From Orbicella franksi (taxonomy: Eukaryota): a stretch of 64,000 nt of DNA. The notes below the pieces were generated by a model that searched no databases, was not told where the DNA came from, and worked only from the letters and a program-made list of their open reading frames with translations. Every line of letters starts with the position of its first letter. The first letter of the stretch is position 1. The DNA lies in NCBI GenBank assembly GCA_964199315.1, contig OZ116698.1, positions 17,236,001 through 17,300,000 of the forward strand, in the 5' to 3' direction. The position numbers were made by a program, and so were the translations under genes. This document shows positions 1-64,000 of the stretch, one piece after another.

Positions 1-219
1 GAAAGTCCATATTTGTAGAATCTTCCTTCAAACTTCCAAACTTCAGATGAGTACTCTCATCATGAATAAAGTGTGTGGGGAAAAAAGATTAGAAGAAAAA
101 TGGCAGTTATCATTTTCAAAGAGAAACCTTAGTCAACACACTTGTAAATTCTATGTAAGCTTATAAGCTTGCAAGCTGACATATAAAAGGTAAAGTTTAC
201 ATATGAGTCAAGAGGCAAA

Positions 220-398
220 TGTGCAGTTCCAGAAAATATCCATCTGTATGCTCCCTCCATAAAAGGGATTGGCATTTTCTGGGTGAGGAGGGGTTCTGTG
301 AGACCACAAGATGTAAAGAAATGTATGAGGCTTAATTGGAATTTCCAGAGGGGTTGGGATCCCTTCTGTGGGGGGCATTGATATTTTCTGGAACTACA
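220..398. mobile_element. Short MITE with terminal inverted repeats
   Basis: TGTGCAGTTCCAGAAAATATC ... GATATTTTCTGGAACTACA; no ORF. Confidence 0.7.
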
Positions 399-864
399 AA
401 ATTAGGCCAGCACTTCTCTCTGGTTTCTGACCTGAAGTGACCTGGAGTATTTCTATTCCTTTTTGCAAGGGATGCTAGTCCCTTGCAGGTTAATCCACAG
501 CACCTCCACAAGCTGATATATAACCCAGGCAAAATTAGTGTTTTCCATTGATTTTGATTACATGACTACATTTAGTTCTTTATTACAAAAGTGAATGTTT
601 GAAACAAAGAATGTTATTTAAATTTGTTAAATAATGCCTGGACAAAAGGTCTGATGTCTGTATGAACCAAACATACAAGTGCAACTTTAATAGCATGTGC
701 TGTATATTGTGCTTTGTAACACCACTTCACTGGGTTTGGCTGTGAATATAATGTCAAGTTGATAATAAATTATACTGTAAGTGTTTCACTTGCCCTCTGA
801 AATAACACCACACGGAACTTTCCTTCTTTAGAGACTAATTTGTTTTTTTCCTTCATTTAAAGAG

Positions 865-3800
865 ATGGCTTCTTCTATAGATGTCAATAAGGGGGAGATT
901 AAAAAGAGTGCAAAGTATAAGTGGCAACTTGGTCATTGTTTAGGGAAGGGAACATGCAGTGTGGTTGTTGAAGCTGTAGGCACATTCTACTCCAGAAGCA
1001 TATGCAGACATTCTCCTCCACGAGTTCTGAAAGGAGCTGTCAAGACTTTCAAACAAGGACATCAATTTGAGCAAGCTGCAACTAATGAAATAGAAATTCT
1101 AGAGTATTTGAATCGTCAACAGGAATCTCCCTATAAACACTATATAGGTGAGTTACAAGTATGGTATGAACTCAAGTTAATAATAAAACCCCAAGTTCTG
1201 AAAGGGAGGTATTTATTGGACAGGTGTGGACAAATTTCTCTGTTCACACAACCAATTTCCTCAGTCCCCAGAAATTCCTTACTGATTATGCTCTACTATG
1301 GAGAGATACATGTGGTACTCTTATGGGTTGTTGTTGGGCTTAGACTTCTTCTGGTAGAAATGAGAGAAAAAACTTATGTGATGCATGACACTTATGATGA
1401 AAATGACAAGAAGGCTGAAAATGCTCCATCAAGTGTCAAATAGTGTGGGTACAAGAGTCGTTTTGGGCTTTGCCCTAATTGAAGAGCCTTTTCAGTTGTC
1501 ATTTCTTTTTGTTTTTTCTATAATATGAATCCATCAAAGACACTACGTGGTGGGGCTGTACTGTTAAAGGAGAAACACCCACAAGTGTGCAAGTGCTAAG
1601 ATCGCAGTTGCTCTTTTTTCTTTCTGTGAAATAAAGAGAATTGAGTGTGACATCATTGCTGCTACATTTACAATTGGCATTTGGTCCATAAAAAAAATAC
1701 TTTTTATACTTTGAGTTAACAACTACAGAGTAAACAAAAATCTTAGTGTGGGCTTGCTACTCTACCAACTGTCACAAGATTCAACCAAAGTATTTTTTTC
1801 AACAATTATGTGTTAAAATTATCAATAATACTATGTCTTTCCTTCTGTAGTGCACTTGCAGGATTACTTCTTATGTAAAGACCAATTGCATTTGGTTTAT
1901 GAGAAGCTGGATTGCAATCTTCATCATATCTTATTAAAGAACTCAGGGAAAGGTCTTCCTTTGTCTATCATTAAGCGATGCTCTTGGGATATTGTGAGAG
2001 CTCTGAGTTTTTTGGCCACCAACAGGGTTGTTCATGGGGACCTCAAGATGTCCAACATAATGTGGAATTCAAATAGAGGCATGTTTCAACTTGTGGATTT
2101 TGGCCTCAGTTTTTTGGAGGAAAAACAAGTAAGCTGTTCAAGCAGAAAGTTTACTTTTACATGTGGGTGCTATTGAATGCAGATGTCTGTTAAAGTGGCT
2201 TTTCTTCAGGCAGTTTCACGAGCCTTTGGTTTAGGTGAGGGATTAAAAAAAGGCAGTGAATACATGATGGTATAATGATCATGTGGCATATTACACCTCA
2301 AGGTATTCCCTCAAGGTACACTCTTTCCATGCAATGATTTTCATAAAGTTCAAATCTTTTTTTGTGGCAGTGAATTTTAAAACTGAAAAATTGCCATCTG
2401 GTGACCACTTTTAAAATATGTGATGGAAATCAATGGGGTGTGAAACAGCATACAAAAAACACCATAACAGGCATCTGAGATCAATAAAAAATATTAACAT
2501 GGTGGCCTTTTGATTGCATGTAGGTTGTTGAATGCTGGCTGAGCAGATATTTAGCATTAAATTTGGTAAGGCTCCACCCTCGCAGTGCCTCTATCCATCC
2601 AGTGGTGTAAACACTCTACGTACATGTATATAAATGCATTATTACCTCAATTCAAATTTATAGAGTAGCATCTGTAGTATTGCTGCTACTATAGATCTGC
2701 AAATGATAGAGAAATGAAAACAAAAAGAAGATGGGTAGAAGCAAATTGTTGAGACAGATTGACAAACTGCCACCGGGTATTGAGCCTCCAGTGGAATACA
2801 TTGTCGGTAGTAGCCCATAATTCAGAGTCTTAAAGCAATTCTGAAATTCAAAGTTGAACTTCTGTCAATCAGTGCAAAGTTTCACCAATGTAAGAAAAAT
2901 ATGATCAGTGTCTTACTGTGCAAAGGACTGTCAATCAATTTTTAATTTGCATTTTATTCCTCAGCCTCATCAGCCACTTCAGAGTCCTGGTTACCAATCC
3001 CCAGAAGCACAAGCATGGAACAGATTAGTTGCTGAAGGTATCACTCACAGAAAGAGCTCAGTGAGTGATATTTAGGGTTTATCATGCTTCTTTCAATCTT
3101 TTGGTAGTTGAATAAACTTAGTGCCAAAATTCAGGGCATATGGTGTTTACTCAGAATATTTTGAGCACAGAGCTCAATCTTCACCGGCCTGATGGAATGG
3201 CAGTTAGTGGTGCTCACATGACTACATCATCTTCAGGTCAGGGTATCTGATCATGTGAGAACAGTCTGACATTATACACTGACATATCATAGCTTCAACT
3301 CTTCATCCATGACAGTTCAATAATGGGCTCTAGTCTTATTTCCCTGTTGTTGGCATGAAACTGAACTTCACTGGTGCCGTGAGAGTTAAGTTTCTTTCCA
3401 GGTCTCAGCGCTGACCAGTCAATCTGGAGTCCAGTGCCCTATCTATTGGGCCATCATACACCTGTTTCTCCCAAGTATGTGCACTTGAATATCCAGATTT
3501 CTGACTTCATTCTTGCAGAGATGCTCTTTTGCCAGTGACATGTGGAGTTTTTCTTATGTACTGTGGTACATGTACACAGGAATGCCAGCACCCAGATGTC
3601 TAACAGATGAGCCAACATGTGTCATGTGTTTGCAGGAAGAGGTAATGAATATTTTCTCAATGGCCAGTTCCTTCTATGAGACACTCTTGCAGGGAATCAG
3701 GGTAGTTGTGTTCACCAAAACAATATACAGTCGAAGATTTTGAACACAACTACCATGATTTCCTGCAGGCATTTCTCATAGAGGGAATTGGCCATTTGAT

Positions 3801-6800
3801 GATGATTATTATCATGTGCAATATTCTACATCCACCATTAAGTGAAATATTCTCAAAAGTCATGAGGGTCAATGTATTTCTAAAGACAGTGCTTGCTTCT
3901 TACAACATATTTTGGACAACAGACAGATTCTTATTTATTCATATATAATTACTCATATGTTGGAGTTGCCATGACACCTGTTCATAACTAGTGTACATTT
4001 ACCCACTCCCCTCAACAAAAATAAATCAGGGAGAGGAGAGTCACTCTCCCCAATACTGTCGCAAGGAGTTGGTAGATATACACAGATATGTGCATGTTAT
4101 CATCGGAGATTAAACTACAGCACATCCAGGCTATTCAAATCTACAGCCTTTTGACACATGTCTCTTCCTTGATTATTATTTTTTTTTACACAGAATTATA
4201 CATGCTGTGGTATGAAGAATGGAGCAACAAGCATTTGCCGTTGTTTCAAGGTGTTAATTTTGTGTCATTGTTATAACTGAAAAACTTGTTTGTTGCTAAG
4301 CTTTGCAGATAGTCATAATTATGCAGCCATGCTGATGACTTCATTTTAGATGCACTTCTCATCGATGCCATAGTTGATGGAGCATTGCCAAATCGGTTGA
4401 CATGCTGACTAGCTGCTATTACTACTGACGTGTATATCCGGTTAATAGTATAAAGTGAAATTGAATGTGAGAATAATATGATGGAATAATTGTTACACTG
4501 CTAGTTGATACCTTTTCTGTTTGGGTAATTGTAAACACCATAATTTGGTTATGTCTTCTAACATTAACTGGCTAGTTGTTTCAAATGTTTGTCATACAGG
4601 ATGCTAACTGCTTGCATTTCAAGCAGATCAAGCAGGAATTGCCTGATGATGATAGAGAGATCACACCTGAACAACATGAGTTATTTCTTGACTTCATCAT
4701 GAGGTAACTTCAATCAACTGTAAACTGTTATGATGTGGGCTTTTTGCATTAAGTTGTACATACATGTATGTAATTGACTTTGTTTTAGCCCCATATATGG
4801 TGTATATATCGAGAATTACCCCAGAAAGCAGATGCATGTCTCCCTTTCATGGCCTTGCACTGTGTTGCCTGTGAGAGAAGTCTGACCAACAAACCAGGAT
4901 ATTCTGTCTTTGTAATGAATTAATTAATGGCAACTGTTCAGATCAGCAGCACATATTCTGTGAAAAGTTACCATTTTTACCACTGTAAACAGTTGTAGTT
5001 TTTGTATAGTAATAAAAATAGTCCTATTGAAGGGGGGGGGGGGGGGGCGGGGACGCAAATTTAAATTTTAAGTTTAGTGTAAGTTTAGGGAAGATAATGT
5101 TTAAATTGCTGTATTTTATTTTTATGGTGTTCTAGTAGTAAACTGCTATTTTCGTCTTGACACTCAAATAAAGTTATTGTAATATTATTATCTAACCTAG
5201 ATCTGGTGTGTATAGTGTTGTGTTTAAAAGGACCATCTCTTCTGTTGAGATCTTGTCTAAGGTGGCTGCATTGGGACCACCATGACAATGATTGTGTTAG
5301 TAGGACCCTGAGAGATGTGATGGCAGTGTAAGAGCTTATGAGTCACATAGTATCTTGTTGGTCTTGCCAAGATACAGATCAGGTGTTGAGCTTTGTGGCT
5401 ACTACTCCAACAAGCAAAACAAAAACCAGACAGTGACAGTAATGACAATATGATGATTCATTGTATTAACTCTTTGGGACTGTTGTAACCTACCCACAGG
5501 AAAAATATTTATTTGAAAGTGATTATAATTTATTCTGTCTTTCCAGAATGATGAAGTGCCGACCAGAGCAGAGGATAACACCATTTAATGCCATGCAACA
5601 TGCATTCTTGAACAGTAAGAATAACCTTCTTATTGTCAAGCTCTAAGCATCAATTTCCATACTGATTGCTAATGTTGGCACGTTACTCAGGTGATGGTTT
5701 TCTGTATTGTCAACGCCTGTCTATTTGCATTTGAAAAGACTCCCCGTATTAGCCTCAGTTGCAAGCTATTTCCAGTCCAATACCGAGAATACGAAATGAT
5801 CTATTATATGACAAGAAGAATGGTCGCTTATTGTCTTGACATGCAGTAAAGAGGAGATTAAAACTGATCACTCAGACACCTTTTGGTGATGGCTGACTGT
5901 GTATAAACGGGTTACTAATGCTTGAAAAATTTGTTTCCTTTGTCTTACATTTCTAGGTTCCCCCTGGTGCACTCCTCATAGTTTAGAAGAGTTTTTACTG
6001 CTTCCAACCAGAATCCTTCAGCTAACTAACATCCATCTGGATGACCTCTCCTCAGACTCAAGCTTTGGTATTTACATTTTCTTTTTTTTGCTCACTTTTC
6101 ATTTTATTTAGTTTTTATCTCATTTATCTCATTAGATATTAAATTTATTCCATGGTGCAGTTATCTGTAGAAGTTATAACAGCCTTACAAGCAAGTGGAG
6201 TTGTGGTGGCCTAATGGTTAGCGAGCTGGACTCTGGATCAAGTGGTACTGGTTCAAGTCCTGGTCAAGGTCATTGTGTTGTGTTCTTAGGCAAGACACTC
6301 TACTCTCACAGTGCCTCTCTCCGTCTGGGTGTATAAATGAGTATCTGTGAATTTAGTGCTGGGGGTACCCCTACAATGGACTAGCATTCCATCCAAGGGG
6401 GAGTAAAAATATTCCTAGTCACTTCATGCTACAGAAGTTAGTATAGGGTCGGCTAAACAGGCCACTTGGTTTGACGCAGACTTTGCCTTAAAAGTAAATT
6501 TACAAACGAATTACATGTGGAATATTTCATTAGCTCTTTTTTTTTCTCTGTGCAGATGGGTTGATGGATGTACAGGAGGAGTGTGCTAAGTTTGGGGTTG
6601 TCAGAGGTTTCAAGTATGATGGTGATTCAACTGTAGGATATAAGGTAAATTGGCAAGTTGTTCATGGCAGCAGCACTTTAAGCCGGGACATGTGGTCTGC
6701 TAATGTTTCTCCCAGTTTCCATAACATGAGGCGGCTAGGAGTATTAATAGTCCCGATAAATGAAATGAAGGTCCAACACATGTTGACCGTGACCAGCATT

Positions 6801-7287
6801 TGGTCAGGCTTCCTTAACTATAACTCATTTGTACTTCAGGGTGGAGAGAGAGATAGAGGCAGTGTTATCGTAAAGTGTCTCTCCCACGTGAGAACACCCG
6901 TGGTTTGTAGAGTGTTTTTTGGCACGATTTCAAAGTAAATGATGATTTAGGTTCCTTGTCATCAACATTTCTTGGAAAGGGTTGGCAAGGAAACGAATGT
7001 GAGCCAGTTTGCTGAATTTCTTAGTGGCGCAGAATTGTAAACATCGTAGCGGTTTCATTGCTTGGGTTTGCAGTTATGCACACGACTTGTGTTCATAATA
7101 TGTACGGCCTGTGTTATGAGTTTCTTATTGCACTTCTCTGGTTTTTCAGGTATATGTTGAGTTCTCTGACGCTGACGATTGCTCGCGGGCCCACAGTTCC
7201 CTAACTGGGCGTGAATATAATGGCAGGACAGTCATTACCAGCTTTTATCCCATTGATTATTACTATACAGACTACTTCTGGCACTGA
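865..7287 (+). CDS. UHMK1: Serine/threonine kinase Kist / U2AF homology motif kinase 1 (kinase + C-terminal UHM/RRM), 9 coding exons, ~429 aa
   Basis: Exons 865-1147, 1851-2128, 2965-3060, 3519-3641, 4600-4703, 5547-5614, 5957-6067, 6556-6644, 7150-7287; all GT-AG, phase-compatible, total 1290 nt. Motifs GKGTCS (Gly loop), AVK, HGDLKMSN, DFGLSF, GYQSPE, DMWS, then LLLPTRILQLTN, DVQEECAKFG, VYVEF, LTGREYNGRTVITSFYP, matching the remembered human KIS UHM (MLPTPVLRLLN, DVKEECQKYG, VFVEY, LTGRMFDGKFVVATFYP). AATAAA at 7389-7394. Confidence 0.93.
3181..3457 (-). mobile_element. Degraded tRNA-derived SINE (UHMK1 intron 3)
   Basis: Minus strand begins TGGCCCAATAGATAGGGCACTGGACTCCAG (A-box-like tRNA head), followed by AACTTAACTCTCACGG resembling the other SINE copies. 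Confidence 0.5.
6197..6490 (+). mobile_element. tRNA-derived SINE (UHMK1 intron 7)
   Basis: A box TGGCCTAATGGTTAG, B box GGTTCAAGTCC; body GGCAAGACACT..GGTGTATAAATG..TGCTGGGGGT..ATGGACTAGCAT shared with 26169 and partly with 49327. Confidence 0.85.
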
Positions 7288-7793
7288 TATCCGTTACGAG
7301 GGATGAACTGAACACTTTCAACTGTGATTTCTTCAAGGGACGCTATGTCATACACAGTATGTTGTGATTTTACCTGGCTTACCTGTAAAATAAAGAGTAC
7401 TGTTCAGATAAAACTTGCTATCTCCCTTTAGTTATATTTTATAAATCGATAAAAAACTGCCAAGCAGCTGAAAAAGGTAGCATTTCCAAAATGGTGCTTT
7501 TTATTGGCATAAATAATTTATACGCCCCTAACCTCAAGGGGGTTATTTTACCCCCTTTCAGCTCTCTGGGAAATATATTATCCCGGCCTTTTTTTCCTCA
7601 CAGATCTATCCACTTTCCCCTCTCTTAGCTATATTTTAAAACAGCCTTGGTGCCTCCCGTGGTGGTGTATTCCCCTTTTCCTTCTGCTGGGAGATTAATT
7701 CTCCCTCTATCTGCCACACCACATCGTACAGGGTTTCTTTCAGGTGCTTACGCAGACGCTATTTGGGCTCGTCACGCAATCTTCCGAAGAGCG

Positions 7794-8885
7794 TTAGCTT
7801 CTTCCAGGCGTTCAGTAATGCATCAGTCAATTCCAGCAGTGCCCATCCCCCCCCCCCGGGCAACCGCGGGGCATTTGCTCAAGTTGTCAGTCCCGGGGCT
7901 GGAGCATCCGCAATTTTATCGTGGCCCGGGGGCTGGGCATTTGCGTACCCCGGGGCGACCCCCGGGAATTCGACACACCTGTTTTGGAAAGTGCCATGGA
8001 TGAGTTCATCGGGAAAGACGAGGCGTTTGTCGAACAATGGCTTGTCCGTCAGGGACTAGAGAAACTTGTTTTTAAAGTTATGTTTTCTCAATTTTAGATA
8101 TTTCTTCATTACTTGTAAGCATATAAATATAAGCGACAAGGTGAACTATATTTTGTTTATCACAAAACAATAACTGACGTGAACACGACTATTTCGCATT
8201 TCGCATTCAAAACTAGCCTAGCATTTTTTGAATTCATGAAAGTGGAGTTAAAATACTTAAGGTTTGCGAATTCAAATGATGCGATCTTGAAGACAGATCT
8301 TGCGAGCTTAAAATGCAATGCATCGTCATTTAAAATGTCTTGATTCTTCACAGAAAAAGTAGCCTCCGAATACAGGCGCCTATCATCGCTCGCGGCTGGG
8401 GGCACGCCCGCCGCAATCCCAGCTATCCTCTAGCAAACTGTTAAAAACAAATATAAAGAAATAAATATAATCAGAATCAACTAAGACGTACTGTTGTCCT
8501 TGAAGTCTTACCGTTGTATTAAAATACTGAACAGTTGACCGTTTTATTCACTGATTAATTTACAAACTGCGGATGTGTTGGAAGGCGACGATCCCGGGGG
8601 CGGGGCATTTGCCCTCTTTCTTCGTCCCCACCCTGGGGCATTTAGACAGCTTATGTTTCCCCATCCCGGGGAATTTGCCCATTTTTTTAAAAAAATGCTC
8701 ATGCCCGGGGGTTAGCCCGGGGGGGATGGGCACTGCTGGAATTGACTGATGCATAAGTTGGGAGCAGCGCGAAAAAACGGCGGAGCGTAGGAGAGGAGAA
8801 AAAGGCTTGGGTTCGCTTCTCCCCCATTTTTCGTGTGCCATTTTCGCGCTGTGTCCCAACTAACTGAACGCTTGGAAGAGGCTAA
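7794..8885. mobile_element. Palindromic short element split by the 7819-8753 insertion
   Basis: Left arm TTAGCTTCTTCCAGGCGTTCAGT|AAGTTGGGAGCAGCGCGAAAA versus right arm reverse complement TTAGCCTCTTCCAAGCGTTCAGTTAGTTGGGACACAGCGCGAAAA. Confidence 0.75.
7819..8753. mobile_element. Non-autonomous PIF/Harbinger-like element, 935 bp, TAA target-site duplication
   Basis: 35-bp perfect TIR TGCATCAGTCAATTCCAGCAGTGCCCATCCCCCCC at both ends; TAA at 7816-7818 and 8754-8756; no transposase ORF. Confidence 0.85.
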
Positions 8886-9262
8886 AAGAGTGTCTGCTTA
8901 GGAGGCCATACCGATATCTACTCAATATCAACTTATCAAATAATTTATATTTTGTTGTTTTCTATGTTTCGTCGGCCGCTATCGTTAAATAGTCCTGTAG
9001 TCTTGTATGACGGAATTCGTTAGTATTCTGTACAACCGTCAGTCGGCCAGGATTGATCTGCGGATACCAATTGTTATCGTTTCAAGTGTTGATTATCTTT
9101 CCTCTGGATTATAGTTAAAAGCATCAGACTTTAGGGGGACGTTAAAAATGCGTGCGATTTTATTTGGATGCGACCCAGGCTTGTCGTGTTCCGTGCGTTA
9201 ATGTTTAAATTAGGTGAAAGTTCGATGCACGCAATCAAGGGTAATGCTTACAATGGTAACTG

Positions 9263-9698
9263 CCGGTTTCGCCCCATGGCGAGTTCGCCCCCACCGAGTT
9301 CGCCCCCACATCAACTCAACTTGATCGAGTTCGCCCCAACCAGATCGAGTCGTATATAGAGATTATTCCTCGTTCTTTTATCCACTGCCTTATTAGATTA
9401 CTGGTGGCGAGGAAACTTCGCTTGGTGGCGAGGTGACTTTGCTTGGCGAGTTCGTTGGTGGCGAGATAACCGGTAACTGTTTGACTTTGTTGCTATGCGC
9501 GCGCCGGCTGCAACAAGTGAACAATCATCATCTAAGCTTATCAAACATACATAGGCTGAAATGGTTCTTCGAAAACGTTTAATAACTCGATAACAACTAC
9601 GTAAACACGAACACTAAAAGTTGGGGGCGAACTCGAAATGGAAATTTTATAGTGGGGGCGAACTAGGTGAGGGCGAACTCGCCATGGGGCGAAACCGG
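9263..9698. mobile_element. MITE with subterminal GTTCGCCCC / GGTGGCGAG repeats
   Basis: 28-bp TIR CCGGTTTCGCCCCATGGCGAGTTCGCCC at 9263-9290 and 9671-9698. Confidence 0.75.
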
Positions 9699-11489
9699 TA
9701 TCATTCCTTACAATCAACTGAAGCTTAGATACATCCGAGACCGGCTCATTGCAAAACAAATGCTAATACTTTTCCTCGTTTTAATGACCAAGTGGTTCTG
9801 TTTAATTATTTCAACAAACTAATTTTCCCTAGACAATCCGACTGTGGACGAAATATATCACTGGCTTACCTCAGCAACCAAGGTATTTAGGACGTTTCTG
9901 TGGAGAACGAGTCTTTACCAGTAGTTTAGACACATGATAGCTTTTCCAAGCACATTTGAAGTCACTTGCTGGTCTTTTTGTTGGTCAGATTGCAATTTTC
10001 CGTTTCTTTTGTACGTTTGCGTGTATTTCAATCTTTAACAAATTGAGTGTGGATATTTGTGAACAATCAATTAGGTGGCTTATTTTACCGAGGCGTTAAT
10101 TGCCGAAAGAGATCACGTTGGGAAGCTAGGATACAAGAAATGGCCTCATATTCTATACAATTTGAATCACGTACCGGCTTTTTTCTAGATAGAGCACAGT
10201 TTTTCCAGCAGTTTAAGACAAGTTCACTCAGATAAAAAGAAATCAAGTGTGCGGATTTTTGTTCAGTTAAAAGACTTTTTAAATAGGTGTTAATTGTTCA
10301 AGAGCTTGTGTTTACCTTCCGGCGTGACTTCTGAGCTGAAAGACGGATAGCCTATTGAATCTCAAGGGTGGCAATTTAACATAGATTCTTTTAACTTTCA
10401 ATGTATTGGACTATTGTGTTTCAAGCAAATTTTCGTTCAATAGTCTGATCAGTAGAAAATGTAAACGTTGCTTAAATTAATGACCTAAACTTTTCAGCTT
10501 TCGCGGGCATCATGTGTAGAATCTTTACAACTGACCGAGAGAAAAGCGACGTCCAGCCTACAGCCTTAATTTAATTTAACTTTTTTTAAAAGACGAACAC
10601 TCGTAATTTAGCTTTTTTCGTCTAAAAGTCTTTGCACATTTTATGTACGTTTTTTTTACCGTGATATTCGCGAAAAATTGAACATTATTTTGGTAAAAAA
10701 TCTTGTGATTACCAGGATAACCTTTCATTTTCTGTTTGTGGAGAAAACAAATCACATGTTTCTCTTCGACTGTTAAATTAAAAAGATGACACTTGCACAA
10801 TATTTTGATGTTTGTGAATTTTAATGAACGCTTTGATTGATGATCTTCACGTTCACAATGGAGTCTAAAGAAACTGTGTGTAAACTGCCAAGATAACGCG
10901 AGACGGTCAATATTTACTTAGACCAAAAAAAACGAACTACTTTGTAGTTTATACCAAAATGTATTTCGCAACTTTTCATACACGCAATTTAACGTCTTGC
11001 CTTGACAGACGACTTGGGTCGCAATGACTAAACTGACACGACGATGACAACTAGCGGTTTCCCTTGGACTGTGGACTCTGTACATGACGCGACCGTCTCA
11101 CATATTAAAAATAGTTGAAAAATGCTGTTCCGTTTTATCGCCAGCCAAATGAGATATTCATTATAGTAATAAAAGTTAAAAATAAAATTAATGATCTTGC
11201 AGAAGATCTTTTCCCGAGCTCTCTTTGAAAAACTAGTAAGAATACATTTACCTTGGACAAAGTTTGCGCAAAGCCGGCGAGGAATATCAGCCGTGAAAAT
11301 AAACTCGAAGAGATCCGTGGCATTCAGGCTTAACATTACTGCGTTTGGAGAGCACGAAAAGGTTTGATCAAATCTACAACGGCTATCAGTTTGCCTTGTC
11401 TGTGAACGTTTATAAATCAATTTGTACGAGACACTGCAGCTGGATCTGCAGAAGTTTCCGAGCAGAAGTTGCAACCTCGCGCTGCCCAC

Positions 11490-12728
11490 CTATCCTTTTT
11501 TGCTAAATATTTCGTCGATTCCTAATTCTCTCTCGGGGTCGTCCATGTCCACCTCTTGTAGAGGCTTCTTGGGTCTGCGAAGGTACCTGGCTTTCTTTGC
11601 CTCTTGCAGGAGATCAGTCAAAGGTGGTAAGAGGTATACAGTTCTAGGTAGGCCGTCTGGGGGAACATGGAGGTACGGTGTTATATCAGGGTCGTCATCC
11701 TCATCATCCATCAATTGATTCGTGCTTGCGGGTTGTGAGAGTCTATTTTGAATCCTGTCTTTGACAGCGTCGAGATTAACCTGTGCAAGCGAAGTATCTA
11801 GTTTGGGAGCGGCCTGCGAGACCGGGCGAAATCGTTCGGTTTCTCCGTTTGTATTTGTGACAGAAACGTTTACAGTACCTCTATCGGTGGATTGTCTAGG
11901 GTTTTGTCCGGCCGGCGACACATCAAGGCTAAACTTTCCGCGTGATTGCCTTCTCTGTTTTTCCTTGGGCTTTGACGAAGTAATCGTGGTGAATGAGTCT
12001 TGGGTAGCGTCCTCCTCTACCCGTGAAATGTCAGTCCGAGACGTGAGTTGCGGGAGAGTGCTGCTCATGGAGGGTAGCGTTGGTAACGACAAACTTTTTC
12101 GTCGCGAAGGGTCATTCGATATCGTCTGCGTCTCGCTGTTCGAAGCTGTGNNNNNNNNNNNNNNNNNNNNNNNNNNNNNNNNNNNNNNNNNNNNNNNNNN
12201 NNNNNNNNNNNNNNNNNNNNNNNNNNNNNNNNNNNNNNNNNNNNNNNNNNNNNNNNNNNNNNNNNNNNNNNNNNNNNNNNNNNNNNNNNNNNNNNNNNNN
12301 NNNNNNNNNNNNNNNNNNNNNNNNNNNNNNNNNNNNNNNNNNNNNNNNNNTCGAAGCTGTGAGCGCATTTCCAGCTAAACCTAAGCCGTTGTAGTTATCA
12401 CTATTTTTTAAAGACGCAACTCTTTTGGACTTTTTCTTCTTGTTGAGTCAGCGCCTGCTTTGCCCGGCATTGTTCGCTCTGTTATTGTTTCGCTGTTTTC
12501 TAAGGTGCCCGACGTTTGCGTGATCTCTCTCAACTCGTGCTTAAGGCGACGCATCTCGTAGTTAAGCGAGTGCAGATTAGTGGATTGGTGTCCATCAATG
12601 CTGCCCTTTCGGAGCCTCAAGCGATTGCCCGCTCTCTTGTTAAGGTTACGAGCTTTGCTCGCGTTATGGTCGAGCTGTTGTGCGGATAACACGATATTGT
12701 TGTTCCGTCGTGGTGTTCTCTCTCCCAT
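11490..12728 (-). CDS. CCDC190: CCDC190 (C1orf110/DUF4697)-like coiled-coil protein, single exon, ~342 aa after repairing the gap and a 1-nt frame break
   Basis: N-terminal RNLNKRAGNRL...LNYEMRRLKHELREI aligns without gaps to remembered human RKNAKQAEARL...LTWEQRQLQKELQRL. C-terminal PPLTDLLQEAKKARYLRR...ERELGIDEIF matches PTFLELLSKARNAHYLRH...ERLLSIGEIF. First in-frame ATG 12728, TAG 11492-11490. Needs the flanks of the gap (12151-12350) merged and +1 nt added within 12411-12447. Confidence 0.78.
12151..12350. other. Assembly gap (200 N placeholder); flanks overlap by 11 bp
   Basis: TCGAAGCTGTG at 12140-12150 and again at 12351-12361. Merging gives the continuous frame ...GNALTASNSET... Confidence 0.9.
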
Positions 12729-13816
12729 AGTGATTCGATTCAGTACACCAAGCAGCAGTTTGTCTCCTGACGTCTTTTTCTCTGCGTTGTTAACCAACGA
12801 AACAAAGCGATAGACATTTTGACAAGCCGTCGAAAATCACTGTCGCGTTGAGCGGAATCGTTTGCATTACAATTCGCTTAGTCGATACATTCGGTTTGTG
12901 CGAGAAGTATGCCAGATATCCAAGTTATTAGCATAAGACACTTGAACGTCACACACTCTGTTTAAAAACAATACACGATGTTACGTTTTGTGATCAGAGA
13001 TGGCAAACCACTAAGAATGGAATTCTTTTTCTCCGCAAAGGGCGGTTTTCTTTTGTGACAGGGTCACTCGGAAACAAGTTCCTTTTGACTGTTTTGACGC
13101 CCAAGGCGATTACAAACAAAATTATTAAATTCGCATCAAGGACTTTGTATCGCTCTATGCCCATGAAGGCCATTGATAATTATACGGTTCAAATGTTAGG
13201 CCGATTATTGCCTTATTAATTCCAGCTGTGATTTGATCAATCTCCTACGCTCTTTTGTTTGGAAATTCTTGCCTCCCAAATTGTGTGTCAGGGCATCGAG
13301 GTTAGCGTTTTACGTCATCGAGTTGGCGGGTTTCAAGAGTTTTCAATGAGAAGTGGAGAGAGATCAACGACGGTTTTTCTTTTTTCGTCATCTTTTGTTT
13401 GTTTCAGCTGGAAATATGACTACTCTTGACTGGGGGCCATTTATTCTGCTTTATGGGATTTAGTTTATCCTAATTACACGCCAAATACCGTTTGTTATAT
13501 TTTCAATCTTTCCCACGAGTACCGAAGACCTCTTAGCACACTTTTCAACTTGCTGAGTCAATGAAGTAAGCACGAATCCTTTTTAAAGCGAGCTTACATG
13601 AGTTACTTTATTATTATGCCTATGAGTTATTCACCGTGTAGTTCAGAACTGAGCACAAGTGTCGTTTACTAAGCTATGAGTAATTCTTAGCAACATTGGA
13701 TGGGACACTTAACTTCGGAAATTCATACCAAACAAGCATTTTTTCCGCTTCTGACTGCCGGACATTTTGAGTGTTTTTCTTTTCCGTTTTAAAAGTAAAG
13801 TGGCATTGAAACCATG

Positions 13817-13991
13817 CAGCGCATCTAGTTGGACCCCGCTAATTCGAACTCGGTTTTTTTGAATTCTCCGTTTTATTCGAACTCATACCTTTTCCCTTTG
13901 GATTTGCTTTAATATGTCATTTACTATCGACTATTTCGAACTACAAGTTTTCGTTTCCCCTGAGATTTCGAAATAGCGGGGGTGAACTGTA
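13817..13991. mobile_element. Tc1/mariner-pogo-like MITE
   Basis: ...TGGACCCCGCTAATTCGAAC ... TTCGAAATAGCGGGGGTGAACTGTA; ACTG-TA right end, degenerate left end. Confidence 0.6.
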
Positions 13992-15733
13992 CTTTTAAAA
14001 TAGTCAAAATGCCTTTTGTTACTAATTGGCCAGAAGCATATTTAGATTTAAAAGAGCTCAGCAATAGACTGCTTAATTCAGACCGTTTTCATTGTTGTCA
14101 TGCAAACGAATGTTGACGGCAAAGACATTTTATCTAGTCTGGACGAGTGCGATTATAATATAATGATGTCTTCTATAGTTGCCGTTTAAAATAGAATGAT
14201 TCAAAGACGTACGTTTTACGTCAAAATGACGTCATAACACATAAACTGTTGGCAAACTGATGAAATCGTGTCTTATGATCCCAAAAGTTACTTTTAGAAT
14301 ATAAATTGGCCAAGAAGAGTGCATTTTGAACAATTCCAAGTAAATTTATAAAAAAGGCATTGTTTTTTTGACAGTTTGACGTGTGTCGTGACTGCTTTGG
14401 CAGAAATATACCTCATTGAGTGTTATTTTAATAGAAAAAAGCTTAAAACCGAATTTCCTCTAAAATAGAAAGTAGAAGATGACGCCATGACGGACGATTA
14501 CAACCAATTATGAACAGTCCGTTTAGTAAGCAGCAAATGCACAGTGCTCGGACAAAGTTTGGGCGAAGTTATCCCTGAGTTACCTAATTTGAAATCATCA
14601 CCCCCGGTGACAAAACACTCCTGAATTGACACACAATTTTCCACATTGGAAAGGGGGAAAGCTGGGAGTGTTGACAAGTTTTTACTAGTTGCTATGATCG
14701 TAATTTGAAACATTTGCAAGTGTTTCAACTAAATTCGCGTGCTTCTTGATGGCTCTATCTAGCCTCTCAGATTATCAGTTTGCTAATAGTCGAGTCAGCC
14801 AGTGGTCATGCTAAGCAGTGTATTGTGTCGTCTAACTTAATGGCCGCCTTTCTGGGTTGAATAGAGCTTTTACGACGATCCCTTTGCCTATTTTTTTGCG
14901 GAAGAGACTGAGAGTCTGATAGCAGATTGTTATAGGTTATGGCTTTGAAAGAACTTACGCGAGGCTTATCCCCATACTGTACTATATACTCCTCCCAGTA
15001 GACCACCACGCCCGCGAATTTTTTTTTCCGCTTTCAGAGTATCGTTTTATGTCGCTTGTTTGGTTTAAACCAATCAGTTTGTTTTAGATATATCACGTGA
15101 TTGGTTTGAAAAAGGCTCGTGACATCAAAAAAAGTACACTGAAGGCGGCAAATCGTGGTTGTCGCGGTCTAATGGGAAGGGTAGTAACACTTTTCAAAAT
15201 CTCTGAATCATTTCTTCCAATGAAAGTTAAAGACGTCTTGTTGTTAGCACGTAGTTGTAGATCTAAGAGCGTGACGTGGGGTGAAAATAAAACGCCCGAG
15301 GGGTTGAAAAAGTTTCATTCCTTCTCCCTATTGAACTCAAAAAATGTCAGGTCTTAACTCTCGCATAGCCCTCCCTCCCTCTCATAATGTTCCTCGCAAG
15401 AAGGGGAAAGTGTAAAAGACTAGTCTCCGTACGGGATGATCTTCGAAACTCCTTTGTTCAGGTTTTGGACCCATTGTAGGCTCTTGCAAGTATGTCCCCA
15501 GAAAGGCCCTGGCGAAAAGGATCCATTACAAGCAGAGCTCCTGATTACAAGGAATTTCGACGAATCGACCAAACACTCGTTTTGGAACAGACTGAAAACG
15601 CAATTTTTTCGGCCACTTCAGCTAACAGCATGGGCCAAGTCTTGGTGTTCCACTGAACAAACCCCTTTATCGTGCATCCTGATTGACTAACTTGTAGGAA
15701 AATTTGTTAACTGGCCACAGGCTAAGCTAAGGC

Positions 15734-15843
15734 TAGGCTCGATTTCCAGCCGTTTAGTGAGCCCGCGTTCCTTGCCCCGCACCACTCCTCGTTGGGAGGA
15801 GGATAAATAACTGCACTCCCAAAACGGCTGGAAATCGAGCCTA
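15734..15843. mobile_element. 110-bp palindromic MITE
   Basis: Perfect 22-bp inverted ends TAGGCTCGATTTCCAGCCGTTT / AAACGGCTGGAAATCGAGCCTA. Confidence 0.8.
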
Positions 15844-16356
15844 CGTTAAGGCGCGCTGCACTGTAAATTGTACTGTGCGACTGAAATTACATGTTTGTTA
15901 AGAGGAGTTTGATCAAGTTAAAAAAGTGAAGTGCTTAGAAATATGTTCAGGGTTCTCGGTAAAATGCGTTGTTTCACGTGGTGCCACTCACAAATGCGCG
16001 ACTATCGAATTATAAACTTCAGTGTTTTTGTGGCGGGCAATGCAACGTTTTCAAATTTTTTGATCAAAATCTCACATTTGACAGAGAACGAAGACAGAAT
16101 CTTGCTGGCGATCGATCTTTTGCCGAGTAGAGAAATGACGACGAAAGAGAATTTTTTTAAGTCAATGACTTTTATTTCCACGGTAGCACACAGTAAGAAG
16201 TAACACCTAACAGCTCTAACTGATCACATCGTTAATTACTGATCCTTTAAAAGGGTTTTCATAAATGACATATCTTGAAAATTGTTGTAATAATCAATTA
16301 TTGTCCGCAGCGTCAGCACAAGTAGCTTCATAAAAGTGGATTCTCAACTAATGATT

Positions 16357-17090
16357 ACCACTCAATAGCTAGCTTATACAATGATAATGGCTCCTCAAAA
16401 GTTTGAGGGAAAGATATAAGCTACTCAATAGCTCAATACAATGATATTAGTTTCCTAATCACTTGTGCAATGATAACAGCTACTCAATAGCTTACACCAC
16501 ATTGGATTAGTGGACAATGACACTGATGATCAATGATCGATAGGTAATAATTGAATAGCTACTCAATAGCTTAGTACACATTGAATATCGTCAGTGATGT
16601 TATCAATAGCTTAATACTGAAACAATTTAATAGCTACTCAATAGCTTAGTAAACTAATGATAATTAAAAAAATAGCTGAAATAAAATAGCTACAATAATT
16701 AATAAAAATAATTACCTATAATTTAATAGCTACTCAATAGCTTAGTAAACTATAATAATAGTAATAAAAAAAAATAGCTGAAATAAATTAGCTACAATAA
16801 TGAAAATAATTACCAATAATTGAATAGCTACTCAATAGCTTAGGATATCGTCAGTGATTTAATCAATATCTTAATACTGAAACAATTAAACAGCTACTCA
16901 ATAGCTTAGTACTCATTGGATATCTTAGTGATTTAATCGATAGCTTAATATTAAAACAATTAAACAGCTACTCAATAGCTTAGTACACTTTGGATCTCGT
17001 CAGTGATGTAATCAATAGCTTAATACTGAAACAATTAAACAACTACTCAATAGCTTGAAAGTATGGAAATTACAATAGCTCGTCAATAGC
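16357..17090. repeat. Compound AT-rich minisatellite, core (A)GCTACTCAATAGCTTA
   Basis: Ten copies of CTCAATAGCT spaced ~59-97 bp. Two recurring unit types of ~75 bp and ~97 bp with homologous inter-core sequence. Confidence 0.9.
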
Positions 17091-17196
17091 GTGATTTAGA
17101 AATAACAGTTTCAAATTGTTTAACACGGAAAATGTAATCAAAGGCACAATGGCGAATTCTGAAACCTATTGGTTCGCGTCCGGCGTCTCAGCCGTT

Positions 17197-20100
17197 TCAC
17201 ACCTGCACCTCCATTTCGGTTTGCTTGTTTCTTTCCTTGTACCACTTCAGAAGGAGTATTAACAAGATCGTCATCACACCAAGGGCAAAGGAAGCAGTCG
17301 ATGCAAACGTGATGTGAAGGAAGTTCAGGCACACTGTGAAAGAAAGGTAAAGAAAGATAAGCCAGGCTGCCTTATGTTAAGCCAGACTGGCTTATGCTAA
17401 CAAGACATGGGTTGAAGTTCAGTTCTACAAAAGCAAAGGATCAAGGTAAGGCAAAGCCTACGTTTGAGCTTAGTGGCCCATCAGCCCGGCGCTGATCTCC
17501 TGTTTCCCTAGCATTTAAGCTAGTTGGAGTATTTCTACTTTCCACCCCACCTACAGCCTTGGTCACAAGGGTCGGAAAAATTCATTCTTTGCGCATTTTG
17601 CCCCTCCCCATCTAACACAAGTTTGCATTTTACCATTTTCCAACATTGAAAAGGGGAATGAGGCTGCTTACACTTATTCTGTAGGTATTACCGTTAGAGT
17701 AGTATTCATTTGAGTGTCGAAAAGTAATGGGTTTTACATCAACTACGTTACATTATTTGCTTGAAAAACTCGCGCCACTTTTCCATCCAATCAGACGTAA
17801 AACCAAAACCAATTATGACTCGCTCGCACACGTCTTCCCGCGCTTTGCGTCAGCTACATGTAATCACTTTGAGTCTTGATTGGTTCACTGTATTTGTGTG
17901 TTCCCTTTGTGATTGGCTAGAGTGATTATTATTCTGCTACCGAGGAAATGTAACTATATCCAACGAGTTCCGCGTATGATTCCAATGAACGGATATTTGA
18001 GATATTAGCGAAGAGTCTGATGTATGTCAGTGCCTGGGAGTGTTTGCATTTACCTTGATTACTGTCTTTATTTGAGAGTGCTGCAGCTTCTTGCTCTGTG
18101 CGTTCGGATGGCTTTGCTAAAAATGGAATTAAAGTTGCGCTAGATTAGAACTACAATCACACTGTACCACTTTGATCTTTCCGTCTGGATGATGTTGCAC
18201 TGACGCCTAAAACGTTCTCCGTTTCGTGGCTTTTGCTATAAATTGACCGATACCCATAACTTTTGTTTTAAATTGATGTTTCAGAATTTTTGATGCCAGT
18301 ATAAGTTTCAATTAAGGACAAAACAACCAAAATTATTAGGGGCTGAGAGCGCGGGACTGTTGTTTCTCTTACAAAACTCTACAGATATCAACTATTAGTA
18401 TCACCCAACTAGTGGACTAATGCAAATCCTGCATTTTAATTGGCTACGCTACTGGAGGACTATTAGTAATAGTCCTCGGGTAGCGAAATTGGCGAAATGG
18501 AGCGCGACGCTTTCTTTCGCATTATTCCCAAATAAATATTTTTTTCAAGTTGCATTTGCTAACTTTATTATTGCCTTTTCTGTCCGACTAGTTGGGTGAT
18601 ACTAAAACAATTAAACCTTTCGCCCTCAAGGGCCACGGGTCAATATTGACCCGTAGCCCTTGCGGGCTACGGGTCTAATTGTTAATTATCCTGATATAAA
18701 TTTATTAAAGGAAGCGTATCATGTGGTTCAAAACTTTTTTTGGCGAAAAAAGGTTGCATGGAGGAACGGGGCAAAAACGGGGGAAGGACTAGGGAGGGTA
18801 AGGGGGCTGGAAAATATATTTCAGTTTTATGACTTCTATCAACTCCATCAATGCCATCCTGTGGTCCATTATCAGAATGGCCTCCCTGAACAGCCAAACC
18901 CGTTCTGATTTAATACATCCTATCTTACTAGTTTATCGCGTGTATTACCTTTTCTCTCCAGGTTCTTTCGATCCCGCTTAAAACCCACTGGCCACACCAC
19001 AAAGGGACCAGCTGTGATGTCAGTTTCCTCTTGGTATGGGCAGTGCTGTGCTTGTGTTCTGCAGTTGAACACATCTGGATAGGGCAGCTCCTTTCTTCGA
19101 CAAGTTGTCATTGTGCAATGCAGATAAAGGAACTGCTCGAACAGCCCAAAATATTGTCTTAGGTTGAACTTGAATCTTATGGCGACGGCGTCGCCCACGT
19201 GGGTGGGAAGATAGTTGCTTTCAAGGGTGACCGGGCAGCTGAAAAATTCACGAAGGGCAAAATTACCTGATGTATTTATGCACCTGAAAACAGGCCGCAA
19301 ACAATCGCTCCTTGTCTAATCAAAAAAAAAAAAATCTATTTTTATTTGGCTTTTAATCCACATTCATTCGTCCAAATTGAATAAGAGTGCCTGGACTGGA
19401 GCAAGGGGATTGGAGACGAGGCCTAGATGGGGCTCCCCCTCTCAGTCCAGTTTTCCTTCGTTACTCAGAGCGGGAACTTTATTTACAATAAATAAGTGAA
19501 GATAAGTAGGTAAAGTCCTTGTCAGTCCTATTGTAAATGATGAAAGGAGGTGAGTCATCGATGCTGGCGCCCGTTTACTTTGCATTCTTTTGCATGAAGC
19601 GACTTAGCATATAGCTATTCCCTGAAGGAGATTTTGTGTCATCGCAGGTCACTTCCTCAATCCCATTCCCAAAAATGCTTCGGTAACCATATTTATTTGG
19701 GTGGGGAGAGGCACTGTGAGGGTAATGTGCTGTTCAAGAGCACCACACGAGGTCTCAGACCGGGATTTAAATAAGGACCTATCTATCTGCGATCCAACGG
19801 ACCGAAACAATTAAATCATCGCGTAAGATGGGACGTGGGGCAACGCCCTGTATCGCTAGTGAGTGGCTTCACTTACTAACTGTTGATCAATAGAAACGCC
19901 AGCGACGGGCCGTGATCTGTGCAGTTCTTGTACGGACTGATATGACACTCCTTGGGAACGACTACTCGGTCATTGTCGGTAGCTGAAACAAGTTTAATAA
20001 AACCACTATTGAAACACCACAGTCACGGTAAAGTTATCAAAAGATATGAAAATAAACCAGCAGATTATATCTTGATCATAGAGGGGATGAATTTGAAAGC

Positions 20101-21233
20101 CTTTTGGGTGATTTTAAGGGTTTCTATTAGGAAAAATACCTTTCCTACCTTTTACCTCGACGTAAACGTTTGTATTCATGTCAAGATGAATGGGATTAGC
20201 TGGATAACCGTCGTACTTGAACGACTGGTTGAATGAAGCGTTGCTGAAGATTCCCATCTGAACATCTCCATGGACTGCTTTGTTCTCTCCTAAAAAGAAA
20301 ATTAGTTGAGATCAGAAGCAAATAATACTATAAACATCTGTTGAGACTAATTATTTTTGTGTGTAAAATTAAATTAAACGACCTTGTGTTCGTTCGTGGA
20401 GACTCTTTTGACTGAAATCCAACATTTCAACGAAATTTTGCAAAGTGACAGCTGTCATTCACGCTCTAGTGACTCTCAGATTCACAGAAAACCGGCTCAT
20501 TCGTGGACAAATGTCGATTACAAATCAGAACAAAATAATTAGTAAAATAATTAAACCAATTAAAACTTATGCCATTTCAACAAGACAAAACATTTAATTT
20601 GGCAATGTAAAAATTTAGCTAAGTTTCAAGTAAAATAGCATTAAGCCTACCGTTAAATGGAAAAAAAATGCGAGGATCATTTTAGCTTAATGGTTTATAA
20701 TGGGCCATCTTTCGTTGTGTTAGTTGAGGAAGCTCTTCAATGAAAATGCAAGTCCTTTAGTGATTAGTTTCGAGCCAGGCAGCGATATGGTTTAGCCCAG
20801 GGATACAGTGTTTCACTACCCCAGGGTGATTCCGTACAGCGAAATAAGCCAAAATTTCGCTTTATCTTCATTCGCTGATACGCAGATGACACAAATGATA
20901 AATTCATCATGTTCATTTTTTATATGATTTCTCCAAGTTATTAGATTAGCCAAGGTTCACCGTGAAAAGTTTACTCAAACGTCGAGACGCTTCTTCTTTT
21001 AAATTATCCTTAGGCAAATTCTAGTCTTCTAACAGTCAACCTAAATGTTTGAATTATCTGAGAGTATTAACTTAAGTCTCATTTGCGTGCAGTTGTGACA
21101 TAAAGATCCCGCACTGGCACCTAAGTTTTGGCTTGGAGAAAAGCTATTGAAACCTTTAAAAGAGTCAGTAAATTAAAGAATTACCTGTCCAACTTGACAG
21201 CACAATGCACGTGAAAATCAAACACTTGGACAT
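17197..21233 (-). CDS. Type I membrane protein with a single ZP-C-like domain (paralog B), 6 exons, ~261 aa
   Basis: Exons 21233-21185 (MSKCLIFTCIVLSSWTG, signal-like), 20289-20149, 19982-19877, 19238-18949, 18116-18054, 17333-17197; GT-AG, total 786 nt. ZP-C hallmarks: VQMGIFSNASF..YP..IHLDMNTNVYVEV, PKEC, LINSYCP, IRFKF, LYLHCTMTTC, EHP-like DITAGPFVV. TM FASTASFALGVMTILLILLL, basic KWYKERNK, C-terminus EVQV. Confidence 0.8.
17695..17930 (-). mobile_element. MITE, same family as 47796-48076, opposite orientation
   Basis: Reverse complement matches 47820-48070 (AATCACAAAG, CAATCAAAACTC, GCTGACGCAAAGC, TTGGTTTTGGTTTT). Confidence 0.7.
18395..18690. mobile_element. Non-autonomous element with internal inverted repeat and terminal GC hairpin
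   Basis: 19-bp perfect IR 18395-18413 / 18587-18605; 12-bp stem hairpin GACCCGTAGCCC-TTGC-GGGCTACGGGTC at 18648-18675. Confidence 0.6.
19540..19820 (-). mobile_element. Degraded tRNA-SINE copy
   Basis: Reverse complement retains CTTGAACAGCAC..CTCACAGTGCCTCTCCCCACC..TAAATATGG and GTCGCTTCATGCA of the SINE body. Confidence 0.55.
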
Positions 21234-22479
21234 ATTTGAACTTTGTGTTGAAGAAACTACAGTCGAATCTCAACCGATCGACCACGCATTCATAGATCTG
21301 AATCGTGACAACGTTGCCACTGTATGTGACGTCATAGCTCGACCTTACCCGAAATGTACACGAAAAGAGCATAACGTGATATATTTTTAAAGTTACCACG
21401 CTCTTTTTTACTTAAAAATCGAAAAAGAGTTATCGTGTACATTTTCATGGACTGGTGGTAACAGAGTGTGTCAGCTGGGGAGAAAGGAAATATCTGTTCG
21501 TTTATAGGCATACATTTTATCTTTTTTTCTAATTTTTGTTTTTTTTTTTAGATTTATAAAAAAGTTCACTGGCTATATAAAGTTAAAACTTTGGAGCTTT
21601 CGGCTGTCAGACTACTGTGACAACGAGTTTTTTCCGCTCTGAACTCTAAACTGGGAAAGACGGGCGTTGAGGGGCCTAACTGGCTGGAAACTTGTGTGCT
21701 TGACTCTATGAAATCAACTTGACTCGGGAATTAGCTCAGAGCAACTCGCTTGCTGCGGAAGAGGAACTTGTCATGGGTTCCAAAGTACCGTCGGATCTGC
21801 TACAGCTGGAAATAAGGACACTCAGAGAACTTGAACTTCACGCGTTTATTGTTCTCTCTTCAACCTCGACGTAAATCGTAGATGTAAATCGTATTACAAT
21901 GATAGAGCACTACTGCTAGTGAGAAACAAGATTGCATCATCCTAGGTACAATTGAAAGAAGGCTGAATAAAGTCAGCTGCATGATGAGTAAAGCCAGCTT
22001 GAAGCCTAGATAAATTCAGCTGACGAATGGCGACCTTAACAAAGCTAGTTTCGCATATACACCTGCTATTTGTAGTCTCAGCCTAAAAAGCTGTGTTAGG
22101 GCAGCTTAGATTTGTATTTTCAGCCTTGAAAGCTGTGTACAGGCAGCTTGTTCAGCCTGCAAAGCTGTACAGGAAACTTACATCAATTTACCTACGCAAA
22201 GATTAAAGTTTACCGACTTTTTGTAAAATGTTTGTTTGAACAGCGTGAACTACAATTAACTTGAATAGGCACTTTTTTAACGCGATTACATATTCATCTT
22301 AAGCAAACACTGAGTAATTTCTTTTTGAACAAGCTTGCCTAAAGCTAATCAAAACAAAAGAAAACTCTTTTCAAAACGCTAAAGATCGCTTTTATAATTC
22401 CTAAGTTATTTAATCAAAATCCCCCTAACACTACAGCCATCGATGGATAAAAATGGAAAACAAAATGACAACTACAAAT

Positions 22480-22625
22480 CAGTGGCGGATCTAGGGGAGG
22501 GGCGCAGCCCCCCCCCCCTTATTTTGGGTAAAAAAAGAAGAAATGACAGAAGGAAGAAAAGCCGGCGGGGGCAAGTGAAACAAAACCGGGCACCCCCCTT
22601 AGCTCAAAGTCTGGATCCGGCACTG
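22480..22625. mobile_element. CAG...CTG-ended MITE with 5-bp TSD (hAT5-like)
   Basis: CAGTGGCGGATC ... GGATCCGGCACTG; CAAAT at 22475-22479 and 22626-22630. Confidence 0.7.
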
Positions 22626-22724
22626 CAAATATATACAAAAATTAAAATGGAAAAACAAGTGTCAATAAACTAATTGTTCTTTTTGAAAAGAATAGAGTAC
22701 TGATTGGAGAGCGGTCTTGAATTG

Positions 22725-24470
22725 TTATCTGCATGATTTATCGACTAGGAGTGGTGTGCCATACAGAGATAACCCTTGTCCTGTGAGAATATTTTACAGT
22801 CAATAGAGTGATTTGAAGATCAAGCATGTTTAGCGATGTTGGAACGTCTGGGACAAGACTTCATATTCCTAGTGTATTCTTTTGTTCTAGTTTAAAAGCA
22901 TCGGCCAGTCTCGCCTACATAACTCCATGGACAGTTTGCACAAGATATTCGGGATTAAGGAGAAGGAAACTCCTGGTAGTATATAATGTTTTTTCAGTGA
23001 AAACCTTAACTTGAAAAGGTAAGAAATTTCTTAAATTTTTTAAAATAGCCACGTCAATTCGGCATGAAGCGTATCTCTCCAGTCCACACAATTTCTCATA
23101 CTCACTGTTCTTGATTTTCAGAGTCTTTCTGGTCTGTCGCAGTTCAACTAGCTGCACCTGTATAAAGGGCCCTATTGTTATGTCACTGTCTTTTTGGTGT
23201 GGACAGTACTGACTTTGGGTGCGACAGTTGAACTTCCTCATCTTCAGTACCTCGTCCCTCTGGCACGTTGTCATCTTACAGTGAAGGTAGAGAACTTGAT
23301 TTTCAGAACCGGACAACTGGCCAATGGTGAATTTGAACCGTACGGCTTTGTTGTTTGTTGGTAGATAGTCAAAGTCCTCAGCATCAGCTACCGCACAACT
23401 GGAAAAATTCATCTAGGTTAATTTTCAGGTTATTGTTTATCATTGACATGAATTTGTCCCCATTGGCTTAGTCTACAGCTCGATTGATCCATAGCCTAAA
23501 CATTTGCTACTTCAGAGGCAGAGGTATACCGTATCAGTGGGACTAGTCACCCATAGAAAATGAATCTTGTCAAGATTGCCAGTTGGATATTGTAATATAA
23601 TGTAATATCATTACATTAGCCGGTTTGTGTAACAGTGTACAGAAATTGTCCCAACGCCAACTTCCTATTGTGATATCATTCTGGAGTGAGCAGAGTTTTG
23701 GACTGAACGCCCGTGTTTTTCTGTGAACGGCAGAATTTACATGTCAATTACTGCCTGAATTTTGCGCCAAGAATTTGTTCAAGCCGGTTTCCCTGGCATA
23801 AACGATTAGCACTATTGCTAGGTTTTCTCAATAGTAAGACACTGTCACTATTCCAAACATCACAGGTAAGCAATTAGCATTGCCTTGATCTAACGCGGGC
23901 AGTATGTCCCGTTCAATACTTCTCGAAATCAGACCGCTGCATGGGTCCGGAGTTTAATGAAATACTTTCACCATTTTTTATGCCTCTTTGATAATAACAT
24001 TATCGACTTTTCATCTGCTGAAGAAGGGCCAAGCCCAAAACGTTTAGAAAACCAGCAACTACTTGACACTTTAAAGAGCCTTCAGCTTCATATTTTAGTT
24101 CATCGCTTTACTGTCACTCATCAGACGAGTGTTTTTTGCTCGTTTCTACTGATATCCAAATATATTATTATTATTATTATTATTCTTATTATTATTATCA
24201 TCGTTATTATGCGTGTATGGATGGTACCCCTCTATGGGCTGCCTAAATGGGGATGAGCTAGACTGAACAATATCTGTCTAAACATAACGAATCTCGTTCA
24301 ATAAATCTCTAGAAATCAATCATTAAATTAACAGTACATGCAATCCTAGTCCACCTGTCTGTCTGTCTGTCTGTTTGTCAGTCACTCACTCACACTGGTT
24401 CCGTCCGTCCGTCCGCTCGTCCGTAGGTCTCTCCGTCCGTCTCTCATTCATTCATTCAGTCAGTCAGTCA

Positions 24471-24529
<59 letters not shown>

Positions 24530-26818
24530 CGAATCTTTAGACAGGATTAACCCATCAGTACTATAAAGTACTGTTATCAAAGGAGTCCTGTAAGATTTAA
24601 AAATTTAAAAATTCAAAAAAGGTAAAAAGTTAAAAAGGCAAAACTACGTACATTGGAAAACATATAAAAACTCACGATTAAAAATTACAAGTAAAAATGT
24701 TCGTTGGCCTTTTGCCTAAATAAAAGCCTAGAGTTCAGAGTTCTTATGTCTGCCGGTAAACTGTTAAAAATTGAAGCCCCTAAAAACGAAAAACTCCGAC
24801 GGCCAAACTCCAAGTTCATTTTCGGCAGTTCGATCGAGGAAAATCTATTTCTTGTGTTGACATTGTGACTTACCCTTGTAAAATAGTTCTTAAAAGGCGT
24901 ACATACATTTCCAATTAGACAATCAAAAACATACAGACAGACTTTTCTTTTCAAATAACTGTCAACTGATGGAATACGAATGTCAGTCTTGTTTTGCAGT
25001 CCTGAGGAAATGCAGCTTAGTCCACGATGTTCGAGGTTGCGAATTAGTTGCCTGCGCATATTTGAATAGCTTAGTGTGATTAGACTACAATAGGTAAAAA
25101 CAGGCATAATCATAGCCCTGTAAATGCTTTATGCAGCTGCACAAGTAATGGAAGAACGAATTTTCCGCAGTAGAGTGACTCTCCCGGCCGCTTTCTTTTA
25201 GGTTTTGTTGAAATGGGTTTCAAAACTCAATGTAGGATCTAAATGGACACCCAAGTACTTGTAGGTTGTTGTACTATTTATGGGTAATCCATTTACCGTC
25301 AGATTGAGCTGTTTACCTTGGAGACGACTCAACCTTTGTGCAGTTCCGAAAATAACGAATAAGTAATTCTAAAGATTATTAATTCAGCCAGTATGGGATT
25401 TCTTTCTGACGCTATCTGTGAAAGTTTCTATCAGCTGTTATTTCACTTACTGGTTATCAATCAGCGTAAACCCCTTAGAAGTGCCGTTTTTGACTGCATT
25501 CACGTGACATTTCTTGGGAATAACTACGTGGTCGTCCTTGGTTGCTAAAACAAAATAAAAACAAACAAACAAATAGTTGGTTTACTAACATGTCCCCTCA
25601 ACGTTAACAATCCTACAATGTACCGCTTTATACACTTAGTCCTAATTACATTTACTGGACAGTGCCTGTTATTTCTTCTGTTTATAACTGATCAATAAAG
25701 AAACAGTGTCTTACCTTCTACCTGGACGTAAATTTTCTTGCTTAATTTTACGCCAATCGGGAATCTGGTGTACTCCAAACTGAAAGACTCGTTGCTAAAG
25801 ATTGCAACTTGGACCTCTTTAAATTTTTCATGGGTTGTGCTATTTGTCTCTGCTCGAACTTCTAAAAGAAACAATTGATTAAAGTTTATGTTCAAATTGT
25901 TGTAAAAGAGGTTTTTTTTTAAATGGTTTAATTCGACATTCAGCTGCAGATACTTTCTTACAAAATATGTTAGGTCTAGGGTCAACCCCCTCCTTACGGA
26001 CACCTCCATTATACGGACCGCTCTATAAGAGGACAGTTAACTTAGTGCTCCTTTGGGTGTCCGTATCAAAGGCGTTCGACCGTATTACAAGCTTGGAGAA
26101 ATTTTCCCATGCGCACATTTTCCTCTTGCGCTTCTAAGCAATAAATGCCCATTAATTACCTTCCTTGTGGGAGGCATGGTGACCTCATGGTTAGTGCGCT
26201 CGTCTCAGGATCGAGCGGTCCGGGTTTGAGCCCTGGCGGGGGACGTTGTGTTTTGTTCTTGGGCAAGACACTTTACTCTCACTGAGCCTCTCTCCACCCG
26301 GGTGTATAAATGGGCACCGGCGAACTTAATGCTGGGGGTAACCATGCGATGGACTAGCATCCCATCCAAGGGGGAGTAGAAATACTCCTAGTCGCTTCAT
26401 GCTACAGAAACCGGATAAGCTCCGGCCTGGTGTGCTACTCGGCTGTTTGCACACTTTATCTTCTAATTACCTTCTTTCCTTAGTTACGCCTCGATTTGCC
26501 ATACCAGGTTATTCAATGTTTGCATGGTTCTTTTGAACGCCAAGACCTAATGACGTACAAAGTTGGACAAACTATTTTTAAACGCAAATTCATACCTCTA
26601 AAGTTCAAGTTCGGAAATGAGAGTTTCATTTAATGCTCTTGAGCAATTTTGCAACCGGCAATAAAACCTAGGTCACATAGCATTTTGATCAGTTTTTGAC
26701 TCGCAGAATCTGTCTGCACCTTCTTTAATTAATTAGCCACGTCTAAAAGTATCACATTACCTGGCAATTTTGACACCAAGGCTAATATTATCCAGGTAAA
26801 TAGCAAAAAGATGGCCAT
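22725..26818 (-). CDS. Secreted protein with a single ZP-C-like domain (paralog A), 5 exons, ~215 aa; last exon uncertain
   Basis: Exons 26818-26761 (MAIFLLFTWIILALVSKLP, signal-like), 25861-25715, 25544-25451, 23398-23106, candidate terminal exon 22780-22725; total 648 nt. Same exon phases (1,1,2,1) and motifs as paralog B: VQVAIFSNESF, IYVQV, PKKC, LIDNHC, VRFKF, LYLHCKMTTC, FNCRTQ, DITIGPFIQV. No TM exon found by eye. Confidence 0.75.
24163..24470. repeat. Microsatellite cluster (ATT/CTT)n, (CTGT)n, (CCGT)n, (TCAT/TCAG)n
   Basis: Direct reading. Confidence 0.8.
24472..25362 (-). mobile_element. 5'-truncated, mutated L2/CR1-group LINE 3' end with (TTA)n tail, in intron 3 of ZP paralog A
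   Basis: Minus-strand translation FGTAQRL..TYKYLGVHLDPTLSFETHFNKT*KKAAGRV..SIYRAMIMPVFTYC..RRSFSFLGASIFNSLPADIR, typical of the post-RT ORF2 C-terminus; two in-frame stops; short 3' UTR then TTA microsatellite at 24472-24528. Confidence 0.85.
25976..26084. mobile_element. Degraded Tc1/mariner-like MITE
   Basis: GTCAACCCCCTCCTTACGGACACC ... GGTGTCCGTATCAAAGGCGTTCGACCGTA inverted ends. Confidence 0.55.
26169..26460 (+). mobile_element. Near full-length tRNA-derived SINE (intron 1 of ZP paralog A)
   Basis: A box TGACCTCATGGTTAG, B-box-like GGTTTGAGCCC; body homologous to 6197-6490. Confidence 0.85.
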
Positions 26819-27889
26819 CTTCTTCTTGTTTAAATAACCCTCCTTACTTCTTACGCGTTCACTGAAAGACATGAAAAAATTTCTAAAGTTGCCTCACCTC
26901 TTTTTTGTGTTTTGCAAGGAGGCAGCGCGCATGGAGCGGGCCTGAAGCCTAAAAAAGGCAGTCTTTGTGTAAATTTTCCGTATTGTTGAATGTTCTTTTT
27001 TTGGTGACAAAAAGCCGCAACCTCACGGAAGTTTTTGAGAACAATTTCTGTATTCTTTAATGTACTTTTTTGGTGACAAAAAGAAAGGTGAACTTTGAAG
27101 GACCAGTTTTTCCTAGAAACAAAACTTTCAAGCAATTCCGAGCCTAGAGTCCTCCGGCTCGAAGGCCAGCGGCTGATCGTACAGAAGGAATTACCCAAAT
27201 AAGACTTTCCAGACTAAAGAATGATTTGAAATGTCAAGATTTTTTTCGGTTTCTTTGCGTTTCCTCTCGATACTGTGTTCCCATAGACTGTATCTACCAC
27301 TGCAGCTTAGTTGCGGTGAGATCGTGAAAATGCCAAATAATCAGCCGTTTAGTTGGTTTTCGACGCGACTCTGGCAATTACGCTTTAAGCATGCGTTGTA
27401 GTGACATTGAGTAAATCAGGAGATCGCAGGGTAGATCTCAGCACTCTATCTCAGCGTTCCATTTTACCAGAAATCCTATTAACTTGTGATATTATTTCTT
27501 CGAAAAATTTAGTGCCTTCAATGGTACGTTTTGTCCAATTCTAGATAACCTTTAATTTGATTTCGTTTTGAAGGTAAACTGATTTATCTCAAGCCTGAAA
27601 TTTCAGTCGCTATCCGCCCTCAGTTGAGGAAGGGAGACAACTGACTCCAACTCTACAGTACTCTTCAACCTATTGTAGCTCACAAAATCAGGAAGCTAGC
27701 CTGGCATTCAGCCTCGATCAGCAAAAGTTCACTTCCGCTTTTCAAAGAGTCTGCAGTTTCCTGGTCAGCACCGTTTACATGAGTATGCGTAAACAAAGGC
27801 CCGGCGGACGAAGCGGAAACGGATGGGACAACAGAGGCCGGTTCGTTATGAGTGGACTACGAGGATCTGTGCCTTATAATTCACGTTAA

Positions 27890-30800
27890 ATGTTTGCAAA
27901 ACTCAAGCAGAAAATCGCCGAGGAGGAATTGACCTCTGATTCAAGTCGTTCTTTGCCTTCCAGCCCGAGCGTACGACGAGCTAAGGTCAATGGATGGACA
28001 GAGAACAAGTGGGAAAGGCGAAGACTAAGCAATGCGAGTAGCTTGTATGAATCAAGAGAATCTCTTCTCAGTGAAAGCAGTGTTGCTTCATCGGGGTACA
28101 ATATTTCAAGGCATGCCTCGTTCACGAGCAGGTCAGCTGCGACTCCAGTTGGAACGCCTGTGGAACCACCGAGTTGTATGGTTAGTAAGGATATGTTGAT
28201 CGAAATGTTCGCTCGCTCGCTCTCCTTTCGTCTCATGACTTTTTAATATCATGCATTGTTTCGTTGTGACCTTGACTACACCATGTTTTTCTGCTGTAGT
28301 TAAAAGCTGACTGGATAAAACTTTAATTTTCCCTGAAAGAATTGAATGTCTACCAAAAGGTTTGACGTTTGAATCCGAAGTTTAGTTTGATGCTCTTTTG
28401 TCGACCGCTAAGTCTGACCATATCAGTTATGGTGACTTCAATATTTCTCTCGCGTATATCCTCCACGTTGCCAACTCATTAGCACTCATTATCGCCCAGA
28501 ATTTTACTAATTGGAGTTTAAAACCAGATAAAGAAGACTAGGTACAATTTAGTAATTATTAGAGGCTCTACTTCAAACGGAAGGGTTCTGTTGTTGTTCT
28601 GATGTAAGTAAATCCAAAATAAAAGATGTCATAAATAATAAATGGCAGTTTGGTTTTAAGTGACTGCCTTTATTTGACGGTAAATAAATGTAGATTAATC
28701 TGTAAACTTTTATTGAGAGGTAAAATTTTCACCAATACAAATAATTTTTGGGTGATAATTTATCGAAATACGTGGTACATGTGCATTGTTTACCAATTGT
28801 TTACAAATTGTTTTGCTTGACTAAATTTCAAATTGTCATGGTCTTTTGCACACATACTCTCCAGATCCCTCAGTGCACCGTGAAGAGCGTTACATCCATG
28901 TGGCCTCGTCAGACATGAAAAAATTATCATATCTGTTCAAATTAATTTATCTGCCTATAAAGAAATCCGTTACTTTCTTTAATTTCCCCACTTCTTGCAA
29001 ATGCTGTTTACATGTAATATCAAGTAAAATGTTTCAATATAAAAAGCAATTGCAAATTTTTGCAGCTCGATTAAATTGAGAACTCATTTTGCATGTGCAG
29101 TTCCTCACCTGAGAACAAGGCAACTCAAAATTTGACCAGCAAAATGTAATGCTGTTCATAGTAGTTCTACAGTGTATACTGATTGGCATTGAATCTTTGA
29201 TTTTAGTTTTTGCTTGGTTTTGAATATAATTTATGGCAACCAATAGCAGTGAGAGTAGTTCCACATATCATTTCTAATAGTATTTTTTAGGTCTGACTTG
29301 CTGTCTGCGTGAGGAGGAGACATCATCTCCCGTAAAGTAGACTACGAGTAGTCCCTCCCTCACTTGGTCTGTCATGCATGATATGAAAGAAAACTGCTAG
29401 AAAAAAGTGGCAAGAAAAAGGATTTTGCAGGGCCATTTTTTCCTCTAGGTTTATCCATTAAGACCTGAGAGTAATAATATGTCAATGCATGTTTATCATG
29501 AATCTTAAAAGATTTTTTAAGTTGTGTAAAATATCTGTCGTTGCTATAAAAAGCTGAGCGTATGTCACATCTGAATAAAGCAAGGATTCCATAACGATGC
29601 AGTGGGTGGTCACTACCAGAAACACAAAGTAAAAGAAATTGTCAAAGTTCTGGGTTGGAAAGTGGTTGTGGTTTCTTAAGAATGCAAGCAGTTGTTGCTT
29701 ATGAGTGAGTGTCTGTCAAGTGGTTGCTAAAGGAGAGTGGTCGCTTAAGAGAGTGGTTGCTAAGAGACAGTTGACTGTAGTTTGTTTCTTGAATGGTTGT
29801 TCTATCCAAGAGCATTGGAAAGTGAATCACCTCATATTACTTTTTTCTGTAATGTCCAATATTTCATACGTGTAGAACAGGGCTGTTAAAAAAGGGCCGC
29901 AACCAGTAGCACCCGTTACGGCTGAGCATGCTTGATGGGCCCAGTGTGAAGATCAAGGCTTAATGACAGCCCTGTAAAAGAATTGTGAAGCATACATGTT
30001 ATTCCAGTTACAACACAGATGCTGGCTAGCCAGGATGAACATGCTGGAATGCATTGTTGAACATGCTATTGGTACTTTTTTTATCCCAGGATAAAGTTTT
30101 AGAGTGCAGTGTAACTGAATTAGTCATACTTGTGTTGAAACATGAATGATTGACCAACACTTGCTGAGTAGTTGAATTTCAGGTTTTCTTTTATTTTAAA
30201 GTAAATTTATTAAACTTAATTCATCTCCTGAAACTTTATTCAATTTTTTGATCCACGAGGACTGGACAAATATTTTAATATTATATTCAGTTCATTTTTC
30301 TTTTCCATTTTTGTTGCTGTAGGTCAATGCCCGATCTTCTAAAGAGGAAATCCTTGATTTGCTGGCAAAGAAAGGAGAACAAGTCAACAGACTGGAGGCA
30401 AAGATTGCAGGTAAACTGATATTTAAATATGTAGCATGATGCATAGTTTGCAAATTATCTCTAGAGAGAAAAATATTTTGAAGTTGAAAAGTCATATAAT
30501 TAAAGATTAAAGTTCAAGATAACATCAGAAGTCAACAGTATACTACTTATGTAATGTTTTCCAGTGGCATACTGTGTAATATTTGGTGAGTCACTCGTAT
30601 TTTCTTGGTATTCACAGGAGCCTTTAGGAGAGTTTGTATACCGAGAAAATACAAATTCCATGGTATACCACAAGAAAATGCTGCATAACTATTTTGTACA
30701 ATGCCACAAAAAATACAGTGGCCAACACAATCAACACAATATACAATGAGAATGTTGAGTGTAATAAGTACATGTATAGCTAGTATATAACAGCTTTCCC

Positions 30801-33800
30801 GTATTCTGATTGGCTGTATTTTCTATGGTTTGGTATAAAGACCAAATGAATATACCATGATCTGTCATGCCGTGTCATGTCATGTAATTTTAAGGTACAT
30901 AGCCCAGAAAAGCAGGCTGACCTTGTTCATGAGCCTGTTTCACTATTTCTTAGGTGCATCTCTGCGTTATTTCTAAACACTCTTGGGGAAAAGAGGCATC
31001 GTGTTTGTGTATATAATGCCTTCTTGGAACTGTCAATCATGTGTCTAACTGCTAACCATAAGGTCTCACATTTTCATTATCCTCTATCAGTAACCAATAG
31101 AAATGCTTGTCTGACAGCTAGTTTGGTTTAAAGTAGTCAAAAGTCCATAATTATACTGGCATTAAGCTGGGTTGACAGCTAGGGAATTAATTCCGGTTTG
31201 CGTGATAACAATTTTTTTTTGTTGCTGGTCAAATTTACAGAGATGGCAAGTCTTCTAAGAGAGCAGACAAGAGTTAAGGAATCACTTGAAGGTGCTCTTG
31301 AGAGACAGAAGGAAGGTACTGTTCTTATGTTATGTTGTGTTCTTAAATTTAATGTACTTGCCTGATACATATGTACTTTATGGTGAGAACTGGGATAATC
31401 AATATTGGCTAACATACTACAACACACATTTTTTTGAAGGACCAATTGCTACCCTTAGTTGGTCTTGAAATTGTGCCACCTAATTGCAAGAACAATATAT
31501 TCATAATAATGTTAAGCCTGGTTTTCATATCCCGCCGACCTATCTGCAACGTAGTCGCGGGTTGCAACTGACAACGTTTGGCGATCTGACCCAGTGGGTT
31601 CCTGGCGCATCTGCGATGGATCATCGACGAACTCAAATTTGCATGAAATGCAAATTGAATTGTGCAAGTTTCAACCATTTTACCCGTAAATATGGATTGA
31701 ATTGTCTTACTGGAGCACGTTGCATCCGCAGATGATGTTCACATAAAATATTTTCATCGCCAACAACCGCTGACAACCGATGGCTTGCCTGCGAAGTTGA
31801 ACTCAGCTCAACTTCGCATGCAAGCTGGTGGTCAATACCTGGGATAGGTTATGATTCGGCGATAAATGTTCACATATGCCGTAATGGTGGCTATGTCCCA
31901 GGTATGTCGGCGGCATATGAGAACCAGGCTTTAGATTGAAATAGCTGTACAACAATGTTACACTGACAATATTGACAAATGAATGTAGAATGCAGAATTG
32001 TGAATTGCATTTCAGACATTCAGTAACATTTTTCTTCTGACAAACTGAGACTGGCTGACTGATTGAGTGTTAATTTGTTTTAGAGCACTCCACACGGATC
32101 ACAAGTATGAACAATGAATTTGAAGAGAGATCTAAGAAAATGAAAAATGAGTTTGAGAAGACTCTCAAGGAAAAAAACCAGGTATTGATTTAGATTCTGA
32201 TTCGGTGATGGTTTCTAGCAAACTCCTATGAATAAGTGCAGTTGCATGTTAACAAATTGACATCAGTTTATCATGCCTCTGTCCTGTTATTGAGTAAGTA
32301 AGCTTACAAGTAAGCAATAGCCAAGTGGATCTGCAGACTACTTTGACAATGTTATGACAAAATTCATGGTCAAGGACAGGACAGATACATGAAAAACTAA
32401 TGTCAATTTGTTTTTTACAATAAATTATAAATTCATTTGTCTGTCCTCTTATTGACAGTGAAAATTAGCCAATGAGCACACAAGAATTTCTGAAGTTAAA
32501 TTGTAAAATAGTATTATTGTTATTAAAACTAGTGAACCCACACAACTAGAAAATTATTGTCAGTTCTAAATGAGAAGAGCACCTCAAAATTCAGAGAAAG
32601 GCACATTACCGGTAAATCAGTCAGTGACATGATGTTCCAACAGGAGATGAAGCTGTGATCTTTCGTACATTTGACTGCTGCTCAGCTCTACCACTAAGCT
32701 GTATACAAGTACATTGTACACAATGCTAGGAGCAGTTTCATTGCAGAGTAGGATTGTTTATTGCAGGTTTAAATGCAAGTTTATATCCACACATGCTGAT
32801 CTTTACGTTAAATTAAAGAACCACCAAAGATCAAACTATTTCAGCAAACCTCAACATTGAACAGTCTCTGTGTTTATTGCCACATTCATGTTTTAATCAG
32901 TCCCTGTACTCATTAAAGATGATGGACACATGTAATTGCTTGCTGAAAAAAATAATGATTAATTTAATTACACTACCTATGTACAATTTTAATGCAAGAA
33001 CAACCTGCCCTAGAGTTTTTGTTAATATTAGTTGGATCAAGTACAATGCACCTGAGCTTGTAGGGTTTAGGAACAGAGATTCCTCTGTTATCTGGAACAC
33101 TGAATGCCATGGCGATAGTGGTATATTCAAGAGAGTATATTACATCACCACAATTAGGACGAAGTTATGTAGTAATTGTGCAAGTTGTAAAAATAAAATT
33201 GCACTTACATCTAGTGTGATCATAATAATTATTCAACTGGATTCAGTGTAAACGTTCCATCACAGTAGAGTATACAGTGTAGGTTTAACCCATTGACCTC
33301 CGTGCTTCCTGTAACCGGCCGTGACAAGCCTTGGCTTTTGTTCCACTTCTGACGTCATCAGCTTTGACCAAAATTGGCATCATCTATGCTCAACTTCTGC
33401 AGGAGGAAAAGATCTTTCCAGTGATACCCAGATCAGAGTAATCGGTTCAATGGAGCCTGAAATATGCACTAAAATGCTCAACAAGTTGAGTAAAAAACTC
33501 AGAGCAAAATTTCTTGCGACTACACGTGGCTACTCCATGGTAAAAATTGCCCGTCTCGATGATGCTTTCTCAGAATTTTTTGAACTGGAAGCAAGCCCAG
33601 TAGAAGATCAATCACTGTAGCAAAAAGAAAAAAGGAGATAAAGGAAAGGCGAAATAAAAAAATGAATAAATAAAATAAAATAAAAAATCGACAAGCCTGA
33701 AGACGTAGGTCACTTTCTCTTCCTCAAAATTTTGATTTCTGCGCGTGCCCGTGCAAAAATGTCGTAAAACGCGATGCTGGTGGAAAGAAAGGTATGCTGT

Positions 33801-36800
33801 CATGTTGCAAATGCCTTTTTGAGTAGATTGGAGCTAATTTGGCCCATGTTCAGCCTGAAAGTCTCCAAAATGTCCAAAAAATGCGTTTTTGGCAAAAAGC
33901 TCCGGGAGTCAATGGGTTAATAAAGATTAAAAGAAAATTATAATTCTGGCTATGAAAATAAGCTTGCCAGTTTTTAACTCCATTTTACATTCAGCATATA
34001 GCTTTCTGTCAAAAGTAGTCATTTGTGAAAGTGAAAACCTTTAAATTGTGTCAAATTATAATTTTTAGGAACTTGAAAATAAACTGAAGGCCCTAACTTT
34101 GGTAAGAATCAGATATTAAATTGTTTGCTTTCAATACTAATTAGAAACTAAAGTAAGATAAATGCTGAAGTTTAACGTGGAAAGTTTATTGCTGGATTTT
34201 AATCCTTTCATCTTGAAATGCAAAAGAAAATTTTGGTTTAAGATATACATTTAATCATTAACCGACATTAAACGCAGTGGACCAGTATGTCAAGTCCTTT
34301 TGCGAGAGAAATAATGCTCAACAGTGGGAACTACCTGTAGGCAATATCGTGACTAAATTTGCACAACATATACCATGTAGTAAAAACATTCACTACTTTT
34401 ACGTGGAAGGTCCACCTTCCATGTAAAAGTAGTGAACTACATGTGATGTTCTTTAACGAGAAATCGTACTCTTTTCTTGCTCTTTTACTGGTCTGTACAC
34501 ACCATGTAAACTACCAAAACGTAAATCAAGTTATTCAATTATCTAAAAAAGTATAATTATAACTATTTTCAGCAGCTAGTTTCAATGAACGTTAACGTTG
34601 ATAAAAGTAGACTTAGTTTACTCTACGTACTTGACCATTTGTAACTCCCTTTAATCCACCCTGATGATTTTATAACTATAAAACATTCTGGCGGTTTAGG
34701 AAAGCACACGCTATGCAGACATGAATGAGCTTAACGAACTTCAACAGCAAGAACTGACCAAGATGAAGTCCTTGGTAGGTTGTGCTTTTAGCAAGAGCTC
34801 TACGCTTTATACACATCAGACATTCTTTTAAGTGTAACCAGCTTTGTCTAAAGTATCAAAGGCTCTTTTATAATTTAAGCATAAGAGTTTTTTTTTTAAC
34901 TTTTCATAACCACATTTAGACAATTAATGCACATTCGATTTCAACTCTGTTAAGGAAAATTGTAAATAGTACACTGGGCAAAACTGCCCTGTATCGACGT
35001 TTTACGGCAAAAATTCAAACACGTAAAGCGACGCAAAGAATTTTGCGATTGTCTTCAACGTTATTAAATTTTACATATTTAAAGTAATTTTCATATGGAT
35101 CACTCCAGGAAGACTTGTGTTACAGCGTATCCAAAGTACAGAAAATCACAATTTCTGAGTAAAAAGAGTCAAACGTTTTTCGTCGACATCAAAGTGTGAT
35201 TGTGGAATTTTTTTGTCATGAATTCGACGAGACTGAAAGCACGAGGAAGGTGCAATAATCCATCTAAACAGCTCTGTAATTCTGTGATACTTCAGCAAGG
35301 CAAAACCAAGCGTTATTTCAAATTCCGTATGCCAGAAAATGCGGGGAAATGGCAAGCTCCAGATAGATGAGCCCAGAATCAGGTCCGGCAACTTTCCGAG
35401 AAGCACAAGTAGTAGTGTCTGAAGTTCTTGGCCAGCAACGCTTTAACACTGCAACATTTTTTGGCTTGTACAAGGCGCAAATTACAGGCTGCCCTGTTCA
35501 AAACAAGTAGAAGACTGATCAATTGGCAAAAACAGTTTAAAGAAGGTGAATGTCTGAAGACATTATCGCATTTGAGTGGCCAAATAGTTGTCAAGTCTTT
35601 CTCAAGCTTTCTTGTCAATTCTTTACAAAAAAATTCCACAAACACGTAATGATGTTCTTCGCAAAACACTTCGATTGTGACTTTTTTCCCCCGGAAATCA
35701 CGAGATTTTGCATACTTTGGTGATTCAGTTACCAAATTTGGATTTGCTGTAATGCAAGATCTATATGAAAATAACTTTCCACGTGTGGAATTTAGTAGAG
35801 TTTAAGACAATAGCAAAATTATTTGCGTCATTTTGCTTGTTTCAATTTGTTGTTTTTAGACTTCGATCCATAAGAGGTTTGGCCAGCATATCGTATGAAA
35901 CACGTGATTGATGTTGTGATCCTACTGTGACTGCTATTCGGGCTTGTAGCCTCACACATGTTCTTGGTCACTATTAGAGAAATGTAGTCTAAAATATAGA
36001 AAATCGTTATTGACCAGAAGGAATTTTTTCATTGGACAAATGTGCATGTCACTGGGGTGTTGTGGTTTTCCAATGGATTACTGCCATAGATTTTGTGAAA
36101 CTGAAAGTGATGCACACCGTAGTTACAGAGCCAGTCACTGACTCCTTCCTTGCTTTAGTGCGGTCAGGTCTCGGGACTGTTGCACCATTCACTGACCGTA
36201 CAACTGTATGCATAAAAATTCTTGAATGCATTGTACATACATATACTTGTTTAGGGCTGATCTGCCCTGCATAAACATTCTAAATGAAGAGGAGTTTGCT
36301 AGCAAGACCTAATAAAATTAGTGGTATTTAAAGAAAATTAATATAATCTTCAAGTTTTAGCCTTGCATTCATTTTTACTGCAATTAAGCTCTTGTTGCTT
36401 GCACTACTAAAGGTGTAATTTAATGAGACTACATGTACATGTATTGGCTAATAGTCAAAGAGCTGCGGCCAAGTTTATTATCACTCATAGAAATCAAGGA
36501 CTAGTAGCCTAAATGTTTTAGTTGTCAATGTGAGAGAAGAGCGGTCCAAAACTTGCATTTTATTCAGGGCGAGGCCAAAAGCTAAGAGTGAATTATTCTT
36601 TCTTGAAACGGCTGCGTGTTTTCGATCATGTGCTACCATCTAGAAGACCACAATAAGAGAAGCAATCACATTCGTGAGCGGTGTCTACTGTTGCAATCCT
36701 TTCCAATTAGTTACAACACTCAATAGTGGAGAGAAAAAAGTTCCATGTGGAATCAATTATGAATGGGAAAAGGAGATTTCTACAACTATAACCCTAACGG

Positions 36801-39800
36801 ACTCTGAATAACGAGGAAATATACTCAACTTTATAGGCACTGGTTAGAACGTGAATGGCATTTGGTCTATATCAGAATTCAATTAACTGAAGTCATAAAG
36901 CGCGCATAACGTCAGAAAGTTCAACGTAACTTAAAACAATGTAAAATGCCGGCATCAAACCACTTCAGAACTGGAAGCAAATCTAAAGCGGAAGTAATTA
37001 ATTGTGCAGTCAAAGATAGGTCACTATAACCATGTAAAGGTAGTTTTCAAGAATCAAGTTACCTATATGTATCTTCAGATCAAAGAAAACCTTAAAATAA
37101 AAGTGCGAAAATTTGTAATGGATCTTGAACGTGCTGTATGTGTTGGTAAATGTGTGCCGGTGCGCAAAGTTATATAACGCGTCGCCCCTTAAAAAATAAA
37201 CTAGTTAAAAGTTTAAGTGTAAATTGTGTGAAAATAATTGTTTCTGTAACCTTTAAACAGTTCATCCAATATCAGACCGATGCTACTCGCAAAGCTGCAG
37301 AGATTATTGAGAAAAGCAAGGTAAGAACTCGGTTAAACATGATAAACTTGCTCAACATATTACGTCTTAAAAAGAACTAACATTAATGCAAATGTCGCCA
37401 ATTAAAGCATATTACTTATTGAACCATTCGTTCGTTAATGTTGACTTAATGTTGCAGTTCCTAGGGAGTAATGCTTTAAATACCCCGACAATCACAAGCA
37501 GTAAACACGCGTTGTACAGCGTAAAGGGGGGGGGGGGGGGGGGGGACACCGCTCCGCAATCGGCGTGACAGACGAACTTCCATTGCGTGACCAAATGCCA
37601 AACTTATCTCCCCAGCGGTTAATTCTGCACTGGATCGGACAAGTCAGCGAGGCCAAAAGCTTACGCGTCCTAGAAGCGTAACTCTAAACGGCACTACGAG
37701 CTGACCTCCGGTCAGCATCGTGCTAGAGTGTAGACAAATTTATCTTGTTATCCTTTCGTTACATAAAACATGATAAAATAAATCAGTTGTCTTTAAAGTG
37801 AAGTCTACTTCTTTGTTGTTGCGTCATGAAGTGCTCTCATGCTAGCGAACTCAATACATGTAGGGTTTTTATAGACTGCTTAAGCCGCTTTTTCTGCGAA
37901 CTAGAAAATTAGATTAAAGCTTTTTTGTGTGCGCCTTTTGATTGGTTGAGATGAGTTGTTCGGAATCACGTGATGAGACTGTAGGGTGAGCAGACGAGCG
38001 AACGGCACCACGAAAATTTATGTTCAACAGTGAGCATCATAACTTGCGTTTAGTGAGGATTACGTGTTCTGAAAATGATAAAGTAGTTTTGTCTTTTTTC
38101 GATGATGACGGCAATGAAGTTGCTGAAATGTTGGGGTATCTAAATAGGTCTTTTTTCTTCTTGTGCTAATTTCGTTCTAAAAATAGCCTTCTTGCGAATC
38201 AGCTGATACCGCGCGTCGTAATACGAGATGTAGACTTCATCTTATAAACTACCGGGTAAATCGATTAAATGTTGAATAGGAAAGTAGCGATTTTTACATT
38301 GACCAGGCGTGAGGTCAAGATCAATCAAAAATCAATCAATGAATATCTTTATTAAATCAGAACGTCTAGATTTTAGGGCTGGATTTTGTCCAAATCCTTT
38401 TTTGTTGTTGCATGTTTTGTGTGTCGAGGTCCATACGCAAAAAAGAAAAAACGAGGCCAATATCGGGCCGTCTTGAACAGGCAGGCTCGGTAATTGATTG
38501 TATGGACGGTATTATAAAGAAAAAAGCAACATACAGACGCCGTACAGTTCTATTTGATAGTTCAGCTCCCCTGGTCGTGGCAGTTTTATTTAATTGAAAT
38601 ACATGTACTACACTAAGATCCAAGAATGTACACAATAATATTTTCAGTCTTAAATCGGCAGGAAATTAAGAATGTCCAGCCTGAACATTCAAAATATGCA
38701 TTCTTATACAGGAAGAGAGATTTGTCTTAATTATAAGCTGCGTGAGAGGCGTTTGCTAAAGCAAGGTTATAGAAAAGTTGACCACAAGGAAGATTTTTCT
38801 TTTGAAGTTGTTGACGGAAGGATTTCCTTGCCCATCCACGTTGTACCATGTCGGCCAAACTAAACGGATTGTACCGTGTTAGGCGATGGTATCATAGTAT
38901 CAAAAGTATCATATCAAAGTATCATAGTATGTGAAGATGTACGCGTTCGATATTCTTGGATTTTCTTGCAGCAAATAGATCACTTAGACAATGCCTATCT
39001 CGAGCAAAAAGGAGAACTGGCAGCCCTTCAGGAGCGTTTAGATGACTTAGCCCGTGCAAGGTAACCTTTTAATGTTTAATGATTACTGACACGTTGCCAT
39101 GAAATATAATAAATAATATGAACTAAAAATAATAAAAATAATAAGGGTGAAGAGCGTACAGGATGGGAGGAGATTAAAGGGTGCTTATTGTAAAGAGTTA
39201 TGTCCAGTGTAAACGCAGTTGTCGGTTGTCATCTTTAATAAAGGAAGTTTGATTTCGTGCCCCGAAAAGTCCCTTATATACAGCAGACGATATTCAATTT
39301 TAAATTCAGAATTACATAGCTCTTTTGTTTGAAACGAGTAATTGCTTAACGCGATTAAAATCAAATGAGGGAGTTTTCAAATGTTTTTCAAATCTTTTCT
39401 GTTGAACAGAACGAAATATGAAACCCGTGACAAACAGCAGCAAGGTCGAGTAGCAACCCTTGAGAAAGAAAAGAATTCACTGCGTGATGAACTTACAAAC
39501 ACTGTTAATGAGTTAACACAGGTAAGAGTACTGTTGGATTCAGGGGCGTTGCTAGGATTTTTCAAAGCGGGGGTCGCACTGTGCCAAAATGAGGGTACTC
39601 ACCAGATTGTCATGTCGTTTTCGCCACCTGTTGTAGGTTGTTTGCTTAAAAGAGGCCTTCAAAATAAAGGGGGGTCACGGGCACCCAGGACCCCCAGGAC
39701 CCCCTCTCTCCTTAGCTACGCCCCTGGGATTCTATTATTGGGAGTCCATTGCGTACTGGATTCTATTATTTGAAGATTCGGGTGGTCGTACTTGGTGCAG

Positions 39801-42800
39801 TGGACTACTGATCGAAGAAACCGAATTCTCCACCTTGCCCGCATCCTTGTACGTTTTGTTATTTTGATTTCACGTTTGAAATAATATTTTGTTCACTGCT
39901 TCTTATAAATCTACTGATGAATACTGGTTTCTATTTATTACGGTAATCTTATATAGCGTTCGAGATTATTTAGAGAGGTCCAGACTAAAATTCCCTTCTT
40001 TTATTTCGATTTAATTTTTGCTGCGATGGGGGGTTGTTGCTTCTCTGCGTTTGAAACCAATTTTCTCCTATGTCTCCAGAAATCATTGCAGCTTGATAGA
40101 GCAGAAAAATCTCTCCGTCAACAAGAAGAAGAACTGGCTAACTTGAGGCAGACGCACACTTTGTATAAAAACAAGGTACAGGATGTTACAGCTGTATTTG
40201 AAAACTAACGCATTGCATTTGTAGTGTTTTGAATATCTCTTGGTCTAAAACATGTTTCGTTGTTTTTGTTTCAGGTGTCAATGGAACTTGAACAAAAGGA
40301 AGGAGAAACTGTTCAGCTGAAAGAACGACTGGGTGATCTTCAGCGAAGGTGAGATTGACACAAAAGTGAGATTGAAGTCCTCTGAGATCCTTTCTCATAC
40401 GTTCTCGTGACTTTCTTCTTCATCCAAGACGTTTATTAAAAAAAAATCTCCACAATTTTGTGAAATAATTTTTCGTTTGTGTCTGATTTTCTAATTCGTT
40501 TTCTCCATTTTTCCATCTAGGCATACATCTAGTATTCTCACTCTTTTAGCCGAATTGATATATGTCGAAGTCCCTATCGACATAAAATCTTCCAAATCGT
40601 TCCATATTTCTTAATATAAGCCAGGGCCTGCTTTTCATATTCATCTTAGACTTGAGGACAGTAAGCTGTCAGGCAATGATCAAGTTAAAGCTATGGAAAA
40701 AGAGGTGTGTATTCACTTCATTTAGCCCACTTTTGCGTGCGTGTTTGCATGTCTACTGTCTATACAGTGTAATAAAAAAAATCTCATTGATTGAGAGTAT
40801 TGTGAACTTTTTATTTGCAGAGAGAGCAACTCGAAAATCGTCTACGCGAATCTCGGGATCAACTCAACGAGCTGAGGACGAATTCAAATGATCGAATAAA
40901 TACGCTGGGATCTCTGGTAGGAAGCGTCCCAGACAACACTCTCTAAGCTCCTTCGCGTTACGCTCTGTTTGAGTGTCTGATTGCTGACCTGTAATCCCCA
41001 ATCGTCCCGTCGTTTTCGTTCATCCTAGATGTTTACTCGGAGGTGGAGAAGAAACCCTGAAATCGTATTTTTTCCAGAAAGAGAAAGAGGCGATAACAGA
41101 AAAAAATAAAACAGAAATGAGACAAAAAAGCTTGTAACAAAAAATAAATCAAGGAGTTGACTATGATATCATGTGAAACTTGCTTGAGGTGATAACAGAA
41201 AACTAAATGTATACCACATAAGCCAAGCAGCACTCATACATGTATGAGGTCTTTACGTCATTGACGCATTTTATATTTTGGGCTTTGCTAGGTCAGTACC
41301 TTAAATGAAAGACTAGAAAGAAAGGAAACAGAACTCACGGAATGTAAAAGAAAATACGATCAAGATTATGAAAGCTGGAAAAGTAAAGTATGTACTGTAC
41401 TCACCTCTTTGTTGCTTGATGTTCAGCACAGGTTGTTACTTCTGTGTCAGTTTGAGCTTCACTTTTACTTGTTTCAGCGTTGTTCTGTTTCTTTAGTAGA
41501 CGTGTGTGTCTTTCTTTCGTTGTCTTAGAACTTTCAACTTGAACAGGAGTTGTCTAGAATGCAGCGAGAAACCAAGTCAGGGAAGCAATCCTCAGAGGAA
41601 CAGACTGCAAACTTGGAAGGACAGGTACACCCCTTTTCTACATATTTAGGCACACCCCCTGTGCTCTTAAATTTGGCATGTTCCCCGAGAACGTTTTTCA
41701 TACGTAGTCCTCTGCACACTGTATATTATAAGCTACAATCTGTATTCTCCAATTCATATCGAATTAAATGTTTATTTTAAACAGTTATAAACTGTAACTA
41801 GGGTTGCGTATGATTATACACAATTTTTCTCTGTAGGTAATGCGGTTGGAAGCTGCAAGGGAAAGAGAAAAAACAGAAATGCAAACAAAATTAGTAAGTA
41901 TTGACCTTTTCCCTTGGCACTAGAGCTGTAATTTCGAGGGACAAAGTTGGACTAAATAATGGGGTTCGTACTTTTACGTCTGGTTTGTTGCCATTCAAAA
42001 CAAAATCAAAAGAGAGCCATGCAGCAATACAAGGACTATCATTTGGTACCATTTTTTTTATACTTTACAAGGTTATTTAACTTGCATGTTTGGAAGAAAC
42101 CATAGAATTGCTGTGTTTGCCAGAGTATAACCTGGAGTTACACTGTAATATTTAGCTCAATTGAATCTTACGTTCCACGCGATTGTTAATCGAATGATTG
42201 TACTTTGTATCCTCGACATGTACCGTTATCCACCCTCTATTCTTAACGGCCAATGAAATGATTAGCAAGCAGGTGTTCACAGATCATCAGTCCATCCGCT
42301 CCACGTGGTCTCACCTTGTACTTAGATCGCAGTTGATCTTCGCCTACAGCTGCTTGACTTACCGTGTGGCATGAAATTTTTGCGTTTTTTTTTTATTGTT
42401 GTGTGTGGCATTAGAGATGCTGAGAGGTTTTCTTTTGGGTTGGGTAGCAGCTCTCGTAAGGTCTCGCATGAATGACTTGATACTCTTTGAGGGGACAATA
42501 AAACAAAGAACAGAAACAATATAATGCCCTAACACAGTAACAGCTGCTAACCAGCAAAAGAATTACAAGTTTACTAGAGGTGCTACACTTAGGTTTTTTA
42601 CGTGATGCTTTTTGTTTGTTTGTTTGTTTGTTTGTTTGTTATACTATATGTTTCACAATTAAATCTGAGACATTATTTTGCGTTTCGAAATTCGCCCCTC
42701 TCAGAGTAAAAGGTGAAACACTTTTCTTAAATACTCAGGTACGAAACGGTTGACACCTCATTTTACATGTTTCCTCGCACGAGATTTGTAGAAGTGGCAC

Positions 42801-45800
42801 AGGCAGTGAGACCTTGTTAAAGCAAGCGATCAAGGCTGCGTCGATATTTGCGAAGATGGCACTAAACATTTTTTCCCTTGTTTTGTGACAGGATCAACTG
42901 AAAATAATCGAGAACGAGTATTCGAGACAGGAAGACTCGTACAAACAACAAATAGCTGACCTCGAAGAAGAAAAAGAACAACTACAGGTCGGTATAAGAA
43001 GCTACTTTGCTCAACGGAAACTTGCCTGGTCAAATCCTTTTTACAGTAAAACTGGATGTTCTTTTCGACAGAAAACCTTCATCGCAGGCTCTCTCTCTCC
43101 ATTGCCTTGAACGACAAGGGAGGGAAACGAGAGAGAGCATGGGATCGAGATTGTTCATCAGACTGTAAAGTGTGACGTCAGGAAAGATTCCCCTATTATC
43201 GACCGGGGCCGGGTTGTTCAAAGCCCGATTAAGCTAACCCAGGACTAGCGAAAACTGATTAGGGAAAAGCTGACTTTAGTTTTGTAACTTTTTGGTGAGG
43301 TTTTCTGTTTATATTGTTTGTCCTTCAGTTTTGAGCCGGAGTAATCTCAAACTAAGCCAAACATAAGAAGTGAAAAACATTTTTATACAAGAAAAAGTAG
43401 TGTTTCAGTTAACTTTTAATCCCGGCCAAATACACCACTTTATTTGGACATGGATACTGAATCGAGCGAACATTCTCCAAGCTCATTATTTTGGCTGCAG
43501 CTCGATTGAACTTGTTAAAACATAACTTGTTAAGTAAAGATAGAGTTTTCTTTTCCACAGAACGAACTTATGTCAAAAGCAGAGGAGAATAGACATGTTT
43601 CACTGTGTTTGGAAGACGCCATGAAAGAGACAAATGAGCTTAAAAGCCAGGTTTGTAAAGTGGATAGATCATCTATGATTAAAACATATACCCATTGCAA
43701 GTCGTTTCGAAATTAATCTTCATGTTGATAGTAAACGGACATTGTTAAACTTACAGTAGGGTTCAATCACTGACCTTAGTGACCACGCATGCGCCTACCC
43801 TTTGAAGTAACTATTTAAAATAATGTAACAAAATTAGTAAAATTTCAATTTAACTCAGAATTAAAAAAGTTAGGTTGAAAGAATCACTCAACAGAACAAT
43901 TTCGACGCCGTAAAGTAAAAGGTATTTCATTTGTGAATAAAGGTGGTTAGCATAAAAATGTTATCTTTTTAAAAACTCAAACTAACCAGGCTTTAGATTT
44001 TTCTGTAAAACTAAACATTGAAAATTAAGGAAACTTTTAAATCAAATCAACAATTAATCAAATCCAAAACCTTAACCTATTTTAAACGTGTAGGTTTTTT
44101 CTTGTAAGTAATATTAAATGTGAATGCGCGTTGGATAGCATTTAATTAACCCAAGAACTTGTACATTAATTTTCAATACCTTCAGATCGCTAAGTTCGAG
44201 GAGACGCTAAAGGAGAAAAACGATCTTTTAACTTGCTTTAAAGAGAGTAAGGTAAGAGAGCGGTGAGCTGTAAACAAAAAGTCGAGCGTGAATTTGGGAT
44301 ATAGGGAGACCATCATGGAAAAGAACAAACACTGTGTATCAGATCATAATCGGTCCTCAGCCGCTCACGGAGCGCACAAGGCCTCGTTGTAGATAAGCTC
44401 GATTTATTTTCAATGTTCTTTAAATCTTGTGACTGAGTTATGTCGAGAAAATAAATGTCATTGTAAAGTCGTTGTATGGCCCTCCAAACTAATTCCATCT
44501 CTTGCGAGGTTTGAGGCGTTCTTTAAACCTTACACGTAAAACGTATGGTATTTATATTGACAGTAAATAAACAGCAGGATAAATGGACACAAAGTATTAC
44601 TGCGCGACATATTAAGAGCATGAATCACGTACTTTTTGTCAATAGATCTTAATATTTGACCTATTTCATATATTATACATTTTAGGTACTTCTAAATTAC
44701 AGGTAGAACCGCACGCAACTTAAATTACCCAATTACCCAATGACAATTTTTTGTCAATGTCTTGCTTTCTGAACCCATAATAAAAGTATGACGCAGAACT
44801 TTTATATTAGTCGTCCATTGTCATCTTTTATGAAATTAGTGTACGTGGATGATATGCCTCAATTTTTGTTTTCACTCAATTACAGCTCGATTCACCCTCT
44901 CATTTTACAAGTAACCTCAGCCCTGAAGCAATGGAAGACCTCAAAGAGGAGCTCAACAACACTAAGGTATAATCACAACTTGGCAAACAATATTTAGCAA
45001 TCCTCAATAAAACTTTGTTTTTCACAAGTATTACCTTGTACATGTGGGTGAGCGTAAAACAATAGTTACACTATGTCAGTATTTTGACTTTGACCGTGTG
45101 TTTCTCTTTGTCAAGGCTCGTTATCAGAATGCAGAGGAAGTTTTAAAACAGAGGTGAGGTTTAAATCGCTTTTCTTTTGTGTCAGTGTTGGTTTTGGTAT
45201 GGTGAGCTTTGTTACTGGTTCGTAATACCCTTGCACTCTGGTCTCACTCAGAAAAACAATCAGATCAGGTGGACAAAATTCGCGCTTGCTTCACATTTGG
45301 TTCTCCTTGTAACTAAGTACTTCTTCATTTATTCCAGAAGCATATCACCTAGAACTAGGTGATATGCTTCTGTTTATTCCGAATAACTTTCAGTAATGCT
45401 ATTTTATCCTAGTGATTTTTTTTTTTGCATAGCGAGGGTAAATTGTTAACATGCTTCCCTTTCTCTAAATTGTTTTCCTCGAATTGTTTTAATAGTTGCT
45501 GTAGCGTTAATTGGTAGCAGGAAGCGCTTGGTCTTTAATTAGACACAATAAGTTTAAAAGCTTTGTTTTTCTGTAACCAAATTCGTGATTAAACAGATGG
45601 GACTCCCGCTAGGCTGAATGATTACAGGTTTATAGAATTGGACTTTACTCAGTCAGTGTTTCAGAAATCTATTATTTGGTTTCGTCTTACGCGGTGAGCA
45701 TAACAATCAATTCATGCTTTAGCGCGTGCATTTTTCGTGCTATGATACCCGCAGGAAATTTAGAGCGCACGAAAGAAGTGTAAGATAGATAGATAGATAA

Positions 45801-48800
45801 ATAGATATAGATACCGCTTTTTTTTATCCTCGAGCAATTGAGGCTTAACAGGTAGTGAGTCGAGTGTCAAACTTAAAAATCCAACTAAAGAAAAGTACAT
45901 GGGTGCAGATAAGAAACCAACTTTCATTATAAATGAAATAGGCTAAAAAAAATTGTGACTTAATTTAAATTTAATAGGGAGCTTAAGAAAACCACGACGG
46001 CAACGGCAACGGCAACGTCGCTAAACAAAAGGTTTAATGAGGAGACCAATGGCTGTACACGTGCGTTATAATTCTTGTTGCATTTCTTTGCCGTCCTCTG
46101 CAAAACAACAACGTGAAATGGTCAAATTCTGCGTTGTCTGGAGAAGGTGAACCACGGCGGCTACTTTTTTTAAATTTTTATTTCGAATTTATCGATGTGT
46201 CCTAGATTCAGTTTCGTGATAGCTTTCACAGTGATAAACAAAGAAAACAACCTTAGGGCATCACGAGATTCGCAGGTAAAATATAAAATCATTTTTTTAA
46301 TCGATGTTGTCCTCGGCGTCGCCCTCGTGGTTTCTTAAGCTCCCTAATATAAACAACATAACACAATTCTTTATTCGGCGAATGCAAATAAAATAAACAA
46401 AGCAAAGAAAACCACCTCCTGAAAAGGGAAATCGCGAGGTTATCGGTGAAACAGTTACCTTAATAAAAAAATTTCTAAAAAAACATCTAACAACAAGTTC
46501 ATAGATTAAATATTATTTACAGTTTTAGCCAATGTTCAAGTAAGTCTTTAGTCCAGCTGTTTCTAAATCGTGAACCAGCGTGTGCAAAGTGTTAAAACCA
46601 AGACTTAACATGTGCATCCTAACTCGAGGCATGATTCAATTATTTTATAACATTTCCAGTGGAAATAAATTTCTTTGGCGAAACAAAGTTGACTTTGCTT
46701 TAGCCATGAGCTTACATGATCATCATGGGATTATGATGTACGCTTACGGATACTGAGTTTGTTAGCAATGTTACAAAAGTACTGATTGCTCACCAGTGAC
46801 AAATCACGATATTTGCTCAACCTTGTCCAGTAATTTACAAGCATTTTGGTTGTTGCAAACAGGGACAAAACTGTCGCCGAGCTAAGAAGAGCAGTTGCGG
46901 AGAAAGAGGACTTACTTAACCGATCAACGACTAAGGTAAAAGACTGGCTATTCCTACTACGTATTTAAAATGAGTTTAAGAGCAATTCCTAGTCGTTTAT
47001 GTGGACTCACCGTTACGCTTTCCTTGCCTGGTCTCCACGGTATCCTTCTGGTTAGGAGAGTTTGTTGTGCGGAGCCAGTGAACATGCGACCGGTAACCTG
47101 TCAGCGAGTCTGTTCTTGACTTTGGAACTCATTATCAGTATTATCTCCTATCATCAATCCCGTAGACCGTGGCAAACAAGGTCATCTCGTTTCGGCTCAA
47201 ACCAACACTCTCTGTTTCACGCCGCCGCCTGGCTACAATCCAACTCTTCCACCCTGCAGAACCTGGACTAATTACTAGCTTGTTATTAGGTCAATATGAA
47301 ATTGAGTATTTTAGAAGCAAGGCAAGAAAATGGTCACTGAACGTCCAACTAAAATTCGGTCCGCATTACAGCACGCAGGGATGTGAATAACTTGGGGAAA
47401 CCTAGGCCAATTTTTTTTTTAACTTTTTACTTTTATCAGTTTTCGGCTTTTGGTCAAGTGTTCAAGGTGTAACCTAAACAACGCCAGCTATCCAAACTTT
47501 TCATCACTTCCACTACCCACCTGAGAAAACATTTTGAAACTAGCGTGCACTTTTCCTGCTTGGTGCTTGCATGTATAGCATTAACATAACTTTATTGAAC
47601 GTGTAGACCCACATCTCCTACGACACGTCGTCTAATTTACTGGCACACCAAAGAATTACAGAAAAAGAAAACAAAACAAAATCCCGGAAACTGAAAAAGT
47701 AAAGACTATGATTAAAAATACAATTTCACGCTATAAAAATATTCAGCGTATTTAATTACTTGAGTAGTTTACACATTCAAATCTGAACTATGTACAGAGC
47801 GGTTTTCAATTTGTCGTAAAACCAAAACCAAAGTAATCACTGTGGCCAATCACAAAGAACACAGACGAAGCATTGAACCAATCAAAACTCCAAGTAATAA
47901 CATGCAGCTGACGCAAAGCACGGGAAAACGAGTGAGTCACAGTTGGTTTTGGTTTTAGTCGTTCTGATTGGGTGAAAAAGATTCGATGAAAAAGAGGCGC
48001 GAGTTCTTTAAGCCAATCGTGTAGCGTACTTGATGCAAAGCCAATTACTTTTCGATACTCAAACGAAAACCGCCCTATACCCACTCTCGTATTGTGAGAA
48101 AACATATTCCCTTCTCGCTAATTTTAAGCAAGGTTAAGGTGATAGTCATGGAAACAAAATAAATATCTAATTTGTAATTTCGTCTGTAGATTAGACAATA
48201 TGAAGAAAACAACAGATATCTAGGGAATGACAGAATATACGGTTCAGAAAACAGAGGTAAGACTAGGCAGTACGAGGAATTAATTGATGGACAAATGTTT
48301 AAAATACCACTTATACTTGATAATATCAAAAGATGTCTTAAAAACAGGTAAGGTAAGATTTCTTTAAAACACAACCGATGATGGTTTGACGGTTCAACTA
48401 CTCCTTAAATTTCTCGTTTAAACGGTTACAACGCTGAGGTTGGTCTGCTCTTTTTAACAGATGATCACAGAAACGATTCCGAGCTGTAGTGTCTTTTTCT
48501 CCAGTATCTATTGAAACAAAAAAATACCCTTAGCATTTTTTGTTTAAGGATATACACATGTACTTATTCACAGTTACGAAATGTTTCGTATTTAAGAAAT
48601 AATAGCAAGAGCGAGCCGATTTACAATTTGGAACTCTTTCTCCCACACAGAATGCATCCCAATTTATTTTTGCCGGGCGTAGATCATTATTTGTAAGATG
48701 GCTCCGTGTAGCCACTGCTTCGAACCGCTGATGCGAGGGATGCTAGGCTAAGAATGCGGAAGTCTCTTGACTGCGCTCAACTTTCTTCACCTCCCGAGAA

Positions 48801-51800
48801 CGAGATTCGTAGCACTGCAGAGATTATTGTTAAGTGTCGGGCTGGTTGAATTGACGATAGCACCAATCAGACACACTCTAGCGCACGGCATTTCCCGCTA
48901 GGACTCAAACTCAAATTCATCTTTTGGGCGAAGGAAATGATATGCTTCAAAATAGACGCCTGGACCCTCTTCAGAAGGATAAGCCGTCACAAGGTTCTTG
49001 TTCTAAAAATACGTTACGAAAGGGTATCCCAAAAACAGAAATCGGTTCCTTCTCCAGTGTAATTGTCTCTTGGTTATATTCGTCCATCCGCTAACTAGCT
49101 TTTATAAAGGACGGGAAACTTATTTTACTTTTGAATGTTCACGTTCTTCTTTCTTTATAACTTTTAAAGATTCTCAAAAGGTTATTACAAACTTGAAGGA
49201 GAGACTAAAAGAGCTGGAAGAGCAACTTCAAGAAAGAGAGGTAAGCAATCCTGTGATACTTTTAATAATAGTATGTTCTGGTGGAGGATCCGCTAAATCC
49301 TTCATAATTTTGACTGTACTTTTTAAGGGAACACCGCAGTGGCTTAATGGTTAGCGCTCCCAATCGCCGGAACGGGCCGGGTTCGGGTTCGAGCCCTAGC
49401 CGGGGTCATTGCGTTGTGTTCTTGGACAAGACACTTTATTCTCGCAGTGTCTCTCCTCGTCAAGGTGTATAAATGGATACGTAAAATAACTTCATGGACT
49501 AATAAGGTTGATTTAGATAGTAAATGGAACTAATTGCTTCTGTTATGTTTGAATAGATGCTTCAACTGGACGAGAACGAGGTGAGTGATACTTACGCTGT
49601 TCATATTTTAGTTGGATGGGTAACGATAAAATCTGACAAGACAAGGCAAATAATCAGTTCCCAAATTCCATGTACGCGTAGCGTTACTCCAAATTAGCGT
49701 GAATGAGAAAAATAACTCGAAAGATTATCTTTAGATATTTTTCAAGAAGTTACCTTAACGTTGAAAAATGTCTTATTTGGGACACTATCGTCAGATAATT
49801 CAATCGCGACAAGGGTTGTGGTCACAACCGTTGTTTGTTTCTTCAGTTTCCCTTCTCTATTTTTTTGTGATTGGTATGTAAATTTTTGTTTATCGACAGC
49901 TGCGTGATCTGAGGAAAGATAACAGTCGACTGGAAACAGATCTAGAGGACAAAGACAAGGTAATCTTAGACGAAATTTAAAGGTGATCCACGAACCTTTT
50001 GCAGCAGATTCAGGTTGAGCGTTTGAGGCAAACTGTCAGACGTTGCTGGGCCGAAGTGAAAACGTGCTGTTAGAGTAAAGGCACGTTATTACTCCAGATT
50101 TAGGAATGAAAGATCCTCGCGAGAGCAGGGGTTTCAAAATGATTTGAATTAGGAGTCTGCAGTGCGACGGGTAGGCGGCTGTGACAAGTTAGGGGCCGCA
50201 AGGGCCCTCATCGTAGGGGGTCTGGGGGCATGACCCCTCCCCCAGAAAATTTTAAAATCTACAATATAGAAGCATAGTCAATAGAAAGAAGCTAGGAAAT
50301 GCCATTTTCAGCATTCATTGTTAGATACTGATCTGCCAATGGCATAACTATATTGATTTTCTTAGGTGACATTAATTTGATGAAAACTAGTCAAGGAAGC
50401 AATGCCACCGTGTGATCTTACTTTACAGAGTAGCACGAAAATTATATAAATCCTTGTAACACGTGTTTGACTGAGCTGGAAATGTAAAGAAAAAAAAATC
50501 ATTTGAAGCGTTTACAAATCTCACATTTTTCATTTATAAGATTAAATTTAGCTTAGGATTAGCATCTTAAAGGAGTGAGAATCAAGCAATAAAATCATCA
50601 CATAGGTTAAAACAGGACTTGAAATAAAAAAATCCTTAAATCGCCGTTTGGCGACGACGTGGTAAAAAATAGTCGCCAAATGCAAGTTTTTAGTCGCCAG
50701 TAAAATCAGTTTGAAGGGACGCCATCCGTAGGCATACATGACGTACTCAGTACTCAAGGGTTTGCAATGCATTATAGGGCGATTTTGAACATGGTCAGCC
50801 ATTTAGAAGTTTTCTTATGTGAAAGAATCGTTTTAGCAAAGCAAAAGGATTGGATGCTTTAAGCTTTCTTTTTAACGAGCTTACTTCCTATTTCAAAAAC
50901 GATTATCACTGCAAATTGAGAAACAAAAGTTACTCTGCCGTCTTAAAGATTATCGATAAGACAAAATGCCGAGCTTGTTTATCGCAAGCTGATTGCTAAA
51001 GCCAGAGTAACAAGCGATATATTATTAAGTAGGCGGCGGAACTCCGGCGGTCCCCGGCTTGTTTTGAAAACACTGCCAGAGGGTCACTTCCTCTATCGAT
51101 GATTGTGTCTTAGATCTGGGGATAAACATAACCTTGATTACGGCGCGCAACACAAGTCACAACATCCTTTTTCCTAGAAATAACGTTGCTATTCCCGCCT
51201 TGTAACGTCCGACATTTTAACTTGCAATGCAATCAATCGAGCGTTACGACAAATTCGACATTTGAGACCTAAACGTTCCACCTCATTCCGGTATATTTAG
51301 ACCCCGATCACACTAATGCGTTCTTAAAGGTATCCGTTTTCGTTGAGACGAAAACGAAGCAAATATTTTCGCCATGCACGCTAACGTTTTCGGTTTGTTT
51401 TCACGTGCCCACAGCAGTGCATTTTCGTACGAAAACGCATACTTTTTGATACGTTTTCGCCTATCGTCCATACTAAAATGCCCGAAAACGCTGATGGAAA
51501 CGACAGTATATGACGCTTTTTTCGGCACCGTTTTCAAAAGCCTCGGTTTTCAGCTATCCATACTAGAAACGGTGCGTTTTTAAAACGATGCGTTTTCAAA
51601 AGACTCCGTTTTCATCAGCATTTTTGGTCGTTCTAGAGTGGTGGATAGGGGAAAACGCATCAAAAAGTATGCGTTTTCGTATGAAAACCCATTAGTGTGG
51701 TCGGTCGAGCCTTAAACTGCTCCATGCAAACTCTCGAATTCTTGCACAGCGAAGAAAATAAACACTTGTTTTGTTCGTGCCTTGTTGCGTGTTACGATCT

Positions 51801-53622
51801 AGCCCGAATTCTTTGTTTTTTTCCGCAGAAAATAAAACTTCTTCAAGCAAAAATAATCGAACTAAAGAAGGCGTTCCAACGAGAACTGGTAAGATTATGT
51901 GTTCACGTGATTCCGTTACTTAGGGAACTTTATCACTACCTGACTTCTTTTCTCTGCTAGTTAATCCTTTACAGGGACTGAGCCAACCTAAAACATAATT
52001 AGGCAAAAAACACACAAAATAATCGGTAAAAGGGTTGTAAAAAATGTTCTTGTCGTTTATTTTGTTGCAAACGTTCTTCGAATACTTTTTCTTCTCAGAA
52101 AATGGCCGCGCCTGGGGGAGAGGCTATGCAGAGAAGTCCTGGCACCCCAAACGGTGACGTCATTGAACACAGTGATGATGAGAAAGACAGACAGGAATAT
52201 CTCGAAGTTAACTTTAAGTATCCTTTGATGCTGGACACTAAAGACACAGTGTCCCGGCTGATTATCGAAAAATGACTTCCTTAATTTCCAGCGACCTCCC
52301 CGCCATGTTGTGTAACCAAGATGTATTAATTTAACTTACAGTATCACCTTAACTCATCCTTTGATGCTTGACAGTAAAGAGACAAGTGTCCCGACTGATG
52401 ATCGAAAAATCTCTTTTCTAATTTCCAACAACCTCCCTGCCATAGCTATGAAAACCAGATATATTAATTTAACTTACAGTATAACCTTAACTCAAAGTCA
52501 GATATTTAAAACATGTGGTATTAAAATACATGTGCAGTACGAACAAGCAGGTAATGTTGTAGTCGTTCAGTATTCTCCCTCTCTGTTTTATTTAACAGCT
52601 GGTTTGTTTTTAGCTCGTGCTTTATGATTACGTCTGTTCACACTTGGTTGGTTCATTTGACTTTGGATCCAGAGGTTGGCATCCAATCCCTGGCCAAAGG
52701 GATTGTGGGGTGTTGTTGGACAAGACTTTTTTAAATGACTCTCCCCATGCCTCTGTGTTCTGAAATATTGTTTGCATGACTCTTATTTTGGTATGAAAGG
52801 GGAAATAGAAAAGGCGTAGTCATATTATGCTTGTGTTAAGGTAAAAGGCGTGGGAATGAGCTCTCCTAACCTTGCGCGAGTGTTTCTCTCAATGTTTAGG
52901 AGCACGAAAAAAAAGTTTTCTTGAAGAAAGTAACTTGCAGGAAATTTTGTGACAACGCGGCTTTATGCCATTCCGAGCTTGCGCTTTCTCCAGGCTGTTT
53001 TCTAAATGTTATTTGTAATGTTTAAGTTTATAATATGTTGTGTTGTGTTTGTCTTGTTAGTCTCGCCAGTTGATCAACGTGATCGGCCATTTGTTAAGGT
53101 TCACACCCAAAGAGAGCGCATGCGTCAAGGAAGCTATGGAGTGGAAGGTTTGTGCCAACTTTTTTTTGTTGAGAAGTTCATGATCTCCACACTGACTAAG
53201 TAAATTCCCGAATGCTTTTTCTGTTGTTATTATTGTAACTGTCAATCTCCATGGTTCACTTTCCTTCGTGTTGAAATCTTACCTCCGTATTGAAATCTTA
53301 CCTCCGTATAATGTTACCTCCGTACAATTTGAATTTAAATAGTGTCGGTCCATCGTTGGAGCAGACATCATTTCTAGTTGTAGGTAATTCTTGAAGACAA
53401 AGAAAAGAATTGGTTAAACTGAATTTGGTATACTCTAAGTTGACATACAAAGACAAAAGGCTTATTACAGCCAGACGGCTTTGGGGTGACGAGCGTGTAA
53501 TTGGTGGAAGAGGACTTACTGGTCGGTGAAACTTTGATGTGTAAAACTGTAAATGTGTAAACTGTGATGTGTAAAACTAATGGTCTTAATATTTTTTATC
53601 GTTTCAGTTGCCACTTGATTAG
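27890..53622 (+). CDS. GOLGA1: Golgin subfamily A member 1 (golgin-97), coiled-coil + C-terminal GRIP domain, 31 coding exons, ~828 aa
   Basis: Exons 27890-28180, 30323-30410, 31241-31315, 32084-32181, 34069-34101, 34700-34774, 37261-37320, 38972-39060, 39410-39521, 40080-40175, 40275-40348, 40650-40704, 40821-40916, 41292-41387, 41529-41624, 41837-41893, 42892-42987, 43561-43650, 44186-44251, 44886-44966, 45116-45153, 46863-46935, 48190-48256, 49170-49240, 49557-49580, 49900-49959, 51829-51888, 52099-52217, 52502-52550, 53061-53147, 53608-53622; total 2487 nt, open. MFAKLKQKIAEE N-terminus; SSKEEILDLLAKKGEQVNRLEAKI (cf. human [24 protein letters not shown]); LQQQELTKMK; GRIP EVNFKYLKHVVLKYM...LINVIGHLLRFTPKE. 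Confidence 0.92.
31515..31930. mobile_element. PIF/Harbinger-like MITE, TTA TSD
   Basis: AGCCTGGTTTTCATAT ... ATATGAGAACCAGGCT; TTA at 31512-31514 and 31931-31933. Confidence 0.8.
33289..33916. mobile_element. Non-autonomous piggyBac-like element
   Basis: TTAA|CCCATTGAC ... GTCAATGGG|TTAA; TTAA TSD and CCC/GGG termini are diagnostic; no transposase. Confidence 0.85.
39541..39726. mobile_element. CAG...CTG-ended MITE with 5-bp TSD (hAT5-like)
   Basis: CAGGGGCGTTGCTAGG ... CCTTAGCTACGCCCCTG; GGATT at 39536-39540 and 39727-39731. Confidence 0.75.
45335..45372. repeat. Perfect 18-bp-arm palindrome with 2-nt loop
   Basis: CAGAAGCATATCACCTAG-AA-CTAGGTGATATGCTTCTG. Confidence 0.9.
45976..46345. 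mobile_element. PIF/Harbinger-like MITE, AAT TSD
   Basis: AGGGAGCTTAAGAAA(A)CCACGA ... TCGTGGTTTCTTAAGCTCCCT; AAT on both flanks. Confidence 0.75.
47796..48076 (+). mobile_element. MITE (AGAGCGGTTTTCA family)
   Basis: AGAGCGGTTTTC ... GAAAACCGCCCT inverted ends; second copy at 17695-17930. Confidence 0.7.
49327..49480 (+). mobile_element. 5' half of the tRNA-derived SINE
   Basis: TGGCTTAATGGTTAG A box, GGTTCGAGCCC B box, CAAGACACTTTA..GGTGTATAAATGG. Confidence 0.75.
51298..51715. mobile_element. Harbinger-like MITE with internal AAAACG repeats
   Basis: CCGATCACACTAATGCGTT ... AACCCATTAGTGTGGTCGG inverted ends. Confidence 0.6.
52221..52494. repeat. Two diverged ~137-bp tandem copies forming most of GOLGA1 intron 28
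   Basis: TCCTTTGATGCT..GTGTCCCG..ATCGAAAAAT..ATTAATTTAACTTACAGTAT.ACCTTAACTCA occurs twice. Confidence 0.85.
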
Positions 53623-55132
53623 GAATTTTTTTAAATGAAGTCGTTCCCAATAGGTAAGTTGTGAAGGTTACCGAATACTTAGGGTGAGAGAGAATGCGTT
53701 GATTAAATTTGTTGTCCGAATTTCACATGTTGAAATGCGCATGTCGTTCCAGCGCTCAGTTAAAGTTATTATGGACACGATTAACATTCGTCAGGAGTTA
53801 TACCATCAGTGAAAGTAAAAAGGTTAAAACCGTTTCACTTGAAATTTACGGTTCCAGCGAGTCTGTCCAAGTGGGTATAAAAAAAATTAAATGTTCTTCC
53901 AATGTGCGCGCCTTAAGACAAAACTATGTAGATATTGTATGCTGTAAAAATAATAAATACTGCATTTACACGGAATACTAGTGGTTGGACGCAAGAAAGA
54001 AAAATGGGGACTGTAAATAGAACATTCGTCAGGGGTATTCTTACGCCATGATGAGTTCTAACACGTTTTGAAACGTGCCTGTGTGTCCTTGAAATGAATT
54101 TAAACTTAAATTAAACAGCAACTTTTAAAAAGCGCGCGTATAATTAAGTTAATTCTTACTTTAATTTTAAAGCTTAAAAAACGTAGTCGATTACAAGATT
54201 AAAATACTATATTGTGTAAACGTATGTAAATATAACACGCTGGGATTTTATTGATGCTTGCATATTCAAGATGCAGGATCAATGAGCGAGGCACGCTTTG
54301 GATTTCAGCATGGCTTTTAGCCAGTAAGAGTGGAGCTGCCCCTTAAATTGAGCAAATAAATTAGTACCGTCCTGAACAAACACCCAGAGACTGCTCTTTA
54401 TTAACCTTTAACATCGTCCTTTAACATACACCTAAATAAACTCTAACATTTTTATTGCAGATGGATTAACAAGCTGTGTTCCTTGCTTTACAACCGTAAC
54501 ACACCGCACTAGCAAGACGAGAAGCGGCACACATTACAAATAGCTTTTCTTCCAGGTTCTTCTTAGCCATTTATCGTACTTTCCATAACGTCACGTCGCT
54601 GTCGGCGACGTAAGCTAGCATAGGAATTTTGACACATTCTCTCCCAAGTTCAGTAACAACATTCTCCTTACTCCTTCATCCGTTTTTCATAAACCAAGGT
54701 GGGAGAATTTGGTGCACTGATCGGCCTCTCTACTCTTGTTACTCACCTACTTATAGGTAGGTATAAAGGTGTAGAGAAATTATAAGCCGATCAGAGGTGA
54801 CAGCTTAAGGGAAAAGGGTATCACTATCATGATAGAACATGGTGACAGACTCTTTAAGGGACTAACAAGAGTAAAATTACTTCAGAAATGCTTTTTATTT
54901 AGTACCAGGAGCCATCACTAAGGGCTCCTGCCAGCACTGTATATTGTTTTCTGTTTTAACAAGCCCGACCGAACTGGAAATCATATTATAACATGAATCT
55001 ATTTTTAGGAACGTAAGCACAGCATTTGTTGTTGGAATTCTAAGCTGGGACTTTGGAAAAAAAGTAACACGACGATAACGACAATTTTAGCGAGATAGAA
55101 TAATTATCAAATATCCTTTTGGAGAGGTATTT

Positions 55133-55297
55133 TTAATGTGAACGTCGAGAAATGATATCACAAGAATTAATATAATATGTCTGGCAAGAATATTAAATAT
55201 GAAAATAACTATATTTAATATGAACGTCAAGAAATGATATCACAAGAATTAATATAATTTATCTGGCAAGAATGTTAAATATGAAAATGACTATATT
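55133..55297. repeat. Two-copy ~82-bp tandem duplication
   Basis: TGAACGTC.AGAAATGATATCACAAGAATTAATATAAT..TCTGGCAAGAAT.TTAAATATGAAAAT.ACTATAT twice. Confidence 0.85.
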
Positions 55298-57488
55298 TAT
55301 TTTCCGAGAGTGGAAAAAGAAGTATTGGTATTATCTTTATTCAGAGAAATTAAAGGTGTAATATATCATTTGTAACAGAATAAATGCAATGTTGATGAAA
55401 GCTTAAACAATTATAGTTACTTAAAGTACTTTGTCTTCCTCCATTAATACCGAAATAAGTGAACATCCTTCCTCTTGGCGCATCCAGTTCTCAGTCTTTT
55501 CCTCTGAGAAGTAAAAAGGTCGTTTAGTTTCCGTTGTAGTCAGCACAACTATTTTCTTCTCAAAGTTCTTCTTATCCTGTGACTGTTTCTAGATGGTCTG
55601 CTGTGTTTCGCCGTGGTCGGTGTTGTTTTTGAATTGGAAGGCTTGCGCACACCTGCACGACGTTTTCACGGTCATGCTAATTTTGACTGAGTGGACCGGA
55701 AGACATAAGACATGATATCAAATACTGCACTTCCCCCTAGATTTTAAGTGTACTTTCCATTTAGAGACGGACGTTTAAACGGATTAGTTAAATATCAGCT
55801 CAACACATCGAAAATTGAGGTCGATCTCCACAGTCACGAACGTTGCTTACAGATTGAATGATGCTTATATCTTATGGCTGACCTGACTGACGCGCTAACT
55901 AAACATTCATGCGCCTTTTACACTGAAACTTTGAAGAAATAAAGGCCAGTAAATCCTCTAAAGTACACTGAACGGACATTATGTGATATGTAAACAAGCC
56001 GGTTGAACATTGAATCGTGTCATGTTTACCCAAAGGCAATCTACACCCAATGCCGGTTTTAGAGAACTAGAAAAGATATTTTTAATTTTGGTGTTAATTG
56101 AAATCAGTGGCAAAATTTGGCCGCCTACTATCTCGACTTCTCCGCCTGTTCAATTTATTTCCCTAGAGAATGAAATCACACACATGCAGAACTGTGTCAA
56201 AATTTACCGGAGTGACTTCGAGAAGAACATTACTGCTCGCATAAAGTATGTGTTTGAACATTGGCCAAATGTATCTTAGAATTCAAAGAAACCACTTCAG
56301 TACGGAAAACCGCGCGTTAATTAAATGACGAATGACTGGCATTTTTTCAAAATTTAGTGATCGCGAGCTTTAATGGACCGAAAAGGGATTACATCATTTC
56401 ACGCCGAGTGCGATTAAACCGTATCTCCAAGAAAGTCTGGTGTTTATTGTAAAGAACGATGCGTAATACGAAGTGGGCCATTTTCCTCAGATTCAGTTTA
56501 ATGAAAGATCTTTAATAGTAGTTGTGAAAGTTGCGACCAACGCTCCTCGTTAACCTAATTAAAAATGCAGATTATCTCCGCTGGAAAGGCTACAAAACCG
56601 AACTCGATGTCAGTTCCTGGTTTCTGCAATGCTTCCGCATACAGTATGTATATTGTTTGAAATGATTTCCTAAATTATACGTATTGACCATGAATTAGGT
56701 GGAAAAAACAAAAACAAAAACAAAGAAAGCAGCTCGCTACCATGGCCGAGACCATATAAAAGCTTTCACCGAGAAACAAGAAAACTTCAAAGTTTTCAAG
56801 GTTTCTTGTTTCCCGATTAAAGCTTCTATCTTCTCCAATCCTGACTGACACAACTAGGTTCTTAGCCTGACTATTATTTGTTTCAGTTTTATTGATTCGA
56901 AGTATATGTTAAAGAAATACTTCTTTATTTTTTTTATTAAAAGTTTAATTATTCCCTCTCTAATATATCGTATCCTTGAGTACTCTAGGTTTCTTGACAA
57001 ATGTAATTTATAGTTGCATAAAAATAGAATCGAATCAATCCTGTAAATTTACAAGGAAGAAACCAAAGTTCGAAATTAGCACCCCGGGCGATCAACTGAG
57101 GAAATAAGGTAACGAGGATTGGTAATGGTGTGATACCGGCTTTTAAACGCGGGGCATTAACTCCGTTTCAATTAGAGGATATTGGAGGGACTTAGTTACG
57201 CTAAAGAGAGAGGTTGGTTTGCTTTATGACCCACTGTTTTTTGAAATATAGAAACTAAACTGACGTAACGTTCTTTAGTAAATTGCAATGGACATTTGTG
57301 TACTTAATCGCGGAATTGGTAATGTTTTCGCTTTTAAGTTCAAGAGCTGACGTAAACTGCTTCCAGATAAAGCTTCTTTAATTTTAGCAGAGGTGATATT
57401 GTTATAGTTAAGCAACGTAAGCGTAGGTGAACAACCTTATATACAGCGTTTTTTTTTTTTTTTTTTTTTTTCGCCTTCCTTTTTTTTT

Positions 57489-58442
57489 TCAAGACGAGAA
57501 ACAAGCGCAAAGCCCTGTTATGGTTTCTTTCACTGCCTGTCGAACTTCCTTGATCTTCCAGCAGTAAAGAACTGGGTTTAACGACGAATTAAGGTAGATT
57601 AGGGTAAATACCCATACTTGTGCGAGTAAAAGAGTAACACTTACGCCTTGAGCTATCGAGACTGCCGATACTACAGTAGTTGGAAGATAACATGCTACCA
57701 AAGTAAGGTGAACCCACAATGCATTGAAAACTGTCTTTTTGTATCGCGCCATGTTAAGTCCGGTATTTCCTGTTTGGCCTCCATGTGTGTCTTGTAACTG
57801 CATTTGCAGACGTCGTATTATAAAAAAGATTCTCGTATAAGAATAAGTTGAAATTATGATTGCAGGAAGGAAAGTGAGTAACCAGAAGATGTATAAGTAG
57901 AAAAGAGGAATGATCCAAACAGAAAGAAAGCCAGCCACACTGGTTGGAACCCAAAAAAGGAAAACGGCCACGCGAACTCGCTTGAGAGTAACGACTTGTC
58001 TGTATCGTAACCTCAATAACAGAGCGAGAAGTCTGTCCACACTGATTGTGGTCAATGTTAATATGGATACAACACAGAATATTCCGTTGATACACTGAGA
58101 CCATATTTGAATAACTCGACTAAGATGCAGGCGTTCAAATAAAGCTGAGAAAATAACAGCGACCGTTAGAGGCTGGCCTAGTACGCCAACACCAAGATCC
58201 GTGATTGCTAGAGAACGAAGCAATAGCTTTGATGCCGGATTTAGAGAAGTCTCCTTGTGAAGGGCGAGTAGGATCAAACTGTTCCCAATAGTAGCTGTAA
58301 TAGTAAGAACAATGCAGAACGACGCCATAGAAATGCAGTGAAGGGCAATGAACCGATAATTCTCGCTGCCCGAAACTGAACTGGAACAAAACAGATATCC
58401 GTCAAACATTTCTTCGCTGGTTTGGTCGCTTAAGTTTGCCAT
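57489..58442 (-). CDS. Intronless class A (rhodopsin-like) GPCR, melanocortin/adenosine-like cnidarian expansion type, 317 aa
   Basis: Seven hydrophobic segments; GNSLI (TM1), LAITD (TM2), SVDRLL (DRY variant), very short ECL2, CYLP (TM6), NSSLNPVLYCW (NPxxY). Confidence 0.92.
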   Translation of the reverse strand: MANLSDQTSEEMFDGYLFCSSSVSGSENYRFIALHCISMASFCIVLTITATIGNSLILLALHKETSLNPASKLLLRSLAITDLGVGVLGQPLTVAVIFSALFERLHLSRVIQIWSQCINGIFCVVSILTLTTISVDRLLALLLRLRYRQVVTLKRVRVAVFLFWVPTSVAGFLSVWIIPLFYLYIFWLLTFLPAIIISTYSYTRIFFIIRRLQMQLQDTHGGQTGNTGLNMARYKKTVFNALWVHLTLVACYLPTTVVSAVSIAQGVSVTLLLAQVWVFTLIYLNSSLNPVLYCWKIKEVRQAVKETITGLCACFSS

Positions 58443-58888
58443 CTTTTTGAAGGCTGCTCTAAAAAACTAGCTTAAGCAAAAACGGATTTAACAAGCGGCA
58501 GATTTTCGTTCGAATCGTAATTTTTAAAGTGTTCTTCTTGTTCCAAAGGCCTTTCTCGCCCGTGAATGTGGGGTTATTAACGTTGGTCAGCTGCAAAGTT
58601 TGGTAAATCTTTGAGAATGACTTGCCTTCAAGTTATTGCCTTCGGTTTTTTTACATCGCAGGTGTTCGTTCAGCAATTGGCTTTTCTGGCCTAATAGTTT
58701 TTTGTTGATCGGTTGTATGACATATATAACGCGCATTTGCCTGTTGAATGACGGATGTTTAATCGATCGATAAGTCTGATATCAGCTGGACACTTTAAAA
58801 AGGAACTCTCATCACCGTGAGCTGTCCATCTCAATGGCGCCTTAATACAACATTCGGACCACTCAGAATTCTCCTCATCGTGAACCAG

Positions 58889-59608
58889 TTAAATTCAAAG
58901 TGCCAAATAATGCAATAGCGAACGGGTATTTGCCGGTAACTATACATTATGCATGCACGTATTTTGTGCGGCCATAAGCCGTGTTTCTTCTGGTAGCTTT
59001 ACATGTAGCCTTGGAACAGGGCAATGAATTAGACCGATGGCAACTCGGCAACATAGGGCTTTAATACAGAAGCAAATCCTTCCATTAATTTCAATTTTCA
59101 GTGGACCAGTCCATTTAGTTCTCCATCTCGCTATCGGTCAGAATTCTCCTTCTCATCGTGTACCAGTTTGCCACATTATTTTACAGCAATATTTGCTGGC
59201 TGAATAATAAAAAATGTGTCTGCTTAAAAATTGGCTAAATCACACTATTTGAATATGTTAACACGCAGACCGAACTTTGAATACATCAACTCCAATTGAA
59301 TTGACGGTTTTAGCCTTGACTGACCTGCCTTTTCTGTGATCGTGACGTTAATAGAGCTCCAGAAGTGGAGAGCTAAATGGACTGGTCCACTGTAAATTGA
59401 AATTAATGGAAGGATTTTGCCTCTGCATCAAAGAGCCCTTTGTTGCGGAGTTCCCATCGGTCTAATTCATTGCCCTGTTCCAAAGCTACATGTAAAGCTA
59501 CCAGAAGGAACACGGCTTATGGCCACGTAAAGTACGTGCATGTATATTGTATATAGTTACCGGCAAATACCCGTTCGCTATTGTACTTATTTGGCACTTT
59601 GAATTTAA
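58889..59608. repeat. Long inverted repeat, arms ~240 bp (58889-59125 and 59366-59608), spacer ~240 bp
   Basis: Arm 2 is the reverse complement of arm 1 with scattered mismatches; long identical blocks e.g. GGAACAGGGCAATGAATTAGACCGATGG and TAGCGAACGGGTATTTGCCGGTAACTATA. Confidence 0.9.
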
Positions 59609-61155
59609 GGTGCAGTTAAGGTATTAACTTCATCCTGTCACTTTTAAATTGTATGCCCTAGTCTTTATGTCTATAAAACTTTTATCTACTTGTATCCATG
59701 ACGCTTATTTTGAGAGCCGGCTTAATGGGAGCACCCGGGTGATACGGACAGTTTTGCTTGTTCCCTTGGTTTCTCTAGTAACCGGTTTCACTGGTGCCAG
59801 TGATATTTGAACTTGATTCTTTACTGAGGGGCCTGAAGGGGTAAACTGGGATTTGCCAACATTTTCTGGGAAAGTGAGACTTGGCTGAGACACTAAGTCT
59901 AGGAATCGCAACCAAAAAAATGAGGACTTGGATTTGGGCAACACAAAAAAAAAATTTGGGCTGGAAAATGGGATTTGCGACCAGTTATCAAAGTCCCGAA
60001 ATTGTTGTCAATAAAATGTGGTAAATAAAACCCCTATTGACCGGCCTCCTCCATTAAGCGGCCGCGGCCACCTTTTGGTCGTCCCAATTCGGGTTTTCTA
60101 TTGTCCTTACCTGTATCAAGCGGCCACCCAAAATTAAGTGCGCGTAGTTTGGTTTTGTTTAAGAAAAGGTGATGACAGATTAGAGTCAGAAATAGAAAGT
60201 GAATAAAAAAAGAAAACATTTATCGTTGTCTTCATGTGATTCCATGTCGCCTTAGAGTATGTTTATATTTGAATAAATTGACGTTTGTGCTAAGCCTTAT
60301 TCTAATTCGTTACGAACCTCTATTAAGCAGCCACCACCTCCTATTTCCCCGAGGGTGGCCACAATCAGTGCATAAATGATTTAAAACGTAATTTTTGAAG
60401 ACAGACACTACCTTGCTGATGCAGGATACATAGATGACACGTTAATTTTTACACTTACTGATCCGCCCTTAGGACATGCTACCGTTGGAAGCTCTTGCGA
60501 AAATAAAATAACAAACCCACACTAGGGCCGGAAAAATACTGAAATCAAATACATAAAACAAAGAAACACAATGGGAGACAAATGTTTCCTTCCAGGTTTT
60601 GGGTGCGATGTAAATTAATTTGTGTAAAAATTGCATGTTACGGATGCAGAACACTGAGTTTAATTCCTCATTTCTGTGCTTGCTTTTGTTCTCTACGGTT
60701 TTGAACCCCATTGTTTTGGTCGTTGTAAAATTTTATATCTTTCGAATTCCTGTTTACAAATTCTGTTTGCGTCTGACGCCTCAGGAAAAACATTACCTTA
60801 CGATCCATTCACCTGCATCTTTTGTTTCCATGATATTGCTTAATTGGTTATTCTTATGTGGCTTAGATCATATCAATATTCTATTACAGGTGTTTGGAAC
60901 AAATATCCAACAGTCACTAAACGACAGAAAAAAAAAAAGAAATTTTAAAATCAATTCAAGAGAAGTAGCTATGACAACATGTGAACCTGTGATGTAAAAG
61001 TACAACACCGGAAAATAAAACTTTCTGCACCCAGTGCTGCGTGGTCTGACGAAATGACTGATCAAAGCAGAAACTGAAAGAGCCAATGTAAAATGTCACT
61101 CTGCCAGATAAATCGGAAACACAAATCAGCTACTTCACACTATTTTTAAGTCAAC

Positions 61156-62088
61156 ATGAACTACACTGAACATGATAACGATTTGAGCACCGCAGCAAAG
61201 GCAGTGTTGTCAACGTGGTATGGTCTCACAGGTTTGGGGGCCATCATTGGAAACGGGGTTGTGTTGTGGTTGATCATCACTAAAAGGTCGCTAAGAACAA
61301 TTTCGAACTTGTTGCTGTCTTCGTTGGCAGCTGCGGACCTTTTAGTGGGATTCGTTATACAGCCCGTGTGGATATCTATTAGATACACAGCTTACAATGT
61401 AGATCGTGTACAAACCTACGGCAAAGCTATCGACTATCTTTGGATTCATACAACAGTAGCTACTACATTCAACTTATGCTGTGTAACCCTGGACAGACAT
61501 ATCGCCATCTTTCATCCTCTCCGCTACGAAGACATTCTCAGCTACACAAGATGTTACGTGCTGATAGCCACTGTTTGGTTTTTGTCCTTGGTTCTCCCCT
61601 GTTCGAGGTTCTTGGTAGAGGATGTAATAGGTCTATCAACATTATATATTTCTTTTACAATCATAACGGTATTGATACCGATGATTATCATCATACTGTG
61701 CTCTATTCGGATTTTAAAAGCCGCTTCAGTGCAGTCTAGGCGAATAACTGTCAATACCTTGCAGAATCAAGACGCTGTGAAAAGAAGAAAAAAGAACTTC
61801 AAGGCTGCGATGACGATCAGCATTGTGGTTGGTCTGTTTGTCGTTTGTTGGTTGCCGAGTCTAATAACTTCTCTTGTGCATCATTTTAGCGGTAAATCTA
61901 CCTTCACCAAGTTGTGGGCACCCGTCGAAGCGGCCGCGTTTACATCATCGACCATAAACCCGTGGGTGTATTGTTTGCGAAACGAAGAATTTAATGAAGC
62001 TTTAACTCGTACTTTGCGATTTCTTACAAGACGAAATTCGGAGCAAAACGGTCTTCATCGTTCAGTTGACGGTTCAACGAACAGCTAG
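61156..62088 (+). CDS. Intronless class A GPCR (orphan, adenosine/amine-receptor-like), 310 aa
   Basis: GNGVV, LAAAD, TLDRH, CWLP, NPWVY motifs; seven TM segments. Confidence 0.92.
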   Translation: MNYTEHDNDLSTAAKAVLSTWYGLTGLGAIIGNGVVLWLIITKRSLRTISNLLLSSLAAADLLVGFVIQPVWISIRYTAYNVDRVQTYGKAIDYLWIHTTVATTFNLCCVTLDRHIAIFHPLRYEDILSYTRCYVLIATVWFLSLVLPCSRFLVEDVIGLSTLYISFTIITVLIPMIIIILCSIRILKAASVQSRRITVNTLQNQDAVKRRKKNFKAAMTISIVVGLFVVCWLPSLITSLVHHFSGKSTFTKLWAPVEAAAFTSSTINPWVYCLRNEEFNEALTRTLRFLTRRNSEQNGLHRSVDGSTNS

Positions 62089-62931
62089 CTGAATGAAAAT
62101 CGCACATGTATTATCTACCTGTTTGAATTTCCTATGTTTATTGAAGTTATACAGAAAAGCCCCGGAAATTAGTCCGTGGTACTTTCTTCTTACTATGAAT
62201 AAATTCTAGATCTTGGAAAACAACTGGAAAATTAGAACTAAAAATAAAGCTGGCTCTTGTGTCTTTGTCAAAGAAAAGTAATTAGATATTCAACCTTGTA
62301 GTCACAACGAAAAGCGTGATGGATAATTGACAGAAAGAGGTATTATTTGTGGAGAGTTCAGATAATTTTACAATGGAGAAAAAAGAAAGAAAAACTTCAA
62401 GAGCGTTTACAGATATTTTAAAATGTTAGATAAGAATATTAGGATTAAATTCGTTAAGAAATGAATAAGTCATGTTTAAAAAATGCAAACAGGGTAGGCT
62501 GTATCCGTAGTAAATTCTGCATCCGTAATTCTGCATCCGTAATTCTGCATCCGTAATTCTTCATCCGTAATTCTTCATCCGCACGCACTCGTAAAAACGT
62601 GTCGTCACCAGTCGCCTGACTACACAGTACACACAGCATATGCCGACAGGTTTTCCTAATTAAATCCTTTTGTGCTGCACTAGAGCGACTTTTTTTATTA
62701 ATTACTTGAAAACTCATTTATTATAAATAAACAAGTGAGAGCAGTGTCAAACGTCAAAGGTAAACATTAGCTTTTTTGACGTGAGCGTGATGTAGCATAA
62801 TGAGGCCACTGGAGTTTAACAGCGAGATTTTCTGGCTATCGAGCATTAGTATATTAGTGAAAACTTTGAGCATAATGTGGAAAACAAAATCAGGCAAGAT
62901 ATCTAACGCTAGATTTCTGTTATACTACTTT

Positions 62932-63868
62932 TTAGCCTTTTTTCTCAATTAAGTTAAGAAGCAAGCCCAAAACTGTCTTGGTTTCGTTTACTGCTTGTCG
63001 AACCTCTCTGATCTTTCAGGAATAAAGAACAGGATTCAGCGAGGAATTGAGGTAAATTAAATTTACTGCCACAAACTCGGCCAGAAAAAGAGAGGGGCTT
63101 AATCCTTTTGTGGCTGCTAAAATCATTACTACAACGAAAGGAAGATAACATATTGCCAGTGTGAGGTGAACCCACAATGCATTGAAAACTGTCTTTTCAT
63201 ATCGCGCCATATTTGGCGAAATACTTCCACTCTGACCTCCAAGAGTATCTTGTACTTGTGTTTGTTGACGTCGAATAGTGCGAAAGATTCTTGCGTAAGA
63301 ATAAGTAGAAATTATAACCTCTAACATTACCAATACAGCACTTGAGATAAAGTAGGCAGTCATCCCATATGTAAAGAAAACCGACCGCGCTGCTTTTTAA
63401 CAAGAAGAGGAAGATGATCGTACGAACGCGCTTTACAGTGACAACTCGTCTATATCGTAAACCCAACAACAGAGCGAGTAGTCTGTCCACACCTATAGCG
63501 GTCAGTGTCGCTAAAGATACGCCAGAAGAAATCGTGGTTGTAACATACGCCAAATATTTAGCCACTCGACAAAGTTTCCAGTTTTCGTTTATAGCGGATA
63601 ATAATAAGGTGATAGCTGTCGGCTGCCCGATCACACCAACACAAAGATCGGTGACCGTCAGACAACGAAGCAATAGTTTTGATGGCGGGTGGAGAGACTT
63701 GTCCTTGTGAAGGGCGAACAAGATCAAACTGTTCCCAAGAGTAGCTGTTATGGTTAGAATAACACAGAAAAACACAGTCAATGTGTAAAAGTGAAGCAGA
63801 TAACTTTCGCCATCCCAATGTCGACTGCAAAAGAGCATTCGGGTTGTTTCAATGTTGACGTTCGACAT
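62932..63868 (-). pseudogene. Disabled paralog of the 57489-58442 GPCR
   Basis: Collinear with the intact gene (GNSLILFALHK, DRLLALLLGLRY, NMARYEKTVFNALWVHLTL, NSSLNPVLY). Frameshift at ~63364 (TGG G ATG ACT) and TGA at 63018-63016 where the paralog has TGG (YCWKIKEVRQAV vs YS*KIREVRQAV). Confidence 0.85.
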
Positions 63869-64000
63869 TATTTACAATATTTGAGACAGTTCTTGCTGTG
63901 AAGGTGTACGCGTGTTGGCTTCAAAATATGAATCTTTATTCCTCATTCGCCCAAGTTATTTTGCTTTGGAATAAGAGATGTCAAAAATCGCCCTAATTAA

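Follow-up and report, generated by a model that had tools for sequence, protein, structure and literature searches.

We suggest that a region of coral chromosome C1 centred on three genes, UHMK1, CCDC190 and GOLGA1, is probably a loose gene neighbourhood in its pre-duplication state, that it holds within it a tight three-gene block belonging to the Hexacorallia, and that its vertebrate copies were split by reciprocal loss. The trio, together with EXOSC2, PRDM12, SET and PBX, matches a pair of sister regions on human chromosomes 1 and 9, and for this reason the coral stretch looks unduplicated: it is one undivided region whose genes are now distributed over both human regions, the retained duplicate pair PBX1/PBX3 included. 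A preliminary description of the locus had proposed that a tight ancestral micro-block preserves the state before duplication. This proposal is supported at the scale of the neighbourhood, where EXOSC2, PRDM12, SET and PBX lie by the trio, but not at that of the micro-block.

Gene content of the window

UHMK1, CCDC190 and GOLGA1 were all found at their previously described positions in the window, that is, the whole 64-kb stretch of DNA analysed, and mapping of exons bore out both the presence of the trio and the tail-to-tail adjacency of UHMK1 and CCDC190. The features are as follows.

865..7284, + strand: predicted UHMK1 (KIS/Kist) orthologue, ten coding exons, to which coral orthologues map colinearly
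865-1155, 1847-2128, 2941-3060, 3519-3650, 4191-4250, + strand: first five UHMK1 exons, approximate
4597-4704, 5545-5622, 5959-6069, 6558-6647, 7144-7284, + strand: last five UHMK1 exons, approximate
7282-7284, + strand: UHMK1 stop codon
11490..12797, - strand: CCDC190 orthologue, single exon (mapping of protein P0001, profile, hhalign, tree)
11490-11492, - strand: CCDC190 stop codon
12151..12350: assembly gap within the CCDC190 coding sequence (flanks read directly)
12425..12431, - strand: homopolymer run one base short in the assembly (four sequencing runs)
18923-19315 and 22918-23412, - strand: ZP-C-type open reading frames with a weak match to ZP-C
27890 to at least 53183, + strand: predicted GOLGA1 (golgin-97-type GRIP golgin), exons colinear with anemone GRIP proteins
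27890, + strand: start of GOLGA1 exon 1
52501..53147, + strand: GRIP domain, split by an intron (Pfam match; exon borders read)

Each member of the trio has one locus in the coral genome, GOLGA1 being judged by its unique exon 1. Full-length coral UHMK1 orthologues with Pkinase align to the window exons at 78-97% identity and carry the NCBI name 'serine/threonine-protein kinase Kist-like'; the word-based search that supplied this orthologue set returned corals only. The kinase domain occupies the N-terminal two thirds of the protein, with a Pkinase match in exon 2 (1.1e-16). The last exon is matched best by the UHM of U2AF65 (3.4e-6), a match that reaches the C-terminus of the protein, and further by the UHMs of PUF60, SPF45 and U2AF35, and the orthologue in Actinia combines Pkinase with a weak RRM_1 match. 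From the NCBI name, the unique domain architecture and the single locus, the gene that joins a kinase to a UHM in the window is predicted to be UHMK1.

The CCDC190 call was the weakest link in the argument because Pfam does not detect the gene here: the CC190 model (PF15768) matches neither the window exons nor any of ten cnidarian proteins, and its match is merely weak in amphioxus and faint in abalone. The model itself seems too narrow. Searching with a profile built on the cnidarian family retrieves named vertebrate CCDC190 proteins from Narcine (3e-13), Callorhinchus (4e-12) and Latimeria (6e-10), each as a single stretch covering both proteins; CC190 is carried by 51 of the 62 matches of this profile, and all of them have in common a C-terminal motif, conserved and about 60 residues long, which, with an N-terminal coiled coil and a disordered middle, makes up the protein. 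An hhalign comparison gives an alignment on the N-terminal coiled coil (99% probability, E 4.6e-18). In the gene tree, which follows the species tree and recovers Ambulacraria, chordates and vertebrates, the split between cnidarian-type and bilaterian sequences has 100/99 support; long branches remain among some sequences. The orthology of the CCDC190-like gene, which had been assumed, is thus upheld by the profile, hhalign, the single locus and a gene tree resembling the species tree, and despite the absent Pfam match the call is right.

The transcript-derived protein P0001 maps to the CCDC190 exon and starts at 12797, upstream of the conserved start codon at 12728. Sequence of the gene is present in RNA runs, and in three studies the RNA contigs show no splicing across 12351-12921. 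Two interruptions of its reading frame can be accounted for by the assembly. An identical stretch of 11 bases borders the gap at either end (12140-12150 and 12351-12361), residues up to 149 of P0001 map just above it and residues from 147 onwards just below, and across it no residues are missing from P0001 or its orthologues. The gap therefore hides nothing and the frame runs on through it; read from its flanks, it is an artefact. A one-base deletion in a run of A near 12430 breaks the frame in the assembly, and an extra base after 12430 is present in all four runs (one of DNA and three of RNA, the latter from three studies), so that the frameshift is a homopolymer assembly error and not the mark of a broken gene.

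GOLGA1 consists of many short coiled-coil exons. Exon 1 and at least ten more are colinear with the orthologous GRIP proteins of Nematostella (821 aa) and Actinia (828 aa), both of which match GRIP. The exons of the GRIP region begin at about 52.2 kb; the first half of the domain lies in exon 52501-52548 (Pfam positions 3-24, 6.8e-5) and the second in exon 53062-53147 (positions 24-41, 3.1e-4). Given the splice donor after 53147, a short final exon is probably to be found further on, to about 53.5 kb. Exon 1 opens with an MFAKLK-type motif, which we take to be the N-terminal motif of golgin-97 and golgin-245, and searches of PDB and Atlas with this exon gave no match. Other GRIP loci of the coral genome lie on C6 and C7. 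It is by architecture and size, and not by a tree, that the gene is assigned to GOLGA1 as its likely identity in preference to another GRIP golgin.

Conservation of the trio in Hexacorallia

In Nematostella the GRIP golgin (821 aa), CCDC190 (307 aa) and the kinase (415 aa) are direct neighbours, and the window exons correspond to them with their relative orientation unchanged. The gene-order comparison that had been called for thus found the trio adjacent in this anemone, in the same order and orientation, and likewise in Actinia, where YEATS2 also stands head-to-head with UHMK1; in the coral YEATS2 is in the same position, 2 kb ahead of the start of the window. Order and orientation have been kept since the divergence of stony corals from sea anemones: UHMK1 and CCDC190 are convergent, CCDC190 and GOLGA1 divergent.

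The coral trio is interrupted: CCDC190 and GOLGA1 have between them two ZP-C genes on the minus strand, and these are missing at the corresponding spot in both anemones, where the starts of the two genes are 1.1-1.4 kb apart. In the coral these starts are separated by 15 kb and the two new genes, and the flanking genes are both still intact. Because of this insertion the divergent arrangement of CCDC190 and GOLGA1 is not indivisible.

It is possible, though unlikely, that shared control regions hold the block together. Such regions could be bidirectional promoters between CCDC190 and GOLGA1 and between YEATS2 and UHMK1, overlapping 3' ends of UHMK1 and CCDC190, or enhancers of PRDM12 or PBX lying inside bystander genes. 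The anemone divergent starts are very close (1.1-1.4 kb and 0.4 kb), an annotated UHMK1 transcript of Actinia overlaps CCDC190 on the opposite strand, and the developmental regulators PRDM12 and PBX stand on either side of the region, all of which would fit. However, the two coral genes have tolerated their separation, CCDC190 still being present in RNA runs, and the stop codons of UHMK1 and CCDC190 are 4.2 kb apart in the coral. On our preferred reading of the region as an old neighbourhood with a hexacorallian block inside it, tight packing, which in anemones leaves 1.1-1.4 kb between the divergent starts and 1.4-2.2 kb between the convergent ends, may itself have kept breakpoints out of the block.

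Pairs and blocks of unrelated genes that have stayed adjacent, in unchanged orientation, for hundreds of millions of years are known from other metazoans (Irimia et al. 2012, PMC3514665; Robert et al. 2022, PMC8851819), and divergent or convergent pairs with very short spacers, such as those seen here, are typical of them. The adjacency of the present trio differs in that it is seen within Hexacorallia only and not across phyla, and the names of its genes were not found in those supplements of PMC8851819 that were searched.

The trio outside corals and anemones

As a tight block, the three genes are known to date from corals and anemones alone. The trio is missing around CCDC190 in the related contigs L002 and L031, from a second anthozoan-like lineage, and in L007. 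In five bilaterians (amphioxus, the acorn worm Ptychodera, a crinoid, abalone and elephant shark) a search within 10 kb of CCDC190 encountered none of UHMK1, GOLGA1, EXOSC2 and PRDM12; the neighbour of CCDC190 is a SOUL-domain gene in amphioxus and ITPA in the crinoid. Among the bilaterians compared, UHMK1 and CCDC190 share one small interval only in mammals. The cnidarian-bilaterian micro-block of three genes put forward in the preliminary description is not supported by these comparisons, and direct adjacency of the three need not predate Hexacorallia.

A strict version of that idea, in which the trio was already adjacent both in the ancestor of cnidarians and bilaterians and in the chordate before duplication, and was later loosened or split in bilaterians, is doubtful in our judgement. 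The identity of order and orientation in the coral and two anemones would agree with it. We also take human UHMK1 and CCDC190 to be only a few genes apart, and both this pair on chromosome 1 and GOLGA1 on chromosome 9 presumably lie between OLFML2 and PBX genes. The latter, assumed placement agrees with published mammalian lists: a horse interval, in which UHMK1 and CCDC190 are likewise close, jointly holds OLFML2B, PBX1 and LMX1A (PMC8532986), and a sheep interval jointly holds GOLGA1, ARPC5L, OLFML2A and SCAI (PMC8327097). Against the strict version are the five bilaterians, all of which are without the adjacency within 10 kb of CCDC190, and the anthozoan-like contigs and L007. What we favour is an older link between these genes that was looser than adjacency.

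The wider neighbourhood on chromosome C1

Evidence for such a link comes from the surroundings of the trio, which are given here by their positions on C1.

16.80 Mb: PTPA
17.202 Mb: EXOSC2
17.223 Mb: PRDM12
17.237-17.289 Mb: the trio UHMK1-CCDC190-GOLGA1
17.446 Mb: SET
17.511-17.516 Mb: PBX, the sole PBX locus in the genome

EXOSC2 and PRDM12 precede the trio on C1 and SET and PBX follow it, the whole set lying within 314 kb; when PTPA is included the eight-gene set spans 0.72 Mb. We take the human orthologues of UHMK1, CCDC190 and PBX1 to be in 1q23.3 and those of GOLGA1, SET, PRDM12, EXOSC2, PTPA and PBX3 to be in 9q33.3-q34. Seven of the ten identifiable genes from EXOSC2 to PBX that are not lineage-specific map to these two short human segments, and three identified genes in or beside the region (YEATS2, GrpE and a kinesin) map elsewhere in human.

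EXOSC2 and PRDM12 are presumably neighbours in human 9q34.12, and they are close in the coral (21 kb) and in L002 and L031 as well. They differ from the human pair in the company of CCDC190, a human chromosome-1 gene, which sits between them in L002 and L031 and 25 kb beyond PRDM12 in the coral. The arrangement in these two contigs is a second, independent link across both human regions. In a sheep list the order is ABL1, EXOSC2, PRDM12, FUBP3 (PMC10376747).

Chromosome C1 makes up 9% of the genome and holds the entire seven-gene local cluster as well as six of the nine located markers chosen beforehand. Further markers of 9q34 and 1q on it are distant (ARPC5 at 2.9, ASS1 at 9.4, SCAI at 12.2 and Torsin at 13.4 Mb), and UAP1-like, OLF and GLE1 genes are on other chromosomes. 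The supporting pairs UAP1/UAP1L1, OLFML2 and ARPC5/ARPC5L that had been cited for the paralogon accordingly gave no local support here, with UAP1-like and OLF elsewhere in the genome and ARPC5 14 Mb away.

Shared chromosomes with scrambled order are what ancestral linkage groups predict (PMC8809688, PMC10719294), and in line with this the coral markers and the local cluster concentrate on C1. It could be argued that one shared ancestral linkage group, whose members would for that reason share a coral chromosome, is the whole explanation, and that the local clustering and its likeness to 1q23/9q33-34 are a coincidence of genes chosen post hoc. The paralogon markers are indeed scattered over at least 15 Mb of C1, and only two of the nine located pre-chosen markers, PBX and PTPA, are within 0.45 Mb of the trio, SET, EXOSC2 and PRDM12 having been recognised only after their positions were seen. 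We nevertheless find this explanation very improbable. An oriented coral-anemone block of three or four genes would be unexpected given the reported scrambling, in which even a pair of edwardsiid anemones that split 174 My ago retain little common gene order (PMC10719294), and the local cluster has survived in the coral. The seven-in-ten concentration on two human segments also speaks against it, our rough estimate for random linkage-group genes, reasoned and not computed, being less than one in ten, as does the fact that two separate lineages link CCDC190 with EXOSC2 and PRDM12.

Proposed history of the region

The history that we propose for this neighbourhood builds on gene identities, coral-anemone conservation, coral positions and mammalian co-location lists, all of which are shown above. 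An older and looser neighbourhood, some 0.3 to 0.7 Mb in extent, which would predate the cnidarian-bilaterian split, probably contained PTPA, EXOSC2, PRDM12, SET and PBX besides the trio. Both rounds of genome duplication in vertebrates would then have turned this single region into 1q23.3 and 9q33.3-q34. Later, one copy would have retained UHMK1, CCDC190 and PBX1 and the other GOLGA1, SET, PRDM12, EXOSC2 and PBX3, the outcome being reciprocal loss.

The MHC paralogon comprises 1q21-25, 6p21, 9q33-34 and 19p13, with a proto-MHC region in invertebrates and PBX as a classic anchor. The coral region resembles it in having orthologues of 1q23.3 and 9q33.3-q34 members, PBX among them, and in that the human gene split fits duplication followed by reciprocal loss. 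To our knowledge UHMK1, CCDC190, GOLGA1, EXOSC2, PRDM12 and SET are not among its usual anchors. In contrast to the paralogon, the coral evidence is compact, at about 0.3 Mb, and not chromosome-wide, the comparison being with the 1q23.3 and 9q33.3-q34 members.

Gene order in coral and sea anemones

In the window (G000:C1:17,236,001-17,300,000), CCDC190 converges with UHMK1 on one side and diverges from GOLGA1 on the other, and this is also the arrangement found in two sea anemones, Nematostella and Actinia tenebrosa.

Positions of the genes in the sea anemone loci
Nematostella (chromosome OW051992.1, 16.46 Mb; locus positions)
GOLGA1: starts at 8878, minus strand
CCDC190: 10001-10924, plus strand
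UHMK1: 3' end at 13161, minus strand
Actinia tenebrosa (L006, the CCDC190 locus of this species)
GOLGA1: starts at 8615
CCDC190: 10001-10996
UHMK1: coding exons 17383-12382
YEATS2: 17795-20497, head-to-head with UHMK1 and 0.4 kb from it

The coral differs from the anemones in that CCDC190 and GOLGA1 are set apart by an insertion of 15 kb with two ZP-C genes. It also has a YEATS2-type gene, 2 kb before the window (G000:C1:17,233,945-17,234,187, where C1 is the contig of the window) and on the strand opposite to UHMK1. YEATS2 is thus head-to-head with UHMK1 in the coral as well as in Actinia. Its open frame is 836-901 aa long, and in PDB the Actinia protein matches human YEATS2 best (3e-66). Human YEATS2 is on 3q27, outside the paralogon discussed below.

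Zimmermann et al. reported that even Nematostella and Scolanthus, separated by 174 My, have lost most of their common gene order, and that cnidarians rarely keep blocks of three or four genes (PMC10719294). Because cnidarian gene order is so scrambled, it is unlikely that an oriented three- or four-gene block has been conserved between Scleractinia and Actiniaria by chance.

The annotated range of Actinia UHMK1 (L006:8811-17383) covers all of CCDC190, which is on the other strand, and stops 200 bases short of the start of GOLGA1; this suggests that the antisense transcripts of UHMK1 and CCDC190 overlap in this species. What had looked like an inverted repeat in the interval from UHMK1 to CCDC190 proved to be a similarity of just 58 bases.

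Identity of UHMK1 and GOLGA1

For the window, the nearest named homologues are those of stony corals (Oculina, Pocillopora, Porites), followed by those of sea anemones. UHMK1 was mapped by coral orthologues to ten exons at 865-7284 on the plus strand. Exon 2 is a protein-kinase exon (Pkinase, 1.1e-16), and the best alignments of the last exon are to the UHM domains of U2AF65, PUF60, SPF45 and U2AF35, reaching the chain end. A kinase with a C-terminal UHM is the architecture of UHMK1/KIS, and the NCBI name of the Porites and Oculina orthologues is 'serine/threonine-protein kinase Kist-like'. All ten exons have a single locus in the genome, the remaining matches being generic kinases at no more than 37% identity. 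Homologue searches with UHMK1, bounded by sequence length and word matching, recovered corals only.

GOLGA1 begins with exon 1 at 27890; this exon and a minimum of ten further coiled-coil exons follow the order of the genes next to CCDC190 in Nematostella (821 aa) and Actinia (828 aa), both of which match Pfam GRIP. In the window this domain is split by an intron (52501-52548 corresponds to GRIP positions 3-24 and 53062-53147 to 24-41), which is why a whole-genome Pfam search for GRIP missed the coral gene. A splice donor follows 53147, and a short last exon is therefore probably present further downstream. Exon 1 gave nothing useful against PDB and the ESM Atlas. Size and N-terminal motif presumably fit golgin-97 rather than golgin-245, GCC1 or GCC2.

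CCDC190 as an ancient animal gene

The assignment of CCDC190 was the weakest link in the preliminary description, and it was correct. A profile of 16 cnidarian sequences (alignment A1), searched against 1.84 billion representative proteins, found 91 proteins. Full-length matches include the NCBI-named CCDC190 of Narcine, Callorhinchus, Latimeria and several frogs, and Pfam CC190 is present in 51 of 62 further matches. Compared directly, the cnidarian and vertebrate profiles match over the N-terminal coiled coil with 99% probability (E 4.6e-18). Homologues were also found in amphioxus, Ptychodera, a crinoid, a sea cucumber and abalones; in the tree, cnidarian-type and bilaterian sequences are split with 100/99 support, and Ambulacraria, chordates and vertebrates are recovered. 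The coral genome has one CCDC190 locus.

All matches share a C-terminal motif, PDG-x-x-RT ... EA-x-KARY-x-R ... EL-x-I-x-EIF, of about 60 residues (window 11490-11700, minus strand), which is strongly conserved from cnidarians to vertebrates (A1 and a second CCDC190 alignment, A2); the N-terminal coiled coil is shared over this range too. A Pfam scan of the window exons and of ten cnidarian proteins gave no family above cut-off, CC190 included; the current model misses all cnidarian members of the family. The UniRef name of the Pocillopora orthologue, 'Shugoshin C-terminal domain-containing protein', is not reproduced by Pfam and was treated as a mis-annotation. CCDC190, which is uncharacterised in vertebrates, is an ancient single-copy animal gene.

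Neighbours of CCDC190 in other animals

The 10 kb flanking CCDC190 to either side were searched for neighbouring genes, by annotation and by tblastn with the window exons and coral UHMK1. Neither UHMK1 nor GOLGA1 was found over this distance in amphioxus, Ptychodera, the crinoid Anneissia, Haliotis or Callorhinchus, nor on three ENA contigs that carry CCDC190. The neighbour is instead a SOUL-domain gene in amphioxus and ITPA in Anneissia. Direct adjacency is excluded in these cases; 10 kb spans the immediate neighbours only, so looser linkage could still exist. The three genes are direct neighbours in Nematostella and Actinia but not in the five bilaterians, and the strict form of the proposal, in which the micro-block was already present in the cnidarian-bilaterian ancestor, describes a possible history.

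Two related contigs among the three, L002 (4282-21016) and L031 (380-21027), have the order ZMAT2-like, EXOSC2, CCDC190, PRDM12 within 21 kb, with an additional Kelch-repeat gene between EXOSC2 and CCDC190 in L031. Their CCDC190 groups with those of anemones on a very long branch. This order independently provides another link between the two human regions. PRDM12 and EXOSC2 were not found in Actinia within 10 kb past YEATS2.

The chromosomal neighbourhood and the human paralogon

The mammalian gene groupings used here are those of human 1q23.3, 9q33.3 and 9q34.12; human SET and PTPA are in 9q34.11, PBX3 in 9q33.3 and PBX1 in 1q23.3. One horse interval contains UHMK1, DDR2, HSD17B7, CCDC190, OLFML2B, PBX1 and LMX1A (PMC8532986). 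A 1.1-Mb sheep interval has, in order, HSPA5, RABEPK, PPP6C, SCAI, GOLGA1, ARPC5L, WDR38, OLFML2A, NR6A1 and NR5A1 (PMC8327097), and 5 Mb away on the same sheep chromosome the order is ABL1, EXOSC2, PRDM12, FUBP3, ASS1 (PMC10376747). A literature search found no paper tying UHMK1, GOLGA1 or CCDC190 to synteny.

Genes in the coral neighbourhood (contig C1)
16.795-16.800 Mb: PTPA (own-genome search)
17.202 Mb: EXOSC2 (own-genome search)
17.2226 Mb: PRDM12 (75% identity, E 2e-44; next PRDM match 7e-24)
17.234 Mb: YEATS2 (own-genome search)
17.237-17.289 Mb: UHMK1, CCDC190, GOLGA1
to about 17.44 Mb: array of intronless GPCR genes
17.441 Mb: GrpE
17.446 Mb: SET (best PDB match human SET, 1.5e-22)
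17.484 Mb: kinesin
17.511-17.516 Mb: PBC/PBX, the sole locus

From EXOSC2 to PBX, seven of the ten identifiable conserved genes have human orthologues in two short segments of the 1q/9q (MHC) paralogon, SET, EXOSC2 and PRDM12 having been recognised only once their positions were known. The human orthologues of the other three (YEATS2, GrpE and the kinesin) lie elsewhere. By a rough estimate, inferred rather than computed, genes drawn at random from this linkage group would fall in these two human segments in fewer than one case in ten.

Nine located markers had been chosen beforehand from human maps. Six of them are on C1, which at 44.7 Mb is 9% of the 497-Mb genome, which amounts to ordinary macrosynteny. 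Only PBX and PTPA lie less than 0.45 Mb from the three genes; the others on C1 are distant (positions on C1: ARPC5 2.9 Mb, ASS1 9.4, SCAI 12.2 and Torsin 13.4), and UAP1-like, OLF and GLE1 genes are on other coral chromosomes. Some of the support offered in the preliminary description falls away: OLFML2, proposed as an anchor, has no counterpart near the three genes, and of the supporting pairs UAP1 and ARPC5, the first is off C1 and the second 14 Mb away on it. Exon-by-exon searches of the coral genome did not detect Nuf2, the ABL F-actin-binding domain, FUBP_C or SIN1.

The linkage of the three genes had been read as the pre-duplication state of the human 1q23/9q33 paralogon. That reading is supported for the wider neighbourhood; a strict ancestral three-gene micro-block is less probable. 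The interpretation best supported is that YEATS2, UHMK1, CCDC190 and GOLGA1 form a tight hexacorallian block inside an older neighbourhood, which would be the counterpart of the ancestral region, not yet duplicated, behind human 1q23.3 and 9q33.3-q34; the vertebrate duplications would have been followed by reciprocal loss. The block itself may be held together mainly by the very short spacers between divergent starts and convergent ends, which would leave few harmless breakpoints. The two-gene insertion between coral CCDC190 and GOLGA1 indicates that such a constraint is not absolute.

A more far-reaching interpretation, which we consider improbable, is that the whole PTPA-PBX stretch (C1 16.8-17.5 Mb) is a near-intact eumetazoan relic, in which the order YEATS2-UHMK1-CCDC190-GOLGA1 is itself ancestral and has been kept by shared promoters and overlapping transcript ends. 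If this were true, the segment would be the source of human 1q23.3 and 9q33.3-q34.12, and among the few multi-gene blocks of unrelated genes traceable from cnidarians to the vertebrate duplications. 

Under the best-supported interpretation, the region is a compact example of a single cnidarian locus explaining the content of two human sister regions, and it helps to reconstruct the pre-duplication chordate genome and to date gene losses after duplication. The packed divergent and convergent genes also offer a case in which to test if promoter sharing maintains the order of genes in animals reportedly without long-range regulatory domains.

Several gene clusters were observed in passing. The rhodopsin-type intronless GPCR genes form a tandem array on both strands (window 57492-63871 onward), extending for about 150 kb between GOLGA1 and GrpE/SET with at least two dozen ORFs of 300-340 aa. 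Olfactomedin-domain genes occur in two tandem arrays on C3 (18.16-18.27 and 4.97-5.00 Mb), with none near the three genes. At C1 34.59-34.72 Mb, at least ten matches to PR/SET-domain exons cluster within 130 kb, suggesting that a gene of PRDM type has expanded in this lineage.

Structure of the coral CCDC190 gene

The window is AT-rich eukaryotic DNA with a single 200-N run (12151-12350), and this gap is inside the coding gene of CCDC190. Residues 1-127 and 120-149 of P0001, a 365-residue CCDC190 protein derived from transcript or contig assemblies, map above the gap and residues 147-365 below it, where the window and P0001 are 100% identical over 219 residues. An identical 11-base string is found on both edges (12140-12150 and 12351-12361), so the contig ends overlap, no sequence is missing and the frame continues. 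The reading frame shifts between residues 120 and 127 because the A-run at 12425-12431 is one base short in the assembly; an extra base after 12430 is present in all four public runs checked (one of DNA and three of RNA, the latter each from a different study). The gene thus contains two assembly faults, a false gap and a short A-run, and the organism itself has an intact CCDC190.

RNA contigs of 1.8-1.9 kb have no splice junction over the part aligned to the window (12351-12921). CCDC190 is a single exon in the coral, Nematostella, Actinia, Ptychodera, the crinoid and abalone. The gene spans 4.6 kb in amphioxus and 3.4 kb in elephant shark although the protein is about as long, suggesting that introns were gained in chordates.
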